A stretch of DNA of 64,000 nucleotides from Parcubacteria group bacterium (GTDB taxonomy: Bacteria; Patescibacteriota; Minisyncoccia; 2-02-FULL-40-12). Location: assembly GCA_016186395.1 (NCBI GenBank), contig JACPLU010000002.1:11470-75469 (forward strand), written 5' to 3'. The notes beneath the pieces were generated by a model. The model was not told the DNA's origin, ran no database searches, and saw only the letters and a list, made by a program, of their open reading frames with translations. The position numbers and the translations under genes are program-made. This document shows, in pieces, positions 1-64,000 of this stretch. Each line of letters opens with the position of its first letter. Position 1 is the stretch's first letter.

Positions 1-211
1 AACGGCGGACATGGTAAAAGACAAAACAATTGTAATTGATTTTGGATTCAATGAATCATTACATAACAACTCCACTACTATTTCTGGTGACGTTGAATTT
101 GAGTCAGTTTCTAAAAAAGCGTCTTGGATTACACCGGTTCCTGGAGGTGTTGGGCCAATTGTAATTGCCTCTGTTTTAAAAAATTTAGTGACATTGTCCA
201 ATATCCTCTGA
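1..211 (+). CDS. folD: C-terminal fragment of bifunctional methylene-THF dehydrogenase/cyclohydrolase (FolD), 5' truncated by window edge
   Basis: Translation ends ...ASWITPVPGGVGPIVIASVLKNLV, matching the conserved FolD C-terminal VTPVPGGVGPMT motif; ORF open to position 1. Confidence 0.5.
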   Translation, partial: TADMVKDKTIVIDFGFNESLHNNSTTISGDVEFESVSKKASWITPVPGGVGPIVIASVLKNLVTLSNIL

Positions 212-312
212 ACTAACAGATGGCACCGCATCCCATTCTATTTACATTGCCAAAAAAATGATTCGGAACTAGACTTAAACAAGAATCAAAAAGCTCTTTT
301 AAAAGGTGGCCC

Positions 313-1629
313 ATGAAAAAGTATTTTGCTGTATTTTTGTTTATTTTACTAATTCCAGTTTTTGCTCCTATCTCTGCTCAAGAAAAAAATGAGAAAGCAC
401 AAACCCCGGAACCAACTCAATCTAAATTAAAACTATCTAAAAACCCTCTTTCACTTCTAGAGGTTGACCCAACCAGAGACTTCATAAAAGAACTCGATGA
501 GTTAACTACTGCATGGATATTGCGAAAAAAAGAACTGGAAGATAAAAAACAAAACCAACAACTAAAAAACGAGCAAGAAATTTATAATTCCCAAAAGATT
601 TTGATTGAAAACGACAGAAACTGGACAAAAACAAAAAGGGAGTTAGAAAATAAATTAAAAGATCCAAATTTCAAATACATTGATCTTGATTCAATTGGTG
701 ACAAGAAAAAAGGTGTTTGGCTTGTCTCGCTTGAAAAAGAAGCCCGACTGGGTGCTGAAATTGATCAAATGTTAATACAAACACTAAAACCCGTTGAGAA
801 TCCAGTAATTAATACTTACATCCACACGTTGGTGGCAAACCTTGCCCAGAATTCTGATGCTAAAAAGTTATTTCCCGAAATCCATACGAAAGTCCTAGAA
901 TCACCTGAAGTAAATGCTCTTACAACCTTTGGTGGATACCTCTATGTAAATATAGGCTTAATACTGGAAGCAGAAAATGAAGCCCAGCTTGCAGGAGTGT
1001 TAGCACATGAAATAGCGCATATCGGCAAAAGGCATGCTGCCGGAAACTTATCAAAAGCTTACTTGGTTCAATTACCAATTAGAATAGCCGGGAGAGTTTT
1101 TGGAGGGATACTCGGAGGAATAGGCTCTGACATTTTGGCGGCAAAGATTGGCATAGACAAAGGAAAGGAAAGTGAAGCCGACAAATTAGGCATGTCGTAT
1201 GCGGCCAAAACTGGTTTTGATCCATTAGGATTTTTGCAGTTTTTTTCCAACCTTGCCGAAAAAAATAAAAAACGCCCAGGATGGCTAGCTGGATTTTTTG
1301 CAACCCATCCTTCGGCTGATGACCGATTTAACCAGAATCGCATAACCACGTTATATGTATTAAAAAAATTGGATAAGGAAGAATATGTTTTAAACTCTAC
1401 GGCATTTATGCAAATCCAAACCCTTACAAGACGCCTTTATGGAGCGACTACTACACAACAAATGAATAAACAGTCGCAAGAACGCGGACGTCCGACATTA
1501 AGACGCAAGGCACCCGACACCAATCCGCCAGACAAAACCGATCAAAATAAACCTGATCCTGATTCAGAAAAAGACAAAAAAGAACCGCCACCAACGTTAA
1601 AACGAAGACAGCCAGAAGAAAAACCATAA
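313..1629 (+). CDS. Secreted M48-family zinc metallopeptidase with Lys/Pro/Asp-rich low-complexity C-terminal tail
   Basis: N-terminal signal peptide; HEIAH zinc-binding motif (AHEIAHIGKRHA); C-terminus KPDPDSEKDKKEPPPTLKRRQPEEKP. Confidence 0.6.
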   Translation: MKKYFAVFLFILLIPVFAPISAQEKNEKAQTPEPTQSKLKLSKNPLSLLEVDPTRDFIKELDELTTAWILRKKELEDKKQNQQLKNEQEIYNSQKILIENDRNWTKTKRELENKLKDPNFKYIDLDSIGDKKKGVWLVSLEKEARLGAEIDQMLIQTLKPVENPVINTYIHTLVANLAQNSDAKKLFPEIHTKVLESPEVNALTTFGGYLYVNIGLILEAENEAQLAGVLAHEIAHIGKRHAAGNLSKAYLVQLPIRIAGRVFGGILGGIGSDILAAKIGIDKGKESEADKLGMSYAAKTGFDPLGFLQFFSNLAEKNKKRPGWLAGFFATHPSADDRFNQNRITTLYVLKKLDKEEYVLNSTAFMQIQTLTRRLYGATTTQQMNKQSQERGRPTLRRKAPDTNPPDKTDQNKPDPDSEKDKKEPPPTLKRRQPEEKP

Positions 1630-1635
1630 ATTAAA

Positions 1636-1665
1636 CCCCCGTCATAGTGGGGTTTTTACTTTTCT
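1636..1665 (+). terminator. Rho-independent terminator after M48 peptidase gene
   Basis: aaaccccc-gtcatagt-ggggttt hairpin followed by T-run ttttactttt directly after stop codon. Confidence 0.5.
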
Positions 1666-1955
1666 ACTTTTCCAGCTCTTGTATCTTCAAATGTCTCAAA
1701 TTGGATAAATATACTACAAAAATTATTGGGCTTGGTGAACAATGCCTTCTATCATCACTCGTTCGCTCAGCGAGCTCACTTCGTTCCAGCAAAATTGTGG
1801 ATTTTACTCGCAGTGTCTAAACATTATACTGCTCGCAAACCACGCAATCCACAATTTTGAAGTACTGGAAAACATTATTCACCAAGCTCTTAACAAGCTG
1901 TTGACTATTATTTTAATCTATTATATCCTCCTGGGGCTTTGTTAGAGATCGTAAA

Positions 1956-2050
1956 AAAACCGCCGTGGAGGGCATCTGATTTGCCAAGCAATGCTCTTTA
2001 GAGCAACACTTGGTTTGTTTCCTAACTAAGATGCCCTCCACGGCGGTTTT
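1956..2050. repeat. 95-nt nested perfect inverted repeat (22-bp outer stem, two inner stems)
   Basis: aaaaccgccgtggagggcatct ... agatgccctccacggcggtttt perfect 22-bp arms; inside ccaag..cttgg and gctct-tt-agagc. Confidence 0.5.
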
Positions 2051-2936
2051 ATAATTTAATTGATGATAATTCTAAACCCGCTCCTCTAATTATATTCTCT
2101 TGACCCCGCCCTTGAAAAGCACAAGCAACAGGAGTTGCTAATTATGAATAGGGTTTACTTTACTTAATAACGAAGGCATAAGTTTTATAAAATTTTCTGT
2201 TTTCAGTATAAAAGCCAATATTTTCCAAGAGCGGGGTTGACAAGATTTTCGCTACATATATACTTTTAGAAAAGCTTAAACATCTCGCAGGGAAACCGAG
2301 ATTCATAAGTAAAATAATGGCAAATTGTCCTTGTGAGATTTTATTTTGTTTTTGAGAACCGTTTTTATGTTGGACGGTTTTTTGTTGTTTTAAAAATTTA
2401 AAAAATATAGACAAAATAGGACGACTTGCTACGGTTTAACAATTCATAATCCATTCATCATCCTATACATACACTTAAATCCGGAAACTTTAAAAAGGTA
2501 AGTTATTGAGCCTAGACGCAATCAAAGAAGCTGTCCGGAAAGTTTCTTTCGCAGCGAAATCTTATAATTTTGAGTAAAGGCGAAGGTTCACGCAAAGGAA
2601 CCTCTGCGGGAATCGCCTCCGAGAGAAGCGAAGATTGAGGAAGAATAGTTTATACTATTCAGACGAGATATTCGCTTCTTGCAGCCAAAATTAGAAGATT
2701 GCAGCCGAATATGGACTTTTCGGATAGCTTCTAAAGGAAACAGGTCTGCGTTTGGGCTTTATTCCCTTATCCATTGGCTGCCTCCACCGAGTCAAACTCG
2801 GTTAATGGAGCGTAGTCATGGAGGTAACCAAAAATAAATGAATAAAGTCGGTCGATCAAAAAAGTGTTTATTTAATAATTTGTAAGTTAGGTGATTAAAA
2901 AAATAATTTAACTTATAAAAAAACAAAACAATAAAT

Positions 2937-3779
2937 ATGACTAAAAAAATACTATTAAGTTCAGTAGTAGTTGTGGCCGCCGCCGCTGTGGTAGTTGGCG
3001 CAACAACTGCTTTCTTTAGCGATACGGAAACCTCAACCGGTAATACGTTTACCGCGGGAGCGATTGACCTTCAAATTGACAATGATTCTTATTACAGTGC
3101 TTTGGATGGACTTGTAAGCTCTGGCACATCTTGGATTCAGAAAGACCTTGAAGATGGCGACTGGTTTTTCAACTTTTCTGACCTTAAACCAGGCGACTGG
3201 GGTGAGGATACGATTTCGCTTCACGTAAACAACAACGATGCGTATGCGTGTGTTGATGTTCGTCTTGATTCAAATGATGATGTTTCATCAACCGAACCAG
3301 AGCTTGAAGATGGTGACGTCCACGTCGATGATAATCCGGAAGGCGAATTGGCAAACCGTGTAAACTTCATCTGGTGGGTAGATGATGGCGATAATGTATG
3401 GGAAGATGACGAACAACTCTTGCCAGCAGGTCCTTTAGGTAATCTAAACGTTGGTCAAGTTGCGACGGTTGCTTTAGCAGAACCAAATAACGGAGGTATC
3501 TTTGGCGGAGCTTTGACTGGTAACCAAACTTACTACATCGGCAAGGCATGGTGCTTTGGTGGTTTTAATGAAGATTGGCTCGATGATCCACCGGCACAAG
3601 ATGACGGTGAAGATGCAGACAGGAGTCCGATTACTCATCCTGTCGTTTGTGACGGTTCTGGTGAGGACAATCAAACTCAAACCGACAGCTTATCTGCAAC
3701 CATCAGTTTTTATGCCGAGCAAGCCAGAAATAACGACGGTTTCGAGTGCTCTGCGCATCTCGGAAACCAACTGGACTAA
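2937..3779 (+). CDS. TasA/camelysin-like secreted protein with SipW-cognate signal peptide
   Basis: N-term MTKKILLSSVVVVAAAAVVVGATTAFFSDTETSTGNTFTAGAIDL (AFFxDxE...FTAGxIDL class); FNFSDLKPGDWGED resembles TasA core; adjacent to SipW-type peptidase. Confidence 0.6.
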   Translation: MTKKILLSSVVVVAAAAVVVGATTAFFSDTETSTGNTFTAGAIDLQIDNDSYYSALDGLVSSGTSWIQKDLEDGDWFFNFSDLKPGDWGEDTISLHVNNNDAYACVDVRLDSNDDVSSTEPELEDGDVHVDDNPEGELANRVNFIWWVDDGDNVWEDDEQLLPAGPLGNLNVGQVATVALAEPNNGGIFGGALTGNQTYYIGKAWCFGGFNEDWLDDPPAQDDGEDADRSPITHPVVCDGSGEDNQTQTDSLSATISFYAEQARNNDGFECSAHLGNQLD

Positions 3780-3967
3780 TTCTAGTTTATCCCACACACA
3801 AAATTTATGTGTGGGATATCAAAGGCGAAAAGAACTTACGATGTTAAAGATAATAAAAAATATGTCATCCGCCTACGCCATACCTACTTCGCTAAAGCTA
3901 CGAAGGTCGAGGTAGGCTTCGGCGAGATGCTCATATTTGCAGCTATTCGCTGCGCTTATAGGCAAAT

Positions 3968-4765
3968 ATGTCAAAAATAACTTTGAGTTTAAGTGTCATT
4001 GCCGCCGCCGCAGTTGTGGTGGTGGGGGCGACAACCGCCTTTTTCAATGACACAGAGACTTCAACTGGAAATGTCTTCACGGCCGGATCAATTGACCTTA
4101 CCGTAGATAGCTTTGGAGCAACTTATAACGGTGAGGATATCGAAACAGCTGGCACAACATGGACTGCTAGAGACTTAACTAATCAGAAGTTCTTTACTTT
4201 TGAGGACATTAAGCCCGGCGATTATGGCACTCGCCATATCAGTGTGCATGCGGATGATAATCCGGCATGGGCATGTCTTCTTGTGACAAACAAGGAAGAT
4301 GACGAAAATGGTCTTAATGAGGCTGAAGGAGATGCGGGTGATGTAACGGAAAACAATGGTGAGCTTTCAAAATATATCAGCGTTTTCGGATGGCAGGATG
4401 ATGACTCTAATGGGAAATATAATCCGGACGACGATGAGACGCCTCTGAAAATTCAAGGAGATCCAGATTTTGATCTGCTTTCCTTCTTCGATGTTTTCTA
4501 CGATCTTGACATCGCCGATTCGCAATCAGAAACAGATGCACTTTCGCCCACTGGCGGTGCATCAACGCGCAATATTGGAGTTGCATGGTGTGTTGGAACG
4601 CAGACAGTTAACCATGATACGGGAGTAATTTCGTGTGACGGCAGTGGCGTACAAGACGATGCTCAATCTGATTCATTCAGCGCGGATGTAGTTTTGTATG
4701 CAGAACAAGTTAGAAATAACCCTAACTTCAAATGTGCAGATGTTGAACTTCCAGAACGAGATTAA
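3968..4765 (+). CDS. TasA/camelysin-like secreted protein paralog with SipW-cognate signal peptide
   Basis: N-term ...VVVVGATTAFFNDTETSTGNVFTAGSIDL; shared C-terminal YAEQxRNN motif with preceding gene. Confidence 0.6.
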   Translation: MSKITLSLSVIAAAAVVVVGATTAFFNDTETSTGNVFTAGSIDLTVDSFGATYNGEDIETAGTTWTARDLTNQKFFTFEDIKPGDYGTRHISVHADDNPAWACLLVTNKEDDENGLNEAEGDAGDVTENNGELSKYISVFGWQDDDSNGKYNPDDDETPLKIQGDPDFDLLSFFDVFYDLDIADSQSETDALSPTGGASTRNIGVAWCVGTQTVNHDTGVISCDGSGVQDDAQSDSFSADVVLYAEQVRNNPNFKCADVELPERD

Positions 4766-4853
4766 TTTGAAGTCTTTTATCCAGCCTCTGCGTGTCAGGG
4801 GCTGGGGATAAAGACCTCAATATACCAACATCGTAAGACGAAGACGGCTTACG

Positions 4854-5399
4854 ATGTTAAGAGAAATGCAAAAATTTAAGAAAATAGCTTCTAGAATATT
4901 GACGGGATTACTAATCGCCTTGGCGGTGGTTTTGGTTGTGCCGATGCTACCGATTCCGGGCAATTTTCAGATAAGAGTGGTCCAGTCAGGGTCAATGGAA
5001 CCGGCGATTAAAACCGGAAGCGTGGTTTTGATTAAACCCTTAAGCAATTACAAAATAGGTGATGTAATCACTTTTGAAGGTAACTTTAAAGACGCAAAAG
5101 GAAAGAAAATTCCGACTACCCACCGAATCACCGATGCCAAAGTTGATGTCGGCACTATTTCTTATCAGACAAAGGGCGATGCTAATGACGATATTGACCG
5201 AAACTTGGTTTCTGCCAACAAAGTTATCGGAAAGGTTTTAGTTTCAGTCCCCTACGCCGGTTATCTGGTGGCGGGAGCCAAGACTGGCTATGGTTTGCTT
5301 GCGATTGTAGTAATTCCCGCCGCTCTTATTATTTTTGATCAGGTCGGCAAAATAGTAAAAGAAATTAAAAAGTCAAAAAATGCCCAGAAAATCGTCTAA
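4854..5399 (+). CDS. sipW: Signal peptidase I, archaeal/eukaryotic (SipW, S26B) type
   Basis: N-terminal TM then VVQSGSMEPAIKTGSVVLIKP (SGSMEP hallmark of SipW-type SPase); C-terminal TM anchor; sits between cognate-signal substrates. Confidence 0.75.
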   Translation: MLREMQKFKKIASRILTGLLIALAVVLVVPMLPIPGNFQIRVVQSGSMEPAIKTGSVVLIKPLSNYKIGDVITFEGNFKDAKGKKIPTTHRITDAKVDVGTISYQTKGDANDDIDRNLVSANKVIGKVLVSVPYAGYLVAGAKTGYGLLAIVVIPAALIIFDQVGKIVKEIKKSKNAQKIV

Positions 5400-5658
5400 A
5401 ATAAAAGGGGTTAAACCTCTTCGATATGCTCAAAGCAAGTCAAGAGTTTTAAACAAAAAAATTAAAGCGAGGAAGGCGCAAAGTTTTTGGCTTGCCCTAA
5501 TTCGTGACTTAATTCATGGAAAGTATAATCGAACCAGTATATTGAAAGGGTTTAACTTTGATACTTCTACTTGGTTCGACAAGCTCACCACAAGATGGTT
5601 TGACATAATTCACCATAAGTCGTTCAGTACAAGTTTTATTAAATCTTTAAAAAAAGTA

Positions 5659-7152
5659 ATGACCTCCCTCGCGATTTTCATGTTGGTTGTCGGAATGAAT
5701 TTTACCGGACTTTGGGCAGTGGGAACAACTGTCGCTTATTTCAATGACATAGAGACGGCGTCTAATAACGAACTCACTGCCGGATATCTTGATTTTTCCT
5801 TGAGTGAATACACATTTGAAAGTTCAATCGGGCTAGATGAGACGATTTCAAAAAACACGGTTTTAGTTAACGGCGGAGGAATGGACTTTCAGTATACTTT
5901 AGAAGCGGAGGAAATAGCTGACGTAGATGGTTTTTGCGGAGCGCTTAATCTGCAGACCAAACTTAACGGAGTAGCACAATATGACGGCAACTTAATGTCG
6001 TTGGCTACTCCGGCTTCGACTGTTTTGGGAACCTGGCAATTCAATATTGAATTACCGGTTGATGAAACTTCATTTATAAACGGCGAAGAATGCCAGTTTG
6101 ATGTTGTATTCAAGGGCTGGCAAACAAATGTCGCTTCTTACGACGATGGTGGGTTTAACGACGAGGAAAGAATGACTTTTACTATTACGGCCGGCAAAAT
6201 GGTGGTTCTAAACGAATTTTTACCAAATCCCGACGGCTTTGCTTATGGTTTTGATTTTGGAAATGACAGCGATGATATGCCCCAAGGTGAATGGGTTGAA
6301 CTGTACAATAATAGCACTGGAGCGATTGACTTGGCCGGCTGGTACTTAAGAGACGCCACAGAAGGCGAGGGCAACAAAACAAACATAACCGCTCTAAATA
6401 CGGCTCCGGCCACAACAACTATTGCCGGCAAAAGTTGGTTAGTAGTTTACATGAACAAAGCCATTTACAATAATACCGGCGATACAGTCAGATTATTTGA
6501 CGACTCAAATACTTTAGTTGACTCGCACACATATGATGTAAGCGATTTCTGTGAAATTGAACCAAGCCCCGGAGCATCAAATTCAGAAGATGCTTTCGAA
6601 GGTGACTGTCCCAATGTTCCACCGAATAAATCGTATGCCAGAATTCCCGATGGTATCGGCGATTGGGTTGACCCTATTCCGACCCCGGGCGGGGTTAATA
6701 TTCTTGAGAATGAAGCAGGCGAGTATATTTACAGCGAGAGCAGTATTAGTTTTGAAGAAATAATGGTTGAACAAGAAGAGGTGTTGATTAACGAGGAAAC
6801 AACAACACCCGGAGAAGAAAATGCTATTGCCGAAGAAGAAGTTATAACCGAGGGAGAGGAAGCGACAGTGACTGAAGAAGAGACTATTGTTGAAGAAGAA
6901 GCAACCAATGATGCCGAAGAAATTACAGTTGAAGAAGAAACTGTAGTGGAAGAAGAAACTATTATTGAGGAAAATGTTGTTGACGGATCACCGGCTGATG
7001 AAGAAGACGTTATAACAGGAGAAAATATTATTATTGAAGAAGACATTGCGGTTGAGGAAGAACCCCCTCAAATAGAAGAAGCCACCGCAGGGCAGGCAGC
7101 TCCAGAATCAGAACTAGAATCAACTGGTAACGAAAACAATGAAACTATTTAA
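5659..7152 (+). CDS. Secreted lamin-tail-domain (LTD) protein with SipW-cognate signal peptide and poly-acidic Glu-rich C-terminal repeats
   Basis: Internal Met start MTSLAIFMLVVGMNFTGLWAVGTTVAYFNDIETASNNELTAGYLDF; LTD signature LNEFLPNPDG...WVELYN...AIDLAGWYLRD; tail EEETIVEEEATNDAEEITVEEETVVEEE. The ORF is open from 5380 (overlapping sipW), so the start is uncertain. Confidence 0.5.
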   Translation: MTSLAIFMLVVGMNFTGLWAVGTTVAYFNDIETASNNELTAGYLDFSLSEYTFESSIGLDETISKNTVLVNGGGMDFQYTLEAEEIADVDGFCGALNLQTKLNGVAQYDGNLMSLATPASTVLGTWQFNIELPVDETSFINGEECQFDVVFKGWQTNVASYDDGGFNDEERMTFTITAGKMVVLNEFLPNPDGFAYGFDFGNDSDDMPQGEWVELYNNSTGAIDLAGWYLRDATEGEGNKTNITALNTAPATTTIAGKSWLVVYMNKAIYNNTGDTVRLFDDSNTLVDSHTYDVSDFCEIEPSPGASNSEDAFEGDCPNVPPNKSYARIPDGIGDWVDPIPTPGGVNILENEAGEYIYSESSISFEEIMVEQEEVLINEETTTPGEENAIAEEEVITEGEEATVTEEETIVEEEATNDAEEITVEEETVVEEETIIEENVVDGSPADEEDVITGENIIIEEDIAVEEEPPQIEEATAGQAAPESELESTGNENNETI

Positions 7153-8326
7153 TAAAACAAAATTTATAAAGTTTGTAACATTCTTCACTCTAGTGGGGAT
7201 GTTTATAGCTGGGCCTTCTTATGCCGCTCCAGATGACTTAGTTGTTAATTTTGAGAGCACACCATTGTTCAACGAAGCTAACTTTTTGCCCGGTAACATC
7301 GTTACCAGAACAGTAGAAGTTACCAATAACACTGACAGCTCCAAAGATATCATTGTTGAATCAATAAATGTTACTGACCCTGACAATTTTGCTAGTGCCT
7401 TAAATCTAGTTATTAGCAAAGGTGATGACGAGCTGTATAACGACACTTTGGCTAATTTCTTTGATGCCGGTGAGGTTAATCTTTCTTCGGTAACTGGTTC
7501 AGGTGGTTCAACTACTTACAGTTTTGCGGTTTCGTTTATTTCTGGTTCTGGCAACGACTATCAGGAAAACGAACTTGGTTTTGATATTGTAGTTGGTTTT
7601 GCGGGCGAGGGTGGAAACGAAGACGGAGAAAACGGCGGTAATGGTGGAGGCGGTGGTGGAAACGGAGGTGGCGGTATTGATGCTTTGACAATTCTTAATG
7701 AAACTGTCCGAGCTTTAGACATAGAAACAACAAGTGTTACTATTGTTTGGGACACAAGCTATCGTTCAACCAGCCGAGTAGTCTATGGCACCAGCCCAAA
7801 TTTATTTGATTTTAATAGCGCTCCAAATTATGGGTATCCGCTCTCTACTGCCGAACTGGACAGCCCCGCATCAACAAATGGAACATTTAATCATTCAGTC
7901 GCCATTACAGGTCTTGCATCGGGTACTACCTACTATTTTAGGGCTATATCTCACGCCTCACCCGATACACTAAGTTTCGAAAAAACCTTTGTTACTCTTG
8001 GTTTAAATAATCAAACGGTTAATGCTGGTGAAACAGGAGAAGTTATTGGGACACAGAATTCTAGCACGGGTAGAACAAACCCAAGCGGGCAATCTGATGT
8101 AGCTGGCGTAGCTGATATAATACAGAATAACTCAATTGACGGAGAAACTAATGGCTCTGGTCAGACCGACAATTCTACTAACAATGAAAAGAGTGCAACA
8201 GAAAACCTCACAGCTAATATCGGTGGAGTATTTAAATCAGTAAGCTGGTGGTGGCTGATTATACTGTTTGCTGTTGTTGTATTTTTAATCATTTACTTAA
8301 ACCGCAAAAAGAAATTAAATTCCTAA
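7139..8326 (+). CDS. Secreted TasA-core-like / FN3-domain protein with poly-Gly tract and C-terminal transmembrane anchor
   Basis: Signal peptide ending SYAAP; NFLPGNIVTRTVEVTNN resembles TasA core; FN3-like TTSVTIVWDT...GTTYYFRAIS; GGNGGGGGGNGGGG; C-term WWWLIILFAVVVFLIIYLNRKKK. Confidence 0.4.
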   Translation: MKLFNKTKFIKFVTFFTLVGMFIAGPSYAAPDDLVVNFESTPLFNEANFLPGNIVTRTVEVTNNTDSSKDIIVESINVTDPDNFASALNLVISKGDDELYNDTLANFFDAGEVNLSSVTGSGGSTTYSFAVSFISGSGNDYQENELGFDIVVGFAGEGGNEDGENGGNGGGGGGNGGGGIDALTILNETVRALDIETTSVTIVWDTSYRSTSRVVYGTSPNLFDFNSAPNYGYPLSTAELDSPASTNGTFNHSVAITGLASGTTYYFRAISHASPDTLSFEKTFVTLGLNNQTVNAGETGEVIGTQNSSTGRTNPSGQSDVAGVADIIQNNSIDGETNGSGQTDNSTNNEKSATENLTANIGGVFKSVSWWWLIILFAVVVFLIIYLNRKKKLNS

Positions 8327-8376
8327 AATTATATATATATAAACCTTTTACAAAAATCTAACCTTCACACCTTTTA

Positions 8377-8450
8377 TGTCCCCGGCAGGAGTTGAACCTG
8401 CAACCTTTTGGTTCGAAGCCAAACGCTCTATCCAATTGAGCTACGGGGAC
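8377..8450 (-). tRNA. tRNA-Arg (anticodon TCG)
   Basis: Reverse complement GTCCCCGTAGCTCAATTGGATAGAGCGTTTGGCTTCGAACCAAAAGGTTGCAGGTTCAACTCCTGCCGGGGACA folds as cloverleaf; anticodon loop CTTCGAA; A20 and A73. Confidence 0.85.
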
Positions 8451-8508
8451 AAATTTAGCTTTATTTAATCCTAAATCTTGCTTTTAAGCAAGATTTAGAG
8501 TTGCCAAA

Positions 8509-11500
8509 TCAAAAATTCTTTTTATCGATAGGAGGCATTTCGCATACCGGAAACTCTTCGGATGGTCTTTCTGGCGGAGGAGTTGCAAAAACACTAACCG
8601 AGGACGAACACCTTGTAGCTCCGTTATTACAGCTTAGTGAGTATACAGTGCTACGGTGGCTAGAGCTTGGAGTAATTGTTTTCTGGCAACTTTGTTTATC
8701 ACAAGTTACCAAACCGCTCCATTCACTGCCCGAAGGAAACCTAGAAGCCTGACAGTCAGAAACATTATTAAGTCTCCACTCTAATTCAGCAGATTCACCT
8801 TGAGGAATTCTGGACGGCACAATGTTTAAGATACAACTTTTTGTTCCCCTTTCTTCAACTATAAGATTAACCCGACAAATGGCCGAACTGTTTTGGACGT
8901 TAGCCGCTGTTGCCCTAATTTGAGCATTATAATTTCCCGCTCTAAGATTAGAAATATTTATTCCAATAACGCTTTTCACTATGCGATCTTGTTCAATATG
9001 ATTTGTGTTCCCAATAATGCTTGTTTTATTAATTACGCCCAGATTCAACCAACTGGCATTTTCAACTTTCTGAAAATTTAATTGATCATGTCTAGCCTCA
9101 TTTGATCCTCCAGTTATATCAAGGTATAAATCTTCTACTGTCGGCGGTGGATCTCCTATTTGATAGTTAAAATTAAGAACAGATGAACCTTCTTTAGAGG
9201 AGCACCCTAAGACGGCTTCATTGGGTTCCTTATCTTGGTCAACATTAATAACCGCATCACAGGTTGCCTGATTTTCATTTCCTCTCACTAGCATTGTATA
9301 TTTTGTTGTTTTATCAGGTGAAACAATTGTATTACCAGAAGAAACGTTATTAATTTTAATAATCCGACTATCAAGATTATTACTTATCTCCCCTTCTTCT
9401 GCTCCGGTAGATGCCCAAGCTAAAGTGGAAAACTGGCCATTGATAATATTTATTGGGTTAGCCGTTAGGTTACAAGAGATGCTCTTATAAACAAACACAG
9501 CTTTTACTTTATCGTTGTTACCTACATTAGAAACAAGCGATGGAATCTTGTCACTCTCTGTGAATAATTTATCTGTCCTGCCATTTGGATGCTCGATAAA
9601 GATCTCTATATGATTAAAGACTGCTTTTGAATTTCCGGGAAAGAAATCATCAGCTGGCCTTTGGATTGTCCAGCTACCGGTTGCATAACCATCTTGATAT
9701 CCGCTTTGAGGCCAAGGTACAATATTTTGACTTTCAGTTTTAGTTGGAGTTACAACATGCCATTGATTCTTAAATACCCCGGACTGATTTTCTGCTGAGT
9801 CTATCCTAGCCTCAACTCTAAGTGAAGCGGTTTTCGTTTTTCCAGCCTCGTCAACTTTTAAAATTACATTGCAAACAGCTTGACCCTGAATATTTCTAAC
9901 ATTAGTTGCTTTAACCAAAACTCTCGCATCATAAATTCCAGCTTTAAGACCAGTTATATTAACTTGGGCTGATTTTTTAACCAAATTATTTGTCTGATTG
10001 GTGTTACCGGTTATCTTTAAAGGCAGGGCTCCAACAAGACTAAGCCAATTGGCTTGATCCAATTTTTCCATAGAAAAACCTTCATGAGGTATGTATTGAG
10101 AGACAATCGGACCATCTTCAATTTTTAACAATAAATCTTGAACAGACGGATTAACTCCACCCGCAGTAGCTTGAAATTGAAGGTCAGTACAACTTAAAAT
10201 CGGCAAGTCTGGAACCGGAAACGGTAAAACATCTACTCCACAAAGGGCTTTTTGGTCACCGCTTGTAACTTCAGTCGGCAATTTAAACCCCGGCAAAAAG
10301 AATCTTGGTGAATAAACTTTACTGGTACTAAGCGGTGGAGTTGCACCTAAAGGACCTTTCCACTGATAAACCCCATTCCCTCCATTAGCAGTAAAATTAA
10401 CTTGTTCAAATTGAAGAATTCTTTGTTTATCTGAAGTACAGGTTAAAATTTGATTTTTGACAGTAATCCTTATGGTTACTTCGGTTTCACTTCGCCCATA
10501 ACCACTTCTGCTTAATTGATCGCCAGTATTGTATCTCACCCCCGTATCCTGTATGTTCGGAAACTCTAAATAGACCGGACCGGCAAACTTAACTTTGGCT
10601 TCGTAAACCCCCGGCGCTAAGTCCCTTACACTGTCACTTAATACAAACTTAACTAGTTGATCTTGAGTATAAACAGAAAATGGATGGCTGGGGTTGGCTG
10701 TACATTTATTACCAGCTGATCGCTCACAATTAGTTAATTTAGCTACTTGGGGAAACTCGACTGTCGAAATCCAACCACCTCCCTGCTTGTATTCAATTGA
10801 ACCTTCCTGTTTCCAACCGGCTATTACTTCCGGGTTAACTGATTGATCCAAAAATGGTTTGGCCAAATTTTTAATAGAAGTTTGTAAGTTAGGAAGCGTG
10901 GTTCCACTACCCTTAATAACCGTACCCTCAACCACCAAAGGTTGAGCGTTAAGATTGGTAACCCCGCAGTTTCCATAAACCCAGCCAATTAGTACATTAG
11001 TTAAGGGATCATTTATGCCCGGGGTCATGCCTTCATGCTTAACAGAACCTTTTAAATCAAAAATATTCCATCCATCGTGAAGTGCTGTATTAGTAATAAA
11101 ACTGGCTTCGGCTGATTTGTAATTTTGAGTGTCTAAAATATTGCTAATATTTCCAGCCAGACCTCGCGGTCGGTTAATGCTTTGCCCATCATACCTACCA
11201 TAACCCCACTGGGCCGGTAATTTTTCAAAACCTTGTTCATAAAATTTAAGAGGTAAAGATGTGTCAGTGGCTCGAAATAAAAAAGTGGCTTTTCGTGAAG
11301 ATAATTCGCAAGCAGACCAGCCAATATCTCTACCAAAATATAAATAATCTAAATTAAAAGTAAGGACTTTGCCATTTTCTAAAATTGCTTTATCTCCCCC
11401 ATTTCCTCCATTATCTGAATTTATTCGCCAGAGGGCATGAACATTTCCATTTGTATGGGTTTGAGCTTTTATAACCCAACTTCCAGCAGGCACATTGTTT

Positions 11501-12621
11501 AAAACTACTGGATTTTCATGACCGGAAATCTGGGAACTATAATATGGCTGTTTACTAACATCTCCATCCGGACCGTAAAGAGCAAAACTGACTCCAACTT
11601 GTTCTGGCCAAAGTTTATCTTCAATATTTGTAAAAACCTTAATCGTACTTACTCTACTTAGTACCGTCTTGTAAACAAGAACTATTTTAATTTTTTCGTC
11701 CTTATTCGTTTGTAAACTAAATTCCTGACCGCCGCCGCAGTTTAAAAAACACTGATCGTTTTTCCAAAATTCCATATATTCATACCTGGCTTCAGTACCT
11801 GGAAACTTTTCGTCGTTCGGAGGATGGGCTTGCCAAAGACCTATCTTATATCCAGATTTATAATTATCCGGATTAGAATCCGGCCAAGAAACACTTTTTT
11901 CCTGTTCCGTAATAGTCGGTGTTATAACACGCCATGAATCTATAAAATTCCCGGCCCGTGTTTGATTATCAACACTTGCTTCAACTCGCAACTTTGCAAA
12001 AAGTGTCGGAGGCTGAACAACAAATTCTAATTCTGGTATCGCACAAATGTCAGGATCGTCATATAGATCAGTATGAGCAATAGCACACAACGAAAGTGTG
12101 TGTCTACCAGGAGAAAGATTGGCAACAGAAATAGCACAATTAGCGGAAGGAACGGAACAATCAAATGAATAAAGATACTCCTTTTCAGTACCAGATCTAT
12201 CAGCGCAAGTTCTATCTTGTCCTATCTGAATTCTGGTAAGCGGGACAACCCCGCTTCCGTTTGTCCCGTTATCAATTTTATATTGAGCTCGGTCAGTCAA
12301 CCGAGAAATCCCACCAGTTTCATTGGGCACATCAGCAACTAAAATTGCCGCATCATAACGAAAAACGGCTGGTGCTGGACAAACCTGCCCCTGATTATAA
12401 ATCCCGCCATGGGCAGTACCGTCCATAAAAAGCTGTGAGCCGTCAGTAGACTGAACCAGTTTTTCAATCTCAATTCCGGCCTTTACCTTAATAGGCCCCG
12501 ACGGTTGACTTTGGGCTTCAACATTAGAAAAAACTAAAAGCAGACCAATTAATACAATTGAAATCCCAAATGGAAAGTATAGTTTTCTTAAACCCTTGAT
12601 CATCTTACAAACTGTAGACAA
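8509..12621 (-). CDS. Giant (1370 aa) secreted multi-domain surface protein with internal duplication; putative adhesin
   Basis: Signal peptide ...FSNVEAQS; two related ~150-aa segments (SVDNQTRAGNFIDSWRVITPTITEQEKSVSWP... vs RIDSAENQSGVFKNQWHVVTPTKTESQNIVPWP...); Cys pairs and beta-rich composition. Confidence 0.5.
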   Translation of the reverse strand: MSTVCKMIKGLRKLYFPFGISIVLIGLLLVFSNVEAQSQPSGPIKVKAGIEIEKLVQSTDGSQLFMDGTAHGGIYNQGQVCPAPAVFRYDAAILVADVPNETGGISRLTDRAQYKIDNGTNGSGVVPLTRIQIGQDRTCADRSGTEKEYLYSFDCSVPSANCAISVANLSPGRHTLSLCAIAHTDLYDDPDICAIPELEFVVQPPTLFAKLRVEASVDNQTRAGNFIDSWRVITPTITEQEKSVSWPDSNPDNYKSGYKIGLWQAHPPNDEKFPGTEARYEYMEFWKNDQCFLNCGGGQEFSLQTNKDEKIKIVLVYKTVLSRVSTIKVFTNIEDKLWPEQVGVSFALYGPDGDVSKQPYYSSQISGHENPVVLNNVPAGSWVIKAQTHTNGNVHALWRINSDNGGNGGDKAILENGKVLTFNLDYLYFGRDIGWSACELSSRKATFLFRATDTSLPLKFYEQGFEKLPAQWGYGRYDGQSINRPRGLAGNISNILDTQNYKSAEASFITNTALHDGWNIFDLKGSVKHEGMTPGINDPLTNVLIGWVYGNCGVTNLNAQPLVVEGTVIKGSGTTLPNLQTSIKNLAKPFLDQSVNPEVIAGWKQEGSIEYKQGGGWISTVEFPQVAKLTNCERSAGNKCTANPSHPFSVYTQDQLVKFVLSDSVRDLAPGVYEAKVKFAGPVYLEFPNIQDTGVRYNTGDQLSRSGYGRSETEVTIRITVKNQILTCTSDKQRILQFEQVNFTANGGNGVYQWKGPLGATPPLSTSKVYSPRFFLPGFKLPTEVTSGDQKALCGVDVLPFPVPDLPILSCTDLQFQATAGGVNPSVQDLLLKIEDGPIVSQYIPHEGFSMEKLDQANWLSLVGALPLKITGNTNQTNNLVKKSAQVNITGLKAGIYDARVLVKATNVRNIQGQAVCNVILKVDEAGKTKTASLRVEARIDSAENQSGVFKNQWHVVTPTKTESQNIVPWPQSGYQDGYATGSWTIQRPADDFFPGNSKAVFNHIEIFIEHPNGRTDKLFTESDKIPSLVSNVGNNDKVKAVFVYKSISCNLTANPINIINGQFSTLAWASTGAEEGEISNNLDSRIIKINNVSSGNTIVSPDKTTKYTMLVRGNENQATCDAVINVDQDKEPNEAVLGCSSKEGSSVLNFNYQIGDPPPTVEDLYLDITGGSNEARHDQLNFQKVENASWLNLGVINKTSIIGNTNHIEQDRIVKSVIGINISNLRAGNYNAQIRATAANVQNSSAICRVNLIVEERGTKSCILNIVPSRIPQGESAELEWRLNNVSDCQASRFPSGSEWSGLVTCDKQSCQKTITPSSSHRSTVYSLSCNNGATRCSSSVSVFATPPPERPSEEFPVCEMPPIDKKNF

Positions 12622-13132
12622 GATTTACCAAAACATTTTTTTGTAAATCCATACTCGCGCTAAAAACAAAAGTTTCATTCTTAGAACCCACACCGTATAA
12701 AGCTACAAAGTCCTTATCACTGGTTTTATTGGTAATTTGATAAGCAGATGTCTTTAGAAAGTTTTCATAGATTGCTAAATTCTCGTTCAGAGTTTTTTTG
12801 GAAACAAATTGTACAGAAACCAAATTTTTAGAAGAGTCAAGATATTTCTGTTTAGAAGAACCTAAAATCTGAACTCCGGCTTCAATCGGCACGTTAGATG
12901 GAAATTCTTTTTTAATAGTTTCTATATTTAGCGGCAAGGAAGAAACTAAAACTTGGCTAGGTGAGGATAGACTCGGCATAGGAGTAGGCTGTTTTTTGAA
13001 ACGAGACACAAAAACGCTTCTAAATACAAAGGCGGCCAAACCAATTAATACAATTATTAACAAGATTAAAAAAGTCTTTTTATTGGAATTCTGATTCTGA
13101 CTCACGTTGATTTGATTTTCAATTTCAGGCAT
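12605..13132 (-). CDS. Hypothetical membrane-anchored protein
   Basis: Single N-terminal TM (FLILLIIVLIGLAAFVF) then a soluble domain; 17-nt overlap with upstream giant gene. Confidence 0.3.
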   Translation of the reverse strand: MPEIENQINVSQNQNSNKKTFLILLIIVLIGLAAFVFRSVFVSRFKKQPTPMPSLSSPSQVLVSSLPLNIETIKKEFPSNVPIEAGVQILGSSKQKYLDSSKNLVSVQFVSKKTLNENLAIYENFLKTSAYQITNKTSDKDFVALYGVGSKNETFVFSASMDLQKNVLVNLVYSL

Positions 13133-13182
13133 CTGTATAATCCGGACTCAAGAACTATTTTTGATAGCCCCTAAATTCTGAT

Positions 13183-14634
13183 TTATTTAAAATAGGTGTC
13201 ATAACACCATTGAACGCGTGGCGCAAAAGATCTTATTTGAGCATACGTATTTTCTGAAAATGTTTCATTTGGCTTATCAACGTCACTACAAACGTTGTGA
13301 GGCGCTGGACCACTCCATAAACATTCCCAATTCTTAGTCGGTTCATTATTGTTCGGACAAATAGAACAGCTTTCACTGCCACTTTCAGTACAGGCTGAAC
13401 TTTTTTCACAAACTGATTTTCCGCCCAAGAACCCAGCGGCAATGTCTCTAACATCTTTTGGGCCCGAACCGCAAACGGCTATTAAGTTTTGACTATTAAT
13501 CCAGGCTCCGGCTAAATTGATAATTTTTTGAGTGTTATCTATATTTGTTAGCCAACTTTCACCAATACTTTCATTTATTCCCACCAACGATTTTAATTGG
13601 TTTGCCTTAGCAACCGTAAATTGAAAGATTCCGAAACGATTTTCGTTCTCTACAAGAGGATTACCGCCGGATAAACGGGCGGCTAAAGATTTTAATAAAC
13701 TCATTGATTCAACTTGAGTCAACCCATTAATTTGAGGAATTCTTAAATTTTCGAACAATTTATTAACCTGATTTGGACTGCATTCATCTTCGATAGAGCC
13801 GCATATCGGTAAATTTGAATCCGAACATTGAGCACCCAAACAAGTTCCACATTGAAGCGGATCTTGAACTTTTACAGTACAGACCGCTGTTTGATTTTCA
13901 TTCCCTCTTTTAACTTCAGCAGTAAATTTACCTTTAGGAAGACTGACTTTTAATGGGTTGCCGTTTCGAGAAACTTTTACTGTTCCGTCTGAATTTTGTA
14001 TACTCCAATGATATTCCCCCTCTTGACCACCTTCCGCCGTTAAATCCACTTCCACTTCCGTTTGATTTGAACTTTCCAAATATTTTGTTTGATCTTTCGG
14101 CTTACAAATTAGTTCGCCAGGAACACCGCCGTCTCCTTCACCGCAATAAATTGGGAACGTATACCATTTGGCCGGCACCTCTCCAAAGTCAGAAGAAAAA
14201 CCGACATATTTTGAAACTTGAGATAAAGCTGAATTTACAATTAACCACGAACCAAGAATCAAAGCTACGCCGATACCAGTCGTTCGCAAAAGTCCAATTC
14301 CCTTAGCCACCCAGATAGTACTTCCTGAACCGAACAAAATCATTGCACCCCCTGCAACAACAAAAACTATTGTAAGAGGCGGGGTGACATCTTTCAAAAT
14401 AAAATCAGAAATATTCTGACCAAGAACAAAAAAATGACAAGTACTACATTTTTCATTTGGTGTACCTTTCTGATCCTGCCGACCACAAGGTACTAACGGT
14501 GCAGCCCAAACAAATTGAACTACAAAAGAAAATAAAATCAGCGATACAAAAAGAATCGCAAAAAATGCAATCAAATAATGATTCCTAGAATAAAATTCCT
14601 GAATCATCTTTAAATTCATTATACAAAATGCCAC
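13183..14634 (-). CDS. Membrane protein with N-terminal multi-TM module and large Cys-rich extracellular domain
   Basis: Hydrophobic segments at N-terminus; many Cys (CSTCHFF, CGEGDGG, CGTCLGAQC, CSICPNN) in C-terminal 350 aa. Confidence 0.35.
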   Translation of the reverse strand: MAFCIMNLKMIQEFYSRNHYLIAFFAILFVSLILFSFVVQFVWAAPLVPCGRQDQKGTPNEKCSTCHFFVLGQNISDFILKDVTPPLTIVFVVAGGAMILFGSGSTIWVAKGIGLLRTTGIGVALILGSWLIVNSALSQVSKYVGFSSDFGEVPAKWYTFPIYCGEGDGGVPGELICKPKDQTKYLESSNQTEVEVDLTAEGGQEGEYHWSIQNSDGTVKVSRNGNPLKVSLPKGKFTAEVKRGNENQTAVCTVKVQDPLQCGTCLGAQCSDSNLPICGSIEDECSPNQVNKLFENLRIPQINGLTQVESMSLLKSLAARLSGGNPLVENENRFGIFQFTVAKANQLKSLVGINESIGESWLTNIDNTQKIINLAGAWINSQNLIAVCGSGPKDVRDIAAGFLGGKSVCEKSSACTESGSESCSICPNNNEPTKNWECLWSGPAPHNVCSDVDKPNETFSENTYAQIRSFAPRVQWCYDTYFK

Positions 14635-14658
14635 AAAAAAGAGTTATCCCCTCACACT

Positions 14659-14693
14659 AAAACCCCGCCCCTGAGTTCAGGGGCGGGGTTTGT
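14659..14693. terminator. Bidirectional Rho-independent terminator (perfect GC hairpin)
   Basis: aaaccccgcccctgagttcaggggcggggttt with U-rich flank on minus-strand transcript after 3D-domain gene stop. Confidence 0.5.
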
Positions 14694-14714
14694 AAATTCT
14701 CCTTATATCTTCTT

Positions 14715-15308
14715 TTATATCAATTCAATCACTATCTGTTTGACTCCAAATTGTTTAGCTTCATTACGACTGGGAAACCATATATCAACGCGGTTAGAAT
14801 ACCGCTTATGCATTCTATCCTCTACCACGAAAACTTTGTCACCATAGACTTCTGGAATTCTAATCAAAGTACCTATTGGCAAGAAGTTTGCCGCTACAAC
14901 CCCGTCCCTTACATGAGTTCCAGACGCAGTAATAAACGGTGTGCTATCGGTTTGATCAGGGGTTGAAGAATAAGCTGTTGCTACTACATTGTATTGTCTT
15001 TTTACAACTTCCTTAATCTGAATATTTTTCTGAACAGCCAAAGGAGACTGAATAGACAACAAACTATTTCCATAAATAAACTTACTAAAACTCTGTGGTT
15101 CGGGTTCAAGAATTTGATCACTACTATCTGCTGTACCTGAATATGAGTCGGCGCTAGTTGCTGAAAATAGACTGGCTAGCAAGGAGCCAGAATTACCAGT
15201 TATGGTTAAAAGCCCTGCTTGAGCCGAAACTGGGGATAATGAAAATAAACTAAATGCTATAATAAATGTGGCGATAAAACGCCTTAAAATATTCATTGAA
15301 TTGCGCAC
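14715..15308 (-). CDS. 3D-domain (RlpA/MltA-like double-psi beta-barrel) secreted protein
   Basis: Signal peptide; C-terminal VVEDRMHKRYSNRVDIWFPSRNEAKQFG fits the 3D (Asp-Asp-Asp) domain pattern. Confidence 0.45.
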   Translation of the reverse strand: MRNSMNILRRFIATFIIAFSLFSLSPVSAQAGLLTITGNSGSLLASLFSATSADSYSGTADSSDQILEPEPQSFSKFIYGNSLLSIQSPLAVQKNIQIKEVVKRQYNVVATAYSSTPDQTDSTPFITASGTHVRDGVVAANFLPIGTLIRIPEVYGDKVFVVEDRMHKRYSNRVDIWFPSRNEAKQFGVKQIVIELI

Positions 15309-15571
15309 GTTTTCTAAGCCCTTCTACCCTTGTCACTTTGTGACAAGGAAGCTAGAAAATATGCGTGGTTCTTGCAGAAATGGCCTAATTTAGGCCTTTT
15401 TTGCTTACCCTCACACCATTTTTGGGTGTGTTTGGGCAACTAAAAACCGCTTTTGGCGGTTCTAATACTTTATGATCTAATTATAGCAAATGGGTAGAAA
15501 AAGTCAACTCCGCCCTTTAAGCTCAAGGGTGGAGTCAAATTCTTATTTTTCCCTTGTTTTGGCCGACTAAT

Positions 15572-16627
15572 CTAGAAAATACGGGGGAAATAACTTCTAG
15601 TTGGAGTTGGTCTTGTGGTTACGGTCGGACAAATAAACTCACAGTTTGGACCAGTGCGACCCACATAACTACCGTCTGGACATCGTCTTAAATCTTGAGG
15701 GCAATAAGTTGTTTGCGTAGGCGTTGGGGATGTAGTTTGAGTAGAAGTAGGCGTTGGACTTGGACTAGTTTTTTTACCACAGTATAAAAGAATATTTTTT
15801 AACATTTGAGAATTACTTCCGTCGTCCAAACCTATCTGGTAATATCCGCCGTCCTCATCATCAATAAATGAATTTACATCAGAAAATAAAACCACAGGCC
15901 CGGACCCAGCACCCAAAAAATTCCTATCTATAATCGTTACCGAAGGAGCGTCTCTATATGGAGAACCTGGAACATAAGCATTACGTGCCAGTATTTTTGT
16001 ATACGAAGGCATAGAGGTATACCATCCGGGATAATTTTGGACAAAAGAACTAACTCCATTTAATAACGGATGGCCGATTGATGTAATAAGCCTGTTGTAA
16101 TCTGGTCCATCATCAGTACCAGTTACAGATACATTGAACGGACTAACAAAACTCCTATTAACTATGGAGGCACTTCCGTCAGTTTCATCCGTATAAGTAT
16201 CGTTATCAGTAAGAAGAACCGCACAACCGCCGCCCAACACAAAATTCTTTAACGCTGTTTGCTCAGATAAAGAAAGAGGATCAACTGCATGAGCATTATC
16301 TTTTGCAACCCCCACAAAAAGTATATCCAATGAATTCAACCCAAAAGATGTAAGAATTTCAAGCTCCGAATAAGTTGCAAAAGGGAAATTTTCAGATATG
16401 ACTTGCCTTGCTTTTTCCATTCCAGATCCTTGAGCTAATGCAAAACTTTCTCCTCTTGTTTCATCCCAGGTTCCAATTTTTAAATTCAAATTCGATAAAA
16501 CCGCTTTCCCAGTAGAAAGAGAAACATTAATTTGTTGGTTGCCAATAAGACCCTGCTGAAAAGCAACGCCTAAAACAATCGAACCGACGATAGCGATAGT
16601 GACTGTGAGCCCAATAGTTCTATCCAT
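15572..16627 (-). CDS. Secreted protein with Thr/Pro-rich linker and C-terminal Cys-containing module
   Basis: N-terminal TM/signal; PSPTPTSTQTTSPTPTQTT linker; C-term CPQDLRRCPDGSYVGRTGPNCEFIC. Confidence 0.35.
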   Translation of the reverse strand: MDRTIGLTVTIAIVGSIVLGVAFQQGLIGNQQINVSLSTGKAVLSNLNLKIGTWDETRGESFALAQGSGMEKARQVISENFPFATYSELEILTSFGLNSLDILFVGVAKDNAHAVDPLSLSEQTALKNFVLGGGCAVLLTDNDTYTDETDGSASIVNRSFVSPFNVSVTGTDDGPDYNRLITSIGHPLLNGVSSFVQNYPGWYTSMPSYTKILARNAYVPGSPYRDAPSVTIIDRNFLGAGSGPVVLFSDVNSFIDDEDGGYYQIGLDDGSNSQMLKNILLYCGKKTSPSPTPTSTQTTSPTPTQTTYCPQDLRRCPDGSYVGRTGPNCEFICPTVTTRPTPTRSYFPRIF

Positions 16628-16926
16628 CTCGTTAGAGGTAGCCCGCCCAAGGTCCTTCGGATCGCGCGTAGCGCGCAGCAGACGAGCCCCGTTAGAGATA
16701 AGAAATTTAGATTTCTAGCTGATTCGAGATTGTGAATCGGATCTCAAACGGGGCGAGACCTCCAACGGGATCCATATATCTATTTTAGAGACAATGGTAA
16801 AACTTGCAATAAACATTATCCACCTCAAACTCAAGAGTCCTTTACAGCAGGGCCAATAGAGAACATTGGAAAACTTTGTTCAATGAAATCTATGGGTATT
16901 TTATTAGAAATCCAGACTTTTAACTT

Positions 16927-17748
16927 TTAATGCTCTCTAGAAATATCTTCGTAATAAAACGGGTCAATCCAGACATAACTTCCATCATCTTTTTTAATAA
17001 AATTGTCTGTTTTTATTGCCATTTTTAATCTGTTCGCTAAATCAATCCTTATATTCTTCCATAGTTCATCTTTCTCGATCTGTTTCTTCTTTATGTATCC
17101 CACCAATAATTCGACGAGTTTTGATGCCTTTGCTAGTACTTCTTCTTGCGAAGGTTCCGTTCCGTTTTCAAATTTAATACAAGAAACCTGTCCTGATGCA
17201 AATAAAAATGTTGGCATTTTTATGCCTAGTTTATTTAATTCTTCCCTTAAATCAGCTTCAATAGACTGTGCCTGAAGCATCTCATTAATATAGGGCTGAG
17301 AAACATCACCGAAATGTCTCATTTTGGGAACTTCCGTTTTTAAGATATACTTTTCTTCTCCTATCTCTAAGACATAAACCTTAGATTGTCCACCTCTTGT
17401 TAAAGCCTTTAGTTTGGCACCGCTGGACAAGTCAACCCATTCTTTAGGTTTCATGGTACCTTCTTGAAAAGTATTCTCTATTTCGATAAGACCCCTTTCG
17501 ATCTCTTTCAATAATCCTGGGTAAGATTTAATTAGCCTCTCACCAAATGGAGAAAGCAACAACGATGCTTTTATCGCATCGTAATCTCTATCAAAATAAG
17601 ATAAGTCAGGAGACCTAAAAAGACGATTACCAAATCTGTCTCTGCCGTTTTTCTCTTCTTTAAAATGTTTTACGGTTGCCGTTTTGTCTTCTCTTAATTT
17701 TTGTTCCGCATACCTTTCTGGCAGCGGCGTTTCAAATCTTGGTGGCAT
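16927..17748 (-). CDS. Hypothetical protein with protein-kinase-like ATP-binding signature
   Basis: RGGQSKVYVLEIGEEKYILKTE resembles glycine-loop plus VAIK lysine; later DLANRLKMAIKTDNF...WIDPF resembles catalytic/DFG-like segments; weak. Confidence 0.25.
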   Translation of the reverse strand: MPPRFETPLPERYAEQKLREDKTATVKHFKEEKNGRDRFGNRLFRSPDLSYFDRDYDAIKASLLLSPFGERLIKSYPGLLKEIERGLIEIENTFQEGTMKPKEWVDLSSGAKLKALTRGGQSKVYVLEIGEEKYILKTEVPKMRHFGDVSQPYINEMLQAQSIEADLREELNKLGIKMPTFLFASGQVSCIKFENGTEPSQEEVLAKASKLVELLVGYIKKKQIEKDELWKNIRIDLANRLKMAIKTDNFIKKDDGSYVWIDPFYYEDISREH

Positions 17749-18164
17749 ATGGTTAATTTAAAAAAATGGCAGGGGTTAAGGGATGCGTTCAGAACTATAA
17801 ATTGGGCTATTATTAAGCGTGATTTACAGCCAATCGCATCCTTTGGGTTTAATTAACCAAGTATAACAAATTCAGAAGGCCTATCCAGATTGGCTTTCTG
17901 AATAGGCCATTGTGGCCACTAGGTCGTGACCAGCTCTTGAAGGCCACAGTGCGAACAATCCATCTCCTCTCTTGTGCCCCGAATGGGCTTATATCTCGCC
18001 CCTTGATGGTTGCACTTCGCCTGAAGAACACCCAGAAGCCTCGAACCTTCAGCTTCGTTTAGTATCCCAGAGGCAACCATAGACCCGATGGCTCTCCTGA
18101 TCGAGCGTATCTCGCTTCTACTGAGTTGTTTCATCCTAAAGACCTCGGAGTAGATATAGCATAC

Positions 18165-18950
18165 TTACTGGCCTTCTACCAAATTCCTGAGATGACTAAT
18201 GTCTTGCTGGCAAATCTTGCAATCACAGCCTGTTTTCTCTATATCTATTCGTCCGCCTAGCTTATTCAATATATGGTCAATCATTTTCGTCCAATGGGTA
18301 AATTTGTCATCCATATTTTTGGCCGACAGAATTTTGGTCAAAATATCCCTGAGCTTAGGATCCCACTTCTTTAAGTCTGACAGCGTCTTCTTGTTACTGG
18401 TGTGCCAGCGACCGACTATCTCATAATACATATCAAGAATATCTCGCAGTCCCGTATGCATCACGTGATTAGCAGCAACAGGATCAGTATGTAAATGCCT
18501 TTTCACCTTTAAATCTTCATTTAGAATAACAAACCTGACCCAGTCGTGTTTGGATTTAGAATATTTTTTAGGAAGCCTTCTCTTTTTTGCGTCGGCAATA
18601 AGGTCTTTTAGTTTTCCATCTTTATCAAACAAGACTATGGACTCGGAAACAATAGGTATTCTCTTTGCTCGCTCGAGTTCCTTTTCAGTATCTTCTCTTA
18701 ATCTTTCTATAGAGTTAAAGCTTATATCAAGTTTGATCCCGTCAATTCTTATATGGTTAAGCTCAGAATGGTCTTTTCCACCAACAACAACCTTTACGTC
18801 TATGTCACTACCCTTAACAAACTCTCCTCTCACGGATGAACCAAAAATAAGGCAAGCTCTATACCTTTCGTCATCTTTAAGCTTTTTTAGAATACTAAAA
18901 ACTTTAGCAACACGACGATTAAGTTCTTTGTTGTTGGAGTATATGGACAT
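18165..18950 (-). CDS. Nucleotidyltransferase (Pol-beta superfamily, MNT-like) domain protein
   Basis: LIFGSSVRGEFVKGSDIDVKVVV = GSxxRGE...SDIDV NTase motif; last gene of a 6-gene minus-strand block. Confidence 0.55.
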   Translation of the reverse strand: MSIYSNNKELNRRVAKVFSILKKLKDDERYRACLIFGSSVRGEFVKGSDIDVKVVVGGKDHSELNHIRIDGIKLDISFNSIERLREDTEKELERAKRIPIVSESIVLFDKDGKLKDLIADAKKRRLPKKYSKSKHDWVRFVILNEDLKVKRHLHTDPVAANHVMHTGLRDILDMYYEIVGRWHTSNKKTLSDLKKWDPKLRDILTKILSAKNMDDKFTHWTKMIDHILNKLGGRIDIEKTGCDCKICQQDISHLRNLVEGQ

Positions 18951-18966
18951 AAAAGAGTTTTGACAC

Positions 18967-19482
18967 TCATTGCTTATTAAGTAAGTCGCTATAGGACTTT
19001 GATATTAAATCAGATTGAGAGACATTGAAAAGTTTCAGATATTGATTGCACTGTTCTAATAACTTTTCTTTGCCGATTTTACCCGTTTTATCTATTGCCT
19101 CAATTTCAATAAAACTTCCCAAGCCCCTGACTTGATCTATATGAAACTTAACATTTTTTATAAAGTAAATTTCTCTCTTCTTGTCTACTATCTTGAAGAC
19201 CCCAAGAGCCTTAATTAGGATGTTCTCCAAAAGACTTTTTGAAGTTGTTTTATATAGAATAACATCGGATTGCTTAGGACCTTTTTTATCCTGTCTCTGA
19301 TAGTAAATCAGATAGTTTTCTATATTGCCTTTCCTCAATTTTAGTCTACCATTAGCCACCTTGAAATAAGTATCTATTTGATGATCTGTGCCAATAAAGC
19401 GAGATCCTTTTTCTTTAAGGATTTTCCTTATTTTGTTCGGATCCTTTGATCTTGCCTTTATCTCAATATTAATATGGCTCAT
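18967..19482 (-). CDS. CYTH-domain protein (class IV adenylyl cyclase / triphosphate-tunnel metalloenzyme family)
   Basis: N-terminal NIEIKARSKD (EIEIK/ExExK CYTH signature); 171 aa, typical CYTH size. Confidence 0.5.
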   Translation of the reverse strand: MSHINIEIKARSKDPNKIRKILKEKGSRFIGTDHQIDTYFKVANGRLKLRKGNIENYLIYYQRQDKKGPKQSDVILYKTTSKSLLENILIKALGVFKIVDKKREIYFIKNVKFHIDQVRGLGSFIEIEAIDKTGKIGKEKLLEQCNQYLKLFNVSQSDLISKSYSDLLNKQ

Positions 19483-20178
19483 TTAATTTAAGACCTTATA
19501 CTCAAGCAATAAGTAGGAATTTTCTAATGGCTTAGCTTGGACCAATTCCAAAGCTTTAACCTTAAATAAATCCTCGGGGCTGTGAAGCGACTCGCCATCC
19601 ATTAAAGAGGCTGTATCCTTGCCCCCTACCATTGCAGGAGCAACAACGAGAAGCAATCTATCAATGAGACCCTCTCTGACCCAAGAGGCGTTCATTGTGC
19701 CACCCGTCTGGATAGTAATCCGATCTACGCCATAATCCTCTTTGAACCTTCTTAATACATCAGCCAAATCAATCTTGTCGTCGTATTTGAGTATCTCAAT
19801 GTTTGGAAACTCTTTCTTGAGTTCAAAAGCTGGATGTTCAGAGTTGGTAGTAATTATATAAAGCGTCTTACTCTTTTTAGCCATATAGGCCGTACCGTTT
19901 TTGTTGAGATGGGGCTTACTGTCAATGATGATAAAATTGACTGGAGTTTTTGTTGGTTCATCAGTCTTCTCATTAATGCCGATCTTCTCAAAAACTCGGC
20001 CAGAGTTTAGAGAGTGTAAATCCGTTTGTTGTTCAAGATCGTAGTATTGCTTATTGCCTTCCTTAACTCCATCAATCTTTTTGTAATCGGTATCCGTATC
20101 CATAATATCTGTATCGCCAGTAGAAATCTTGCCGTCAACGGATATTAAGAGGAAAAGTGTTGTATATGGTCTATTCAT
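19483..20178 (-). CDS. RibD C-terminal-domain / dihydrofolate-reductase-like reductase family protein
   Basis: N-term LFLLISVDGKIST and C-term LIDRLLLVVAPAMVGGKDTASL match the RibD_C pattern (SLDGKIA ... hhhPhhhGgG). Confidence 0.45.
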   Translation of the reverse strand: MNRPYTTLFLLISVDGKISTGDTDIMDTDTDYKKIDGVKEGNKQYYDLEQQTDLHSLNSGRVFEKIGINEKTDEPTKTPVNFIIIDSKPHLNKNGTAYMAKKSKTLYIITTNSEHPAFELKKEFPNIEILKYDDKIDLADVLRRFKEDYGVDRITIQTGGTMNASWVREGLIDRLLLVVAPAMVGGKDTASLMDGESLHSPEDLFKVKALELVQAKPLENSYLLLEYKVLN

Positions 20179-21256
20179 ATAAAGATTTAGTCTTTTTACA
20201 AAGTTTCGGATCTTCTAGCACGTCAGAACTGTCAATAAACTGGTCTACTGAACCTATGTTTGGTAACTTTTTAAGTTCCTCCTCGGTAATGGTTTTTCTG
20301 ATAGCATCAGCAAACCCGTCGGCGTGAATAACTAGATAAGGTCGCTCGTGGTATGAAGAAACTTCAGTAGTCATTGGTTTGGTTATGCCAAGCTCATTGT
20401 GGGCTTGAGCAATTATCTTATAGGCTTCGGCCAGATATTTCTCTCGTTCTTTCCAAGAAGAAGCAAGTAGGGTTTTGGATAAGCTAGGTTCCAGCTTAGA
20501 AGCAATGTTTAGCTTGCTAAAAGCAGTTCCAAACCATTTAGTGTAGGGATAATACTTCTGGTCCATCAGAAAGCATAGTTTCATTAATTCACGCACTATC
20601 CGAGAAGCGACTACCTGAGACCCGAGTTCATCGCCTACGTCGCCTGTGCGGCCTACAAAGGCCTCTTCTTGCGATATTCTGGTCCACTGGGCAGCTAGCA
20701 GGTAAAGCCATACTTCTTTCGGGTAGAAATTGAATTTATTCCTAATCGTTTCTAGCTCGCTGAGACCATCGTGATAGACAGCACCACTCGTTAAGGCCAG
20801 TAATCTTTGCTGAGGGAAAGTAAGCCAATCAAGATTAGTTATTTCTTGATATGGATCGAACTTAATTCGCATCTGCCATAAGGATTTTATCGTAAATATA
20901 TCAACCATATGATCTACTGGTCCCGAAGTTATGGTCTTGGATATTCTCACTCCATTTTCTTGAGACTTAGAGAAATTAGTTGAGTAGCCCATAAATTCAT
21001 ACGGGAGTTTCTCGGATAAAGTTTTGCTGATCTTTTCTTTGAGTTCAGGAAAGTCAGCTTCGGACAAGAAAATCAAAACACGAGGACCCCAATGATGATC
21101 CCGAGATATTTCAGTGTCATATCCAAGGACTTCCGAGCCCCAACCTATAAGGGCAGCCGAGTATTTTAAGTTAGGAAACTCACTATCTAGAATAGGTTTA
21201 ACAACTTCTTGATAATAGCTCCTGCTTAGTTCAATTCCTGATAAAAATTCAGCCAT
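20171..21256 (-). CDS. Hypothetical protein (possible nucleotidyltransferase-fold N-terminus)
   Basis: AALIGWGSEVLGYDTEISRDHHWGPRVLIF loosely resembles hG[GS]x9-13D NTase core; 8-nt overlap with downstream RibD_C-like gene. Confidence 0.25.
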   Translation of the reverse strand: MAEFLSGIELSRSYYQEVVKPILDSEFPNLKYSAALIGWGSEVLGYDTEISRDHHWGPRVLIFLSEADFPELKEKISKTLSEKLPYEFMGYSTNFSKSQENGVRISKTITSGPVDHMVDIFTIKSLWQMRIKFDPYQEITNLDWLTFPQQRLLALTSGAVYHDGLSELETIRNKFNFYPKEVWLYLLAAQWTRISQEEAFVGRTGDVGDELGSQVVASRIVRELMKLCFLMDQKYYPYTKWFGTAFSKLNIASKLEPSLSKTLLASSWKEREKYLAEAYKIIAQAHNELGITKPMTTEVSSYHERPYLVIHADGFADAIRKTITEEELKKLPNIGSVDQFIDSSDVLEDPKLCKKTKSLYE

Positions 21257-21286
21257 TTCTCTAGTTTATCATATTAGTAATGTATC

Positions 21287-21931
21287 CTATAGTTCTTTGA
21301 TAAATTTTATTGGGATAGCACTAAAACCAATCACATCCCTAGAACTTCTCTCATCACTGGCCCCTCGTGCGATTACCCCGACGGCTTCATCCTTGCTATT
21401 TAATAAGACTCCGCCGCTCATACCAACATAAAGTGGTCGGTCTATGACGATATGAGGCCTAAGACCAATGTCGGTATACGAGGAAACATTACCATAATAC
21501 TGCTGAGGCTCATCGCTAGGAAAGTACTGGGTAAACCCAACTGCAAGAACTTTTTCCCGAACTAAAATATCTTGTCTTGCCATTTTAATAGTAGGAAAAT
21601 ATTTATCGTCCGTCCCTTCAAGCTTCAATATCGCAAGATCTAACAAACTGATTTTCGACACTACGATAGCATTATATTTTTCAGAGCTTCCCGTCATTTT
21701 GTAGGCCACTATTTTCTCATTTAAATCAAAGACGTGAGCACAGGTAACCAGACCTATACCATCTAACATAAAAGCGGTGCCGTTAGATATACCATTGCTT
21801 TCTATCATCCAAATCGACTCGTTTATTATCTTATAATCATCGAGGGGTAGAAACGGATAGCCATTTCTGCTCAACTGATTAAACTTATTTATCAAATTTC
21901 TATATACTCTGCTTTTCTGTCCCTTAACCAT
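21287..21931 (-). CDS. Trypsin-like (S1/chymotrypsin fold) serine protease; candidate retron effector
   Basis: Triad candidates TCAHV (His), LLDLAILKL (Asp), GMSGGVLL (GxSGG Ser); overlaps the RT stop by 8 nt. Confidence 0.6.
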   Translation of the reverse strand: MVKGQKSRVYRNLINKFNQLSRNGYPFLPLDDYKIINESIWMIESNGISNGTAFMLDGIGLVTCAHVFDLNEKIVAYKMTGSSEKYNAIVVSKISLLDLAILKLEGTDDKYFPTIKMARQDILVREKVLAVGFTQYFPSDEPQQYYGNVSSYTDIGLRPHIVIDRPLYVGMSGGVLLNSKDEAVGVIARGASDERSSRDVIGFSAIPIKFIKEL

Positions 21932-22892
21932 CCTTTACAAAGTTTATTTTCCCTTCGATTATTTTAGAAAATTCAACAGATTTAATATGAGGGGCTCTTT
22001 CTTTTAATCTATTTTTAAAATAAGCCTCCTCCGCGACCCTTAAATCATATTTACGCCATTTATCTAATAGAACTCTTATTTCTCTTATGTACTCTCTTTT
22101 TATATTTGGCGTTCTATTGGTTACCAACCCCGTCACCTCCTGTCTCCTTCCAGTTCTTAATATTCGAGTTTTAGCATCATTAATAATAAATCCATTAGAG
22201 GCGATGATAGACAATATGCCTTTCCCGCATAATGGAGCACTGCCAGACTCAACTATTTCCTTATGGAAAAATGCCTGTCTTGTGGAGATAGTAATATCAT
22301 CCGCATAGCGTGTATAAACGGCATTGTACTTTTTGACTAATGCTTGAAATGCTCCGTCCATTCTAGAACATATTAGGTTTGAAATAATCGGTGAAGTGGG
22401 AGCTCCTTGAGGTAGTTGGTTATTATGGCAGCATAAGTTGGCCAGTGCTGTAGCAACTGGAGCAGGCAGGCTAAACGGTGGTTTCAAAAATAAGCCTCTA
22501 ACTCTTCCAAAATTAATTGATGGAAAGAAATCTTTTAGATCAAGGTTGAATACTATCTTTTTGCCTGAGTGGGCCGAAGCGTTAGATACAATGTTTCTAT
22601 TATTTACAAATCCTTGAACCGATGGTCTGGGCTCATAACAAATAGAGAGAATGTAATTCAACTTTCTCTGCAAAATCTTTAAAGTTGAAGTTGGAGCTAG
22701 GATGCGTCGTTCGCCTCCTGATTTTTTCTTAATAACAAACTCTTTGTAGTTTGTAGGCTTATTTTTCCTATAAACCAAATAAATAAGTGTTTTGCAATCT
22801 ATCTCTAAAATATCAGCCACATCGATAAGTGTTTTTAGATTGCGAAACTTTTCTTTAAGGACTTCGGGAGAATTTAATAAGTCTGGTCGCAT
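21924..22892 (-). CDS. Retron-type reverse transcriptase
   Basis: NASAH (NAxxH), LNLDLKDFFPSI (nearly identical to the Ec86 RT motif), YADDITIS (YADD), EVTGLVTN (retron VTG motif); 322 aa. Confidence 0.85.
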   Translation of the reverse strand: MRPDLLNSPEVLKEKFRNLKTLIDVADILEIDCKTLIYLVYRKNKPTNYKEFVIKKKSGGERRILAPTSTLKILQRKLNYILSICYEPRPSVQGFVNNRNIVSNASAHSGKKIVFNLDLKDFFPSINFGRVRGLFLKPPFSLPAPVATALANLCCHNNQLPQGAPTSPIISNLICSRMDGAFQALVKKYNAVYTRYADDITISTRQAFFHKEIVESGSAPLCGKGILSIIASNGFIINDAKTRILRTGRRQEVTGLVTNRTPNIKREYIREIRVLLDKWRKYDLRVAEEAYFKNRLKERAPHIKSVEFSKIIEGKINFVKDG

Positions 22893-22904
22893 TTCTATGC
22901 AATT

Positions 22905-23048
22905 AAAAAAGGGTGCGATTTAAATTCTCTTTCTGCAAGCACGGTAATGTCTATATCCATAACATTACGCACATAAAGCAAGTAAAAGGAACCGTTTCTC
23001 ATCCGTCGCGAAACACAACGGCAATCAATTGTTATCACACCCTTTTTT
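22905..23048 (-). ncRNA. Candidate retron msr/msd non-coding RNA flanked by a1/a2 inverted repeats
   Basis: aaaaaagggtg (22905-22915) and caccctttttt (23038-23048) are an 11-bp inverted pair bracketing ~140 nt with internal hairpins (gtaatgt...acattac; ccgttg...cgacgg), immediately upstream of the RT ATG at 22892. Confidence 0.45.
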
Positions 23049-23139
23049 AAAAGAATAACGATCTTCTGGATCGTTGTTAGCCCAGTTGAATTATAGTGAA
23101 ATGTAAAGTATTGTAAAGCGTGTAACCCTAAATAGTTTT

Positions 23140-24420
23140 ATGTTTGATATTACAGAATTACCAGACAAATACACATTTAATCAAGAAAGTTTGTCCGAAG
23201 AGAAGTACATTGATGACAACTCCCTGTTTGTTTATTTTTGTATATCACGTGGACTTTTTAATAATCCCAAAGACTCCCAGATAAGCTTTATTTATTTTAA
23301 TCCCTTTGAGTGGACTAGTGTTGATTTTATAGCTTTTCTGCTCTCAGTTTGTAGTGACTACGGTTTGAATATTACGAACATAAAAACAATGGTTCCTGCC
23401 ATAGAAGATGAGTATGAGGTATCTCACAAGCCGAGGCGTTATAAGGGTGCATATAAATGGATCCTAGACTTAAGAAGAAATGAGCCCGAAAGAGAAGAAG
23501 TTAAACTTTTTGATAAGCTCTCTAGCGACACGGCTTCTATAGCCGACTTAGAACGAGCATTGATATACGCAAGTAGAATAGCCCCATTATACAAAGATGA
23601 GAAAAGCCAATTATATCTTTCTAAAGATTTGTTTAGGAACTTACTTTCTTATACAAGTTTCTGTATTGAGCCAAGTTCCACATCTAAAAATAAATTAAAG
23701 GCAAACCTAGATACCTATCTAGAAGAGTTCATGCAGGAAAAGCTTACCAGAGATAGCAAATCAAAAACGATTGGCAATACCTCCGTATCTCAATCTAAAA
23801 ACATCTTTACCTTCAAAAAACATCGTCAATTATTTGGAGAGTACCTACAGAGAATGCAAAATGATTTTGGAAACACAATGACCATTGAAAATATATTTGA
23901 AGAAAGATTTCCAAACCTTAGATACCCCGACTCAGAGACAATTAGAAAAAGATACTCTGAAAGAAACTTTTATTTTATACACATTCTACTTACGTTTCAC
24001 AAACAAGGTTTATTAAAGATTTTATCTCTTGGTAGTAATTGGGACTATCACGAAGATGAAATGTATACGTATCAGGCAAAGATCGAAATCCTACCAGCTT
24101 TTCTTAATGAAAATGTCTCAAATAAACTGCACTTTGATCTAGATAAATCTAGGCTATATGTGCAAGGGAAAGAGTTTAAGTTACTAAAGTTTAAAGACGA
24201 ATACCACACTCTTAGAGTTATGTTTGAGGATGTTAACGAGCTAGGCAAGGAATGGTTTTTTTCTGAAATTGCAGAAAGAATTGATGAGAACAGATTAGAC
24301 GATAAAAAGTACTATAACGCTATTTATCAGATAAGATTAAAGCTTGAGAAGCAAGGAATAAACGACTTCTTTATTACGACCAAACAGTCGGTCAAAATAA
24401 ACAAAAAATACCTGTCTTAG
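23140..24420 (+). CDS. Hypothetical protein (island cargo)
   Basis: 426-aa ORF with AT-rich codon usage; no recognisable motif. Confidence 0.3.
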   Translation: MFDITELPDKYTFNQESLSEEKYIDDNSLFVYFCISRGLFNNPKDSQISFIYFNPFEWTSVDFIAFLLSVCSDYGLNITNIKTMVPAIEDEYEVSHKPRRYKGAYKWILDLRRNEPEREEVKLFDKLSSDTASIADLERALIYASRIAPLYKDEKSQLYLSKDLFRNLLSYTSFCIEPSSTSKNKLKANLDTYLEEFMQEKLTRDSKSKTIGNTSVSQSKNIFTFKKHRQLFGEYLQRMQNDFGNTMTIENIFEERFPNLRYPDSETIRKRYSERNFYFIHILLTFHKQGLLKILSLGSNWDYHEDEMYTYQAKIEILPAFLNENVSNKLHFDLDKSRLYVQGKEFKLLKFKDEYHTLRVMFEDVNELGKEWFFSEIAERIDENRLDDKKYYNAIYQIRLKLEKQGINDFFITTKQSVKINKKYLS

Positions 24421-24616
24421 ATTTGTCTTAAGTTAACTCAAGACGACATAACGATAACCTGAACCCATCAGGCTATTTTTATGTCCAAGCAGAAAAAGAA
24501 ACAACCCGAGCAACCGATTACGCTTCAAGAGACTGAGGCAGAATTTGATGACCAAAACCTGCTGGCCTTCTTTAGGTTGCTTCTGCAAGTAGATAAACGA
24601 CTCAACCCTAAAACTT

Positions 24617-25732
24617 ATGAGGTTAGAACTAATGATTGACACCATCATCCTCAAATTTCCGCTTGGTAAATTCTATATCGAACAGATAGAAAAATTCGGT
24701 ACCACAAAGTCTGAAGTCGCTTATGGAAAAGATTTTTATAAGAAATTCTATAACAATCCAGACGATAGCTCTTTAATGGAAAAGGGATACCAACCTCGCC
24801 TCACCCTTTATAGGCGAGGCAGAACCATAGAACTGAAAGTTGAGTTCTCAGCTCCTAAAATGCTCTTTAGTAATAACCTAAACGAGCTTGAGGAGAGTGA
24901 CCTTAACCTGCTTGTGGGCAAGCTTAAACAGCAGATAGAAGCACGAGGCGTTCGGATAAGCATCGATGACATTCTGAACGCCGAAGTATCAGCTTTCCAC
25001 GCTTCTAAAAACATCAGGCTCACTAAGGGATATACCTCAATCGCAGTTATCCGAGAGCTTTCAAAGATAAACCTCACACAGAAATTGGATATGGATCACA
25101 AGGACTTTCGTAATGGCGGTCACTCGCTCCAATATTACGCCAAGTCGCACGCATTGGTTTTATACGATAAGATCCGAGACCTCAAGAAGCCAGACAAACG
25201 AGCGATCGATAAAGAAAACAAAATTAACCAGCTCAGCCTCTTTGAGTATCTGGCAAACAAAAGTATGCCCGAGATTATCAGAATTGAAGTCCGACTATCT
25301 CAAAAGCAAAAGATGAACTCGGTCCTTAAGAAATTAGGTATCCCCGAGCATCCCAAGCTCAAAGATATTTTCAAAAAAGATGTATGCCAAAAAATTGTAA
25401 CTCATTATTGGGAAGAAATGATTTTGAGCGGCAACACTTTCCTGTTCCAGCCGCTTAATAACCCGCAAAGGATAATCCAACGCATCATTAAAAACAATAA
25501 AAAGATTAAGCCGAAAGAAGTTGTCTATCTGGCTGGGCTATATCTGATTGTTAAAGACTTAGGAATTAGAGAGCTCAGAACCATTCTGTCCCAGTTATCG
25601 TCTCAACGGTCTTGGTATCGGATTGCTGACGACTTTAAGAAGTTAAAGCTAGCTCGTTATCAATACGAATGGGTCAAAGAGATCAAGGACGCAATAAAAA
25701 AGTTTGAGTCAATTAGGATAAATGGTCCTTGA
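24617..25732 (+). CDS. Hypothetical protein, possibly a Rep_trans-like replication initiator of the integrated element
   Basis: Internal start MIDTIILKFPLG resembles the N-terminus of phage/plasmid replication initiation factors; weak. A 52-aa ORF (24481-24639) overlaps upstream. Confidence 0.25.
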   Translation: MRLELMIDTIILKFPLGKFYIEQIEKFGTTKSEVAYGKDFYKKFYNNPDDSSLMEKGYQPRLTLYRRGRTIELKVEFSAPKMLFSNNLNELEESDLNLLVGKLKQQIEARGVRISIDDILNAEVSAFHASKNIRLTKGYTSIAVIRELSKINLTQKLDMDHKDFRNGGHSLQYYAKSHALVLYDKIRDLKKPDKRAIDKENKINQLSLFEYLANKSMPEIIRIEVRLSQKQKMNSVLKKLGIPEHPKLKDIFKKDVCQKIVTHYWEEMILSGNTFLFQPLNNPQRIIQRIIKNNKKIKPKEVVYLAGLYLIVKDLGIRELRTILSQLSSQRSWYRIADDFKKLKLARYQYEWVKEIKDAIKKFESIRINGP

Positions 25733-25771
25733 GTCTAGCCATTAGGGCTTTATTAATTATTAATTAAACTT

Positions 25772-26035
25772 ATGGAAAACATCATTATAAACTTACAAAT
25801 TGGCGAAGAAGAGATACAATCATTTGCGGAAGCAAACTTTGGCCGTGAGCTCACTGAAATTGAGCTATATCGCTTAAAAGAATATTGGTATGAATGCGAG
25901 GATGCAGATTGGTCAAAGACAGAATTTATGGCTAACTGTATTGAGGATGCGATGAATAACGAGGATAAAAGCTGGGAACACGTTGATAAAGAATTTCGGG
26001 AAAAACATAGTCAAGACCAGAAGTTACCCACTTGA
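25772..26035 (+). CDS. Small acidic hypothetical protein
   Basis: 87-aa ORF, Glu/Asp-rich. Confidence 0.25.
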   Translation: MENIIINLQIGEEEIQSFAEANFGRELTEIELYRLKEYWYECEDADWSKTEFMANCIEDAMNNEDKSWEHVDKEFREKHSQDQKLPT

Positions 26036-26077
26036 ACACTTGGAATTATGTGTAAACCATTGTAAACTATAATCATT

Positions 26078-26251
26078 ATGAACAAAGACTACTATACGCC
26101 ACAAGAATTAGCCGATAAGCTCCGAGTAAATGTTATGACTATCTATCGCTATATTAAAGCTCGCAAATTAACTGCCCATAAAATCGGCAAGGAATTTCGT
26201 ATTCCAAAATCCGAGTTCAACCGTTTTCTGGACAAAACAAAAACAAAGTAA
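26078..26251 (+). CDS. Excisionase-family helix-turn-helix DNA-binding protein (57 aa, below ORF-track cutoff)
   Basis: Manual translation MNKDYYTPQELADKLRVNVMTIYRYIKARKLTAHKIGKEFRIPKSEFNRFLDKTKTK matches the excisionase/MerR-type HTH (TIGR01764-like); its stop overlaps the next ATG (TAATG). Confidence 0.6.
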   Translation: MNKDYYTPQELADKLRVNVMTIYRYIKARKLTAHKIGKEFRIPKSEFNRFLDKTKTK

Positions 26252-26745
26252 TGCATACAATCTCTGAACTCAATAATAAATGGTGGTATAGGTTAATAAA
26301 AGTCGGCTACCTACTTTTGATTATGGCGGCTTGTGTAATATCTATTGCAGTTGCCTTCGAAGACGTGGGCACTTATCAGACAGATTATTTAGTAGTATGC
26401 AACTATGGGAATAAGAGTACTTTTATTGCTAATAAGGACAAGGATATTTGGAATATCCCACAGTATTATGACTATAGCGAAAGCTTGGCCAAACTTCCTG
26501 ACTCAACCAAAATACAATTGCAATCAGCTTGTGGCATATCCCAAGCAGAAATGAATGCCAAGTTTGAAAATCCTAATGATAATAAAAAGCTATTCGATTT
26601 AACCGAAACAAAAGTAAATACCACGAGCTATTGGAGTGCAATACTATGGTCTATTCTGTCCATAATTATTACCTTCGCAATCGCAGAGATAATTAGAAGG
26701 ATTTTTTACTACATTGTTTTAGGTAAAGTTAAACCTGTGAAATGA
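26251..26745 (+). CDS. Small membrane protein (2 TM), island cargo
   Basis: TM segments near both ends; translationally coupled between the excisionase-like gene and the recombinase. Confidence 0.3.
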   Translation: MHTISELNNKWWYRLIKVGYLLLIMAACVISIAVAFEDVGTYQTDYLVVCNYGNKSTFIANKDKDIWNIPQYYDYSESLAKLPDSTKIQLQSACGISQAEMNAKFENPNDNKKLFDLTETKVNTTSYWSAILWSILSIIITFAIAEIIRRIFYYIVLGKVKPVK

Positions 26746-28298
26746 AAGCAATAATTCTAGCCAGAGTTTCTAAGGAAGATCAGCTTGAAGGGCAATCAAT
26801 ACCTGCCCAGCTTGCTCGTTCTCGACAATGGTGTAAAGACAAGAAACTCGTTATCAAAAGCGAATACCAGTTTGACGAGTCCTCAACCAAAGATCAGAGA
26901 AAAAAGTTTGAGAAAGTGATTGACGAGATCCGACAATCTAAAGAACCTATTGCTCTCGTAGTAGAAACGATTGACCGACTTCAAAGAAGTTTTAAGGAGT
27001 CCGTTATGTTGGACGAGTTTAGGAAAAGCGGAAAGCTGGAAATCCATTTCCTGCGAGAAGGTCTTGTCGTTAGCGATAAATCAAATAGCTCAGAGCTATT
27101 GCGTTGGGATATGGGTGTGATGTTCGCAAGGAGCTATGTTTTACAGCTCAGTGATAATGTTAAGCGAAGCATTGAGGGCAGACTACGAAACGGCCAATGG
27201 ATTGGTCGGCCACGTATGGGTTACATCAACATAACCAAAGAGGACGGAACTCGGGATATTGTTCAAGACCCCGAGCGAGCTCATTTCATACGCAAAATCT
27301 TTGAGTATTACATCGCAGGAACTTCTTTGAACTTGCTATCCAAGAGAATGAAAAAGGAAGGGTTCAGGAGTCCTCAAAATAAGACTGTGACCGCAGGCGG
27401 TATCCATCGAATACTAATGGACTCATTCTATTACGGAATAATGGTTGTTAAGGGCAAAGAGTATCCGCACCGCTACACGCCGATTATCTCTCGTGATACT
27501 TTTCTTAAGGCTCAAGAAATCAGAACAGGCTGGAAGAAAACGCCATACAAACACAAAAGTAAACCCTACGCTCTAAAAGGGATTATTAAATGTGCTATTT
27601 GCGGTTGCACGGTTACGCCAGAGTTTAAGAAAGGCAAATACATTCTTTACGCCTGCACAAATTACAAGAAGGTCCACGAGAAGAAAACCTATATCCCCGA
27701 AGCAGACCTGCTTAAAGCCGTTTATAAGGCCTTGAAGCCGCTTGAGTTGCCTCAGAACAAGATAGACAAGCTCGTAGAGGACCTGCGGACATACAGCGAA
27801 GCTAAGACCATCTATCACGATGAGGCTATTCGGACACTAGATCGTAAGTATGCCGAGAGCCAAATCAGAATTGATAAACTTTTGGACTTACTGCTAGCCA
27901 GTAGTATTACTCAAGAGATGTATGACACGAAGTTTAAGAAAGAAAAAGAATTGCAGACTGATATTCTCATCCAAAAAGAAGATCACACCAACGCCGATAA
28001 AGAGTTTCACATCACTGCTTCTACTGTATTAAACCTAGCAAAACGAGCAACCGAGATAATTAAGAGTTCGGAACCAGAAGAAAAAAGGCAATTTATGAGC
28101 TATCTACTTCAGAACTGCCAATTAAATGGCAGAAACCTAGAGTTTACCTTACGAAATCCCTTCAACTTGATAGCTAAATACTCTAGCTATCCCACATTGC
28201 AGCCCCGACGGGATTTGAACCCGTGTTGCAGGAATGAAAATCCTGTGTCCTGGACCAGGCTAGACGACAGGGCCATAACTTTAAAAATTTTACCCTAA
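26742..28298 (+). CDS. Large serine recombinase (resolvase/invertase catalytic domain + recombinase domain + zinc ribbon)
   Basis: N-term MKAIILARVSKEDQLEGQSIPAQ (catalytic Ser in RVS); C-terminal CAICGC...YACTNYKK zinc ribbon; 518 aa; ORF reads through the opposite-strand tRNA-Glu. Confidence 0.8.
   Translation: MKAIILARVSKEDQLEGQSIPAQLARSRQWCKDKKLVIKSEYQFDESSTKDQRKKFEKVIDEIRQSKEPIALVVETIDRLQRSFKESVMLDEFRKSGKLEIHFLREGLVVSDKSNSSELLRWDMGVMFARSYVLQLSDNVKRSIEGRLRNGQWIGRPRMGYINITKEDGTRDIVQDPERAHFIRKIFEYYIAGTSLNLLSKRMKKEGFRSPQNKTVTAGGIHRILMDSFYYGIMVVKGKEYPHRYTPIISRDTFLKAQEIRTGWKKTPYKHKSKPYALKGIIKCAICGCTVTPEFKKGKYILYACTNYKKVHEKKTYIPEADLLKAVYKALKPLELPQNKIDKLVEDLRTYSEAKTIYHDEAIRTLDRKYAESQIRIDKLLDLLLASSITQEMYDTKFKKEKELQTDILIQKEDHTNADKEFHITASTVLNLAKRATEIIKSSEPEEKRQFMSYLLQNCQLNGRNLEFTLRNPFNLIAKYSSYPTLQPRRDLNPCCRNENPVSWTRLDDRAITLKILP
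28200..28274 (-). tRNA. tRNA-Glu (anticodon TTC)
   Basis: Reverse complement GGCCCTGTCGTCTAGCCTGGTCCAGGACACAGGATTTTCATTCCTGCAACACGGGTTCAAATCCCGTCGGGGCT closely parallels bacterial tRNA-Glu; anticodon loop TTTTCAT. Confidence 0.8.
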
Positions 28299-28345
28299 AA
28301 ATTGAAAAAAAACAATCCTTCGACAGGTTCAGGATTGTCCTGAAC

Positions 28346-29602
28346 TTGTTGAAGGACAATAAAAATGGTACTTTAATATCCGTGAAAATTTTAGGCATTG
28401 AAACCTCTTGTGACGAGACCTCAATTGCATTACTAGAGATTCACGGCACAACCTGCCGTGTAATTTCAAATATCGTTTCTTCTCAAGTGGAAATCCACTC
28501 CCCTTTTGGTGGAGTTGTGCCTCATCTTGCAAATAGAGAACATCAAAAAAACCTTGTCCCGGTTCTTCTAAAAACACTTGGAGAAGAAAGATTAATAAAT
28601 TCAAAAATTCAATTCAAAATTCAAAAATTAAACAAAATACTAGAACGCGAGCCAGAACTACTAAAACAATTCAAAAAATACATTCTTCCACTTGAGACGC
28701 CAAAAATCGACCTGATCGCAATAACGTCTGGGCCAGGACTTGAACCAGCATTATGGGTTGGCATAAATTTCGCCAAAGCCCTGGCTCATTTATGGAACAA
28801 GCCTCTCATTGGCATAAATCATATGAAAGGCCATATTTATTCCAATTGGCTAAAACCAGTTGGAATAAAGTTTGAATTAAAAAATCCTAATATCAAATTC
28901 CCAGTTTTAAATCTTATCGTCTCCGGTGGCCATACTATGCTCGTATTAATGAGAGGACATAATAAATACAAAGTTTTAGGCGAAACTCTCGACGATGCGG
29001 CCGGAGAGGCTTTTGACAAGGTGGCTAAAATGTTAAACCTTGGATACCCAGGTGGACCCATAATTTCAAAGCTGGCTGAAAAAGGTAATGAAAAAACTTT
29101 TGACTTACCGAGGCCAATGTTAAAAACTAAGGACTATAACTTTAGTTTTTCCGGCCTTAAAACAGCAGTTCTGTACACACTAAAAGACCTTAAACTTAAA
29201 ACTTACAATTTAAAACTTAAAAGTGACATTGCCGCATCTTTTCAACAGGCTGCAGTAGACGTATTGGTTCAAAAGACTTTAAGGGCCGCAGAAAAATATA
29301 GAATAAAAACAATTTTATTATCTGGTGGGGTCTCTGCAAACAAAAAGTTACGCTACGAACTTGAAACTAATATAAAAAAACGGTATCCAAAAATAAACTA
29401 TAACCAACCGTTACTGGAATATACAGGAGACAACGCGGCAATGATTGCTTTAGCCGGGTATTTTTCCTTCCCGGACGGATCCGTTTTGAACGGAAGCTAC
29501 CAAAAAAATAAATCCCGCACCTTTTCTACACAAAAGGTGCGGGATAAAAAATCGGCTCAACCTCCAGTTATTAGAGCCGATGCAAGAATGAAATTTGTTT
29601 GA
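28346..29602 (+). CDS. tsaD: tRNA N6-adenosine threonylcarbamoyltransferase TsaD (Kae1/TsaD family) with C-terminal extension
   Basis: ILGIETSCDETSIALL N-terminal signature; 418 aa with a basic C-terminal tail. Confidence 0.8.
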   Translation: MLKDNKNGTLISVKILGIETSCDETSIALLEIHGTTCRVISNIVSSQVEIHSPFGGVVPHLANREHQKNLVPVLLKTLGEERLINSKIQFKIQKLNKILEREPELLKQFKKYILPLETPKIDLIAITSGPGLEPALWVGINFAKALAHLWNKPLIGINHMKGHIYSNWLKPVGIKFELKNPNIKFPVLNLIVSGGHTMLVLMRGHNKYKVLGETLDDAAGEAFDKVAKMLNLGYPGGPIISKLAEKGNEKTFDLPRPMLKTKDYNFSFSGLKTAVLYTLKDLKLKTYNLKLKSDIAASFQQAAVDVLVQKTLRAAEKYRIKTILLSGGVSANKKLRYELETNIKKRYPKINYNQPLLEYTGDNAAMIALAGYFSFPDGSVLNGSYQKNKSRTFSTQKVRDKKSAQPPVIRADARMKFV

Positions 29603-29611
29603 GTTCTACGG

Positions 29612-29956
29612 CTAAATATACACCCTGCAATCAGTACAGATTAGCGCCCACATCTTTTTATCCCACTGTCCCACTAAAAATTTGTGGCATTTCCAGCATC
29701 GAAAAAGGTAGAACCGATTTAAACTTTCAGAACCAACTGGTTTATACTTTCCTAGATAAACCTTTTTTCTTAGTCCCATCCTAAGAAGCCAAAAATGATA
29801 CGCATGCGCTTTCTCATAAAATAAATAGTCTTCAAAATTACTAATACTTCTTTCCGATATAGTATCAATTATTATTGGAAAACCATGTTTATCATCAGCA
29901 ATATATTTATACCTTTCATTAATCTCTAATTCTCGAATTTCTTCTTCAACATTCAT
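29612..29956 (-). CDS. Hypothetical zinc-ribbon protein
   Basis: CWKCHKF...CTDCRVYI Cys4 arrangement near the C-terminus. Confidence 0.3.
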   Translation of the reverse strand: MNVEEEIRELEINERYKYIADDKHGFPIIIDTISERSISNFEDYLFYEKAHAYHFWLLRMGLRKKVYLGKYKPVGSESLNRFYLFRCWKCHKFLVGQWDKKMWALICTDCRVYI

Positions 29957-30029
29957 TTGGGCATCCTCATTCCATTTTTGTTAAGATATCTGATATTATA
30001 AGCTTAATAAAAACAACATAAAAATCAAT

Positions 30030-32339
30030 ATGGAGCTAGAAAAAACTTATAACCACAAAAGTGTAGAGGATCGAATTTACAAGCTCTGGGAAGAAAGCGG
30101 TTTTTTTACGCCCGAAAACTTGCCTCCACGACAAAATCAGAATGAACAAAAACCTGCCTCCGCCGAGGCTATGGCAAGGCAAAGAAAATTCGTAACCTGT
30201 ATTGCTCCCCCAAATATAACTGGCGAGCTTCATTTAGGTCATACACTCCAATTAACCTTGCAAGACATTATTGTCCGCATGAAACGTATGCAAGGATATA
30301 TAACACTTTGGGTTCCGGGCATTGATCATGCAGGTATCGGCGCTCAAAACATAGTTGAAAAACAGCTTGCTAAAGAAGGTATTAAACGCCAAGATTTAGG
30401 CCGAGAAAAGTTTTTAGAGCGCATGTGGCAATGGAAAGAAAAATACGGAAATGCCATTATGGATCAATTTAAAAAACTAGGTATTTCAGCTGACTGGACA
30501 CGTTTAAGATTTACTATGGACGATCAATACCAGGAAGCAGTAAAAAAAGCGTTCCAACATTTTTATGAAAAAGATTGGATTTATAAAGGAGAGCGAGTAG
30601 TCAATTGGTGTCCGCGATGCGCTTCTTCAATTTCCGACCTTGAAGTAAATTATGTTCCCGAAGCCGGAAAACTATATTTCATAAAATACGGACCGTTTAT
30701 TGTTGCTACTACCAGACCAGAAACAAGACTTGGTGATACTGGATTGGCTGTTCATCCTGAAGATGCGCGCTACAAGAATTATGTGAATAAAGAAATTGAA
30801 GTTGAAACGATTGACAATGAAATACCAGCTGACCAACCACCGAAAATAAAAAAAATAAAACTGCCAATGATAACTGACTCTAGTGTTGACAAAGAATTCG
30901 GCACCGGAATTGTTAAAGTGACTCCGGCTCATGATCTAACTGACTTTGAGATCGGCCAGCGCAACAACCTTCTCTCAATAATAGTTATAGACGAGCACAC
31001 ACGGATGAATGAAAACTCCGGACTTCGCTATAGGGGTCTTAAAACAAAAGAAGCTCGGGAACAAATAGTAAAAGATTTGGAAACCCTTGGCCTAATTGAA
31101 AAAATCGAAAACTATAACCACAATATTGGGCGATGTGACCGATGCAACAGCGTGATTGAACCACTTCTATCCAAACAGTGGTTTTTCAAAATGGAAACAC
31201 CAAAACAGCTGGCGCTTGAAGCCATTGATACAGGTCAGATAAAATTTCACCCGGCGCGTTGGGCAACCCCCTATCGAGATTGGCTTAAAAATCTTCGAGA
31301 TTGGAATATCTCACGACAACTTTGGTGGGGACACCAACTGCCAGTTTATTTTTGCAAAAATAAACTGGCAGAAGTAAAAAATCAAAAATCAAAAGTCAAA
31401 AATAATAATGAAGAATTCTTTATAATTTCGGAAAACAAACCAAAACAATGCCCTATTTGTAAAGATTGTGAAATGCGTCAATCCGAGGATGTATTAGATA
31501 CCTGGTTTTCTTCTGCTCTTTGGCCATTTGCAACGCTAGGCTGGCCCACCTCCGCTCCTCCTTCGTCAGCGACTTCGGACGGACACAGTAAAGCTACGGT
31601 GGGTAAACCAAACAAAAAAACAAAAAGTGATTTTGAAGAATACTACCCGACAGATTTGATAGTCAGTGCAAGAGACATTCTTTATCTTTGGATCGTAAGA
31701 ATGATCTTTTCTGGAATGGAACTTACAAAAAAAGTTCCGTTCAAAGATATCCTAATACATGCAACCGTTCTTACTAAAGACGGGAAACGTATGTCAAAAT
31801 CTCTTGGAACAGGAATTAATCCGCTTGAGTTGACTGAAAAATACGGAACTGACGCTTTAAGATTCGGACTTGCTTCACAAGCTTCTGAATTACAAGATAT
31901 ACGCTTTGGAGAAGATACATTAATTATGGGAAAAAAGTTTGCTAACAAACTGTGGAATATATCCCGATACGTTATAACAAAAATGAAACATGAAACATGG
32001 AATATGGAACATCAGCTTCCAAACTCTAAACATCCGATTTTACAAAGAATGAACAGTGTCACGGCCGAAGTGACCGAACAGATTGAAAATTATAACTTTG
32101 CTGAAGCGGCTAATACTTTATACCGTTTCATTTGGCACGAATTTGCAGACAAGTATATTGAAGAAAGTAAAAACAAAGACGATCAAGAAACCAAAGACAC
32201 CCTTGCTTACCTTCTTTTAACCTCACTTAAACTTCTTCACCCTTTTATGCCATTTTTAACCGAAGAGATCTACGGTATAATTCAAGGAGGAGCAAACCCG
32301 AAGAATATGCTTCTGGTCCAATCCTGGCCAACTAGTTAA
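30030..32339 (+). CDS. valS: Valine--tRNA ligase (class I), short form lacking the C-terminal coiled-coil
   Basis: PPNITGELHLGHTLQLTLQDIIVRMKRMQGYITLWVPGIDHAGI aligns with the ValRS HIGH region; KMSKS as RMSKSLG; 769 aa. Confidence 0.8.
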   Translation: MELEKTYNHKSVEDRIYKLWEESGFFTPENLPPRQNQNEQKPASAEAMARQRKFVTCIAPPNITGELHLGHTLQLTLQDIIVRMKRMQGYITLWVPGIDHAGIGAQNIVEKQLAKEGIKRQDLGREKFLERMWQWKEKYGNAIMDQFKKLGISADWTRLRFTMDDQYQEAVKKAFQHFYEKDWIYKGERVVNWCPRCASSISDLEVNYVPEAGKLYFIKYGPFIVATTRPETRLGDTGLAVHPEDARYKNYVNKEIEVETIDNEIPADQPPKIKKIKLPMITDSSVDKEFGTGIVKVTPAHDLTDFEIGQRNNLLSIIVIDEHTRMNENSGLRYRGLKTKEAREQIVKDLETLGLIEKIENYNHNIGRCDRCNSVIEPLLSKQWFFKMETPKQLALEAIDTGQIKFHPARWATPYRDWLKNLRDWNISRQLWWGHQLPVYFCKNKLAEVKNQKSKVKNNNEEFFIISENKPKQCPICKDCEMRQSEDVLDTWFSSALWPFATLGWPTSAPPSSATSDGHSKATVGKPNKKTKSDFEEYYPTDLIVSARDILYLWIVRMIFSGMELTKKVPFKDILIHATVLTKDGKRMSKSLGTGINPLELTEKYGTDALRFGLASQASELQDIRFGEDTLIMGKKFANKLWNISRYVITKMKHETWNMEHQLPNSKHPILQRMNSVTAEVTEQIENYNFAEAANTLYRFIWHEFADKYIEESKNKDDQETKDTLAYLLLTSLKLLHPFMPFLTEEIYGIIQGGANPKNMLLVQSWPTS

Positions 32340-32356
32340 ATTTTAGACCACTCGCT

Positions 32357-33107
32357 GTGGCCTTAGAAAAAAATTCCCAACTCTCCCCTACAAATAGGCG
32401 TTTTAATAGCACTAGGGTTTATACCAAGCTTAATTTGGCTTCTTTTATTTATAAGGGAAGACTCCAAACATCCCGAACCAAAATACTTAATCAGCAGAAC
32501 TTTTCTTTTCGGAATTATAGTAGCTCCGTTAGTAGTATTTTTCCAATGGCTTGGTTGTAACTTATTAAGTAGCATAGCTCATGTAAACGGTTGCAACGAA
32601 CTTTCTCAAAACCTAACATTTATTTTTCTGGGGTTTGCCGCGTTTATTGAAGAATATTTTAAATATTGGGTGGTTAAAGTCACGGTTCTTAACAGGTCAG
32701 ACTTTGATGAACCGATTGACGCAATGATTTATATGATTACTGCCGCCGTCGGATTTGCTGCAATAGAGAACATACTGGTTTTATTTAACGTTATTCCTAA
32801 TGGCATAGAACAAACCCTAAGCACCTGGATTTTAAGATTCACCGGCGCAACTTTGCTTCATGTTTTAGCTTCAGCCATCATTGGATACTTTCTTGCCATT
32901 TCATGGTTCTGGCACAATCACCGCAAAAAGTTGCTTACATTAGGAATTGTCGTAGCAACTCTAATCCATCTTGGATTTAATTTCTCAATTTTAAGCGGTA
33001 ATTATCTTGGAGGGAATCTTTTAGGTCTTATGATTATAGGTATTTTTGTTCTTGTATTTTTCCACAAGCTAAAAGTACTTGTCCCCCATCAGACATCAGA
33101 GGGTTAA
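32357..33107 (+). CDS. PrsW-family intramembrane metalloprotease; reading frame interrupted at an A7 homopolymer
   Basis: Downstream frame gives IALGFIPSLIWLLLF...EEYFKYW...AAVGFAAIENIL (PrsW EExxK and FxxxEN motifs); the ATG at 32357 is in another frame and joins if the A-run 32367-32373 is one base shorter. Confidence 0.45.
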
Positions 33108-33153
33108 GATATCCCCATCCCCTACTGTCCATATATTGGTATAATAAATTTAT

Positions 33154-33579
33154 ATGAACACAGACGAAATTATTCCAGAACTCGAACAAGTTTCCGAACC
33201 TATTGCCCAACTTTCGGTACAGAAAACTAAACCCAAAAAGGAAAAGACAATTGAAGGTACTTTAACAGTTGATGTATATCAAACTGATTCAGACGTTGTT
33301 ATTCAATCTACAATAGCCGGTACCAAAGGAGAAAATTTAGATATATCAATCACTAACGACATGGTTACGATTAAAGGCGTTCGTGAATCAGATAACCAAA
33401 TAGATCCAAACCAATATTATTATCAAGAACTTTTTTGGGGGCCATTTTCCAGATCAATTATACTTCCAGAAGAAATTGATGCCGACAAAGCAACAGCTGT
33501 TTACAAAAACGGCATACTAAATATTACCTTGCCTAAGTTATCAAAAACCCGAGAAAAAAAGTTAAGGGTTTCTAGTTGA
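33154..33579 (+). CDS. Hsp20/alpha-crystallin family small heat-shock protein
   Basis: C-terminal AVYKNGILNITLPK alpha-crystallin signature; 141 aa. Confidence 0.75.
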   Translation: MNTDEIIPELEQVSEPIAQLSVQKTKPKKEKTIEGTLTVDVYQTDSDVVIQSTIAGTKGENLDISITNDMVTIKGVRESDNQIDPNQYYYQELFWGPFSRSIILPEEIDADKATAVYKNGILNITLPKLSKTREKKLRVSS

Positions 33580-33632
33580 TTAATTTATAAATTAAGAGTT
33601 GCCTACTAATACTAAGTGTATTTAGGTATAAC

Positions 33633-33875
33633 TTACTCGTTATAAAAATAAGGCATTAGTTCTGATTCAGAAATGTATTTTGATGCTTGATTAAAAATCG
33701 CCCGAAGAGTTCCTTTGTCTAACTCTTTGTGATTCGGAATTGTTAAAGTTTGATTAATTTTGTTTATAATTCTTCGAAGTTTAACATGACTACCCCTTTC
33801 AGAAATTACGGCAAAATTAAAAGACTCAAGAATCTTTACCACGTCTTCACCTGATAAGACTTTGAGTCTAGGCAT
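33633..33875 (-). CDS. hicA: HicA-family toxin (mRNA interferase) of a type II TA pair
   Basis: GSHVKLRR...LTIPNHKELDKGTLRAIFNQA matches the HicA pattern; start taken at MPRLKV (8-nt overlap with hicB). Confidence 0.65.
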   Translation of the reverse strand: MPRLKVLSGEDVVKILESFNFAVISERGSHVKLRRIINKINQTLTIPNHKELDKGTLRAIFNQASKYISESELMPYFYNE

Positions 33876-34092
33876 TAATCTGAGGAAGTTCAAAATTCAT
33901 TAAAACAGATGGATTGGGAGCAATATCAAAATCGGCAGGATTCTCACCTTCTAAATGTAGTTCTACAGCTTCTCTTATATTTTCAGCTAATTCATCAAGG
34001 GTTTTACCCTGGGTAACTATAGGCAAATCAGCTCCTTCAGCGATATAGTATTTATCACCTTTAGAAATGTGAAATTGGATTATTTTCTTCAT
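33868..34092 (-). CDS. hicB: HicB-family antitoxin
   Basis: MKKIIQFHISKGDKYYIAEGADLPIVTQGKTLDELAENIREAVELHLEG matches the HicB/UPF0150 N-terminal domain; the upstream part of the tracked ORF overlaps tRNA-Leu, so the internal Met at 34092 is used. Confidence 0.65.
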   Translation of the reverse strand: MKKIIQFHISKGDKYYIAEGADLPIVTQGKTLDELAENIREAVELHLEGENPADFDIAPNPSVLMNFELPQINA

Positions 34093-34221
34093 AATAAGTC
34101 TATTATACCCGTTCAAACCCGAATTTACAATATTTAGTTCGGATCCACTAAAAATCCTGATTTTGCTTAGAAAAATGTTACGGCTTACAACATATGACTT
34201 TTTAACTTGCAATTTCCTCAA

Positions 34222-34305
34222 TGCCTTGGGAGAGACTCGAACTCTCACTCCCTTACGGGAACTAGGTCCTAAACCTAGCGCGTCTTCCGATTCCGCCACC
34301 AAGGC
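34222..34305 (-). tRNA. tRNA-Leu (anticodon TAG), type II with long variable arm
   Basis: Reverse complement GCCTTGGTGGCGGAATCGGAAGACGCGCTAGGTTTAGGACCTAGTTCCCGTAAGGGAGTGAGAGTTCGAGTCTCTCCCAAGGCA; anticodon loop TTTAGGA. Confidence 0.8.
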
Positions 34306-34397
34306 ATTCACTAACATGGCGATAAATTTGCCAACCTGCCCCTCACCAGACAAGTTCAACTTGTCTGGTGAGGGGTTTCGCCACCCCAGCGAATTAA

Positions 34398-34970
34398 CTA
34401 TAAAGTATCATAAAGCTCCTTTTTATAAAAATAAGTGGTCACATTGAAAATTCTTTCTTTTTTTATCAATTTTAACGAGGGAGCTAAATTGGTATCTAAT
34501 GGATAGCTACAACTTATAATTACAGCCCCTGGTTTTAGTTGGGTTTCAATTTTAACCATCAACTTTTGTACAATTTCCGGAAAAAGATAAATGAAAACCA
34601 CATCGGCTTTGGTTAAGTCTGCACTCAAAAGATTTTTTCTCAAAACTTGCGCTTTATACTTTAAACCGGCAAGACGATTAAAAAACCGCGATTCCCAAAA
34701 ATACCAAGGCGAAAGTTCATAACCAATTGCTTGATTAAAACCTGATCTTACTGCTTCTCTCAAAACCCGCCCGTCTCCGCTTCCAAGATCAATTAAAATT
34801 CTTTTAGTTACTGATGTTGAATTTAAAATATCCTTTAAAACCTTTTTTGGAATAGGCACAAAACCCGATCCAATAAAACTAGAAAACGTCATTGATAAAA
34901 ACCAGATAAGAATAACAGCCAAAATAATAAACCCCAATAAATAAACTCCAAAAAAGACAAGCAAACTCAT
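34398..34970 (-). CDS. Membrane-anchored class I SAM-dependent methyltransferase
   Basis: N-terminal TM; motif I LIDLGSGDGRV. Confidence 0.45.
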   Translation of the reverse strand: MSLLVFFGVYLLGFIILAVILIWFLSMTFSSFIGSGFVPIPKKVLKDILNSTSVTKRILIDLGSGDGRVLREAVRSGFNQAIGYELSPWYFWESRFFNRLAGLKYKAQVLRKNLLSADLTKADVVFIYLFPEIVQKLMVKIETQLKPGAVIISCSYPLDTNLAPSLKLIKKERIFNVTTYFYKKELYDTL

Positions 34971-35043
34971 TAAATATATATTATAACTAACTCCTCTATA
35001 ACAAAAACGCCGTTAAAGACGTTTTTGTTTTTTAGGATGAATC

Positions 35044-35445
35044 CTAAATCCTTCCAGTCGTTAGAATACTGGCAATTGTTCGTAATATTACCCCCACCCC
35101 CAGTACAATGACTGCGCCAATAATGCCGTTTTTGATTCTGGTTTTGGCAGAAGTCAGTTTTGTACTATCCGAGCCGGCGTTCATATACATAATCCCGCCC
35201 CAAATAATAAAGGTTATTGTAATTAAAACAGAAAGACTAATAAGGTATCTACCAATTGTTTCAATAATTATACTTACATCGTTAAGGGTAAATGCCCTGC
35301 CTTCGGGAATGGGAATTGTGTCAAAACAACCAATACCCAAAGGACAAAAGGCAGACGCCGAACCAGAAAACAAAAACAGCCATCCTAAACTAATTAGTAT
35401 TAATACTAATAAATAGTTCTGTTTTTTTATTTTAGCCAAAAACAT
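35044..35445 (-). CDS. TrbC/VirB2-like pilin family protein (paralog 1 of 5)
   Basis: Signal peptide, Cys after cleavage region, C-terminal two hydrophobic helices separated by GSDSTKLTSAKTRIKNG. Confidence 0.45.
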   Translation of the reverse strand: MFLAKIKKQNYLLVLILISLGWLFLFSGSASAFCPLGIGCFDTIPIPEGRAFTLNDVSIIIETIGRYLISLSVLITITFIIWGGIMYMNAGSDSTKLTSAKTRIKNGIIGAVIVLGVGVILRTIASILTTGRI

Positions 35446-35485
35446 AACCTTGAGTTTAACAAATTAATACTAAATTATATCGTAA

Positions 35486-35935
35486 TTATATCGTACCTGT
35501 AGTAAGGAAAGCCGCAATGGTTCTAAGAAGAACCCCCACTCCCAAAACAATGACTGCGCCGATAATACCGTTTTTGATTCTGGTTTTGGCACCGCCTTGC
35601 TTTTTTTCATCAGAACCAGATGCCATATACATAATCCCGCCCCAAATAATATAAACTATGGCTATGGTTACAGATAAAACAATGGCATACTGTCCAATCC
35701 TCTGAATCAAATCTACTAAAAATGTTAACTTAAAAGTTCCACCCGTAGCACCTTCTGCTCCCTGACAAGTCAAAAGACATTCAGTACGAGCGGTGCCAAC
35801 CATGTCATTACAACTAGTACAAGGCACGACGGCTCGGACACTTAAAGCCAGGCCGAAAAACAATACAAACATCAGTACGGCAACAGCTGAATAACGAACT
35901 TTAAAACGATTAATATTTTTTAATAATTTTTGCAT
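35486..35935 (-). CDS. TrbC/VirB2-like pilin family protein (paralog 2)
   Basis: Same architecture; IIWGGIMYMASGSDEKKQGGAKTRIKNGIIGAVIVLGVGVLLRTIA nearly identical to the C-terminus of paralog 1. Confidence 0.45.
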   Translation of the reverse strand: MQKLLKNINRFKVRYSAVAVLMFVLFFGLALSVRAVVPCTSCNDMVGTARTECLLTCQGAEGATGGTFKLTFLVDLIQRIGQYAIVLSVTIAIVYIIWGGIMYMASGSDEKKQGGAKTRIKNGIIGAVIVLGVGVLLRTIAAFLTTGTI

Positions 35936-36044
35936 AATAATTTTATTTATGTACTTTATTTTTTTAACACTCGACCCATCCCCTTTTGAATCAGGAGAAA
36001 TTTAAATTTTAAAACGAACTTGATCTAAATTCTAAAATTAATTT

Positions 36045-36479
36045 TTAAAAACCAAAAAACTCTCTTGTAATTACTGCCTGGGCGGTGTTTAATATCACCC
36101 CCACCCCTAAAATTATAAACGCGCCGATCACTCCTTGTTTTAATCTTCCTCTTGCTTCTTCGGATTTTTTAGGTTCTCCGCCGGCTCGCATCCACATAAT
36201 TCCGGCCCAGATTAAAAATATAACCATTATAAACCCGCTGGCATAAAGCATAAAGTTTGCCACATCTTGAATTAAATCAGCAATCTCACATAAAGTTATT
36301 GGACATCCTCCTGGTAAGGGCGCACCCGTTACAGGATCAATATCACAACTTCTTGGTGGAGTGGCAGGGCAGGTAAAAGCTAAGGCCACCCCTTTAGGTA
36401 AAGTATAAAGAATACCCGAAATAACTAAAAACCAGCTTTTCCACAAATTCTTATTTTTGTTTAAAACTCTATATCTCAT
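36045..36479 (-). CDS. TrbC/VirB2-like pilin family protein (paralog 3); tracked ORF N-terminus is read-through of an intergenic repeat
   Basis: C-terminal IWAGIMWMRAGGEPKKSEEARGRLKQGVIGAFIILGVGVIL; first 40 codons of ORF 36045..36599 lie inside repeat copy A1, so the start is taken at MRYRV. Confidence 0.4.
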   Translation of the reverse strand: MRYRVLNKNKNLWKSWFLVISGILYTLPKGVALAFTCPATPPRSCDIDPVTGAPLPGGCPITLCEIADLIQDVANFMLYASGFIMVIFLIWAGIMWMRAGGEPKKSEEARGRLKQGVIGAFIILGVGVILNTAQAVITREFFGF

Positions 36480-36499
36480 ATCAATCTTTAGTGATGGGT

Positions 36500-36645
36500 C
36501 TAGTGAATAATACTCTTTCTCTTTCTTCGCAAATCCCAGCGTGATTTGCTCAGGGGTTGAGCTCTTCGCTCTTCTTTCGCTTTCAGCGAAAGAAACCATG
36601 CCCGCGAAGGGCTCAAAACCCGTTCAAAAGCATTATTCACTAGAC
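36500..36645 (+). repeat. Intergenic modular repeat family A, copy 1
   Basis: 5' gtgaataatactctttctctttcttcgcaaatcccag ... ccatgcccgcgaagggctcaaaacccgttcaaaagcattattcac 3'; termini are inverted repeats. Confidence 0.7.
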
Positions 36646-36656
36646 TCGGTATTGAA

Positions 36657-37040
36657 TTACTGGCATCTTGTTCCAAATACTCTACCTAATGAAAAATCAT
36701 CATAACCAATAAAGGCGGCGACTGTTTCCACCAGAATAAAGGCTCCAAAAATTACTATTGCTCCCACAAAAGCCCATAAAAGTTTTTGTTTGGTTTTAGC
36801 CAGCGCATCCGCTTCTCGGCTAGTCATTGTTTGCCAGCCGTATAGTAATAATACAATAACCATAAAAAACATGGCAACACGTATTCCCCAACAGCTTAAT
36901 CTGGCAATTATATTTAATAGGTTATCAAATTCTAAATTTATTGGGGGTAGCTCTTCGTGACTACTGCCCCATGCCAAAATTGGCGCTAGAAGTGCCACAT
37001 TGATTAAGGAACCATAAATTAATCTTTTAATCCTTAACAT
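36657..37040 (-). CDS. Small membrane protein, VirB2-like paralog 4 (more divergent)
   Basis: Signal/TM at N-terminus, two C-terminal hydrophobic helices separated by TSREADALAKTKQK. Confidence 0.35.
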   Translation of the reverse strand: MLRIKRLIYGSLINVALLAPILAWGSSHEELPPINLEFDNLLNIIARLSCWGIRVAMFFMVIVLLLYGWQTMTSREADALAKTKQKLLWAFVGAIVIFGAFILVETVAAFIGYDDFSLGRVFGTRCQ

Positions 37041-37062
37041 ACAAATTTGTGTCCTCTACCAT

Positions 37063-37986
37063 CTACGACCCAAGATCCAAAATACTTCTTATAAGCGCGA
37101 TAAATCCTTTACCGATAAATACCACTGCCAAACCTATTAAAGCGTAAGTTAAAGCTTTTTTAGCTTCAGTAACTTTAGCCGGCTCGCCTTTGGCAAGCAT
37201 AAACTTAATTCCAGCGTAAATAATGATAATCGGAGCAACCACTAAAACTATATTAAAAATTGCATTAGCAATACCATTGGCCAAATCTTCGATTGATTCT
37301 GCATCAATTGGATTTGATATTCCAAAAGGGATATCTTGACCTGTTCCTCTGCCAGAAGTTTCACAGCCACTTTGGCTACAAAGAGCTGCATCGGGAAAAG
37401 AATTTGGCGCGTTGGAATCATTTGTCGTAACACACTGATTATTTTGACAAATCCATTTTTGACCTGCCTGGGCTTTAATCTGTCGCACTGCAAGTAGCTG
37501 CCACTCCGTATCACAATCACCATTACAATCCCAACCATAACTTTTCCCCTTCAATTCAGTACCCGTATCAGGCTGAATCCCTATCGCTTTTATATAGTAG
37601 TCCCTACGCGCCCCAGCTCTTTGGATAGCACAGGCATACGATGGGCATTCTTCACCAGCACTCAATTCAATTTCTACTCTTTGAGTGTCTTTTTCAATTG
37701 TAAGAGTATGGCCCAAAACTGGAATATCTTGTAATGATCCATCTGCTGTCACCAATAATTCCAATCTTTCCCCCTCGCATTCTCTATAATTAACAAGTCT
37801 TACCAACACATTAAAATGAAATGGTGCGCTATCACGAAATTGTTGATTCTGTGTGGTAGGACTCCAGTCTAGTGTTGCTGTACAAATTGCGGCATAAACA
37901 TATTCAACCAACAAAAATGAACTTAAAATAAAAAAGGCCACGATAACGAAAAATATAAACCTAAACTTCCAAATCATTTTAGACAT
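37063..37986 (-). CDS. Cys-rich extracellular-domain protein with C-terminal VirB2-like two-helix module (paralog 5, 307 aa)
   Basis: N-terminal TM, ~200-aa Cys-rich ectodomain, C-terminal IYAGIKFMLAKGEPAKVTEAKKALTYALIGLAVVFIG. Confidence 0.4.
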   Translation of the reverse strand: MSKMIWKFRFIFFVIVAFFILSSFLLVEYVYAAICTATLDWSPTTQNQQFRDSAPFHFNVLVRLVNYRECEGERLELLVTADGSLQDIPVLGHTLTIEKDTQRVEIELSAGEECPSYACAIQRAGARRDYYIKAIGIQPDTGTELKGKSYGWDCNGDCDTEWQLLAVRQIKAQAGQKWICQNNQCVTTNDSNAPNSFPDAALCSQSGCETSGRGTGQDIPFGISNPIDAESIEDLANGIANAIFNIVLVVAPIIIIYAGIKFMLAKGEPAKVTEAKKALTYALIGLAVVFIGKGFIALIRSILDLGS

Positions 37987-38105
37987 AATAAATAAAGTCT
38001 CATATCAAACGTATTAGTTAAAATTATAGCAAAAATAAGAAGAGGTTATTATACACACCCCCCTTTCGGTGAGAAGCTTGAAAAACTATCTAAGTATAGA
38101 CAATT

Positions 38106-38369
38106 TTATCTATAAATATCTTTTCGATGGGCAACATCTATCAACTGGATGATTTCGGGGTCTAGAAATTTAAAAATTACTCGCCAGTCGCGAGTAATTC
38201 TAAACGAGAAAAAACCGGTTAATCCTCCTGTAAGACTTTTGGTGTGAAGATGTGAATTAAATGGATTCCTTTGAAGAATTGCAATACATTCTGCTAATTT
38301 TTGCTTTAACTCGTTATCTAGTTTTTTCGCCGATCTAAGAAATCGACTGCCATATACAATCCTAATCAT
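38106..38369 (-). CDS. RelE/ParE-family type II toxin
   Basis: LTGGLTGFFSFRITRDWRVIFKFLDPEIIQLIDVAHRKDIYR matches the RelE/ParE C-terminal pattern. Confidence 0.65.
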   Translation of the reverse strand: MIRIVYGSRFLRSAKKLDNELKQKLAECIAILQRNPFNSHLHTKSLTGGLTGFFSFRITRDWRVIFKFLDPEIIQLIDVAHRKDIYR

Positions 38370-38586
38370 GGTCTGTCAACTGAAGTAAAAAAGAATCTTT
38401 ATCACTAAAAGTGTTTTTTACTTTCTCTTGGCTAGATTGTAATATTTTTTTTATAAAACTGGGTTTATATTGCCCTTCTTTGTCTTTACCAGCCATTCCA
38501 ATAACAAGAGAACGAAGATTTTGTATTTCTTTTTGAAGATTTTGTATTTGATTATTTAACCTAGGAATTGTTATCATTTGAGGCAT
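38362..38586 (-). CDS. Putative antitoxin partner of the RelE/ParE toxin
   Basis: 74-aa ORF overlapping the toxin start by 8 nt. Confidence 0.4.
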   Translation of the reverse strand: MPQMITIPRLNNQIQNLQKEIQNLRSLVIGMAGKDKEGQYKPSFIKKILQSSQEKVKNTFSDKDSFLLQLTDHD

Positions 38587-38856
38587 TGTTTAGAACTATA
38601 GCATATTACACTATTAAATCAACCATTACCCACGCATTAAAATCCCACGCTTTAACATATAGACTAGAGCAAAACTAAATAAAGGCATCATAAACCTCTG
38701 TTACTATGGCTAAATTTAAACAACTACTATCGACACCCGATGTTGATAGTAGTTGTAAAGGAATAACGAAAATTTGAAGAATGCCCCCAAAGCTGATAAA
38801 TTACTATTGGAAGCGTGCCAGAGAGGTTGAACGGGCCGCACTCGTCCCGAATAAGG

Positions 38857-38941
38857 CGGAGGGGTGGCCGAGTGGTTTAAGGCAACGGTTTCGAAAACCG
38901 TGTCCCTCTGGGGACTCGTGAGTTCGAATCTCACCCCCTCC
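38857..38941 (+). tRNA. tRNA-Ser (anticodon CGA), type II
   Basis: GGAGGGGTGGCCGAGTGGTTTAAGGCAACGGTTTCGAAAACCGTGTCCCTCTGGGGACTCGTGAGTTCGAATCTCACCCCCTCCG; anticodon loop TTCGAAA; long variable arm. Confidence 0.8.
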
Positions 38942-38957
38942 GCCTTGAACGGGATTA

Positions 38958-38999
38958 CGATTTGTAGCCGAAATTGTTATTTTAATTTCGGCTACAAAT
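38958..38999. repeat. Perfect 17-bp-stem hairpin immediately 3' of tRNA-Ser
   Basis: gatttgtagccgaaatt-gttatttt-aatttcggctacaaatc; no U-tract on either strand. Confidence 0.5.
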
Positions 39000-39007
39000 C
39001 TAAAAAA

Positions 39008-39053
39008 CCAGCGGGCGCAAGCCCTTGAAGGTTCAAGTCCTTCACCCACCGCC
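39008..39053 (+). other. Orphan tRNA 3'-end-like fragment (T-arm + acceptor 3' strand + encoded CCA) with no matching 5' half
   Basis: GAAGGTTCAAGTCCTTC ACCCACC G CCA; no GGTGGGT partner found upstream. Confidence 0.35.
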
Positions 39054-39110
39054 AGTTAAGAGTTGTTTCACTAAAATAATTACACCAAAATATAAAATCC
39101 GAGTTATTCA

Positions 39111-39440
39111 CTATCTGCGAATGGCAAGAGCAAAATGATCAAAATACCGTTCCAAATCAGAAAGAGAACTGCCATATTCTTTTCCACCATAAACAGCGTC
39201 GCAAAACACTTCCCGCGCTCGCCCGATTTCTTTTAAACGGCCACGCCAACGCAAGTCGGATAAGGTTAGATCAAAAAGTTCAAGCGCCCGGTCAATTGCA
39301 TTCTGGAAACGCTGTTCATCCTTACTTTGCGCCCGACGAGCACGACTTACTTCGCTCCCAATATTCCCAAGCTGTTCAAAAAGCGTGAATGTATACCACC
39401 GGCCTGCGGCAAGTTCTTTATGTAAAAATAGTCCATTCAT
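39111..39440 (-). CDS. Hypothetical protein
   Basis: 109-aa ORF with 4-nt overlap (ATGA) to the upstream gene; possible all-alpha NTP-pyrophosphohydrolase-like fold, not supportable from sequence alone. Confidence 0.25.
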   Translation of the reverse strand: MNGLFLHKELAAGRWYTFTLFEQLGNIGSEVSRARRAQSKDEQRFQNAIDRALELFDLTLSDLRWRGRLKEIGRAREVFCDAVYGGKEYGSSLSDLERYFDHFALAIRR

Positions 39441-39790
39441 ATCACAAGCTTTTTGATTATGGTTATCACTTTTTCGCGAATCTTTGAATCGTCAATCCCT
39501 CGAGAACGATTTCCAAAAGCTGGTTTGAGATTAACCATAGAGTCAAATTCAATAAAATCATCACCGGAATTATCGGGATAAATATTAACACCCCACACAT
39601 TTTCTTGCTTTGACCCTTCCTGCTCTATAAGCAAGACTTCTTCATCGACATGAAGTTCGCCACCTACGGCTATAATTTCTTGGTCAATATCCACTGCTGC
39701 CTTCACTAAATCGCCAAAACGTTCTTCGGCAATACTTTTCAGTTCGGATTTTAATATCGGTTTTTTAATAATTCGCATTTCCATATTCAT
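39437..39790 (-). CDS. Hypothetical protein
   Basis: 117-aa ORF translationally coupled to the downstream gene. Confidence 0.25.
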   Translation of the reverse strand: MNMEMRIIKKPILKSELKSIAEERFGDLVKAAVDIDQEIIAVGGELHVDEEVLLIEQEGSKQENVWGVNIYPDNSGDDFIEFDSMVNLKPAFGNRSRGIDDSKIREKVITIIKKLVI

Positions 39791-39914
39791 TATCTTACCA
39801 TGTAAAATTAAGATTACCAGTTATACACTGGCAATCTTAATTCGTAGTTAATACTCTAAACTTCTCCAAAGAATAGACTCCCATACTAATAGAGTATATA
39901 ATGGAATTAATCTA

Positions 39915-40514
39915 ATGAATTTTGCAGAAAATCAAAATCAAGAAAGAGAAACTTACTTTAACGAACTTGAGAATGCAACAAAGAATCAAGTGGATTTAGT
40001 TTCCGACGAACTTCAAATTGAAACAGCTGAAACAAGAAACGAACACCTCGACTCGCTTTTCGTTGAATGGTTGGCACCATCAATTCACCACCATCACGTT
40101 GACCATAGATGGCGAGCCACGGTAATTATAATATTGCTTGGCATGGCCGGTTTATCTATATTTTGGCAACAAAGTTTTTTGGGTGCAATTATGTTTATAG
40201 GCATTGCGTTAGTTGCCTCAATGCATTTTCACCAAGAGCCTGAACACATGAATGTCGGCATTCATCCGGCTGGGGTTAGCATAAACGACCATACTTTCTC
40301 TTATCAAAACATTGAATCTTTCTGGGTTCGATACGAGCCCGGACATATCAAAGAACTTAGTTTAAGATGTAAAAATCTTCTGCATCAGCATGTTAAAATA
40401 CCCTTAGGAGACGAGGACCCTAACAAAATTAGGGCTCAACTTGCAAAATACATACCTGAAGAAATCCATGAAGAAACATTTTCAGATTTTTTAGGAAGGA
40501 AATTAGGCCTATAG
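39915..40514 (+). CDS. Hypothetical membrane protein
   Basis: Two central hydrophobic helices (VIIILLGMAGLSIFW; AIMFIGIALVASM). Confidence 0.3.
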   Translation: MNFAENQNQERETYFNELENATKNQVDLVSDELQIETAETRNEHLDSLFVEWLAPSIHHHHVDHRWRATVIIILLGMAGLSIFWQQSFLGAIMFIGIALVASMHFHQEPEHMNVGIHPAGVSINDHTFSYQNIESFWVRYEPGHIKELSLRCKNLLHQHVKIPLGDEDPNKIRAQLAKYIPEEIHEETFSDFLGRKLGL

Positions 40515-40520
40515 AAGTCT

Positions 40521-40675
40521 GGTGAATAATACTCTTTCTCTTTCTTCACAAACCCCAGCGTGGTTTGCTCAGAGATTGAACCCTTCGCTCTTCCTCTATA
40601 TGATTTAAAATCAGATAAAGGAAACCATGCCCGCTTCGGGTTCAAAACCCGTTCAAGAGCACTATTCACTAGACT
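40521..40675 (+). repeat. Intergenic modular repeat family A, copy 2
   Basis: ggtgaataatactctttctctttcttcacaaaccccagcgtggtttgctcag ... ccatgcccgcttcgggttcaaaacccgttcaagagcactattcac. Confidence 0.7.
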
Positions 40676-40739
40676 TTAAGGGTTTAACTTCTTAAATAAT
40701 GATTTTTGTGATAAGCAATTCTTAAAAGAGTTGTTTTTT

Positions 40740-40813
40740 GTCCCCGTAGCTCAGTTGGATAGAGCGTGGGTTTGCGGAACCCAAGGCCGCGTGTTCGAAT
40801 CACGCCGGGGACA
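40740..40813 (+). tRNA. tRNA-Arg (anticodon GCG as read from loop TTGCGGA)
   Basis: GTCCCCGTAGCTCAGTTGGATAGAGCGTGGGTTTGCGGAACCCAAGGCCGCGTGTTCGAATCACGCCGGGGACA; acceptor and D-arm nearly identical to the tRNA-Arg at 8377-8450. Confidence 0.7.
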
Positions 40814-40883
40814 CTAATCAAAATCCTGCCAAATGGCGGGGTTTTGATTGCTGAAATTAAATTTCTAGGATACTCTTGAATTC

Positions 40884-43097
40884 ATGTGGAACCCAGAGAC
40901 TCAAATTACAGAGCTTAAATATATTGGAACCGCATACGTAAAAAAATTAAATAGACTCGGCATTGAAACCGTAAAAGATTTGCTATGGCATTTCCCAATG
41001 CGTTATGAGGACTTTAGTGAATACTCCCCTATCGCAGAGATTAAACAAGGACAAAAAGTTTCGATTTTAGGAAAAATAGTCAGCATAAAAAATCAAAGAA
41101 CATGGAAACATAGATTAATTTTAACTAACGCAGAAATTGAAGATGAAACTGGGGTTATAAAGACTATTTGGTACAACCAACCGTTTTTGATTAAAACCCT
41201 TAAAGAAGGTTTGAATATCAGTTTATCGGGTAACGTAAAGTTGGATAAATATGGACTTTACCTACAAAATCCAAGCTATGAAATAATCTCCCAAATATCT
41301 CAAGATTCAAGCTTCCCCAGGCCGTACGCCAACGGCGGGGCAGACAAGATCCAAGTTTCAAGACTAAAACATACCGGGCGGCTAGTGCCAATTTATCCTG
41401 AAACAGAAAGACTTTCATCCCGCTACTTGAGATTTCTTATCAAACCACTGCTTAATAAAATTGGTCCGATTCCTGAATGGTTACCGAGTTTGATTTTAAA
41501 AAAACACAATCTGCCGGCTATTAGAAAAGCTTTAGTGCAAATACATTTTCCAAACTCGGAAGAAGAAACTAAATCTGCTAAAAAAAGGTTTGCTTTTGAA
41601 GAACTGTTCTTATTCCAACTAAAAGCATTACAAGAAAGAAAAAGATTAAAAACTTCTTCTGCATCTATAATATCTTTTAACAAACAACTGATAAAAGAGT
41701 TTGTTGGATCTTTGCCGTATAAATTAACCAACGCTCAAAGAATAGCTTTATGGGAAATCATCCAAGACCTAAATAAACCACATCCAATGAACCGCTTGTT
41801 AAACGGAGATGTAGGCTCTGGTAAAACTATTGTAGCAGCGGCGGCGGCATTGGAAGTGGCAAAAACAAATTATCAAGTTGCCTATCTGGCACCGACAGAA
41901 ATCTTAAGTCACCAACACTTTATTACCTTTAAAAACGTCTTAAAGAATTTTAACTTGACTTTGGCCGTAGTGACTGGTTCTGGAGCCAAAGTCTTTGAAG
42001 ATGGGTTAGAGTATGAAATCAAAAAACCAAGACTAATAGAAAGACTGGCAAAAGGGGAAATTCATATTGTTATAGGAACACATGCCTTAATTCAAAAAAG
42101 TATAAACTTCAAAGACCTGGCCTTGGTTATAATAGATGAACAACATCGATTCGGCGTCAAACAACGCGCCGAACTCTTAAAAAAGGGGTACGAAAATCGT
42201 ATCCCCCATCTTCTATCCATGACAGCTACACCTATCCCAAGAACCTTGGCTTTGGCTTTGTATGGCGACCTGGACTTATCCGTCCTAAATGAAATGCCAA
42301 AAGGCAGACAAAAAATAAAGACAGAGCTTGTAGGAATCAATCAACGAGAAAAAGCCTATGAATTTATCAGAAACCATATAAAAATAGGAAGACAAGTGTT
42401 TGTAATATGCCCCAGAATCGATGTAAAACGCATCGATTCTAACAATCAACAACCGACTATCAACTATCAATCCAAACCCCTAAGACAGCTTTCGTTAAAA
42501 GAATCGGAGACTTTAGAAAAAAAGGCGGTGGTAACAGAATATGAAAAGCTTTCCAAAAATATATTTCCGGACTTAAAAGTTGCCATGCTTCATGGAAAAA
42601 TGCGACCCAAGGAAAAAGGAACGATTATGCAACAATTCAAAAATAAAGAATTTGATATTTTAGTTGCAACATCCGTCATTGAAGTTGGCATAGATATTCC
42701 TAATGCTACAGTTATGGCGATTGAGGGGGCAGAGTATTTTGGCTTAGCCCAATTACATCAATTTAGAGGCCGAGTTGGCCGAGGTGAATACCAATCACAC
42801 TGCCTACTTTTTATTGAATCGCCAATGGTTGCTACAACAAGACGGCTATCCGCACTTTTAAAATATGATGACGGCTTTAGATTGGCGGAGATGGACTTAA
42901 AAATCCGTGGCCCCGGAGAATTCTTAGGTTCGGAACAATCAGGAATACCAGATTTAGTTATGAGTTCGTTAACTGATCTTGAGTTAATTAAAAAAACCCG
43001 CAATGAAGCTAAGTTAATATTAGAGAGTGGAATAGAAAAGTACCCCAGAATTGAACAAAAATTAACAGAATTCTCTCAAACAATACATTTAGAATGA
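40884..43097 (+). CDS. recG: ATP-dependent DNA helicase RecG
   Basis: Walker A LLNGDVGSGKT, DEQHRFGV (DEQH box), N-terminal OB/wedge region, TRG-like C-terminus. Confidence 0.8.
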   Translation: MWNPETQITELKYIGTAYVKKLNRLGIETVKDLLWHFPMRYEDFSEYSPIAEIKQGQKVSILGKIVSIKNQRTWKHRLILTNAEIEDETGVIKTIWYNQPFLIKTLKEGLNISLSGNVKLDKYGLYLQNPSYEIISQISQDSSFPRPYANGGADKIQVSRLKHTGRLVPIYPETERLSSRYLRFLIKPLLNKIGPIPEWLPSLILKKHNLPAIRKALVQIHFPNSEEETKSAKKRFAFEELFLFQLKALQERKRLKTSSASIISFNKQLIKEFVGSLPYKLTNAQRIALWEIIQDLNKPHPMNRLLNGDVGSGKTIVAAAAALEVAKTNYQVAYLAPTEILSHQHFITFKNVLKNFNLTLAVVTGSGAKVFEDGLEYEIKKPRLIERLAKGEIHIVIGTHALIQKSINFKDLALVIIDEQHRFGVKQRAELLKKGYENRIPHLLSMTATPIPRTLALALYGDLDLSVLNEMPKGRQKIKTELVGINQREKAYEFIRNHIKIGRQVFVICPRIDVKRIDSNNQQPTINYQSKPLRQLSLKESETLEKKAVVTEYEKLSKNIFPDLKVAMLHGKMRPKEKGTIMQQFKNKEFDILVATSVIEVGIDIPNATVMAIEGAEYFGLAQLHQFRGRVGRGEYQSHCLLFIESPMVATTRRLSALLKYDDGFRLAEMDLKIRGPGEFLGSEQSGIPDLVMSSLTDLELIKKTRNEAKLILESGIEKYPRIEQKLTEFSQTIHLE

Positions 43098-43110
43098 TGA
43101 AAACGAGTTT

Positions 43111-43326
43111 GGCGAATAACACTCTTTCTCTTCCTTCGCAAACCCCAGGACTTCGACTGAGCTCAGTCGAATGCCCGTGGTTTGCTCAGGGGTTGAGCCC
43201 TTGCGCCACCGCTGAAGCTAAGGCGGCACGCGGTCGCTCTTACCCCCACCTGATTTAACGATCAGATGGGGGTAAACCATGCCCGCTATGGGCTCAAAAC
43301 CCGTTCAAGAGTATTATTCGCCAAGC
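43111..43326 (+). repeat. Intergenic modular repeat family A, copy 3 (with extra internal hairpin module)
   Basis: ggcgaataacactctttctcttccttcgcaaaccccagg-acttcgactgagctcagtcg... ccatgcccgctatgggctcaaaacccgttcaagagtattattcgcc. Confidence 0.7.
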
Positions 43327-43359
43327 TCAAAACACGACTTCAAATTATTTCCTCCTTTC

Positions 43360-44934
43360 TTAGCTGGTTTTTGAATTACTTCTAATTTTCGGCGTCACCC
43401 AGAAACCCATATATTTTCCAAACATTAAACGGGTCTGGGCATCAAAACCCGGAAGAGCACCTAATAAAATCATGGTTACAGGCATTAAAATCCACTGTAA
43501 AACCATTATTAAATATCTAAACCTTCCATATTGTGGAGGACGAGGCGGTAAGATAATTATTGATAAAACAGCCGACGATATAACCCCAACCATTGCCGCA
43601 GTCATGATATACCTGGTAATCAACGGGAGATTTAAAGAAAGAACCGTTTGATTAAAAATAGGTCCGCCAACAACCACTGGGAGCCATCCTAATATAAATA
43701 CTATCAAGGCATTGGTAGACCAAGACCAAAATCCCTCAACCATAAAAAATCCGTGTTCCAATTTTTTTCCAAAAGGTATTTTTTTATTTTTTATAAACCC
43801 ATAAAAAAGGTAGGGTATATTTTCTACTCCCCAACCCCAGCGACGCTGTTGCTTATAAACATTGACCATGGTCCCCCAAAAAGAATGGGCCACATTTGCG
43901 TCCATAGAAACCGGGTAGTTTAAAGGAACCACCCTATAATTTCCGTCGTATCTTAGAAAACATTGAAAGAAAATTCTTGAATCTTCAGAAACCATATTTC
44001 TTTGCCAGAAATTAACGTCAACTAAAGCTTGAAAGGGCATAGAGTGGCTTGAAAAAGTCCGCAACCTTTCTTCTCTAGCCTGTTGAATTGTATGCCAAAA
44101 AGTTGCTGAAAAAGCCACCACTCTGGCAGGAGAAGGTGCTTCCCAAATATTATTTGTATAAAAAGGCACTGGTTGATAAGAAGCTCTTAAAGGATCCGAT
44201 GCAGTCAAAAAAACATAAGTGAGTCTGGCAAAATATTGAGAGGAAACTATTGTATCGATATCCAAGGCCGAAACAAGTATATTTCTATAATCAATACTGC
44301 TGGCGTCAATCAATTCTTTTGCCTTTTGTCCGGCCCATGCAATATTAGAACCCTTGCCTGCGATTTCCTTTTCCAACCCTACCGGATGAACGGTTAACAG
44401 AAAACGAAAGAACCTATCTTTATAGTCCCGCTCAATTTGTCGACCGATTTTTATTGCTTCAGGACCAGCTTTTTCTTCTGCGGCAAGAACTAATATAATT
44501 TTTTCTTTCGGATATTCTGATTTCAATAAACTCTCAACTGTGTTTTGAACAACAAAGTAATCTTCTTTATAAAAAGGTAAAAAAATTAAATGATATATAT
44601 CTTGCCAGTTCTTAGTCAATCCGTTTGTTATAATAAAATGAGGGCCCTGAATTTTTTCCAACCAGTTAATTTTAAGATTCCTCTGCATCTGATTAAAAGC
44701 TACTCTCAAATGAAGTGATAAATATATGGTTTTAATAAACCAGTAAACATCAAAGGCGATAATAAAAAAGGCCATGAAAACAGGCCACAGAAATGACCCT
44801 AGGATAATAAAAATAATAGTTCCCCAAGCCAAAACACCCGGCATGATCTCTAAAATTCTATAGAGATACTTGCCCTCTTGTGGCTTAACTTCTTTAGCAT
44901 TACCAATATGAATGTAGTAAGGTAGATTTTCCAT
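43360..44934 (-). CDS. Processive family-2 glycosyltransferase (cellulose/chitin-synthase-like), multi-TM
   Basis: QQRRWGWG (QxxRW), ALDIDT Asp-containing motif, several TM helices at both ends. Confidence 0.55.
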   Translation of the reverse strand: MENLPYYIHIGNAKEVKPQEGKYLYRILEIMPGVLAWGTIIFIILGSFLWPVFMAFFIIAFDVYWFIKTIYLSLHLRVAFNQMQRNLKINWLEKIQGPHFIITNGLTKNWQDIYHLIFLPFYKEDYFVVQNTVESLLKSEYPKEKIILVLAAEEKAGPEAIKIGRQIERDYKDRFFRFLLTVHPVGLEKEIAGKGSNIAWAGQKAKELIDASSIDYRNILVSALDIDTIVSSQYFARLTYVFLTASDPLRASYQPVPFYTNNIWEAPSPARVVAFSATFWHTIQQAREERLRTFSSHSMPFQALVDVNFWQRNMVSEDSRIFFQCFLRYDGNYRVVPLNYPVSMDANVAHSFWGTMVNVYKQQRRWGWGVENIPYLFYGFIKNKKIPFGKKLEHGFFMVEGFWSWSTNALIVFILGWLPVVVGGPIFNQTVLSLNLPLITRYIMTAAMVGVISSAVLSIIILPPRPPQYGRFRYLIMVLQWILMPVTMILLGALPGFDAQTRLMFGKYMGFWVTPKIRSNSKTS

Positions 44935-44952
44935 GTTTTACTATTTTAACTT

Positions 44953-45015
44953 TGTAAATAATACTCTTTCTCTTTCTTCGCAAACCCCAGCGTTCAAGAG
45001 TATTATTCGCCAAAC
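44953..45015 (+). repeat. Intergenic modular repeat family A, copy 4 (minimal: the two termini joined)
   Basis: tgtaaataatactctttctctttcttcgcaaaccccagcg|ttcaagagtattattcgcc. Confidence 0.65.
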
Positions 45016-45066
45016 TCCTGTTTTATCATACATTAAGCCGCAAAAAAAGCCCGTATGTATGGGCCA

Positions 45067-45354
45067 TTATTTAATTGTGTGTTCATGCTTTAGATCAAAC
45101 TTATCGCGAAGTGCTGGAAAATCTTCAGGTTTTATTCCAATCTTTGCTCCATTAAAACTTGCCAACCTGTCTGGATTATCTAAAAGTTTTTTATCATTAG
45201 GAAAATGATCCCCCTTTGATTTTCCTGGCCTCAAATTTTTAGCACGGTCTGAAAAAATTTCAGCAAGACCCTTTTTAACAACCTGCCTTTGATCCCAACG
45301 AGAAATTAGTCTTCCGTTATTATGCAAAACTACCCTAACTTTTTGCTGTTCCAT
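45067..45354 (-). CDS. Small hypothetical protein (paralog pair member)
   Basis: N-terminal KVRVVLHNNGRLISRWDQRQVVKKGL parallels the neighbour's KIRVGFRNSNGDLIFRSKDQRGVEKGL. Confidence 0.3.
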   Translation of the reverse strand: MEQQKVRVVLHNNGRLISRWDQRQVVKKGLAEIFSDRAKNLRPGKSKGDHFPNDKKLLDNPDRLASFNGAKIGIKPEDFPALRDKFDLKHEHTIK

Positions 45355-45364
45355 TCTCTCCTCC

Positions 45365-45664
45365 CTATAATTCTACGACATCAAATATTTTATATAAATC
45401 GCCGATCTTTTTTGAAGGTATCTTTAACCCGCCATCACCATTGCCACCCTTAAACTTAGAAAATTGTTCTTTATCTGATCCGCCGAGTACATTTCTATAG
45501 ACTTTTCTTTCGGATTTATCGGATATTGGCACCGAAGGAATGTCTATTGGCCCACCTACTATATGATCCAAACCTTTTTCTACTCCTCTTTGGTCCTTAG
45601 AACGAAAAATAAGATCGCCATTGCTATTACGAAAACCTACCCTTATTTTGTCGTTAGTGGACAT
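45365..45664 (-). CDS. Small hypothetical protein (paralog pair member)
   Basis: See preceding; the two are tandem and separated by 10 nt. Confidence 0.3.
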   Translation of the reverse strand: MSTNDKIRVGFRNSNGDLIFRSKDQRGVEKGLDHIVGGPIDIPSVPISDKSERKVYRNVLGGSDKEQFSKFKGGNGDGGLKIPSKKIGDLYKIFDVVEL

Positions 45665-45690
45665 TTTATTCTCCTTAAATTTTAAATATA

Positions 45691-46659
45691 CTATGTAGAA
45701 CGTTTGTTTAGCATAACCAATAATAATGCCTCGGTCAAATTAACTCCTCCTTTAATTTGTTGCTCTAATTTCGGCAACGAATTCAAAAAGTAACTAGCTT
45801 TATCAACTATTTCTCTATCGGAATAGTTACCTAACTTTCTTACCACAAAAGGATGAAGACCGGTTTTTTTAACTATTTCATTGGGTCTAACCTTATTCCT
45901 CAAACACTCCTGAACCATTAATAGTGCTTTTAACTGATAAGACAAAAGTCCAAGGAAACGTACAGGATCACCGTTTTCTTTAATATATTGATCCAATTTA
46001 AGTAATCCGCCGGCTAGTCGTCCAAACACAAAATCTTCAACCATAGCAAAATCATTAGAAGGATTCGCTTTCTCAATCAAGGTTTCCAGACCTGCCAAGT
46101 CAAGTTTATGCCGTAAACCCAATTGATAAAATTTTAATTTTAATATTTCGTTTGTTAATCTTTCCAAATCCGGACCGATCTGAAATAAATAATCTGCTAA
46201 ACGAGAATCAAAATTAATACCCGCTTCTGTTAATTGACTTTTAATCCATTTTTTTAAAGCCTGGTTGGTTAAAATATTGAACTCTTTGGTAGATTTAGAG
46301 TTAGATTCTAAATATTGGAAAAGGTTTTTGTTAACTTTCTTCAGCTCTTCGCCAGAAACATACTCATTTATGACAACAACTCTAGATGAATCACTCAAAA
46401 TGTCACCATTCTTAAAAAGAGATAAAAAGCTTTCTGCTAAAATCTTCTTGGAAAAACTGCCGTTAAGAATAACTAATTTATGATCGTCAAAAAGCGAAAT
46501 TGAATTAATTAAATTTACAAAATCATCAAATTCTCTATCTTCAGCGTCAAATCTAGTAACATCTAAACGATTCGGGTATTTGTTAGAATAAATATCCAAA
46601 AGATTAGAAGTATATTTTCTTACCCTATATCTATCCTGACCGTAAATAAAGATAATCAA
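45691..46659 (-). CDS. holA: DNA polymerase III delta subunit
   Basis: N-terminal MIIFIYGQDRYRVRK... typical of HolA; 322 aa. Confidence 0.6.
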   Translation of the reverse strand: MIIFIYGQDRYRVRKYTSNLLDIYSNKYPNRLDVTRFDAEDREFDDFVNLINSISLFDDHKLVILNGSFSKKILAESFLSLFKNGDILSDSSRVVVINEYVSGEELKKVNKNLFQYLESNSKSTKEFNILTNQALKKWIKSQLTEAGINFDSRLADYLFQIGPDLERLTNEILKLKFYQLGLRHKLDLAGLETLIEKANPSNDFAMVEDFVFGRLAGGLLKLDQYIKENGDPVRFLGLLSYQLKALLMVQECLRNKVRPNEIVKKTGLHPFVVRKLGNYSDREIVDKASYFLNSLPKLEQQIKGGVNLTEALLLVMLNKRST

Positions 46660-46759
46660 GGTTATAACTAAGACTCCTCCCGTTATAGGTCTGATTCACA
46701 GACTTGAATCAGCTAGAAATCAACAGATTTTTTACCTCTAACGGGACGAATCTTAAAAA

Positions 46760-47803
46760 TTAAAATATAATTTCAATCCATATTTTACCGGGGTTAAATT
46801 CGAATGGAATGTTATCCAGCGTTAAAAGTTCTAATGGACTTTTAATATCTCCGGCTTTTTTAACCCATTTTCCAGGAAAACTTTGACCATTCTTATAAAA
46901 AGTAGCAACCCCCTCCCCTGTAATATTAACATCAATATAGTCTATATTTATTGGTGACCAGGTCGTTTTCATTACAACAATATTATCAAATTCAACTTGT
47001 TTATTATTGTTTTTATCAATCTCGGGGGTACTGCCCCGAAATCTTCTATAAACTCTTGTTGCTGAATCATAGGACCAAAAAACTTTAAATGGCCCAGCAT
47101 AATCTATGTTAATATTGGAACTAAAATCATTTGACACAGTTGGAGAAATAAATGGCTCAACCTTTTCACGAAAAAAGCTACTGGCCGTATCGTCTAACGA
47201 AATTTGGTTATCATACTTCAACCCATCAATTGCTTGAGCTAATAATTTAGGATTCGTAAAGCCATTGTGAGGTTTTGGGATATCTGATTTTCTGAAAAAA
47301 TAACTTTCTTCATATTTCAAAGCATCAATGTTGTCTAAAACTCCTTTATTTAACTGCTCTAACGCACCACCTTCTCCCCCCCAATGAACATAAATTGAAT
47401 CTATCGCGCCGACCAAGTCAATAAATGCCTTTCTAGCTGAACGAACTGAACCGATTTCATCTGGAATAACACACCTAAAAACGGCCATTATTCTAGTGAC
47501 TCCATCCTGATTTACTGGCATTTCAAAGACTAAATCCGCTTGACTTAATCCTGACAAAGGCCTGGCGACCGGATCCGATGCCAACATGACAGCAACAGGT
47601 CTTTGAGAAGCACTGCATGAATACTGGGTAACCAAATTTTTCTTAACTCCATAAATCTCAAAGACGCGTGAATTGAATTTAAAAGTCAATAAAATTATAA
47701 TCAAAATTAAAGTACCAAAAAAATATTGTTTACCCCATTTCTTTCTCCAAACATCCTGTAAAAAGATATAAAATTTGTTTAATATTTTAAATGTAGTTTT
47801 CAT
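46760..47803 (-). CDS. DUF3048-family (YerB-like) secreted/lipoprotein
   Basis: RPVAVMLASDPVARPLSGLSQADLVFEMPV matches the DUF3048 N-terminal signature; N-terminal TM. Confidence 0.5.
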   Translation of the reverse strand: MKTTFKILNKFYIFLQDVWRKKWGKQYFFGTLILIIILLTFKFNSRVFEIYGVKKNLVTQYSCSASQRPVAVMLASDPVARPLSGLSQADLVFEMPVNQDGVTRIMAVFRCVIPDEIGSVRSARKAFIDLVGAIDSIYVHWGGEGGALEQLNKGVLDNIDALKYEESYFFRKSDIPKPHNGFTNPKLLAQAIDGLKYDNQISLDDTASSFFREKVEPFISPTVSNDFSSNINIDYAGPFKVFWSYDSATRVYRRFRGSTPEIDKNNNKQVEFDNIVVMKTTWSPINIDYIDVNITGEGVATFYKNGQSFPGKWVKKAGDIKSPLELLTLDNIPFEFNPGKIWIEIIF

Positions 47804-47966
47804 AGAAATCCACGGGCTTACCTTGCTTCGCCGAGGCTACGCAAGGTGAGCGCCCGTGGTACTCGGACGAGTACAATTTCAGCAAAAATACATTGATGAT
47901 TTTTGCTGAAATTGGATTTATATATTTACCCTTCGTTCGTCGAGTCAAACTCGACTCACTTCAAGG

Positions 47967-48008
47967 CTTGCATTCATCCGCGGCCTTACGGCCGCGGATG
48001 AATGCAAG
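47967..48008. repeat. Perfect 19-bp GC-rich hairpin
   Basis: cttgcattcatccgcggcc-ttac-ggccgcggatgaatgcaag; further hairpins 47818-47870 (cacgggc...gcccgtg). Confidence 0.5.
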
Positions 48009-48011
48009 TAA

Positions 48012-48893
48012 TTATAAAAGTTTTTGATGAACTGAACAAAAATGAGCCGAACGTTGATTAAGTTTTAACCTTTGAATAATGCCACCGTCTTTTTTTAAAC
48101 ACTTTTTGCCAGTTTGCTGATAAGCTTTTTGTATTGTTTGATACCTACCCTTAAGCCCGGATGGTAATCTATAATCATCCATACTGTCACCCTGATATTT
48201 TATCGCTTTTAACAAAACTTTTTTAGTCGAACTATAAATCTTTTTTAGGTCTAAATTTTTAAGCCCCTCGACTCGTGAAAAAGGATGATAGCCGGCATCC
48301 CATAAAATCTCATCGCCATAAATATTACCTATACCGGCAATGAATTTGGGGTCCATTAAAACCTGCTTAAGTCTGCCTTTCTTAAAAGTAAATAGCTGTC
48401 TGAACTGATTAAACGTCAAATCCAGTGGCTCTGGTCCCAATTTACTCATTTCTTTCAAATCTTTAACCTTATTATCGTCAACAAGAATCAGCTTAGCAAA
48501 ACGCCTTAGATCAGAAAGTCCCAATTGAAAATTGTTATTTAAAAACATGACCAAACGAATATATCCATTTCTGGAATCATCTCTCAAAGGACCTGACTCC
48601 GCCTCCCACTTCTTTTTAATTAATTCCCAACGGCCATACAATAAGTGACCAGAAATTTTCTGGTGAATAAAAATTGTTTTTGGGCCTTCTAAGTCTAAAA
48701 CTATGTATTTGGCCCTCCGTCTTATACCTACAATTTTTTTACCAATCACATATTTCTTTATTTGAGACCAGCCTGCCCCATGACCAGTTTTAACTGGCCG
48801 TTCGGGATCAACCCAAATGTCGGTTATTCTTAAACCTATAATTTTTTTACGGAGTTCTCGAACAATTGTCTCTACTTCAGGTAACTCTGGCAT
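48012..48893 (-). CDS. mutM: Formamidopyrimidine-DNA glycosylase / endonuclease VIII family (Fpg/Nei)
   Basis: Internal start MPELPEVETIVREL (catalytic Pro2, Glu3); C-terminal Cys-containing zinc-finger remnant; start overlaps the polA stop (TAATG). Confidence 0.7.
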   Translation of the reverse strand: MPELPEVETIVRELRKKIIGLRITDIWVDPERPVKTGHGAGWSQIKKYVIGKKIVGIRRRAKYIVLDLEGPKTIFIHQKISGHLLYGRWELIKKKWEAESGPLRDDSRNGYIRLVMFLNNNFQLGLSDLRRFAKLILVDDNKVKDLKEMSKLGPEPLDLTFNQFRQLFTFKKGRLKQVLMDPKFIAGIGNIYGDEILWDAGYHPFSRVEGLKNLDLKKIYSSTKKVLLKAIKYQGDSMDDYRLPSGLKGRYQTIQKAYQQTGKKCLKKDGGIIQRLKLNQRSAHFCSVHQKLL

Positions 48894-51508
48894 TATAAGA
48901 TTTCCATCTGACCCCAATTTTTGCCTACTTTAGCATCAACCACTAAGGGTACTTTTAATTTATAGACTCCTTCCATTATCTTTTTTAGCTCTAGAGCCAA
49001 TTTAGAAGTTAACTCTTCCTTAATTTCAAACAATATTTCATCATGAACCTGCAAAAGCATACGAGCCTGATTTAAATCCAAGTTCTTATAAACATATTTA
49101 CGGACTTCTATCATGGCGAGCTTCATAATATCAGCAGCTGTTCCTTGAATCGGCATATTAACAGCCATACGCTCAGCCTGTCGAGCCACCTCTATCATAG
49201 AAGAGTAAAGTTCTAACAACTGGCGACGCCTGCCTAAAAGGGTTTTAACATACCCATTCTCATGAGCCTCCTGTTTAGTCGAACTAATAAAATCAGCCAC
49301 TCCCTTAAATTCGCTAAAATAATTCTGCATGAATTCTTTTGCTTTTTCCTGACTTAAACCGGTATTTTGAACAAACGCCCTTATACCCATACCGTATATT
49401 ATTCCAAAATTTAATATTTTTGCTTCTCGACGCATATTAGCGCTAACTTGTTCAGGCTTAACATTAAAAACTTCTGAAGCGGTTCGAATGTGTATATCCT
49501 CCCCTCTCTTAAAAGCAGTTATCATTTTTTCATCGTCAGATAGATGAGCAACAACTCTAAGCTCAATCTGAGAGTAGTCTAAAGAAAGAAAGTTGTATCC
49601 TTTTTCAGCTACAAAAGCTCGACGGAATTCTTGACCTAACTTTGTTCGAACGGGAATATTTTGTAAATTTGGATCTTGGGATGAAAGACGACCAGTTACT
49701 GTACCAGTCTGAATATAAGTCGTATGAATACGATTATCCGCCGGATTAATAAGATTGGGGAAAGGATCAATATAGGTAGTCTTAAGCTTCTGAAGCTCTC
49801 TATAATCCAAAACTAACGGGATTAAGGGATGAGTATCGCGTAACTTCTCTAATTCTGGTGCAGCGGTAGAAAGAGCGCCCCCAGGAGTTTTTCTAATTCT
49901 ACCTTTTAACTTGAGCCGCTCAAATAAAATTTCACTTAGTTGTTGGGGGGAATTAATATTAAATTCCACTCCTGCATACTCATAAATTTGTTTTTCTAAT
50001 TTTTCTAAAGAACTATTAGCTTCTCCTTTTAATTTACCCAGAGCAGATTGATCAATTCTTATTCCCCTTTGTTCCATCTCAATCAATATAGGAATTAATG
50101 GCATTTCTATGTTTTCCAAAATCTTTATAAGACCGAGATTCTCTAACTTTTCTCTTTGAGACTTGTACAACCTAAGAATCGCGATTGGATAAAATCTTTC
50201 ATCAGTCGGCAGACTTGATCCGAATTCATTAAAGTAAAGATTCTCTAACTTAGGTTCTCTAAGGTCAGAATTCAGAAGCCAACCAGCCAAGGCAGTATCA
50301 AATAAACCCTTACCTTGGAAGATTTTATCATCTAAATCTGACAACGAGGTAAACCCCGCTCTTAAGCTTAAGGGCGGGGTAAATTTATATAAAAAATCTT
50401 TTAAATTGTGACTTATTTTAAGAGCCCCTCCTCCAAAAAGATCTGTTTTGGTCTTTTGACTAACCATCAAAGCCATTGGCACAACATACAAATGGCTATC
50501 ATTGAAAGCCAAAAATATTTGACCCCTATCCGAGCTCATCCAAAAAGACACTTCTTTCTCTTTACTCAAAATCTTTAAAAACTCCGAAAATCTGTCTTGA
50601 TTTTCAATCTCTTCAGTTACTGTACCGGCAAATTCAGAATCTTGAAAAAATAATTCCTGATTTGTTTTTTGATCAAAATTAAATTCAGACAGTCTTTTTA
50701 AAAGGCTATTAAACGAATGGTTTTTTAAAAAATCACTTACTTTTTTAATATCAAAATGTGTTTTCCAGTCAGCGTCTTCCAACGATAACTCAATAGTGAG
50801 GTCCTTAATAATCACGGCTAATTGCTTTGAAAAAAACGCTTGGTCCTCAAATTCTAAAAGCTTTTTCTTCAAATTTTCACTTAATACTTTAACTTCTTTT
50901 TTAACTTTAGGTTTTTTCAAAAAAGAATAAAGCTCTTCCAAAGTTCCAAACTCTTTTAATAACTCTATGGCAGTCTTCTCCCCTATTCCGGGTACGCCTG
51001 GAATATTGTCAGAAGGGTCACCCTTAAGGCCCCGATAGTCGGCTAGTTGATTGGGGCTTAATCCAAAACGTTCTTTGACACTATTTTCGTTATAAATAAC
51101 AGTGTCGCTTAAACCCTTTTTAAGGGTATAAACAACAGCCTTATTATTATCAACCAGTTGAAGCGTGTCTAAATCCCCAGATAATATAATTACTTGAATA
51201 TCTTTTTCCCTCTTAAATCTTTGTGTTAAAGAACCGATTAAATCGTCTGCTTCATAACCAGGTTGTTCCAAAAAGGGTATACCAAACACCCTTAACATTT
51301 CCTTTGTTAAGGGTATTTGATCATAAAGTTCTTGAGGAGCTTTAGCACGATGAATTTTATAATCTTCAAACGCTTCATGTCTAAATGTTGGGCCCGGTAA
51401 GTCAAAAGTAGCAATCACATAATCAGGAGCTATTTCCTTAAGCATTTTGATCAAAAGCAATCCAAAACCATAAAGAGCGTTAACCATCTTTCCGCTTGGA
51501 TCATTCAT
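48893..51508 (-). CDS. polA: DNA polymerase I
   Basis: 5'-3' exonuclease N-terminus, RREAKILNFGIIYGMG (motif B), QVHDEILFE (motif C); 871 aa. Confidence 0.85.
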   Translation of the reverse strand: MNDPSGKMVNALYGFGLLLIKMLKEIAPDYVIATFDLPGPTFRHEAFEDYKIHRAKAPQELYDQIPLTKEMLRVFGIPFLEQPGYEADDLIGSLTQRFKREKDIQVIILSGDLDTLQLVDNNKAVVYTLKKGLSDTVIYNENSVKERFGLSPNQLADYRGLKGDPSDNIPGVPGIGEKTAIELLKEFGTLEELYSFLKKPKVKKEVKVLSENLKKKLLEFEDQAFFSKQLAVIIKDLTIELSLEDADWKTHFDIKKVSDFLKNHSFNSLLKRLSEFNFDQKTNQELFFQDSEFAGTVTEEIENQDRFSEFLKILSKEKEVSFWMSSDRGQIFLAFNDSHLYVVPMALMVSQKTKTDLFGGGALKISHNLKDFLYKFTPPLSLRAGFTSLSDLDDKIFQGKGLFDTALAGWLLNSDLREPKLENLYFNEFGSSLPTDERFYPIAILRLYKSQREKLENLGLIKILENIEMPLIPILIEMEQRGIRIDQSALGKLKGEANSSLEKLEKQIYEYAGVEFNINSPQQLSEILFERLKLKGRIRKTPGGALSTAAPELEKLRDTHPLIPLVLDYRELQKLKTTYIDPFPNLINPADNRIHTTYIQTGTVTGRLSSQDPNLQNIPVRTKLGQEFRRAFVAEKGYNFLSLDYSQIELRVVAHLSDDEKMITAFKRGEDIHIRTASEVFNVKPEQVSANMRREAKILNFGIIYGMGIRAFVQNTGLSQEKAKEFMQNYFSEFKGVADFISSTKQEAHENGYVKTLLGRRRQLLELYSSMIEVARQAERMAVNMPIQGTAADIMKLAMIEVRKYVYKNLDLNQARMLLQVHDEILFEIKEELTSKLALELKKIMEGVYKLKVPLVVDAKVGKNWGQMEIL

Positions 51509-51587
51509 AGGCGGTAAAGCATGAAATGCCCGATGGACTAGAGCATTTGAATCTATAAGAACAAGTTTTTTTATTAAAATTTAAACT

Positions 51588-52088
51588 TTAGAACTTAAAG
51601 TTTAGAATTTTGCGTTCTAAATCATAAGCCCCAAACTCTACAACGAACTTTCTTGCATTTTTATTAACATGATCAATATGAATATTAATTCTTTTTTTAG
51701 GTAAAATCCTTTTTACCCTTTCTGACCACTCAATTAGTATTAAATTAAGAGGATTTTCTAAAATCTTACCAAACTTAAGAGGTTTTAGATCTTTTTCATT
51801 GCTTAACCTATAAACATCAAGGTGATAAAAGGTTTTAAAAAAACTATTTGATACTCGATATGGATGCATAAGAATAAAAGTCGGACTTTTAATTATTTCC
51901 TTTAAACCTATTCCTCTTGCAAAACCCTTTGCAAAAACAGTCTTACCAGCACCAAGCTCACCCTCAATAGCTACAACTAAAGCAGTCTTTAAAGGATATT
52001 TATGAGATAGAATAAACTTCCCTATTCTTTGGCCTAACTTCTGGGTAATATGCGGACTTTTTGAAATAATTGTTTTAAGCTTTACCAT
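51588..52088 (-). CDS. tsaE: tRNA threonylcarbamoyladenosine biosynthesis ATPase TsaE
   Basis: AIEGELGAGKTVFAKGFARGIG P-loop, typical TsaE/YjeE; 166 aa. Confidence 0.65.
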   Translation of the reverse strand: MVKLKTIISKSPHITQKLGQRIGKFILSHKYPLKTALVVAIEGELGAGKTVFAKGFARGIGLKEIIKSPTFILMHPYRVSNSFFKTFYHLDVYRLSNEKDLKPLKFGKILENPLNLILIEWSERVKRILPKKRINIHIDHVNKNARKFVVEFGAYDLERKILNFKF

Positions 52089-52115
52089 AATTTTACAATA
52101 ACGATCGGCTAAACC

Positions 52116-52490
52116 CTAATCAAAATTTATCTTTTTAAAATATTTGATTAGGGCTGTCTTTCCCTCTAAATCAAAAGACAAAGCTAAAATATCAATTTGC
52201 CATTCTTGACCAACTAATTTCTTCTCGAAAAGAAAACTTTCGGCAGTTCGTACAATATGTCTAAGTTTTTCTTTATCAACTCGTAACTCCGGATTAAAAC
52301 CAGGAGAAAAATTCTTAGAATTAGCCTTTACCTCAACAAAATGTATTGTTCCCTCTTTTTTTACTACAATATCCACCTCCCCCCAAGGTTTTTTATAATT
52401 TGTCGTTAAAACCTCAAAACCTCGCTCTATTAGATACTTTTGGGCTAGTTGCTCCGCAAAAATCCCTATTTTTTCTCTTTGAGTTTGCAT
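52116..52490 (-). CDS. yraN: YraN-family (UPF0102) endonuclease-like protein
   Basis: GFEVLTTNYKKPWGEVDIVVKKEGTIHFVEVKA matches the YraN core. Confidence 0.6.
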   Translation of the reverse strand: MQTQREKIGIFAEQLAQKYLIERGFEVLTTNYKKPWGEVDIVVKKEGTIHFVEVKANSKNFSPGFNPELRVDKEKLRHIVRTAESFLFEKKLVGQEWQIDILALSFDLEGKTALIKYFKKINFD

Positions 52491-52601
52491 TCTAAAAATC
52501 TAACAGAAAACTACTCAAAACGCCATAAATACACCCACATAATATTGTACGACCCAATGATAAATACCAAAACCACAACTTAAAATTGTTTTAGTGTAAA
52601 G

Positions 52602-53804
52602 TTGACTAAGTTTAACCGGGTGATAGACTTAAAAAACTCTGTTTCTCCTTATCTGGAGAAATTTTATTGCTCAATTAAGACCTACCTCAAAACTAAATTT
52701 TCCAGGCTCAGGGTCGTTATCTCTAGATTCCAGCTCGGGAAATATATAGAAACCAACCGATTAAAATACGCAAACAAAAGCGTGGCTATTTTCATCTCTC
52801 TCATAACATTTATCACGATCTTAAGTATCAAAAACAGTGCCGGAGAAGGCCAAAAATCCATTTTCTCTCAGCTTTTCGAACATTATATTGAAGAAACTGC
52901 TTTAGCGGCAACTCTTCCAGAAACCAAAAATCAGTTAGCTGATATTAATAGCCTTAGCGGTTTTCAATCTAACTTAAATAGTGAGTCAGAAAAAGAATTT
53001 CAAGCTAATACTCTACAAGAAAACTCTGTCCTTTCATTATCTGCAGTATTAGAGAATCCAAACTTTGGTGGCCAAAGAAATGTCGTTATTCATTACACAG
53101 TTCAACCGGGAGATGTACTTTCCTTTATTGCCAGTGACTTTGGGATTAGTGCTGATTCAATTATATGGGCCAACCAACTAAAAGACTCGGACAGTTTAAA
53201 ACCAGGACAAGATCTTAAAATTCCACCCATAAGTGGTCTACTGCACGAAATCAAAAAAAACGATACTTTAGACTCCATATCAAAGAAATACGGCGGTGAC
53301 ATCAACAAGATAATTGCTTTCAATGGACTACCACAAGACGGCTCGCTCCAGATAGGTCAAGAACTGATCATTCCAGACGTAAAAATACCGACAAACGTTC
53401 AAACTTCTACTCTTGCCTCAAATATTCCTAGGTTTTCTAGATTACCAGATCTCGGCAGTTTTTTTCTTATTCCGACCACAGGACGAAATTGGGGTCTCAT
53501 ACACGGAAGGAATGGAGTCGATATTGCAAATCGTTGCGGAGAACCGATTTATGCGGCTGCCTCGGGCAACATAGTAGGCACAAAATCAAGCGGTTGGAAT
53601 GGTGGAGCTGGGAAATATATCAAAATAAACCACTCGAACAATACAGAGACCTTTTACGCTCATCTTAGTAAGATTTTAGTAGAAATTGGTGAAAACGTCA
53701 GCAGGGGACAACTAATAGGATTAATGGGGGCTACTGGAAAATCTACCGGCTGCCATCTCCATTTTGAGGTTCATGGAGCTAAAAATCCGTTAGCTCGTAT
53801 TTAA
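52602..53804 (+). CDS. LysM-domain M23-family metallopeptidase (peptidoglycan hydrolase)
   Basis: Two LysM-like segments (YTVQPGDVLSFIA; HEIKKNDTLDSISKKYG); M23 motifs HxxxD and GCHLHFEVH. Confidence 0.7.
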   Translation: MTKFNRVIDLKNSVSPYLEKFYCSIKTYLKTKFSRLRVVISRFQLGKYIETNRLKYANKSVAIFISLITFITILSIKNSAGEGQKSIFSQLFEHYIEETALAATLPETKNQLADINSLSGFQSNLNSESEKEFQANTLQENSVLSLSAVLENPNFGGQRNVVIHYTVQPGDVLSFIASDFGISADSIIWANQLKDSDSLKPGQDLKIPPISGLLHEIKKNDTLDSISKKYGGDINKIIAFNGLPQDGSLQIGQELIIPDVKIPTNVQTSTLASNIPRFSRLPDLGSFFLIPTTGRNWGLIHGRNGVDIANRCGEPIYAAASGNIVGTKSSGWNGGAGKYIKINHSNNTETFYAHLSKILVEIGENVSRGQLIGLMGATGKSTGCHLHFEVHGAKNPLARI

Positions 53805-53888
53805 CTAAAAGTCTCTAACTGTGAACAGAAATGCTCTTATTTTTAGGCATTTTTAAATACTTATACTTAGAATTACAATTCAAACCCA

Positions 53889-55451
53889 TTAAACAGAGTT
53901 TATATCTTCATCAATTTTGAAATTTGTTGCTTCCGCAAGATGTTCTTTCAAAATTTTTGGGCTTTGTGCTAAATCGGCAACAGTTCTTGCTAACTTCAAA
54001 ATTCTATAATAACTTCTCATTGATAATTTCTTAATAGTAACGAAGTTTTCAAGAAATCCTTGAGTTTCAGAGTCAAGACCACAAAAAGTTTTTATTAGCT
54101 TGTTGGACATTTCTGAATTTGTAAAAATACCGGCATTAATAAATCTATCCCGCTGTGTCTTTCTTGCTAACTCTATTTTGTCCTTTATTTTACTTGACTC
54201 AAGGCCATCTTGAGATTGCTTAATCTTATTCAAACTTTCACGTGAAACCTTTATTTGTAAGTCTATACGGTCAAGAAACGGACCTGATAGTCTTTTCTGA
54301 TACTTGAGTACCGCTGAAGGTGAACAAATACAAGCTTTTTCACTATCTCCAAAATTTCCGCATGGACAAGGATTCATTGCCGCTACCAACTGAAAACGAG
54401 CAGGATAAGTAATTGAACCTGATGCCCGAGAAACAGTTATCTTTCCGTCTTCAAGAGGTTGTCTTAGACTTTCTATAACATATCTCCCAAATTCAGGAAA
54501 TTCATCAAGAAAAAGTACGCCTCTATGAGCAAGGCTTATTTCACCAGGTCTTGGATAAGTTCCGCCACCAATCATAGCAATAGCAGAAATGGTGTGATGA
54601 GGATTCCGAAATGGACGCTTTTTAACAATATATTGCTTAGAATCTAGTAAACCTGCTACGGAATAGATCTTAGTCACGTCTAATGCTTCCTCCAGCGGTA
54701 TTTCGGGCAAAATTGAAGCCAAAGCTCTTGCTAGCATAGTTTTTCCACTCCCGGGCTGTCCCATCATCAAAATGTTATGCCCCCCAGCAGCTGCAATTTC
54801 TAACCCTCTCTTAGCAAAAATCTGACCCCTTATTTGAGACATATTAACCTCTGATTCATCAGGCTGATAGCTAGTATCCACTTCCAAATCTGCAAGTGGA
54901 GCTGTTATTTTACCCTGCAAAAAAGCAATTAATTCTGACAAATTATTAAACCCAATGATTCCCAAGTTCCTGGAATTTCTAACTTTGTTTACCACCAGAG
55001 CTTCTGGCACATTTTCACGTGAAATAATTAGAGTATCAATATTACTTTCTCTTGCCATCATGGCTATGGGTAAAATCCCTTTTGTACTTCTTAAACTTCC
55101 GTCTAGAGCCAGTTCTCCTATAAAAAGCTTATCTTGAGAGGCAAATTTTACCTGTCCAGTTGCAAGTAAATAGCCCATGGCAATAGGTAAGTCATACCAT
55201 GGGCCCTCCTTTTTAACATCAGCAGGAGCTAAATTGACTATTAACTTTACGTTTTGAGATTTTGGCGATTTAAAACCAGAATTCCTAATTGCTGACTCTA
55301 TCCTGTCTCTTGATTCTTCAACAGCCTTATCCGGAAGACCTACAATATGAAAAAAGTGGAGACCTGGAGAGGTATCCACTTCAACTTCAATTGGCCTTGC
55401 CTCAAGCCCCATGACAGCCGCTGACCAAACTTTAGCTAATTTATGCGACAT
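53889..55451 (-). CDS. yifB: YifB/ComM-family Mg-chelatase-like AAA+ ATPase
   Basis: GQPGSGKTMLA Walker A, LFLDEFPEF Walker B, N-terminal Lon-like domain; 520 aa. Confidence 0.75.
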   Translation of the reverse strand: MSHKLAKVWSAAVMGLEARPIEVEVDTSPGLHFFHIVGLPDKAVEESRDRIESAIRNSGFKSPKSQNVKLIVNLAPADVKKEGPWYDLPIAMGYLLATGQVKFASQDKLFIGELALDGSLRSTKGILPIAMMARESNIDTLIISRENVPEALVVNKVRNSRNLGIIGFNNLSELIAFLQGKITAPLADLEVDTSYQPDESEVNMSQIRGQIFAKRGLEIAAAGGHNILMMGQPGSGKTMLARALASILPEIPLEEALDVTKIYSVAGLLDSKQYIVKKRPFRNPHHTISAIAMIGGGTYPRPGEISLAHRGVLFLDEFPEFGRYVIESLRQPLEDGKITVSRASGSITYPARFQLVAAMNPCPCGNFGDSEKACICSPSAVLKYQKRLSGPFLDRIDLQIKVSRESLNKIKQSQDGLESSKIKDKIELARKTQRDRFINAGIFTNSEMSNKLIKTFCGLDSETQGFLENFVTIKKLSMRSYYRILKLARTVADLAQSPKILKEHLAEATNFKIDEDINSV

Positions 55452-55454
55452 TAA

Positions 55455-55811
55455 CTAAGAAGCTACTGCTTTTGCGCAATTAATACAAGTCAATGCGGTT
55501 GGAAAGGCATTAAGTCTTGGAGGCTCAATCGGTTTTTGACAATTTTGACACAAACCATAATCCCCCTTTTGAATGCTCTCAAGAGTCTTAACAATTTGAG
55601 ATAATTCAATTTCTAAAGCTGACTCGGTTGCTTTCAGTCTTTCCCAGTCAGCAACTTCCATAGCATTTTCATCTGAAGTGCTTCCATATTCAGGAAAGGG
55701 AATATCAAATTCACCACCTTTTCGATGGCCAATTTCAGCTAAACTCTTTTCAATATGTTCTTTTCGCTCTGTTAATATTTCCCCAAGTTTTTTGAGTTCT
55801 TTTTCAATCAT
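55455..55811 (-). CDS. DksA/TraR-family C4 zinc-finger protein
   Basis: C-terminal CQNCQKPIEPPRLNAFPTALTCINCA (CxxC...CxxC). Confidence 0.55.
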   Translation of the reverse strand: MIEKELKKLGEILTERKEHIEKSLAEIGHRKGGEFDIPFPEYGSTSDENAMEVADWERLKATESALEIELSQIVKTLESIQKGDYGLCQNCQKPIEPPRLNAFPTALTCINCAKAVAS

Positions 55812-55844
55812 ATTAGAAGAATATTAGCATTCAATTTTAAAAAT

Positions 55845-55954
55845 ATCAACCCCACCTAACTTTTATTTTAATAGACAGAATTACTAAATATTAATTAAGA
55901 CAATTATGTAGTTAAACTAATCAAATTTACACAAAAGTTAGGTGGGGGTTAATC
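55845..55954. repeat. Long-range inverted-repeat family B, copy 1 (leader of the DksA/TraR-like gene)
   Basis: aaccccacctaactttt ...68 nt... aaaagttaggtgggggtt. Confidence 0.55.
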
Positions 55955-56102
55955 CCAATCTTAATTCTTAAAACTCAAAGGCCGCACGAAATGAAAAGCT
56001 ATACTCGGTTGGTGACACCTTTTCGTGCGGCCTTGAATATATGGCTGCTAACCAGAGATACCTTTTTGGTCTTTGTTATCCCCAGTTAAATCTTACTCTA
56101 TA

Positions 56103-56131
56103 AATATATTTCTTTGACACACTATTGTCAA
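56103..56131 (-). promoter_or_regulatory. Sigma70-like promoter (TTGACA-17-TATATT) on the minus strand, -35 embedded in a 6-6-6 palindrome
   Basis: Minus strand reads gggTTGACAatagtgtgtcaaagaaaTATATTt; on plus ttgacacactattgtcaa. Confidence 0.45.
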
Positions 56132-56165
56132 CCCTATTTTGTGGATAAAGCTGTGTATAATTTTT

Positions 56166-56258
56166 GACATATCTTTGACATGTCAAAATATGTCAAAGAT
56201 ATGTCAAAAATGTTTCTCTTATTGTCAAAACACACCCGTTATGGGCATGTTTTGACTC
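56166..56258. promoter_or_regulatory. Array of TGACA/TGTCA palindromic operator-like repeats
   Basis: gacatatctttgacat-gtcaaaat-atgtcaaagatatgtc (16-bp inverted repeat); tttgacatgtcaaa; gtcaaaaca...tgttttgac. Confidence 0.4.
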
Positions 56259-56261
56259 GTA

Positions 56262-56296
56262 TAAAAATAAGCGGTCATATGACCGCTTATTTTTAT
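56262..56296. terminator. Bidirectional Rho-independent terminator
   Basis: aaaaataagcggtcatatgaccgcttattttta: perfect hairpin flanked by A- and T-runs at the 3' end of the minus-strand gene 56293..57759. Confidence 0.55.
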
Positions 56297-57759
56297 ATTC
56301 CCAAACTATTAAAATCTCCGATTTGGTCTATTAAAGAAAACATACTTTCTCTAGAGTTGGTTATTACAAAGTATTTCCCTCTATTTTTTGCTTTAATTAT
56401 AGCGTAATCAATTGTTTTATCCGGATAGGGGAAATTAATATAACGAACAACTGAATCCCCATAGAACGTCTCGAGAAATTGACCAGTTGCCGCATTATTT
56501 TTGTTATTAGTTAAAAATTCATTGATATCGGACACCAAAGTAGATTCCCAGATATTTAAAGCACTCCTTAATGCTACTTCATCTTTAACCTGGACTATTA
56601 AACCAATTTTTGACAACGGAGTGCTTGAATCTTTTTGAACTCCTTTGTCAAAATATTCTTTTTGGCCATACACCAAAACACTCCAGTCGTTTGTGTCAAT
56701 ATTATTTAGCAAATCGGAAGGGTGAATAATGTTAAAAAAACTTAAGAATTCCTCAAAAGTAAGGTTAGTTATTTGTTCAGGTTGATCTTCTCTAGTTGCT
56801 TTTGCGGTTAACCGAACAGATATAAATTGATTAAAGTCAAGATTTGAAGCCGTCAACTGCAATAAGGACCCCTCTTTAGTTATGGCTCGTTCTTTAAAAA
56901 AGTTATCGTCCACAGTCTCAACATCTGGAAATAGTTGACCCAAAAGAGGCAAAGGAGCCGGTGTTTCAGTAAGTATAGTCTCGGTAGGTGTAGGCGTAAA
57001 AGCTATTTCCGGTTCACGCATCAAATAAAGATAGGCCCCTCCGCCGATAATCAAAACTCCGATAACTATAAAAATAAGCTTTTTGCTTAAACCGGGTTTA
57101 GGGGTTGGAATTCCAATTGGGGGAGTAGTTTTTGGCAAAGAAGGTGCTAGGATTTTCGGCTGAAGTTGGGGTTGTTGTGGTTTAATTGGCTCGGGCACAA
57201 CTAATCCTTTGGTTTTCTCTGTTCCACCCATAGAGGCTTGAAAAGAAGGAGGACTAAACTTTGGAACTTCAACTTTGGGTTGCGATGGAGGCGGTAATTG
57301 CGATTTTTCTGGTTTTAGTTCTACCGGAGAACCAATTGGAGTCTTTCCTTTTTCTAAAGCCGAGAGATCATCCCTCATAGTTCTTACTTCACCTTTAATA
57401 ACCGTCTGATTCGAGGACAGGGGAGTGTTTGATAAGGGTGAAGTTGCCAATCCTCCTGTTCGTGGAGGAAAAGAAGATGGAGAACTTTGAGAAGGAGTCT
57501 GCATTGTAACAGGAGGCCTTTGAATAAAAGTCTGAACTTGGTTTGACGATGGTAAACTTGGCGTAGTTGACCCTATTCTTGGACTCAAAGGCGAGGTCAG
57601 AGGTGCTTGAGGATTTACAATCTTTGGAGGTAAATCTTTTAATATTTCCTCCAGCCCAATAACTGCCGATGAAGGTTTACTAGTAGAGTCGTTTGGCCTG
57701 GGTGGGGAAGTTTGAGTTGGTAAGTTTGTGTTTTCATCAGCCATAATTAAATAGTCCAA
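56293..57759 (-). CDS. Hypothetical membrane protein with long Pro/Ser/Thr-rich disordered N-terminal half
   Basis: Single TM LIFIVIGVLIIGGGAYLYLM in the middle; N-terminal PTQTSPPRPNDSTSKPSS...; globular C-terminal domain. Confidence 0.35.
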   Translation of the reverse strand: MDYLIMADENTNLPTQTSPPRPNDSTSKPSSAVIGLEEILKDLPPKIVNPQAPLTSPLSPRIGSTTPSLPSSNQVQTFIQRPPVTMQTPSQSSPSSFPPRTGGLATSPLSNTPLSSNQTVIKGEVRTMRDDLSALEKGKTPIGSPVELKPEKSQLPPPSQPKVEVPKFSPPSFQASMGGTEKTKGLVVPEPIKPQQPQLQPKILAPSLPKTTPPIGIPTPKPGLSKKLIFIVIGVLIIGGGAYLYLMREPEIAFTPTPTETILTETPAPLPLLGQLFPDVETVDDNFFKERAITKEGSLLQLTASNLDFNQFISVRLTAKATREDQPEQITNLTFEEFLSFFNIIHPSDLLNNIDTNDWSVLVYGQKEYFDKGVQKDSSTPLSKIGLIVQVKDEVALRSALNIWESTLVSDINEFLTNNKNNAATGQFLETFYGDSVVRYINFPYPDKTIDYAIIKAKNRGKYFVITNSRESMFSLIDQIGDFNSLGI

Positions 57760-57883
57760 ACAGTAAAAATCAACTTGAGATTAGTTTACTTATTAATACT
57801 AAAATTTAGTATCTATTTACTGTTAGATTTAAATTTAAATACTATTAAACTAATTGTAGAACAAGCAGTGATTTTTACTATCC

Positions 57884-57994
57884 ACACCCCCACCTAATTT
57901 TCGGTTTCGTTTATAAACATTTATGTTTAGAGGCCGTCTCTTTCAAAAAGACGATAACCAGTTCTTGACACAAAAATTAGATGGGGGCTAAAAT
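57884..57994. repeat. Long-range inverted-repeat family B, copy 2 (between the pnp stop and the downstream gene start)
   Basis: cacacccccacctaattttcgg ...~70 nt... aaaaattagatgggggctaaaat. Confidence 0.55.
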
Positions 57995-60081
57995 TTCATT
58001 GTTAAATTAATTCTTCCCAGTTCATCTATATTTTTAACCTTAACCTTAACTACATCGCCTAATTTGAGAGCATCTGAAACCCTTTCCACTCTTTTGGTAC
58101 TTATTTCCGATATGTGAACTAAACCCTCATGTCCTGGCATGATCTCAATAAAAGCTCCGAAGTCAAGAATTCTTTTTACTTTTCCCTCGAAAACTTCCCC
58201 TGGTTTAATCTCTCGAGTCAAACTCTTAATCCAAGCTATTGCTTTATCTGCCGCCTGACTTGTTTCAGCAGTTATAAAAATATTCCCATCATCCTCAATA
58301 TCTATATCCGCTCCGGTTTCACTTATAATTTCGTTTATAACCTTACCTTGTGGTCCTATAACTTTTCCGATCTTTTCCGGATTAATCTGCAACATATAAA
58401 TATGGGGTGCAAAAGGAGATAAGTCCTGTCTTGGATCTTTAATTACCTTCGCCATTGCCTCCAAAATTTCCTTTCTTGCCTTTTTTGATTGTTCAAATGC
58501 AGATTCCAAAATTTCTATAGTAACACCCTGAATTTTAACATCCATCTGAATTGCAGTTACACCATTTTCTGTTCCGGCTATCTTTAAATCCATGTCCCCG
58601 TGGTGATCCTCGGGACCTTGAATATCGGTAATAATCTTAAACTTCTTACCGTCATCTGAAAGCATCAAACCAGTCGAAATACCAGCCACTGGAGCAGATA
58701 TTGGCACTCCTCCATCCATTAAAGCCAGCGTAGAACCGCAAACCGAAGCCATTGAAGTTGAACCGTTAGACGACAAACTTTCAGAAACAATTCTCATTGT
58801 ATAAGGGAACTTGTCTTTGTCGGGAATCACTGCCATTAAGGCCCTTTCTGCCAAAGCCCCGTGTCCTATCTCACGCCTCCCCGTAAAACCCATTCTTCCC
58901 ACTTCTCCAGAAGAATAAGGGGGGAAATTATAGTGGTGCATGTAATGTTTTTTAATCTCCATCTCTGGAGTTTCAATCCATTGTTCAGCACTTGGAGCAG
59001 CTAGAGTAAGAATTGATAAAATCTGGGTTTGTCCCCTTGAAAAAAGACCCGTACCATGAGTTCTTGGTAAAATTCCGACGTCAATACTCAAAGGCCGTAT
59101 TTCATCAAGTTTTCTACCGTCAGGTCTTTTATTATTTTCCAATACTCCTTCGTGAACAACCCGGTCAATTTCCGATTCAAAGATTTCATCAGAATATTGC
59201 AACATCTTGCCAAGACCGGGATTATCCTTATGGTGTTCTTTGAGCCAGTCCTGCATTTCAGATTTTAGTTGATTTAACTCCTCATACATTGCCTGTTTAC
59301 TGCCCAAATAAATTGCTTTTTCTAAACGACTCCCCAAAAAGTTTCTTATTTCCGAAACCAAATCTTCTTGAGGTTCAAAAAAATCTATTTTTTGCTTTAC
59401 AGGTTTAAATTCCGCAATAATTTCTTTCTGAAATTCAATCATCTTCTGATACTGTTTTAATCCAAATTCAATGCCCCCAAGCACGACTTTATCATCCACA
59501 ATTTGTGCGCCAGCTTCGAGCATATTAATTCTCTCTTTTGGGCCGGAAACTACAACATCAAAATCGCTTTTACCAAGATCCGAAGAAATTGGATTTAAAA
59601 CATAATTCCCGTCTATCCTGCCGACCCGTGCGGCCGAAACAACACCATCAAAAGGAATATCAGATATCCCTAATGCCAGAGAAGCCCCAATAACCGAGGG
59701 AATGTCAGGATCGTTTAAACCATCATACGATAAAACCGTTGCTACGATTTGAATCTCATTTCGTATCCGACTATCAAAAAGCGGTCTTAATGTCCTATCT
59801 ATTAAACGGGCTGAAAGAATCGCCCCGTCTGAAGGTCGAGTTTCTCGTTTAACCCAACGGCTTCCCTTAATTTTACCGGCAGCATAAAAACGCTCTTCGT
59901 AATCGATAACTAAGGGCATATAATTTGCGTCTTTAGGCTTTTTATTCATTGTGGCCGTGACCAATACTGAAGTATCGGCATAGCGCACAAAAACGGCTCC
60001 ATTTGCCTGCCCAGCTAAACGGCCGATTTCTACGGAAAATTTACGACCGCCGTAGTCGGTCTCAAAGGTTTTTACAGACAC
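57988..60081 (-). CDS. pnp: Polyribonucleotide nucleotidyltransferase (PNPase)
   Basis: Two RNase PH-like domains, KH (GPQGKVINEIISETGADIDIEDDG) and S1 (GEVFEGKVKRILDFGAFIEIMPGHEGLVHISEIS) domains; 697 aa. Confidence 0.9.
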   Translation of the reverse strand: MSVKTFETDYGGRKFSVEIGRLAGQANGAVFVRYADTSVLVTATMNKKPKDANYMPLVIDYEERFYAAGKIKGSRWVKRETRPSDGAILSARLIDRTLRPLFDSRIRNEIQIVATVLSYDGLNDPDIPSVIGASLALGISDIPFDGVVSAARVGRIDGNYVLNPISSDLGKSDFDVVVSGPKERINMLEAGAQIVDDKVVLGGIEFGLKQYQKMIEFQKEIIAEFKPVKQKIDFFEPQEDLVSEIRNFLGSRLEKAIYLGSKQAMYEELNQLKSEMQDWLKEHHKDNPGLGKMLQYSDEIFESEIDRVVHEGVLENNKRPDGRKLDEIRPLSIDVGILPRTHGTGLFSRGQTQILSILTLAAPSAEQWIETPEMEIKKHYMHHYNFPPYSSGEVGRMGFTGRREIGHGALAERALMAVIPDKDKFPYTMRIVSESLSSNGSTSMASVCGSTLALMDGGVPISAPVAGISTGLMLSDDGKKFKIITDIQGPEDHHGDMDLKIAGTENGVTAIQMDVKIQGVTIEILESAFEQSKKARKEILEAMAKVIKDPRQDLSPFAPHIYMLQINPEKIGKVIGPQGKVINEIISETGADIDIEDDGNIFITAETSQAADKAIAWIKSLTREIKPGEVFEGKVKRILDFGAFIEIMPGHEGLVHISEISTKRVERVSDALKLGDVVKVKVKNIDELGRINLTMKF

Positions 60082-60115
60082 CTTTTTAAAGAAGGGTAGA
60101 GAAATTATGAATCAG

Positions 60116-60220
60116 CAACCCCCCACCTAATTTCTATATCAAAGACTTGCGACCATCTTTTTGATAAAGACAGCGCCCAGACACAAATATCTATAAATGA
60201 AATTGAAAATTAGATGGGGG
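60116..60220. repeat. Long-range inverted-repeat family B, copy 3 (pnp 5' leader)
   Basis: caaccccccacctaatttc ...~70 nt... gaaaattagatggggg. Confidence 0.55.
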
Positions 60221-60326
60221 AAAGACTCGGTACCAACACATAATCCGATATGAACTAAAGCTATAAATTCGTATACACTATTTGCAGGTGTATGTTTTGA
60301 TATCGAGCCTCTCCTTTTTAAAAAAT

Positions 60327-60854
60327 CTAATTCTTAAGTCTTCTACTCTCCTTGGTTAATAAGAATTTTTTAGGATCATCCTCTAAGTCAAAGAATCTCT
60401 CTGCGGCAGTTATTAACTTTGAAGAAGCACTTCTGCCAAAAGCGACTACCTCAACTGTCACTCCATGGTTTTTTAGATATTCAACCAATGGTATGGCATC
60501 ACCATCTCCACCAACTAAAACAATTACATCAACTTTGTCAATAAGACTGATTGCATCCACCGCCATACCCACATCCCAGTCTCCTTTTTTCATACCTCCA
60601 GCGAAAACCTGAAGATCTTTCATTTTTAAATAAAACCCTGCTCGCTCGAGTGCTTGAAAAAAAGATGCTTCTTCGGGCACATCACTTTTTATAACATAAA
60701 CAATAGCTTTTAAAAGATTCCTTCCATCAACTGCGGCCTTCAAAATCTCCCTAAAATTAACCTTCGCATGATAAAGATTCTTTGCTGAATGATACATATT
60801 TTGGGCATCAACCAGAACTGCCACTTTTTGAATATTTGTTGACTTTGGAGACAT
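60327..60854 (-). CDS. NYN-domain (LabA-like, PIN-related) protein
   Basis: VAVLVDAQNMYHSAKNL... and VVLVGGDGDAIPLVEYLKNHG match the NYN/LabA pattern; stop abuts the rpsO start. Confidence 0.55.
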   Translation of the reverse strand: MSPKSTNIQKVAVLVDAQNMYHSAKNLYHAKVNFREILKAAVDGRNLLKAIVYVIKSDVPEEASFFQALERAGFYLKMKDLQVFAGGMKKGDWDVGMAVDAISLIDKVDVIVLVGGDGDAIPLVEYLKNHGVTVEVVAFGRSASSKLITAAERFFDLEDDPKKFLLTKESRRLKN

Positions 60855-61123
60855 TATTTCTTAAGTTCGAGTTTCTTAATTAAACTAGCATACCTTTTAT
60901 GATCCTCCTTTTTAAGAAAGTCCAATAATCTTTTTCTTTTTGAGACCATTTTTAAAATCCCTCTTCGAGAAGAATTGTCTTTTTTGTGTTTTTCCAGATG
61001 TTTAGCTAATCGCTTAATTTCTTCGCTAAATAAAGCAACCTGGACCTCGGCTGATCCTGTATCTTTTTCATGCACTGCGTGCTTTTTTATAAGTTTTGTT
61101 TTTTCAGTACCAGTTAAAGCCAT
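60854..61123 (-). CDS. rpsO: 30S ribosomal protein S15
   Basis: TGSAEVQVALFSEEIKRLAKHLEKHKKDNSSRRGILKMVSKRKRLLDFLKKED matches bS15; internal Met gives 89 aa. Confidence 0.85.
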   Translation of the reverse strand: MALTGTEKTKLIKKHAVHEKDTGSAEVQVALFSEEIKRLAKHLEKHKKDNSSRRGILKMVSKRKRLLDFLKKEDHKRYASLIKKLELKK

Positions 61124-61182
61124 GCTAGTTAGAAAGCATATCATAACCTCACCTTTTTGGCAAATTAACTAAAAAAAGCTTG

Positions 61183-61502
61183 GTGAATAATACTCTTTCT
61201 CTTTCCTCGCAAACCCCAGGACTTCGGCTGAGCTCAGTCGAATGCCCGTGGTTTACTTAGGGGTTGAGCCCTTGCGCCACCGCTGAAGCTAAGGCGGCAC
61301 GCGGTCGCTCTTATCCCGCACCAATCAAGCACTGCAACGCAATACTGTTTTGGGTTTGAGTATGCCCTCCAGATACTGACTATCCTTTATATAAAAGAGT
61401 TACACTACTACAGCGTTATCCCAGAAAACTAGTGCTTGATTTGGTGACGGGGCCATGCCCGCTACGGGCTCAAAACCCGTTCAAGAGCATTGTCCACCAA
61501 GC
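61183..61502 (+). repeat. Intergenic modular repeat family A, copy 5 (longest, ~320 nt)
   Basis: ggtgaataatactctttctctttcctcgcaaaccccaggacttcggctgagctcagtcg ... ccatgcccgctacgggctcaaaacccgttcaagagcattgtccacc. Confidence 0.7.
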
Positions 61503-61558
61503 TCATATGATGCCCCATACTAAAATTTAATGTATACTGAAATTGTACGACCCCATCT

Positions 61559-62470
61559 ATGAACATCGCTGACTTGAAAAATCAATTCCTTGAATACATG
61601 GAAATTGAGAAGAACCGTTCTCAAAAAACGATTATTAATTATGATCATTATATTTCGCGCTTAATTACACTTGAAAACCTAAAATCTCTAGACGGTTTAT
61701 CTGAAGAGATAATTAGAAAATTTAGAATTAAATTGGCAAGACTAACTGATGAAAAAACAAACCAGCCACTTAAAAAGGTAACCCAGAACTATCATGTTAT
61801 TGCGGTCCGGGCTTTTTTGAAATATCTGGCTAAACGAGGAATACGAACTGTTCCGGCTGAAAAAATAGAGCTCGGCAAACAAGAAGAGAGGCAAATTTTA
61901 ATTCCTGAAAAAAAAGAGTTAGAACAACTGCTTGCTGCCCCTGATATAAACTCGCTTAAAGGACTTCGCGATAAAGCAATCCTTGAAACGCTTTTCAGCA
62001 CCGGTCTTAGAGTTTCTGAACTTTGTAACTTAAGCCGAGATGACATTGACTTTGGAAAGGGAGAATTCTCTGTAATGGGGAAGGGGAGAAAAATAAGATT
62101 AGTCTTTTTGTCCGATCAAGCTAAAAATACCCTAAAAAATTACTTCTCAAAAAGATCAGACGCTGACTTGGCTGCATTTATACGCATACCTAAAGACGGC
62201 CGATTTGATAAATATGAAAATTTAAGGTTGACCCCAAGAAGCATCCAAAGAATTATTCAAAAAAATGCCGTAAAGGCGGGAATATCTAAAACCAAAATTA
62301 CGCCTCACAGCTTAAGACACCTTTTCGCTACCGACCTTTTACGCAACGGCGCTGATATTCGTTCGGTACAATCGCTTTTGGGTCACGCCAGCGTTACCAC
62401 GACTCAAATTTATACCCATGTAACCGACGAACGTTTACGCGAAGTCCACAAAAAATATCATTCACACTAA
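61559..62470 (+). CDS. xerC: Tyrosine recombinase XerC/XerD family
   Basis: HSLRHLFATDLLRNGADIRSVQSLLGHASVTTTQIYTHV (R...HxxR...Y catalytic tetrad region); 303 aa. Confidence 0.75.
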   Translation: MNIADLKNQFLEYMEIEKNRSQKTIINYDHYISRLITLENLKSLDGLSEEIIRKFRIKLARLTDEKTNQPLKKVTQNYHVIAVRAFLKYLAKRGIRTVPAEKIELGKQEERQILIPEKKELEQLLAAPDINSLKGLRDKAILETLFSTGLRVSELCNLSRDDIDFGKGEFSVMGKGRKIRLVFLSDQAKNTLKNYFSKRSDADLAAFIRIPKDGRFDKYENLRLTPRSIQRIIQKNAVKAGISKTKITPHSLRHLFATDLLRNGADIRSVQSLLGHASVTTTQIYTHVTDERLREVHKKYHSH

Positions 62471-62471
62471 A

Positions 62472-62619
62472 CATGCCCCGTAGTAGAATTTCCAATAGTT
62501 TTAGTATGTCGCTTTAATTACCTACTGGGTTTAAAATAAAAATAAGTATCAACAAATAATTTCCAATCTATACCTTTTTAAAACCTAAGACATTGTTGGA
62601 AATTTCACTACGGGGCATG
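62472..62619. repeat. 148-bp element bounded by 24-bp terminal inverted repeats immediately after xerC/D
   Basis: catgccccgtagtagaatttccaa (62472-62496) vs ttggaaatttcactacggggcatg (62596-62619). Confidence 0.5.
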
Positions 62620-63387
62620 CCAAATAACTTTCAATCATACAATCAAGATAAAAATTCAAAACCAGCTCAAGATTTTGAATCTGACAACCAAAACGCGTTT
62701 AGCACAGAAACGGAAAGTAAAACAGAAATTACACAGAACGAATATTCTCAACTTCACGAACTTAATCAAACTCGGATGGGAATTACCCCGAGTCTTCGCC
62801 GAAATCTGACCAGCTATCGAAAACTACAAACCGAACTTAGCCCACCCTCTCAATCACTTTACTCAATGATGTACCTTGGAACAGTTATTGGCGATCTCGC
62901 CGACATACTTGATTTATTTGGTATAACCATTCTTATTTCTGCGGCAATTGATATCGCGGTCGGTTTGGGATTATGGAGTGCGGGCACAAAAATTAAAAAG
63001 GAAATAGAAGAATTAGCCGAATTAACTGAACAGCTTGACGTATCATTTGATTCTCTACGACTAAATCTTCAACGCCACACCCAACAACTTACCTCTATCA
63101 GTAATCCTACAAATGGGGACATGCCACTTACAACTCAACTACGGGCAACAAAAATGGGAGGAGGCATTCGACGACAAAAAACGCAGATCATCACAAAAAG
63201 TCCACTAGGACGTCTTTTGGGTGCGACGCTTATTGATATCGTTGGCTGGATAGCAGCATTGGTACCGTGGAGGACTTTCGCAGTACGCTCAACTCAAAAA
63301 CAACACCGAGAAGCCTACCAAACTACAACTTCTCTCCTTGAAGAAATTATTCATTTACACGAATCTGCACTTCGTGAGTTTAGTTGA
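62593..63387 (+). CDS. Hypothetical membrane protein
   Basis: 264-aa ORF with a central hydrophobic pair (ITILISAAIDIAVGLGLWSAG; LGATLIDIVGWIAALVPW); its first codons lie in the right arm of the TIR element, so the start is uncertain. Confidence 0.3.
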   Translation: MLEISLRGMPNNFQSYNQDKNSKPAQDFESDNQNAFSTETESKTEITQNEYSQLHELNQTRMGITPSLRRNLTSYRKLQTELSPPSQSLYSMMYLGTVIGDLADILDLFGITILISAAIDIAVGLGLWSAGTKIKKEIEELAELTEQLDVSFDSLRLNLQRHTQQLTSISNPTNGDMPLTTQLRATKMGGGIRRQKTQIITKSPLGRLLGATLIDIVGWIAALVPWRTFAVRSTQKQHREAYQTTTSLLEEIIHLHESALREFS

Positions 63388-63466
63388 TAAAACTTGCAAA
63401 AAAGATTAAATAATGTTTTACTCATATAATTAGTATGCTGTACATTACAATTTTTAGGAGAAAAGT

Positions 63467-64000
63467 ATGAAAAAGATGAGAAAATTGGCATTTTTTCTAA
63501 TTGCATTCTCAATAACATCATATACTCCTACTCCGTCAAGGTTGATTATGGCACAAGAAAACTTGGAGTCAAAAGGAATTATTGTGAAGTTTACTTCCCA
63601 AGATTCTGTTCAGAAAATAACTAATATAAAAACGCTCGCATACGTGTCAACATACGACCCTCGGCTTGCGATAATTAAGTCCAAACAATTAGAAGAGGAC
63701 TTAAAAGATCTTCGGGCACGGCCTGACGTTGAATGGGCCGAAATCGATACACCACTTGACCCGTTGCCGTCACGCACCGGCCCGATGAAAGTCCACGAAA
63801 CGAATCAATTTGCAACAACATCTCTTTTACCCGAAAACCAAGTTCCAGGTCCCGAGTGGGACAGACAATGGGGATTTTTCAACCCAGGAACACTATTGGA
63901 TTACGTTAACAATTCCTGCAGTGAATTCGTACTGTTTGGTTGTTACGATGGACTCGCCAGACCCCGTGTAGACGCGAAAATTTGGGAACTGAAGGATTAT
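63467..64000 (+). CDS. Secreted protein, likely subtilisin-like (S8) protease with I9-type propeptide; 3' truncated at window end
   Basis: AGGAG RBS 7 nt upstream of ATG; signal peptide MKKMRKLAFFLIAFSIT; GIIVKFTSQ...RPDVEWAEID resembles the subtilase propeptide; no stop before 64000. Confidence 0.4.
   Translation, partial: MKKMRKLAFFLIAFSITSYTPTPSRLIMAQENLESKGIIVKFTSQDSVQKITNIKTLAYVSTYDPRLAIIKSKQLEEDLKDLRARPDVEWAEIDTPLDPLPSRTGPMKVHETNQFATTSLLPENQVPGPEWDRQWGFFNPGTLLDYVNNSCSEFVLFGCYDGLARPRVDAKIWELKDY

Follow-up and report, generated by a model that had tools for sequence, protein, structure and literature searches.

Do five adjacent genes in the genome of a Parcubacteria group bacterium encode pilins of a T4SS, and are they interchangeable variants of one another or different parts of one structure? 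Patescibacteria account for a large share of bacterial diversity and are apparently dependent on host cells. In the stretch of DNA that we analyzed (64,000 nucleotides; hereafter, the window), the original prediction had placed an array of VirB2/TrbC-like pilin genes on the minus strand between positions 35044 and 37986, and all five consecutive ORFs are present there, with a copy of a repeat family inside the array, as had also been predicted:

35044..35445, minus strand: pil1, a canonical short VirB2-like pilin of 133 aa
35486..35935, minus strand: pil2, a canonical short pilin of 149 aa with 4 Cys in its mature N-terminus
36045..36479, minus strand: pil3, a canonical short pilin of 144 aa from its probable start, ATG 36479
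36498..36646, strand not applicable: MITE-like intergenic repeat, inserted between pil4 and pil3
36657..37040, minus strand: pil4, a divergent short pilin of 127 aa without a Cys-rich N-terminal region
37063..37986, minus strand: pil5, a long pilin of 307 aa

The five genes are separated by gaps of 22 to 177 nt. They fall under the definition of a pilin array used in a survey of Patescibacteria, at least two pilin genes in tandem or with at most one non-pilin gene between them (PMC12102498). Protein HYW77_00755 of an NCBI “Parcubacteria group bacterium” MAG is identical to pil1, which places the locus in Patescibacteria. For pil3, the mechanical ORF (36045-36599, 184 aa) runs at its 5′ end into the repeat element, where it overlaps repeat families D1, D2, and D6; because its first 40 codons are read from that element, the true start is probably ATG 36479. 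In pil1, a signal peptide, likely cleaved after SGSASA, is followed by a mature N-terminus with 2 Cys and, by hydropathy, a two-helix hairpin. In pil5, a signal peptide precedes a Cys-rich, beta-rich ectodomain of about 200 aa, a Gly/Ser linker, and a C-terminal pilin hairpin. The Cys-rich ectodomain had been anticipated, and 10 Cys lie between its residues 35 and 208.

With an HMM of the five C-terminal modules as the query, these five proteins alone are retrieved among the 534 six-frame ORFs of the window at E ≤ 5e−29; the next-best match is a 483-aa protein encoded elsewhere in the window (E = 0.035). The original prediction had further assigned one C-terminal motif (IWGGIMYM...AKTRIKNGIIGAVIVLGVGV) to all five proteins. 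This assignment stands for pil1 and pil2, whose modules are 67% identical and which are also tied together by nucleotide repeats D4 and D7, and it stands more loosely for pil3 (about 40%). It does not extend to pil4 and pil5, with only 13 to 28% module identity to other members.

To which family do the proteins belong? Four of the five exceed the gathering threshold of PF18895 (T4SS_pilin; 26.6 bits), with scores from 29.6 bits (pil1, E = 7e−7) through 38.9 (pil3) and 39.4 bits (pil2) to 48.8 bits (pil5, E = 7e−13). The fifth, pil4, is sub-threshold (17.0 bits, E = 0.006); its membership is backed by a lineage profile and by positional orthology, and it aligns with NCBIfam NF045849 (pilin-like conjugal transfer protein) at E = 8e−7. 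None of the five window proteins reaches the threshold of PF04956 (TrbC/VirB2; 27.9 bits), with pil3 scoring best (20.4 bits, E = 6e−4) and the others giving 13.8 to 18.4 bits or no match. Across the 77 homologues that we collected, PF18895 is matched by all and PF04956 by 62 at E ≤ 0.01 (best E, 1e−8). Because the window proteins stay below the PF04956 threshold and yet 62 of 77 family members match it, the relationship to TrbC/VirB2 holds at the superfamily level only. An hhalign comparison of the family profile (A2) with VirB2 of A. tumefaciens C58 was insignificant (probability 1.4%, E = 0.037), although what it aligned corresponds in the two, namely, the end of helix 1 and the loop. A profile search of PDB sequences yielded no pilin. 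With the AF2 model of pil2, Foldseek brought up nothing in PDB at E ≤ 0.001; its matches (ATP synthase subunit c, PE/PPE) are all generic helical hairpins and are therefore uninformative about pilin relatedness.

The predicted topology, a signal peptide followed by two TM helices, agrees with both of our analyses. In Kyte-Doolittle profiles, all five proteins have a hydrophobic segment at the N-terminus, followed by AxA-like sites, and two more at the C-terminus, and the AF2 model of pil2 (pLDDT 76) has helices at residues 2-35, 70-105, and 110-145.

The organization of the array becomes clearer when it is compared with about 40 related loci (37 from genomes and 3 from metagenomes), drawn from Yanofskybacteria, Paceibacterota, and other Patescibacteria MAGs. 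The operon order in these loci is a pilin-module/SLT fusion, a long pilin whose ectodomain varies, a pil4-like short pilin, and then one to three or more canonical short pilins. In about 24 of the loci, the gene just after the long pilin has pil4 as its best match. Copy number varies in the canonical class only, and the amplified class here is pil1 to pil3. Synteny downstream of the array is kept as well (HSP20 in 30 loci, PrsW in 27, and a tRNA synthetase in 25), so that the array is an ordered, chromosomally conserved operon beside HSP20-PrsW-tRNA synthetase-TsaD, the same position in 25 to 30 related genomes. The five genes are not equivalent paralogues; at least three conserved classes are represented among them. 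When module identities are clustered by UPGMA, the SLT fusions and the long pilins come out as clean groups, but pil4-type and canonical short pilins are not told apart, and the pil4 class is hence defined by BLAST best hits and position only. We regard pil4 as a candidate specialized or minor subunit.

The first gene type of this order is represented in the window by the protein that came next in our HMM search:

13183..14634, minus strand: 483-aa protein comprising a pilin-type hairpin module (N-terminal), a middle domain, and an SLT-like domain (C-terminal)

The N-terminal hydrophobic module of this protein had been described as related to the pilins, a relationship that we recovered through its homologues, which carry both PF18895 and PF01464 (SLT). 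Both domains align with those of homologue P0083 (E = 9e−17 and E = 1e−28). A PF01464 scan of the 483-aa protein itself gave no match, and its SLT “ES” motif, in which the catalytic Glu is present (E-S) in six of six homologues, has Leu instead (L-S). Both marks of an SLT lytic transglycosylase, the catalytic Glu and a PF01464 match, are therefore missing from it. Relatives have this gene type directly upstream of the long pilin. The 483-aa protein is the first member of the conserved operon, displaced here by 22 kb.

The ectodomain of pil5 differs from its module in how far it is shared, for pil5 homologues match in the module only. In a search of 1.84 billion representative proteins, the ectodomain had only 2 matches, of which one is a fragment with 91% identity. 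The AF2 model gives it beta strands, but at a pLDDT below 50 (residues 26-227) that makes this part of the model unusable. The ectodomain is an orphan and lineage specific, whereas the module of the same protein is conserved.

Around the array lie further features:

33633-33893, minus strand: HicA toxin (E = 2e−15)
33868-34089, minus strand: HicB-like antitoxin (weak match, E = 0.004)
34398..34970, minus strand: class I (DOT1-like) methyltransferase with a membrane anchor, encoded immediately downstream of the last pilin (weak Pfam matches to DOT1 and Methyltransf_23)
38048..38075, minus strand: sigma-70-like promoter match about 60 nt ahead of pil5 (TTCTCA-16-TATAAT)
38106-38369, minus strand: RelE/ParE/YoeB-type toxin
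38362-38586, minus strand: DUF2683 partner of the RelE/ParE-type toxin

The flanks are as originally described, with HicA, its weak HicB-like partner, and tRNA-Leu on one side and the RelE/ParE-type toxin, its DUF2683 partner, and tRNA-Ser on the other. The toxin-antitoxin and tRNA flanks are incidental and have no homologue in the about 40 related loci, which goes for the HicAB and the RelE/ParE-type genes alike. The toxin-antitoxin pairs and the MITE-like repeat are genome-specific insertions, and the pairs are context outside the pilin system. The repeat has terminal inverted repeats GTGAATAATACTCTT and AAGAGCATTATTCAC, further copies at 40517-40675, 43100-43327, about 44954-45000, and 61171-61503 (all intergenic), and no family in an Rfam search. 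In 10 of the about 40 related loci, a homologue of the methyltransferase gene is found at this position and in this orientation, making it a recurrent, not a universal, neighbor. The sigma-70-like match, a consensus match only (10 of 12 positions), is a possible operon promoter.

Is the array accompanied by T4SS machinery? The original prediction had noted that the window holds no VirB4 or VirD4 ATPase, and Pfam scans, gene-call annotations, and a Walker-A check bear this out. No gene for VirB4, VirB6, VirB3, or VirD4 was found in the 64-kb window, in about 3 kb upstream of its start, or in the single partial gene past its last ORF; the ATPase check covered, by Pfam scans or precomputed gene-call annotations, most ORFs of at least 100 aa and all of at least 300 aa. 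Among ORFs of at least 250 aa, the Walker-A motif occurs in only two credible P-loop proteins, RecG and a ComM/Mg-chelatase-like protein, and two other pattern matches, in pil5 and in the 483-aa protein, are due to chance. In the related loci examined, none of these four genes was found within 10 kb of the array among annotated genes or large ORFs. Given these results, the linkage of the array to a T4SS is drawn from family annotation and the literature. In the Patescibacteria survey, VirB2-like pilins occur in 1,948 assemblies that also contain VirB4, and a pilin lies near virB4 in only 1,135 of them (PMC12102498).

The same survey reported 441 arrays of 2 to 11 divergent VirB2-like pilins in 383 assemblies, with a mean identity of 25% (PMC12102498). 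Since tandem VirB2-like arrays are already published for Patescibacteria, the present locus is a further member and no new kind, and we consider it a genuine but largely ordinary example of this gene array. Its size of five lies within the surveyed range, and its identities match the surveyed mean and the maximum of 54 to 67%. Like the arrays of the survey, of S. epibionticum ML1 (SEML1_0006-0019), and of N. lyticus TM7x (the “Sec-secreted array”), all from the same phylum, it belongs to PF18895 and consists of tandem, co-oriented genes that are divergent in sequence and similar in structure, with Sec signal peptides. It differs from the ML1 array, which sits within a T4SS gene cluster, in forming, as do the about 40 related Paceibacteria-type loci, a separate operon with no virB4 within 10 kb; moreover, essentiality is established for the ML1 array alone. 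Two gene types come on top of the known arrays in this lineage, each at a fixed place in the order: the pilin-module/SLT fusion and the long pilin, whose ectodomain is an orphan.

Outside the phylum, the likenesses are more partial. With VirB2/TrbC of Gram-negative MPF-T systems (A. tumefaciens VirB2, RP4 TrbC), the proteins share a signal peptide, two hydrophobic helices, and a short polar/basic loop; the short members are of similar size, and PF04956 matches, weak as they are, recur in many family members. Unlike in MPF-T systems, the organism has no outer membrane, no virB3 or virB4 is adjacent, and there is no evidence of cyclization; the Cys-bridged N-terminal extensions and large ectodomains are not features of VirB2. 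The VirB2 paralogues of Bartonella and Anaplasma phagocytophilum resemble the array in being amplified in tandem and diverged in a host-dependent bacterium, and exposed-surface variation has been proposed both for them and for Patescibacteria arrays, in work to which we refer as it is cited in PMC12102498. Those are, however, diderm bacteria with eukaryotic hosts, and the array members here fall into positionally conserved classes. Mycoplasma ICE proteins Mbov_0395/MMCAP2_0565 (NF045849) have a two-helix module of 80 residues and belong to a T4SS of a wall-less monoderm. All five proteins align with NF045849 over almost the whole length of that model (E from 1e−3 to 8e−7, 18 to 29 bits), below its cut-off of 40; in contrast to the array, the Mycoplasma gene is single and lies on a conjugative element. 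Beltran et al. are said to have described, in 2023, archaeal Ced/Ted DNA-import pilins that are VirB2-like, in cells without an outer membrane, with a VirB4-type machine that serves a purpose other than classical conjugation. These pilins belong to another domain of life.

Several readings compete with that of a T4SS pilin operon made of different subunits. The members could be interchangeable major-pilin variants that serve antigenic or host-range variation, as proposed for the Bartonella and Anaplasma paralogues and put forward for Patescibacteria by the survey (PMC12102498). Their low identity (13 to 67% in the module), their variable mature N-terminal regions and pil5 ectodomain, and the resemblance of pil1 and pil2 to a recent duplication with diverged exposed N-termini are in keeping with it. 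Array positions, however, are orthologous across many genomes, with the order of long pilin, pil4-like, and canonical pilins constant, which argues that each class has a settled role of its own and against a repertoire of shuffled variants. Copy number changes in the canonical class only, we found no silent cassettes or recombination repeats beyond the similarity of pil1 and pil2, and the pil5 protein encoded on a contig of another strain is identical even though the DNA differs at 13 nucleotides over 1.3 kb. We therefore hold a variant repertoire to be quite unlikely. A somewhat less unlikely alternative dispenses with the filament: the hairpin would either anchor the protein in the membrane or form part of a T4SS channel (VirB3/PrgI-like), and it would display small Cys-bridged peptides, the adhesin-like pil5 ectodomain, or the SLT domain of the 483-aa protein at the cell surface. 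Monoderm T4SSs are generally without pili (PMC12102498; PMC10633639), the operon is unlinked to virB4, structure searches return generic hairpins only, and large ectodomains are attached to the module on one side or the other (in pil5 and in the 483-aa family), which would be awkward in a tightly packed filament of the VirB2 type. Against this, the best family matches are the pilin families PF18895 and TrbC, not VirB3 or PrgI, the basic inter-helix loop and signal peptide are typical of VirB2, and several short subunits with minimal ectodomains would be poorly suited to pure surface display.

Two further readings concern where the genes came from and which pilus they belong to. The flanking tRNA-Leu, tRNA-Ser, and two toxin-antitoxin pairs, together with genes for a serine recombinase and a tyrosine integrase and with MITE-like repeats elsewhere in the window, might suggest an integrated mobile element (an ICE or genomic island) that has tRNA genes as its borders, is stabilized by toxin-antitoxin genes, and carries the array as cargo. 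We rejected this on the conserved synteny of the related loci; besides the constant chromosomal position and the toxin-antitoxin genes without counterpart there, the GC content of the array matches that of the rest of the window, and no relaxase, integrase, or VirB4 adjoins it, which leaves a mobile origin very improbable. The proteins could also be pilins of a type IV pilus (T4P), or competence pseudopilins, and not T4SS pilins, given that Patescibacteria rely on T4P and competence machinery (PMC11665869) and that a ComM-like gene lies in the window. None of the five sequences, however, has a class III signal peptide (G/F(M)TLIE-type) or matches a T4P pilin Pfam family, and their C-terminal two-TM hairpin is the reverse of the T4P pilin architecture, a single N-terminal hydrophobic helix. 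At the sequence level this refutes a T4P or pseudopilin identity, to which we give hardly any credence.

We thus consider it likely that the locus is a chromosomal pilin operon of a Patescibacteria (Parcubacteria/Paceibacteria-type) T4SS, with differentiated subunits that feed a VirB4-powered, pilus-like filament. Each gene encodes a Sec-exported protein of the VirB2/TrbC superfamily (PF18895); cleavage of the signal peptide would leave a helix-loop-helix hairpin in the membrane, with the N-terminus and any attached ectodomain outside the cell. If they behave as VirB2 pilins do, the hairpins would be extracted by a T4SS of monoderm type (MPF-FATA-like), powered by VirB4 and encoded elsewhere in the genome, and may then polymerize into a pilus-like filament or conduit touching the presumed host cell. 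Among the subunits, the canonical pil1 to pil3 have been amplified recently and are the major-pilin candidates, pil4 is a conserved divergent subunit, and pil5 is a candidate adhesin or host-specificity subunit, through which the filament would display a lineage-specific Cys-rich ectodomain. The 483-aa fusion would be the cell-wall-remodeling (VirB1-like) member, here split from the operon and with its catalytic Glu lost. Our results directly establish the family, the topology, the structure of the array, its order, and its synteny, whereas polymerization, reliance on VirB4, the major and minor roles, and contact with a host are inferred. The pilin reading of the original prediction is supported, and the functions that it offered (a conjugation-like apparatus, a competence-like one, or a variable surface structure) match proposals in the current literature. 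In Southlakia epibionticum, the pilin array and the T4SS are essential (PMC10633639; PMC12857230). A pilus in Patescibacteria has been described as a possibility only, and none of this type has been visualized (PMC12857230).

What is new here is that the pilin operon of Parcubacteria-type genomes keeps a fixed gene order, encodes differentiated subunits, and occupies a conserved housekeeping position; among its products are subunits that bear an ectodomain and one that is fused to an SLT domain. This pattern favors a built structure with specialized parts over simple antigenic variation, and we nominate the ectodomain of the long pilin as a candidate determinant of host specificity. More tentatively, we conjecture that the Paceibacteria/Yanofskybacteria-type array could be, instead of a variant repertoire, an anciently conserved operon dedicated to a pilus and without linkage to virB4, whose products assemble into a heteropolymeric T4SS filament in a monoderm: a shaft of amplified canonical subunits, a conserved divergent minor subunit, a long pilin with its orphan Cys-rich ectodomain as the adhesin that recognizes the host, and an SLT fusion that opens the wall at the assembly site. 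If this were true, the VirB2 hairpin would be a general module for loading different ectodomains onto a filament.

Five ORFs, all on the minus strand, occupy the interval 35044-37986 and have 133, 149, 184, 127, and 307 codons (pil1 to pil5, respectively); a methyltransferase gene adjoins them:

35044-35445, minus strand, pil1, VirB2-like pilin
35486-35935, minus strand, pil2, VirB2-like pilin
36045-36479, minus strand, pil3, VirB2-like pilin
36657-37040, minus strand, pil4, VirB2-like pilin
37063-37986, minus strand, pil5, long VirB2-like pilin
34398-34970, minus strand, DOT1-like/class I methyltransferase, small and membrane-anchored, immediately downstream of the last pilin gene

The five proteins align over a ~80-residue module at the C terminus. 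Hydropathy scans reveal three hydrophobic segments in each of them: one N-terminal, signal-like segment that terminates at an AxA-type site and two TM-like segments near the C terminus. The AlphaFold2 model of pil2 (77 sequences, mean pLDDT of 76) has a signal helix (residues 2-35) and a helical hairpin (residues 70-105 and 110-145), in agreement with the predicted topology of a signal peptide plus two transmembrane helices. Among 534 six-frame ORFs of the window, an HMM of the five modules retrieves pil1 to pil5 at E ≤ 5e−29, and no further match is better than that to residues 74-140 of a 483-aa protein (E = 0.035). Given this separation, the pattern is real and far beyond chance. Alignment, hydropathy, and HMM therefore confirm the array with a common C-terminal two-helix module. 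The motif that the original prediction quoted for all five proteins is close in pil1 and pil2 (67% module identity) and looser in pil3 (~40%), but it does not hold for pil4 and pil5, whose modules are 13 to 28% identical to the others. The mature N-terminal regions contain even numbers of cysteines (2 in pil1, 4 each in pil2 and pil3, and 10 in pil5), which suggests that the exposed N-terminal segments are disulfide-bonded.

Four of the five pilins exceed the gathering threshold (26.6 bits) of the T4SS_pilin family PF18895 (pil1, 29.6; pil2, 39.4; pil3, 38.9; pil5, 48.8 bits), and pil4 falls below it (17 bits). In the Pfam search, all five are below threshold for TrbC/VirB2 (PF04956), the family originally proposed. 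Among 77 homologues of pil2, however, all match PF18895 and 62 match PF04956 (best E = 1e−8), which connects this family with the VirB2/TrbC superfamily. All five pilins also have weak, near full-length matches to NCBIfam NF045849, a pilin-like conjugal transfer protein of Mycoplasma ICEs. Comparison of Agrobacterium tumefaciens VirB2 to the family profile is insignificant (hhalign); in the PDB, Foldseek finds generic hairpins and no pilin structures, and a sequence search finds no pilin. Judged by these profiles, pil1 to pil5 belong to PF18895 and are related to VirB2 at the superfamily level, with PF04956 membership not demonstrable. The pilin array is thus a confirmed observation, and its interpretation as VirB2-like pilins is supported.

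We compared the array to ~40 related loci of other Patescibacteria, 37 from a family-alignment scan of GTDB species representatives and 3 contexts from exact-protein look-ups. Modules were marked by the family HMM, and each was assigned to a class according to the window protein that it matched best. Gene order is fixed across these loci and runs from class 1 to class 4. Class 1 encodes a protein with a pilin hairpin at its N terminus and, after it, Ig-like domains and an SLT lytic-transglycosylase domain, the type to which the window's 483-aa protein belongs; class 2 is a long pilin of 260 to 590 aa with a C-terminal module (pil5 type); class 3 is a divergent short pilin (pil4 type), present in ~24 loci; and class 4 comprises canonical short pilins of the pil1/2/3 type. 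Paralog number varies in the canonical class (one to at least three copies), within an unvarying array order. Clustering by module identity sets classes 1 and 2 cleanly apart and does not separate class 3 from class 4, so that the pil4 class is defined solely by best hits and position. Downstream of the array, HSP20 (30 loci), PrsW (27), and a tRNA synthetase (25) keep the relative orientation seen in the window. A homologue of the methyltransferase follows the last pilin gene in 10 of the ~40 loci, and the enzyme could be a candidate pilin modifier. No VirB4 was found among the large neighboring ORFs of the related loci; one distant locus (L048) encodes a weak TrbL/VirB6-like protein. We also noted the segments 1210-4899 of L034, 6817-7887 of L008, and 4053-7685 of L045, three of the related loci, with an intein-containing GyrA in L034.

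In the source genome, the class 1 gene is located 22 kb from the array (13183-14634, minus strand). The predicted relatedness of its product, the 483-aa protein, to the pilins is borne out by alignment to pilin+SLT homologues over both domains (E = 9e−17 and E = 1e−28). In the SLT E-S motif, Leu (RLSGG) takes the place of the catalytic Glu that six of six homologues have (QESGG, KESAC, and similar), and the protein no longer matches the SLT model. It may be an inactive, binding-only derivative. Members of this hairpin/SLT family in related genomes exceed 1,000 aa through added fn3, He_PIG, and purple-acid-phosphatase-N Ig-like domains. The gene is part of a cluster of secreted proteins that lack a Pfam family, among them a 1370-aa surface protein (8509-12621).

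Homologues of pil5 have only the signal peptide, linker, and module in common, and their ectodomains are unalignable. When the pil5 ectodomain was searched exhaustively against 1.84 billion representative proteins, the only hits were a fragment of 91% identity and a weak repeat match; AlphaFold2 predicts beta strands with pLDDT below 50. The contig of a second strain differs at 13 nucleotides within 1.3 kb, yet it encodes an identical pil5 protein.

A protein of an NCBI "Parcubacteria group bacterium" MAG, HYW77_00755, has the same sequence as pil1, and several runs of one metagenome project carry identical DNA. The remaining window is ordinary chromosome (its genes include those for PolA, PNPase, RecG, a class I tRNA synthetase, TsaD, and TsaE) and also contains the following features:

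33633-34089, HicAB toxin-antitoxin pair, beside tRNA-Leu
38106-38586, RelE/ParE-DUF2683 toxin-antitoxin pair, beside tRNA-Ser
36498-36646, 40517-40675, 43100-43327, 44954-45000, and 61171-61503, MITE-like repeat copies, all intergenic

The repeat has 15-nt terminal inverted repeats (GTGAATAATACTCTT / AAGAGCATTATTCAC) and varies in length through nested internal insertions of palindromic GC-rich blocks; no Rfam family matches it. Codons 1 to 40 of the 184-codon pil3 ORF come from the copy at 36498-36646, between pil4 and pil3, and are a spurious extension; translation probably begins at the ATG at 36479. Neither toxin-antitoxin pair has a counterpart in any related locus, and both pairs and this repeat copy appear to be insertions specific to the source genome. 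Two tRNA-Arg genes (8376-8451, minus strand, TCG; 40740-40814, plus strand, GCG) lie 32 kb apart and form an inverted pair with 77% complementarity, and the displaced SLT-fusion gene and the array lie between them; a connection with the rearrangement is pure speculation. Two Peptidase_M73 (camelysin/TasA-like) ORFs, an S26/SipW-like signal peptidase (4854-5399), and an LTD-domain protein (5380-7152) cluster at 2937-7152 (plus strand) and may constitute a TasA-like fiber operon, a second surface-filament system of the window. At 18165-22892 (minus strand) and 26742-28298 (plus strand), an RVT_1 reverse transcriptase adjoins a trypsin-like peptidase, DUF4037, RibD_C, CYTH, and a nucleotidyltransferase, which may represent an RT-based defense island; the 3′ end of a nearby large serine recombinase overlaps tRNA-Glu (28199-28274).

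A search of 3,035 Patescibacteria genomes with PF18895 and PF04956 found VirB2-like pilins in 1,948 VirB4-containing assemblies, near virB4 in 1,135 of them, and 441 arrays of 2 to 11 pilin genes in 383 assemblies, with a mean identity of 25% and a maximum of 54% (Quinonero-Coronel et al. 2025, PMC12102498). In Paceibacteria, virB4 is near dnaA (PMC12102498). In Southlakia epibionticum, epibiotic growth required the pilins and the T4SS, and the authors remarked that a pilus is normally absent from Gram-positive T4SSs (Wang et al., PMC10633639). Given these published arrays (PMC12102498, PMC10633639), the window array is a further example of the type. Such arrays were suggested to help adaptation to differing host strains (PMC12102498), and ours could be read as a repertoire of interchangeable variants. 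The positional orthology across related loci argues instead for differentiated subunits, namely a major class, with three copies in the source genome, and conserved minor subunits. Variation of the exposed N termini of pil1 to pil3 may still be of importance.

Beyond the Sec-type signal peptides, hairpin topology, family membership, and conserved ordered operon established here, VirB2 biology and the cited papers suggest how these differentiated subunits would act. After cleavage, the hairpins would lie in the membrane with the N terminus outside, and a VirB4-type machine encoded elsewhere would extract and then polymerize them. The Cys-bridged N-terminal segments and the pil5 ectodomain would thereby be exposed on the outside of the filament and could contribute to host binding. 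In the main rival reading, no filament forms and the hairpin serves only to anchor the protein in the membrane or as part of a channel, in line with the bulky domains that the same module bears at either end and with an operon unlinked to virB4; a 2025 review leaves both a pilus and a host-conduit role as possibilities (PMC12857230). As far as our literature searches show, neither the fixed-order multi-class operon nor the pilin-hairpin/SLT fusion has been explicitly described, and these two features are the most useful leads from the locus.

Follow-up and report, generated by a model that had tools for sequence, protein, structure and literature searches.

The intergenic repeats of a 64,000-nt stretch of Parcubacteria DNA (the window; candidate phyla radiation, NCBI MAG with locus tags HYW77_*) probably constitute a family of non-autonomous, MITE-like transposable elements. 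We favored a mobile element over a small RNA (sRNA) because sites occupied in the window are found empty in relatives, 5-mers are shared by the flanks of the copies, internal deletions occur, no strand bias is seen, and the copies have neither a conserved promoter or terminator nor an Rfam match. The family is best read as small non-coding MITEs, an ordinary kind of element, though one not described before for this lineage.

Copies and Genomic Context

A 38-nt motif from the 5′ end of the family matched the + strand of the window five times at up to three mismatches, and a 32-nt motif from the 3′ end matched four times, with no match expected in shuffled sequence for either. The initial annotation of this DNA had proposed a co-oriented family of five copies, and these counts bear out the five copies, with refined coordinates and lengths of 71-329 nt (Table 1). 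Its proposal that all copies have common ends holds for the 5′ motif, found in 5/5, whereas the CCATGCCCGC...GGGCTCAAAACCC part is missing from c4, which retains just the final ~27 nt of the 3′ motif. An nhmmer profile of the family found no additional copy in the window and matched the sixth element, c6, at its terminus only. That an element with an otherwise unrelated interior, c6, is bounded by the family termini counts for the MITE reading.

Table 1. Positions of repeat copies, a related element and internal modules in the window.
Feature	Position	Strand	Description
c1	36496-36647	+	152 nt; short subfamily, CTAG-type termini; 5′ and 3′ motif matches
c2	40515-40676	+	162 nt; short subfamily; 5′ and 3′ motif matches
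c3	43105-43328	+	224 nt; long subfamily with P2a and P3a; 5′ and 3′ motif matches
c4	44947-45017	+	71 nt; two ends only; 5′ motif match
c5	61176-61504	+	329 nt; long subfamily plus nested inner segment; 5′ and 3′ motif matches
c6	1728-1889		162 nt; family terminal inverted repeat GGGCTTGGTGAACAAT / CATTATTCACCAAGCTC, unrelated interior with its own hairpins
P2a in c3	43149-43175	+	27-nt insert in P2 loop; perfect 20-nt palindrome TTCGACTGAGCTCAGTCGAA
P2a in c5	61220-61246	+	same 27-nt palindromic hairpin in P2 loop
P3a in c3	43203-43234	+	32-nt GC-rich hairpin inside P3 multiloop
P3a in c5	61274-61305	+	same 32-nt GC-rich hairpin
Nested segment of c5	61319-61446	+	in P4; own inverted repeat CACCAATCAAGCACT ... 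AGTGCTTGATTTGGTG, arms 61319-61333 and 61431-61446

All copies are intergenic per the NCBI annotation, the spacers that received them being short, and the element family makes up about 1.7% of the window. Copy c1 is placed between the pilin-like genes HYW77_00770 and HYW77_00765; c2 begins directly 3′ of the HYW77_00805 stop codon, with tRNA-Arg(GCG) 63 nt past its end; c3 lies between the convergent genes recG and GT2 glycosyltransferase; c4, whose left terminal repeat is degenerate, ends 13 nt upstream of the GT2 start codon; and c5 lies between the divergent genes for rpsO (S15) and a XerC-like recombinase. The position at gene boundaries and the common orientation noted initially are thus both seen, but the co-orientation of five copies is not significant (chance P = 1/16). 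Since GC skew follows gene orientation here, it gives no measure of replication-strand bias.

The elements have no coding capacity, with just short function-less frames open. As had been noted initially, the copies nevertheless create spurious ORFs and false N-termini: the 184-aa ORF 36045-36599 is unannotated, the annotated protein being a 144-aa version (36045-36479; MBI2626760), and neither the NCBI annotation nor the protein collection contains the remaining repeat-borne ORFs. The ORF reported at 40436-40669 is open on the minus, not the plus, strand.

Insertion Sites in Related Genomes

The sites were compared in close relatives of about 85-92% DNA identity. The c2 site is cleanly empty in relative L019, which reads TATAG/GTTTAAC where the occupied site reads TATAG-element-TAAGG/GTTTAAC, and the c1 site is cleanly empty in L029, so that, beyond the element itself, the occupied sites are longer by 5 nt (c2) and 6 nt (c1). 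Copy c5 is absent in three relatives (L004-L006), where 179 bp of unrelated spacer is found instead. A distant syntenic relative (L026) has no family match, and its spacers of 37 bp at the c3 site and 7 bp at the c4 site are read as the ancestral, short state; the RecG homolog of the next relative is just 62% identical and its contig is without any family member. By these comparisons the copies are insertion polymorphisms between strains.

A perfect AAAAC direct repeat flanks c3, the only one of six sites with a perfect 5-bp duplication. Over the six insertions the abutting 5-mers match 18/30 (random-pair P about 1e-4; P = 7.5e-4 after allowing for k = 2-9 tried), which suggests a 5-bp target duplication that may since have decayed. 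There is no TA at the family flanks and no conserved tetranucleotide 5′ of the copies, the left flanks having no common motif. The initial annotation had set its structural reading against a plain MITE, with target-site duplications and a transposase-bearing parent. Much of that picture is matched, by clean empty sites and by a probable, decayed 5-bp direct repeat with statistical support; no transposase-bearing parent was found in the window.

Resident copies, on sequence comparison, decay through internal deletion. Because orthologous copies at the c4 locus measure 131-191 nt in L003 and L020-L024 versus 71 nt in the window, c4 is a deletion derivative that has retained the two ends. The proposal that the shortest copy is simply the two ends joined is right in that c4 keeps the ends only, but with 131-191 nt in relatives it is no minimal building block. 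In L003 the c3 site retains no more than a stub of ~30 nt from the 5′ end, which is fused to the flank across a CTTTCTT microhomology. The terminal parts at the c4 locus are ~93% identical between window and relatives versus ~67% for the adjacent spacer.

Termini, Modules and Fold

The material comprised six window copies and four distinct orthologous variants. Terminal inverted repeats of 20-22 bp (consensus GAGCTTGGTGAATAATACTCTT) are present in every copy, in place of the 12-14-bp stem originally described; their 20-22-nt arms form 17-20 Watson-Crick pairs of 22, with 82-91% complementarity across all copies. From one subfamily to another the outermost positions of the repeat vary, with changes on one arm matched on the other. 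Ends cut by a DDE transposase show this pattern less often, and it fits recognition of a stem. We infer that the subfamilies are set by internal modules, c1 and c2 being short and c3, c5 and the c4 locus long. The internal hairpin modules already proposed were recovered as P2a and P3a in c3 and c5 and as the nested segment in c5. At the c4 locus P2a is present in L021/L022 and absent in L020/L023, and P4 of c1 is a different, perfect 9-bp hairpin. In L019 a GIY-YIG gene insert is surrounded by an inverted repeat similar to the arm sequence of the nested c5 segment.

Every copy folds far better than shuffles (z about -5 to -10), with MFE values of -64.5 kcal/mol for c1 (z -9.5) and -111.3 for c3 (z -10.3), and z -5.2 for c5 and -8.1 for c6. 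A manual structure (P1, P2, P2a, P3, P4) for nine copies was 92.6% paired and had 15 pairs changed on both sides, where shuffles gave 5.4 and slid controls no more than 4, in agreement with the compensatory helix changes described initially. Since the internal helices P2, P3 and P4 also carry both-side changes, some constraint on the fold exists, acting as ssDNA, cruciform or RNA. RNAalifold on the gapped alignment recovered P1, P4 and one local hairpin, but neither P2 nor P3, which rest on the manual structure. Variable columns numbered 22/65 among unpaired and 48/96 among paired positions, the unpaired ones being somewhat better conserved. Compensation had been taken as an argument against a transposon, an argument that fails, as MITE-like repeats such as bcr1 show compensatory changes together with 5-bp direct repeats (PMC3184786).

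These data bear on a different explanation, that the repeats are a lineage-specific structured ncRNA, either an sRNA or a cis element such as an mRNA stabilizer or processing site, with a fold selected by the host and copies that are functional genes or sites. The strong folds, the excess of both-side changes over both kinds of control, joining regions conserved at least as well as the stems, and the difference in identity between the terminal parts and the adjacent spacer at the c4 locus all speak for it, and yet we consider it unlikely. Non-Watson-Crick cells on the + strand comprised 12 G-U versus 19 A-C, giving no strand bias, and both strands fold with equal z-scores; promoter-like and terminator-like matches in the copies were at shuffle level and not conserved between them; the copies have no consistent orientation to their neighboring genes, being antisense at c1 and c4 but sense at c2; the loci survive near-total loss of structure (window c4, and both the c3 stub and the c4 deletion of L003); and close relatives with the same genes are without copies. 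Rfam 15 at gathering score matched only five tRNAs in the window, and with E up to 10 it gave only chance-level matches on c5 and c3. These results lend no support to the sRNA reading of the initial annotation, and the Rfam check that it called for returned no match to the copies.

An improbable alternative is that the hairpin is moved as ssDNA by an HUH/Y1 enzyme, as a REPIN/RAYT-like element or a palindrome-associated IS200/IS605 derivative, with the folded strand recognized instead of dsDNA termini. It would accommodate the keeping of the whole fold by matching changes, outermost stem positions included, the single orientation common to all five family-A copies, the imperfect flank duplication, and the finding that the element folds as DNA too (z -4.5). 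The family ends, however, pair together over 22 bp instead of forming the separate subterminal hairpins of IS200/IS605; no conserved tetranucleotide lies 5′ of the element; occupied sites are longer than empty ones by 5-6 nt more than the element and 5-mers recur on the two flanks, which fits a staggered double-strand cut; no Y1_Tnp or RAYT domain was found among the scanned window proteins; and a common orientation of five copies has the chance probability given above.

It is similarly doubtful that the fold itself is the functional unit, in which case the repeats would be a mobile structured nucleic acid with helices selected, as ssDNA or RNA, for a non-DDE enzyme, and with loops on which still smaller modules of palindromic type land (P2a, P3a and the nested segment of c5). 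If true, a candidate-phyla-radiation bacterium would have a mobility system of nested 'hairpin-in-loop' type, and the element might also have been domesticated for a role as RNA.

Search for a Parent Element and Further Copies

Pfam and NCBIfam scans of the window proteins found no transposase. No further terminal-repeat pair flanks an ORF in the window and no parent element was found there; a terminal-repeat match at 10302 is due to chance and lies inside a 1370-aa gene. No evidence connected the family with the retron reverse transcriptase encoded at 21.9 kb.

No copy was found outside the source lineage among GTDB species representatives, JGI metagenomes, IMG/VR, plasmids and phages. An exact-pattern scan with the 5′ and 3′ motifs returned none in the GTDB representatives; two matches in the JGI metagenomes were both chance, inside a coding gene; and IMG/VR scans gave none, or 8 chance matches scoring E > 0.1 with the family profile. 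BLAST of c3 against plasmids and phages gave no match, a Taylorbacteria MAG contig with a shared serine recombinase had no family member, and a concatenated six-frame translation, searched against a protein database for copies annotated as spurious ORFs, gave nothing at E <= 1.

Integron attC sites have the core sites RYYYAAC ... GTTRRRY and a cassette context, and dif-type sites are built as 11-6-11. Tyrosine-recombinase sites of either kind (Xer/dif-like, or attC-like and folded), an idea prompted by the XerC-like gene 54 nt from c5, can be put aside as highly improbable, for although that integrase (Phage_integrase plus SAM-like domain; 61559-62470) adjoins c5 and the copies are co-oriented as attC sites are, the link to the gene was rejected because relatives without c5 retain it, housekeeping genes (recG, tRNA-Arg, polA, holA) and no cassettes lie between the copies, and the termini, read in sequence, contain neither an 11-6-11 dif-type site nor a GTTRRRY core.

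Proposed Mechanism and Significance

For a MITE-like family, a transposase encoded elsewhere in the genome would recognize the termini, and insertion through a cut staggered by about 5 bp would duplicate a short piece of the target, the duplication then decaying with time. The internal modules would be hairpins gained or lost in loops. The fold would be kept in copy lineages that are still being mobilized, and copies fixed at a locus would be free to decay; selection would for that reason be on the element itself rather than on any function for the host. Structure-keeping changes among copies versus free decay at fixed loci would make a tidy case of element-level selection.

Candidate-phyla-radiation genomes are small and compact, and to our knowledge their mobile DNA has been little described; a literature search found no paper on MITEs in these bacteria. 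Because the family is polymorphic between strains at 85-92% DNA identity, it points to recent transposition in an episymbiont population. The copies are usable as strain markers, and they break short-read assemblies, with Logan contigs ending inside c5.

Comparison With Known Systems

The description of the repeats as dispersed, structured, modular and intergenic, of the ERIC/Correia/MITE kind, is upheld. BOX elements of Streptococcus pneumoniae, built from boxA, boxB units in tandem and boxC and lacking long terminal inverted repeats, are similarly modular, with a variable number of internal units and predicted stable structures; the modules of our family, unlike theirs, do not stand in tandem but are hairpins nested in a fold that the terminal repeats close. 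REP/REPIN sequences, with REP units of 20-40 nt and a mobilizing RAYT encoded elsewhere as a single copy, are like the family hairpin-forming intergenic repeats with the stem kept, but none of the copies contains a unit resembling REP, the window has no RAYT, and the family flanks suggest a target duplication. IS200/IS605 elements have no terminal inverted repeats, make no duplication, carry separate subterminal hairpins and insert 3′ of a fixed tetra- or pentanucleotide. The family differs from palindromes derived from them in ends that pair over 22 bp, left flanks without a motif and a suggested duplication.

Insertion of Correia elements duplicates TA, and they contain boxes that bind IHF or resemble promoters; in the family no promoter-like site was found to be conserved. 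Correia/NEMIS elements of Neisseria (~100-160 bp, ~26-bp terminal inverted repeats) occur in full and internally deleted forms, with mobility inferred by strain comparison (PMC3184786). The family likewise has terminal inverted repeats, full-length and internally deleted forms, and mobility deduced from a comparison of strains.

In behavior the family is closest to bcr1 and ERIC. ERIC/IRU of the Enterobacteriaceae, classed as a MITE, is like the family an intergenic imperfect palindrome (127 bp), and Wilson and Sharp in 2006 reportedly described shorter and longer ERIC versions that arise via internal deletions and insertions at fixed internal sites. bcr1 is transcribed. MITEs classically form long stem-loops, and ERIC-type sequences carry a flanking TA motif (PMC3184786). 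The family, unlike ERIC, has flanks that suggest 5 bp and no TA, no Rfam or BLAST relation to anything known, and copies confined to one Parcubacteria lineage. The MITE-like bcr1 of the Bacillus cereus group is ~155 bp long, is flanked by direct repeats of 5 bp, varies in location among strains and shows compensatory changes (PMC3184786). The likeness to bcr1 is one of behavior. The family belongs to another phylum, its hairpin modules are nested, and its 22-bp terminal repeat is common to a second, unrelated interior; what it has in common with bcr1 is a similar size, a non-coding fold-back structure, 5-bp flank repeats as suggested here, strain-variable sites, compensatory stem changes, and some copies that lose structure.

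Results

The proteins encoded in the window matched exactly those of an NCBI metagenome-assembled genome (MBI2626727-786; locus tags HYW77_*), and the GC content of the window lies between 33 and 43%. Its genes, among them T4SS-pilin-like small proteins, recG, polA, holA and tsaE, fit the candidate phyla radiation. The five-copy repeat family described in the initial annotation was borne out, since the + strand carries five occurrences of the 5' motif and four of the 3' motif, with an expectation of 0 for both; the fifth copy, c4, has its 3' end reduced to the last ~27 nt. The family has the terminal repeat GAGCTTGGTGAATAAT, and each element is closed by a terminal stem of 20-22 bp in which 17-20 of 22 pairs are Watson-Crick, so that the terminal stem of 12-14 bp first proposed was too short. 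A family profile search found no further family A copies in the window, and a sixth element, c6, has only the termini in common with the family; its interior also folds strongly despite its unrelated sequence. None of the six elements overlaps a gene annotated by NCBI. The view that the copies create spurious ORFs was likewise upheld, as NCBI has a 144-aa protein (36045-36479) in place of the 184-aa ORF 36045-36599, and ORF 40436-40669 (minus strand) is absent from the protein collection, as is ORF 44933-45208.

Positions of the repeat copies and of other elements in the window
Feature	Position	Strand	Remarks
c1	36496-36647	+	refined coordinates
c2	40515-40676	+	refined coordinates
c3	43105-43328	+	refined coordinates
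c4	44947-45017	+	refined coordinates
c5	61176-61504	+	refined coordinates
Extra segment in c5	61319-61333 and 61431-61446		within P4; positions of its own inverted-repeat arms
c6	1728-1889		family termini GGGCTTGGTGAACAAT ... CATTATTCACCAAGCTC; interior unrelated to family A
Gene-free 1.3-kb stretch	1630-2936		unusual in a compact genome; contains c6
RT-protease locus	21287-22892 (minus strand) and 22896-23057
Large serine recombinase	26742-28298		Resolvase + Recombinase + Zn ribbon; ORF overruns tRNA-Glu 28199-28274 on the opposite strand
Inverted-repeat element	62472-62619		24-nt arms, 92% complementary, 100 nt apart
Palindromes	34339-34375, 47967-48008, 56160-56211, 56260-56297		perfect, 18-22-nt arms, intergenic

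Orthologous sites were compared on contigs of closely related genomes, drawn from Rifle/ANAN16 and further ENA assemblies with a DNA identity of 85-92%. The results showed that the c2 site is cleanly empty in the relative contig L019, where TTATAG directly abuts GTTTAAC, while the window reads CTATAG, the 162-nt element, TAAGG and then GTTTAAC. The c1 site is cleanly empty in contig L029, in which the flanking pilin-like genes overlap by 10 nt; in the window c1 separates these genes (region 36477-36660, compared with L029 180-200), the insertion point lying a few codons into the annotated start of the L029 ortholog. The start codon and N-terminus of this pilin-like gene differ between the window (MRYRVLNKNKNLWKSW) and L029 (MPIIHQKISVIKKNLWKSW). 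Three further relatives (L004-L006) lack c5 and have 179 bp of unrelated spacer there. At the c3 and c4 sites the element is present in both lineages; in L026, a distant syntenic relative (RecG 62% identical), the recG-GT2 and GT2-holA spacers measure 37 bp and 7 bp and the contig has no family match, and therefore c3 and c4 are insertions too, older ones. No copies were found beyond this lineage among GTDB representatives, JGI metagenomes, IMG/VR, a Taylorbacteria contig, plasmids and phages.

When the terminal repeat was used to define where each element ends, the flanking 5-mers of six independent insertions agree at 18/30 positions, and those of c3 are a perfect AAAAC on both sides. Random 5-mer pairs 150 nt apart in the window reached 18/30 in 1/10,000 trials, or 7.5/10,000 when k = 2-9 was allowed. 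Comparison with the two empty sites shows the occupied site to be longer by the whole element and a further 5 nt for c2 or 6 nt for c1. Judged from these sequences, the flanking matches are probably a decayed 5-bp target duplication.

Read 5' to 3', c3 consists of the 22-nt 5' arm of the terminal stem P1, an invariant pyrimidine tract (TCTCTTYCYTC), helix P2 (GCAAACC/GGTTTGC), the long-range helix P3 (TTGAGCCC ... GGGCTCAA), a conserved AAACCATGCCCGC-loop stretch able to form an alternative local hairpin that competes with P3, and CGTTC followed by the P1 3' arm. The P2 loop is 7 nt long in c1 and c2 and holds a 27-nt palindromic module, P2a, in c3 and c5; P3 encloses an optional 32-nt module (P3a), a conserved CGCTCTT and the variable hairpin P4. 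Folding energy is well under that of shuffles in every copy (z = -10.3 for c3, -5.2 for c5 and -5.3 for c2). Pairs were counted on a hand-written structure over nine aligned sequences, i.e., the five window copies and four distinct orthologous variants from relatives, and standard pairs made up 92.6% of cells. Changes on both sides occurred in 15/60 pairs, 7 of the 15 falling in P4, where the c1 and c5 hairpins are non-homologous; shuffles gave 5.4 +/- 1.6, with 0/500 reaching 15, and at most 4 pairs were changed on both sides when partners were slid by 1-3 columns. Clear cases of double change were C-G to U-A in P2 of c1, G-C to A-U in P3, where c2 and the c4-locus copies differ in the position affected, P4 changes between c2 and c3, and four positions in P1. 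Run on the gapped alignment, RNAalifold recovered P1 and P4 together with the local hairpin, but neither P2 nor P3. Because the double changes exceed both the shuffle and the slid controls, the compensatory changes in helices first noted between copies stand.

Which nucleic acid and strand might be under selection was considered from the mispairs. Read on the + strand, non-Watson-Crick cells comprise 12 G-U and 19 A-C, the latter being G-U on the minus strand; this split is the expectation for random transitions in a DNA palindrome and does not match a + strand RNA under selection. The z-scores were equal for both strands in 10/10 sequences, and the element folds as DNA too. Promoter-like and terminator-like matches stayed at shuffle level and were not conserved among copies, and no Rfam match to the family was obtained at gathering or permissive thresholds; with no strand-specific G-U excess either, the suggestion of an sRNA was not supported. 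An intrinsic-terminator-like hairpin that belongs to the gene upstream of c4 itself adjoins the element (45048-45065, minus strand).

At fixed loci the element decays. The window has a 71-nt c4 with a degenerate left arm, whereas the same locus holds 131 nt in L003 (P2 to the P3 5' strand being lost between TCGC/TCAC microhomologies), 170 nt without P2a in L020 and L023/24, and 191 nt with P2a in L021/22. The 'minimal' copy, earlier read as two ends joined, is therefore a deletion product. All that is left of the c3 element in L003 is ~30 nt from its 5' end, with a CTTTCTT microhomology at the flank junction. Near-total loss of structure is thus tolerated at the c3 and c4 loci, which argues against host function there. 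Comparison of Rifle strains that are nearly identical showed 0-3 differences over ~400 nt of flank, against 2-9 over the 130-190 nt of the element and, in addition, indels of 33-60 nt. This excess may reflect conversion between copies or the gain and loss of hairpins, and may equally reflect assembly chimerism among repeat copies.

Several other elements were observed in and near the window. The RT-protease locus consists of two genes with an 8-nt overlap, the first for a reverse transcriptase of 322 aa and the second for a trypsin-like peptidase of 214 aa. One PADLOC single-gene model, RT-Protease_XI (retron type XI), is matched by each of them (E 1.8e-119 and 5.9e-39), and thus a protein that is usually a fusion is encoded here in two parts. 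A fused 534-aa version occurs in a Logan assembly (P0162). Directly upstream of the pair lies an inverted repeat whose 31-nt arms are separated by 100 nt; it could be the non-coding RNA of the retron. The serine recombinase belongs to a cluster (90% protein identity) that includes a 488-aa protein on L028, a Candidatus Taylorbacteria MAG contig (DNA ~80% identical), where a type III restriction-modification system lies upstream in place of the orphan genes of the window; the arrangement suggests an integrative element whose cargo varies. Besides c6, the gene-free stretch contains a hairpin at 1956-2050 (36-nt arms) and, at ~2440-2830, a region that is richer in GC and appears structured; Rfam gave only chance-level matches on the stretch. 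The c2/tRNA-Arg spacer of L019 carries a ~290-nt insert (786-1076) with a gene for a small GIY-YIG nuclease-like protein, and a 16-bp inverted repeat (CACACCAATCAAGTTA / TAACTTGATTGGTGTG) bounds the insert. The arms of this repeat resemble those of the extra segment in c5, with 11 and 17 matching nt at the two ends (reached by 2/500 and 4/500 shuffles), a resemblance that may point to a second mobile family, of which the c5 segment would be a nested, non-autonomous derivative. The inverted-repeat element at 62472-62619 begins two bases past the stop codon of the XerC-like gene next to c5 and overlaps the next ORF start. L025 lacks the window blocks ~38040-38850 (RelE/StbE toxin gene region) and ~39050-39870 (gene pair 39111-39790), and by this comparison these small genes around tRNA-Ser are strain-variable insertions or deletions. 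Two of the palindromes lie just upstream of an orphan 488-aa gene (56293-57759), and one adjoins tRNA-Leu.

Discussion

These repeats are a real, well-defined, lineage-restricted family, and it is likely that they are MITE-like elements, because the termini recur around an unrelated interior, presence and absence are clean, a 5-bp duplication is probable, coding capacity is lacking, subfamilies exist and resident copies decay, features that together define a MITE. The fold would be maintained in copy lineages still being mobilised, and fixed copies would decay. No transposase domain was found with Pfam and NCBIfam in the window proteins scanned, several orphan proteins there being uncharacterised, and no extra terminus pair flanks an ORF in the window. 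The XerC-like gene adjoining c5 was rejected as the mover, the gene being retained in relatives without c5. The outermost positions of the stem change in a matching way and unpaired columns are conserved slightly better than paired ones, so that a folded strand may be what is recognised. In our estimate an ssDNA or HUH-type mechanism is unlikely, and a host RNA role is equally unlikely.

The MITE-like family is of value mainly because it gives evidence that transposition is active in a streamlined genome of the candidate phyla radiation, and because it is an annotation and assembly hazard there; Logan contigs terminate inside the repeats. Long stem-loop folding has been described as a classic MITE feature (PMC3184786), and the use of compensation as an argument against a transposon was not borne out, since bcr1 of the Bacillus cereus group combines compensatory changes with 5-bp direct repeats and a strain-variable location (PMC3184786). 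The present family resembles bcr1 in its compensatory changes and in its location varying among strains, and its flanking matches may be a decayed counterpart of the 5-bp direct repeats of bcr1.
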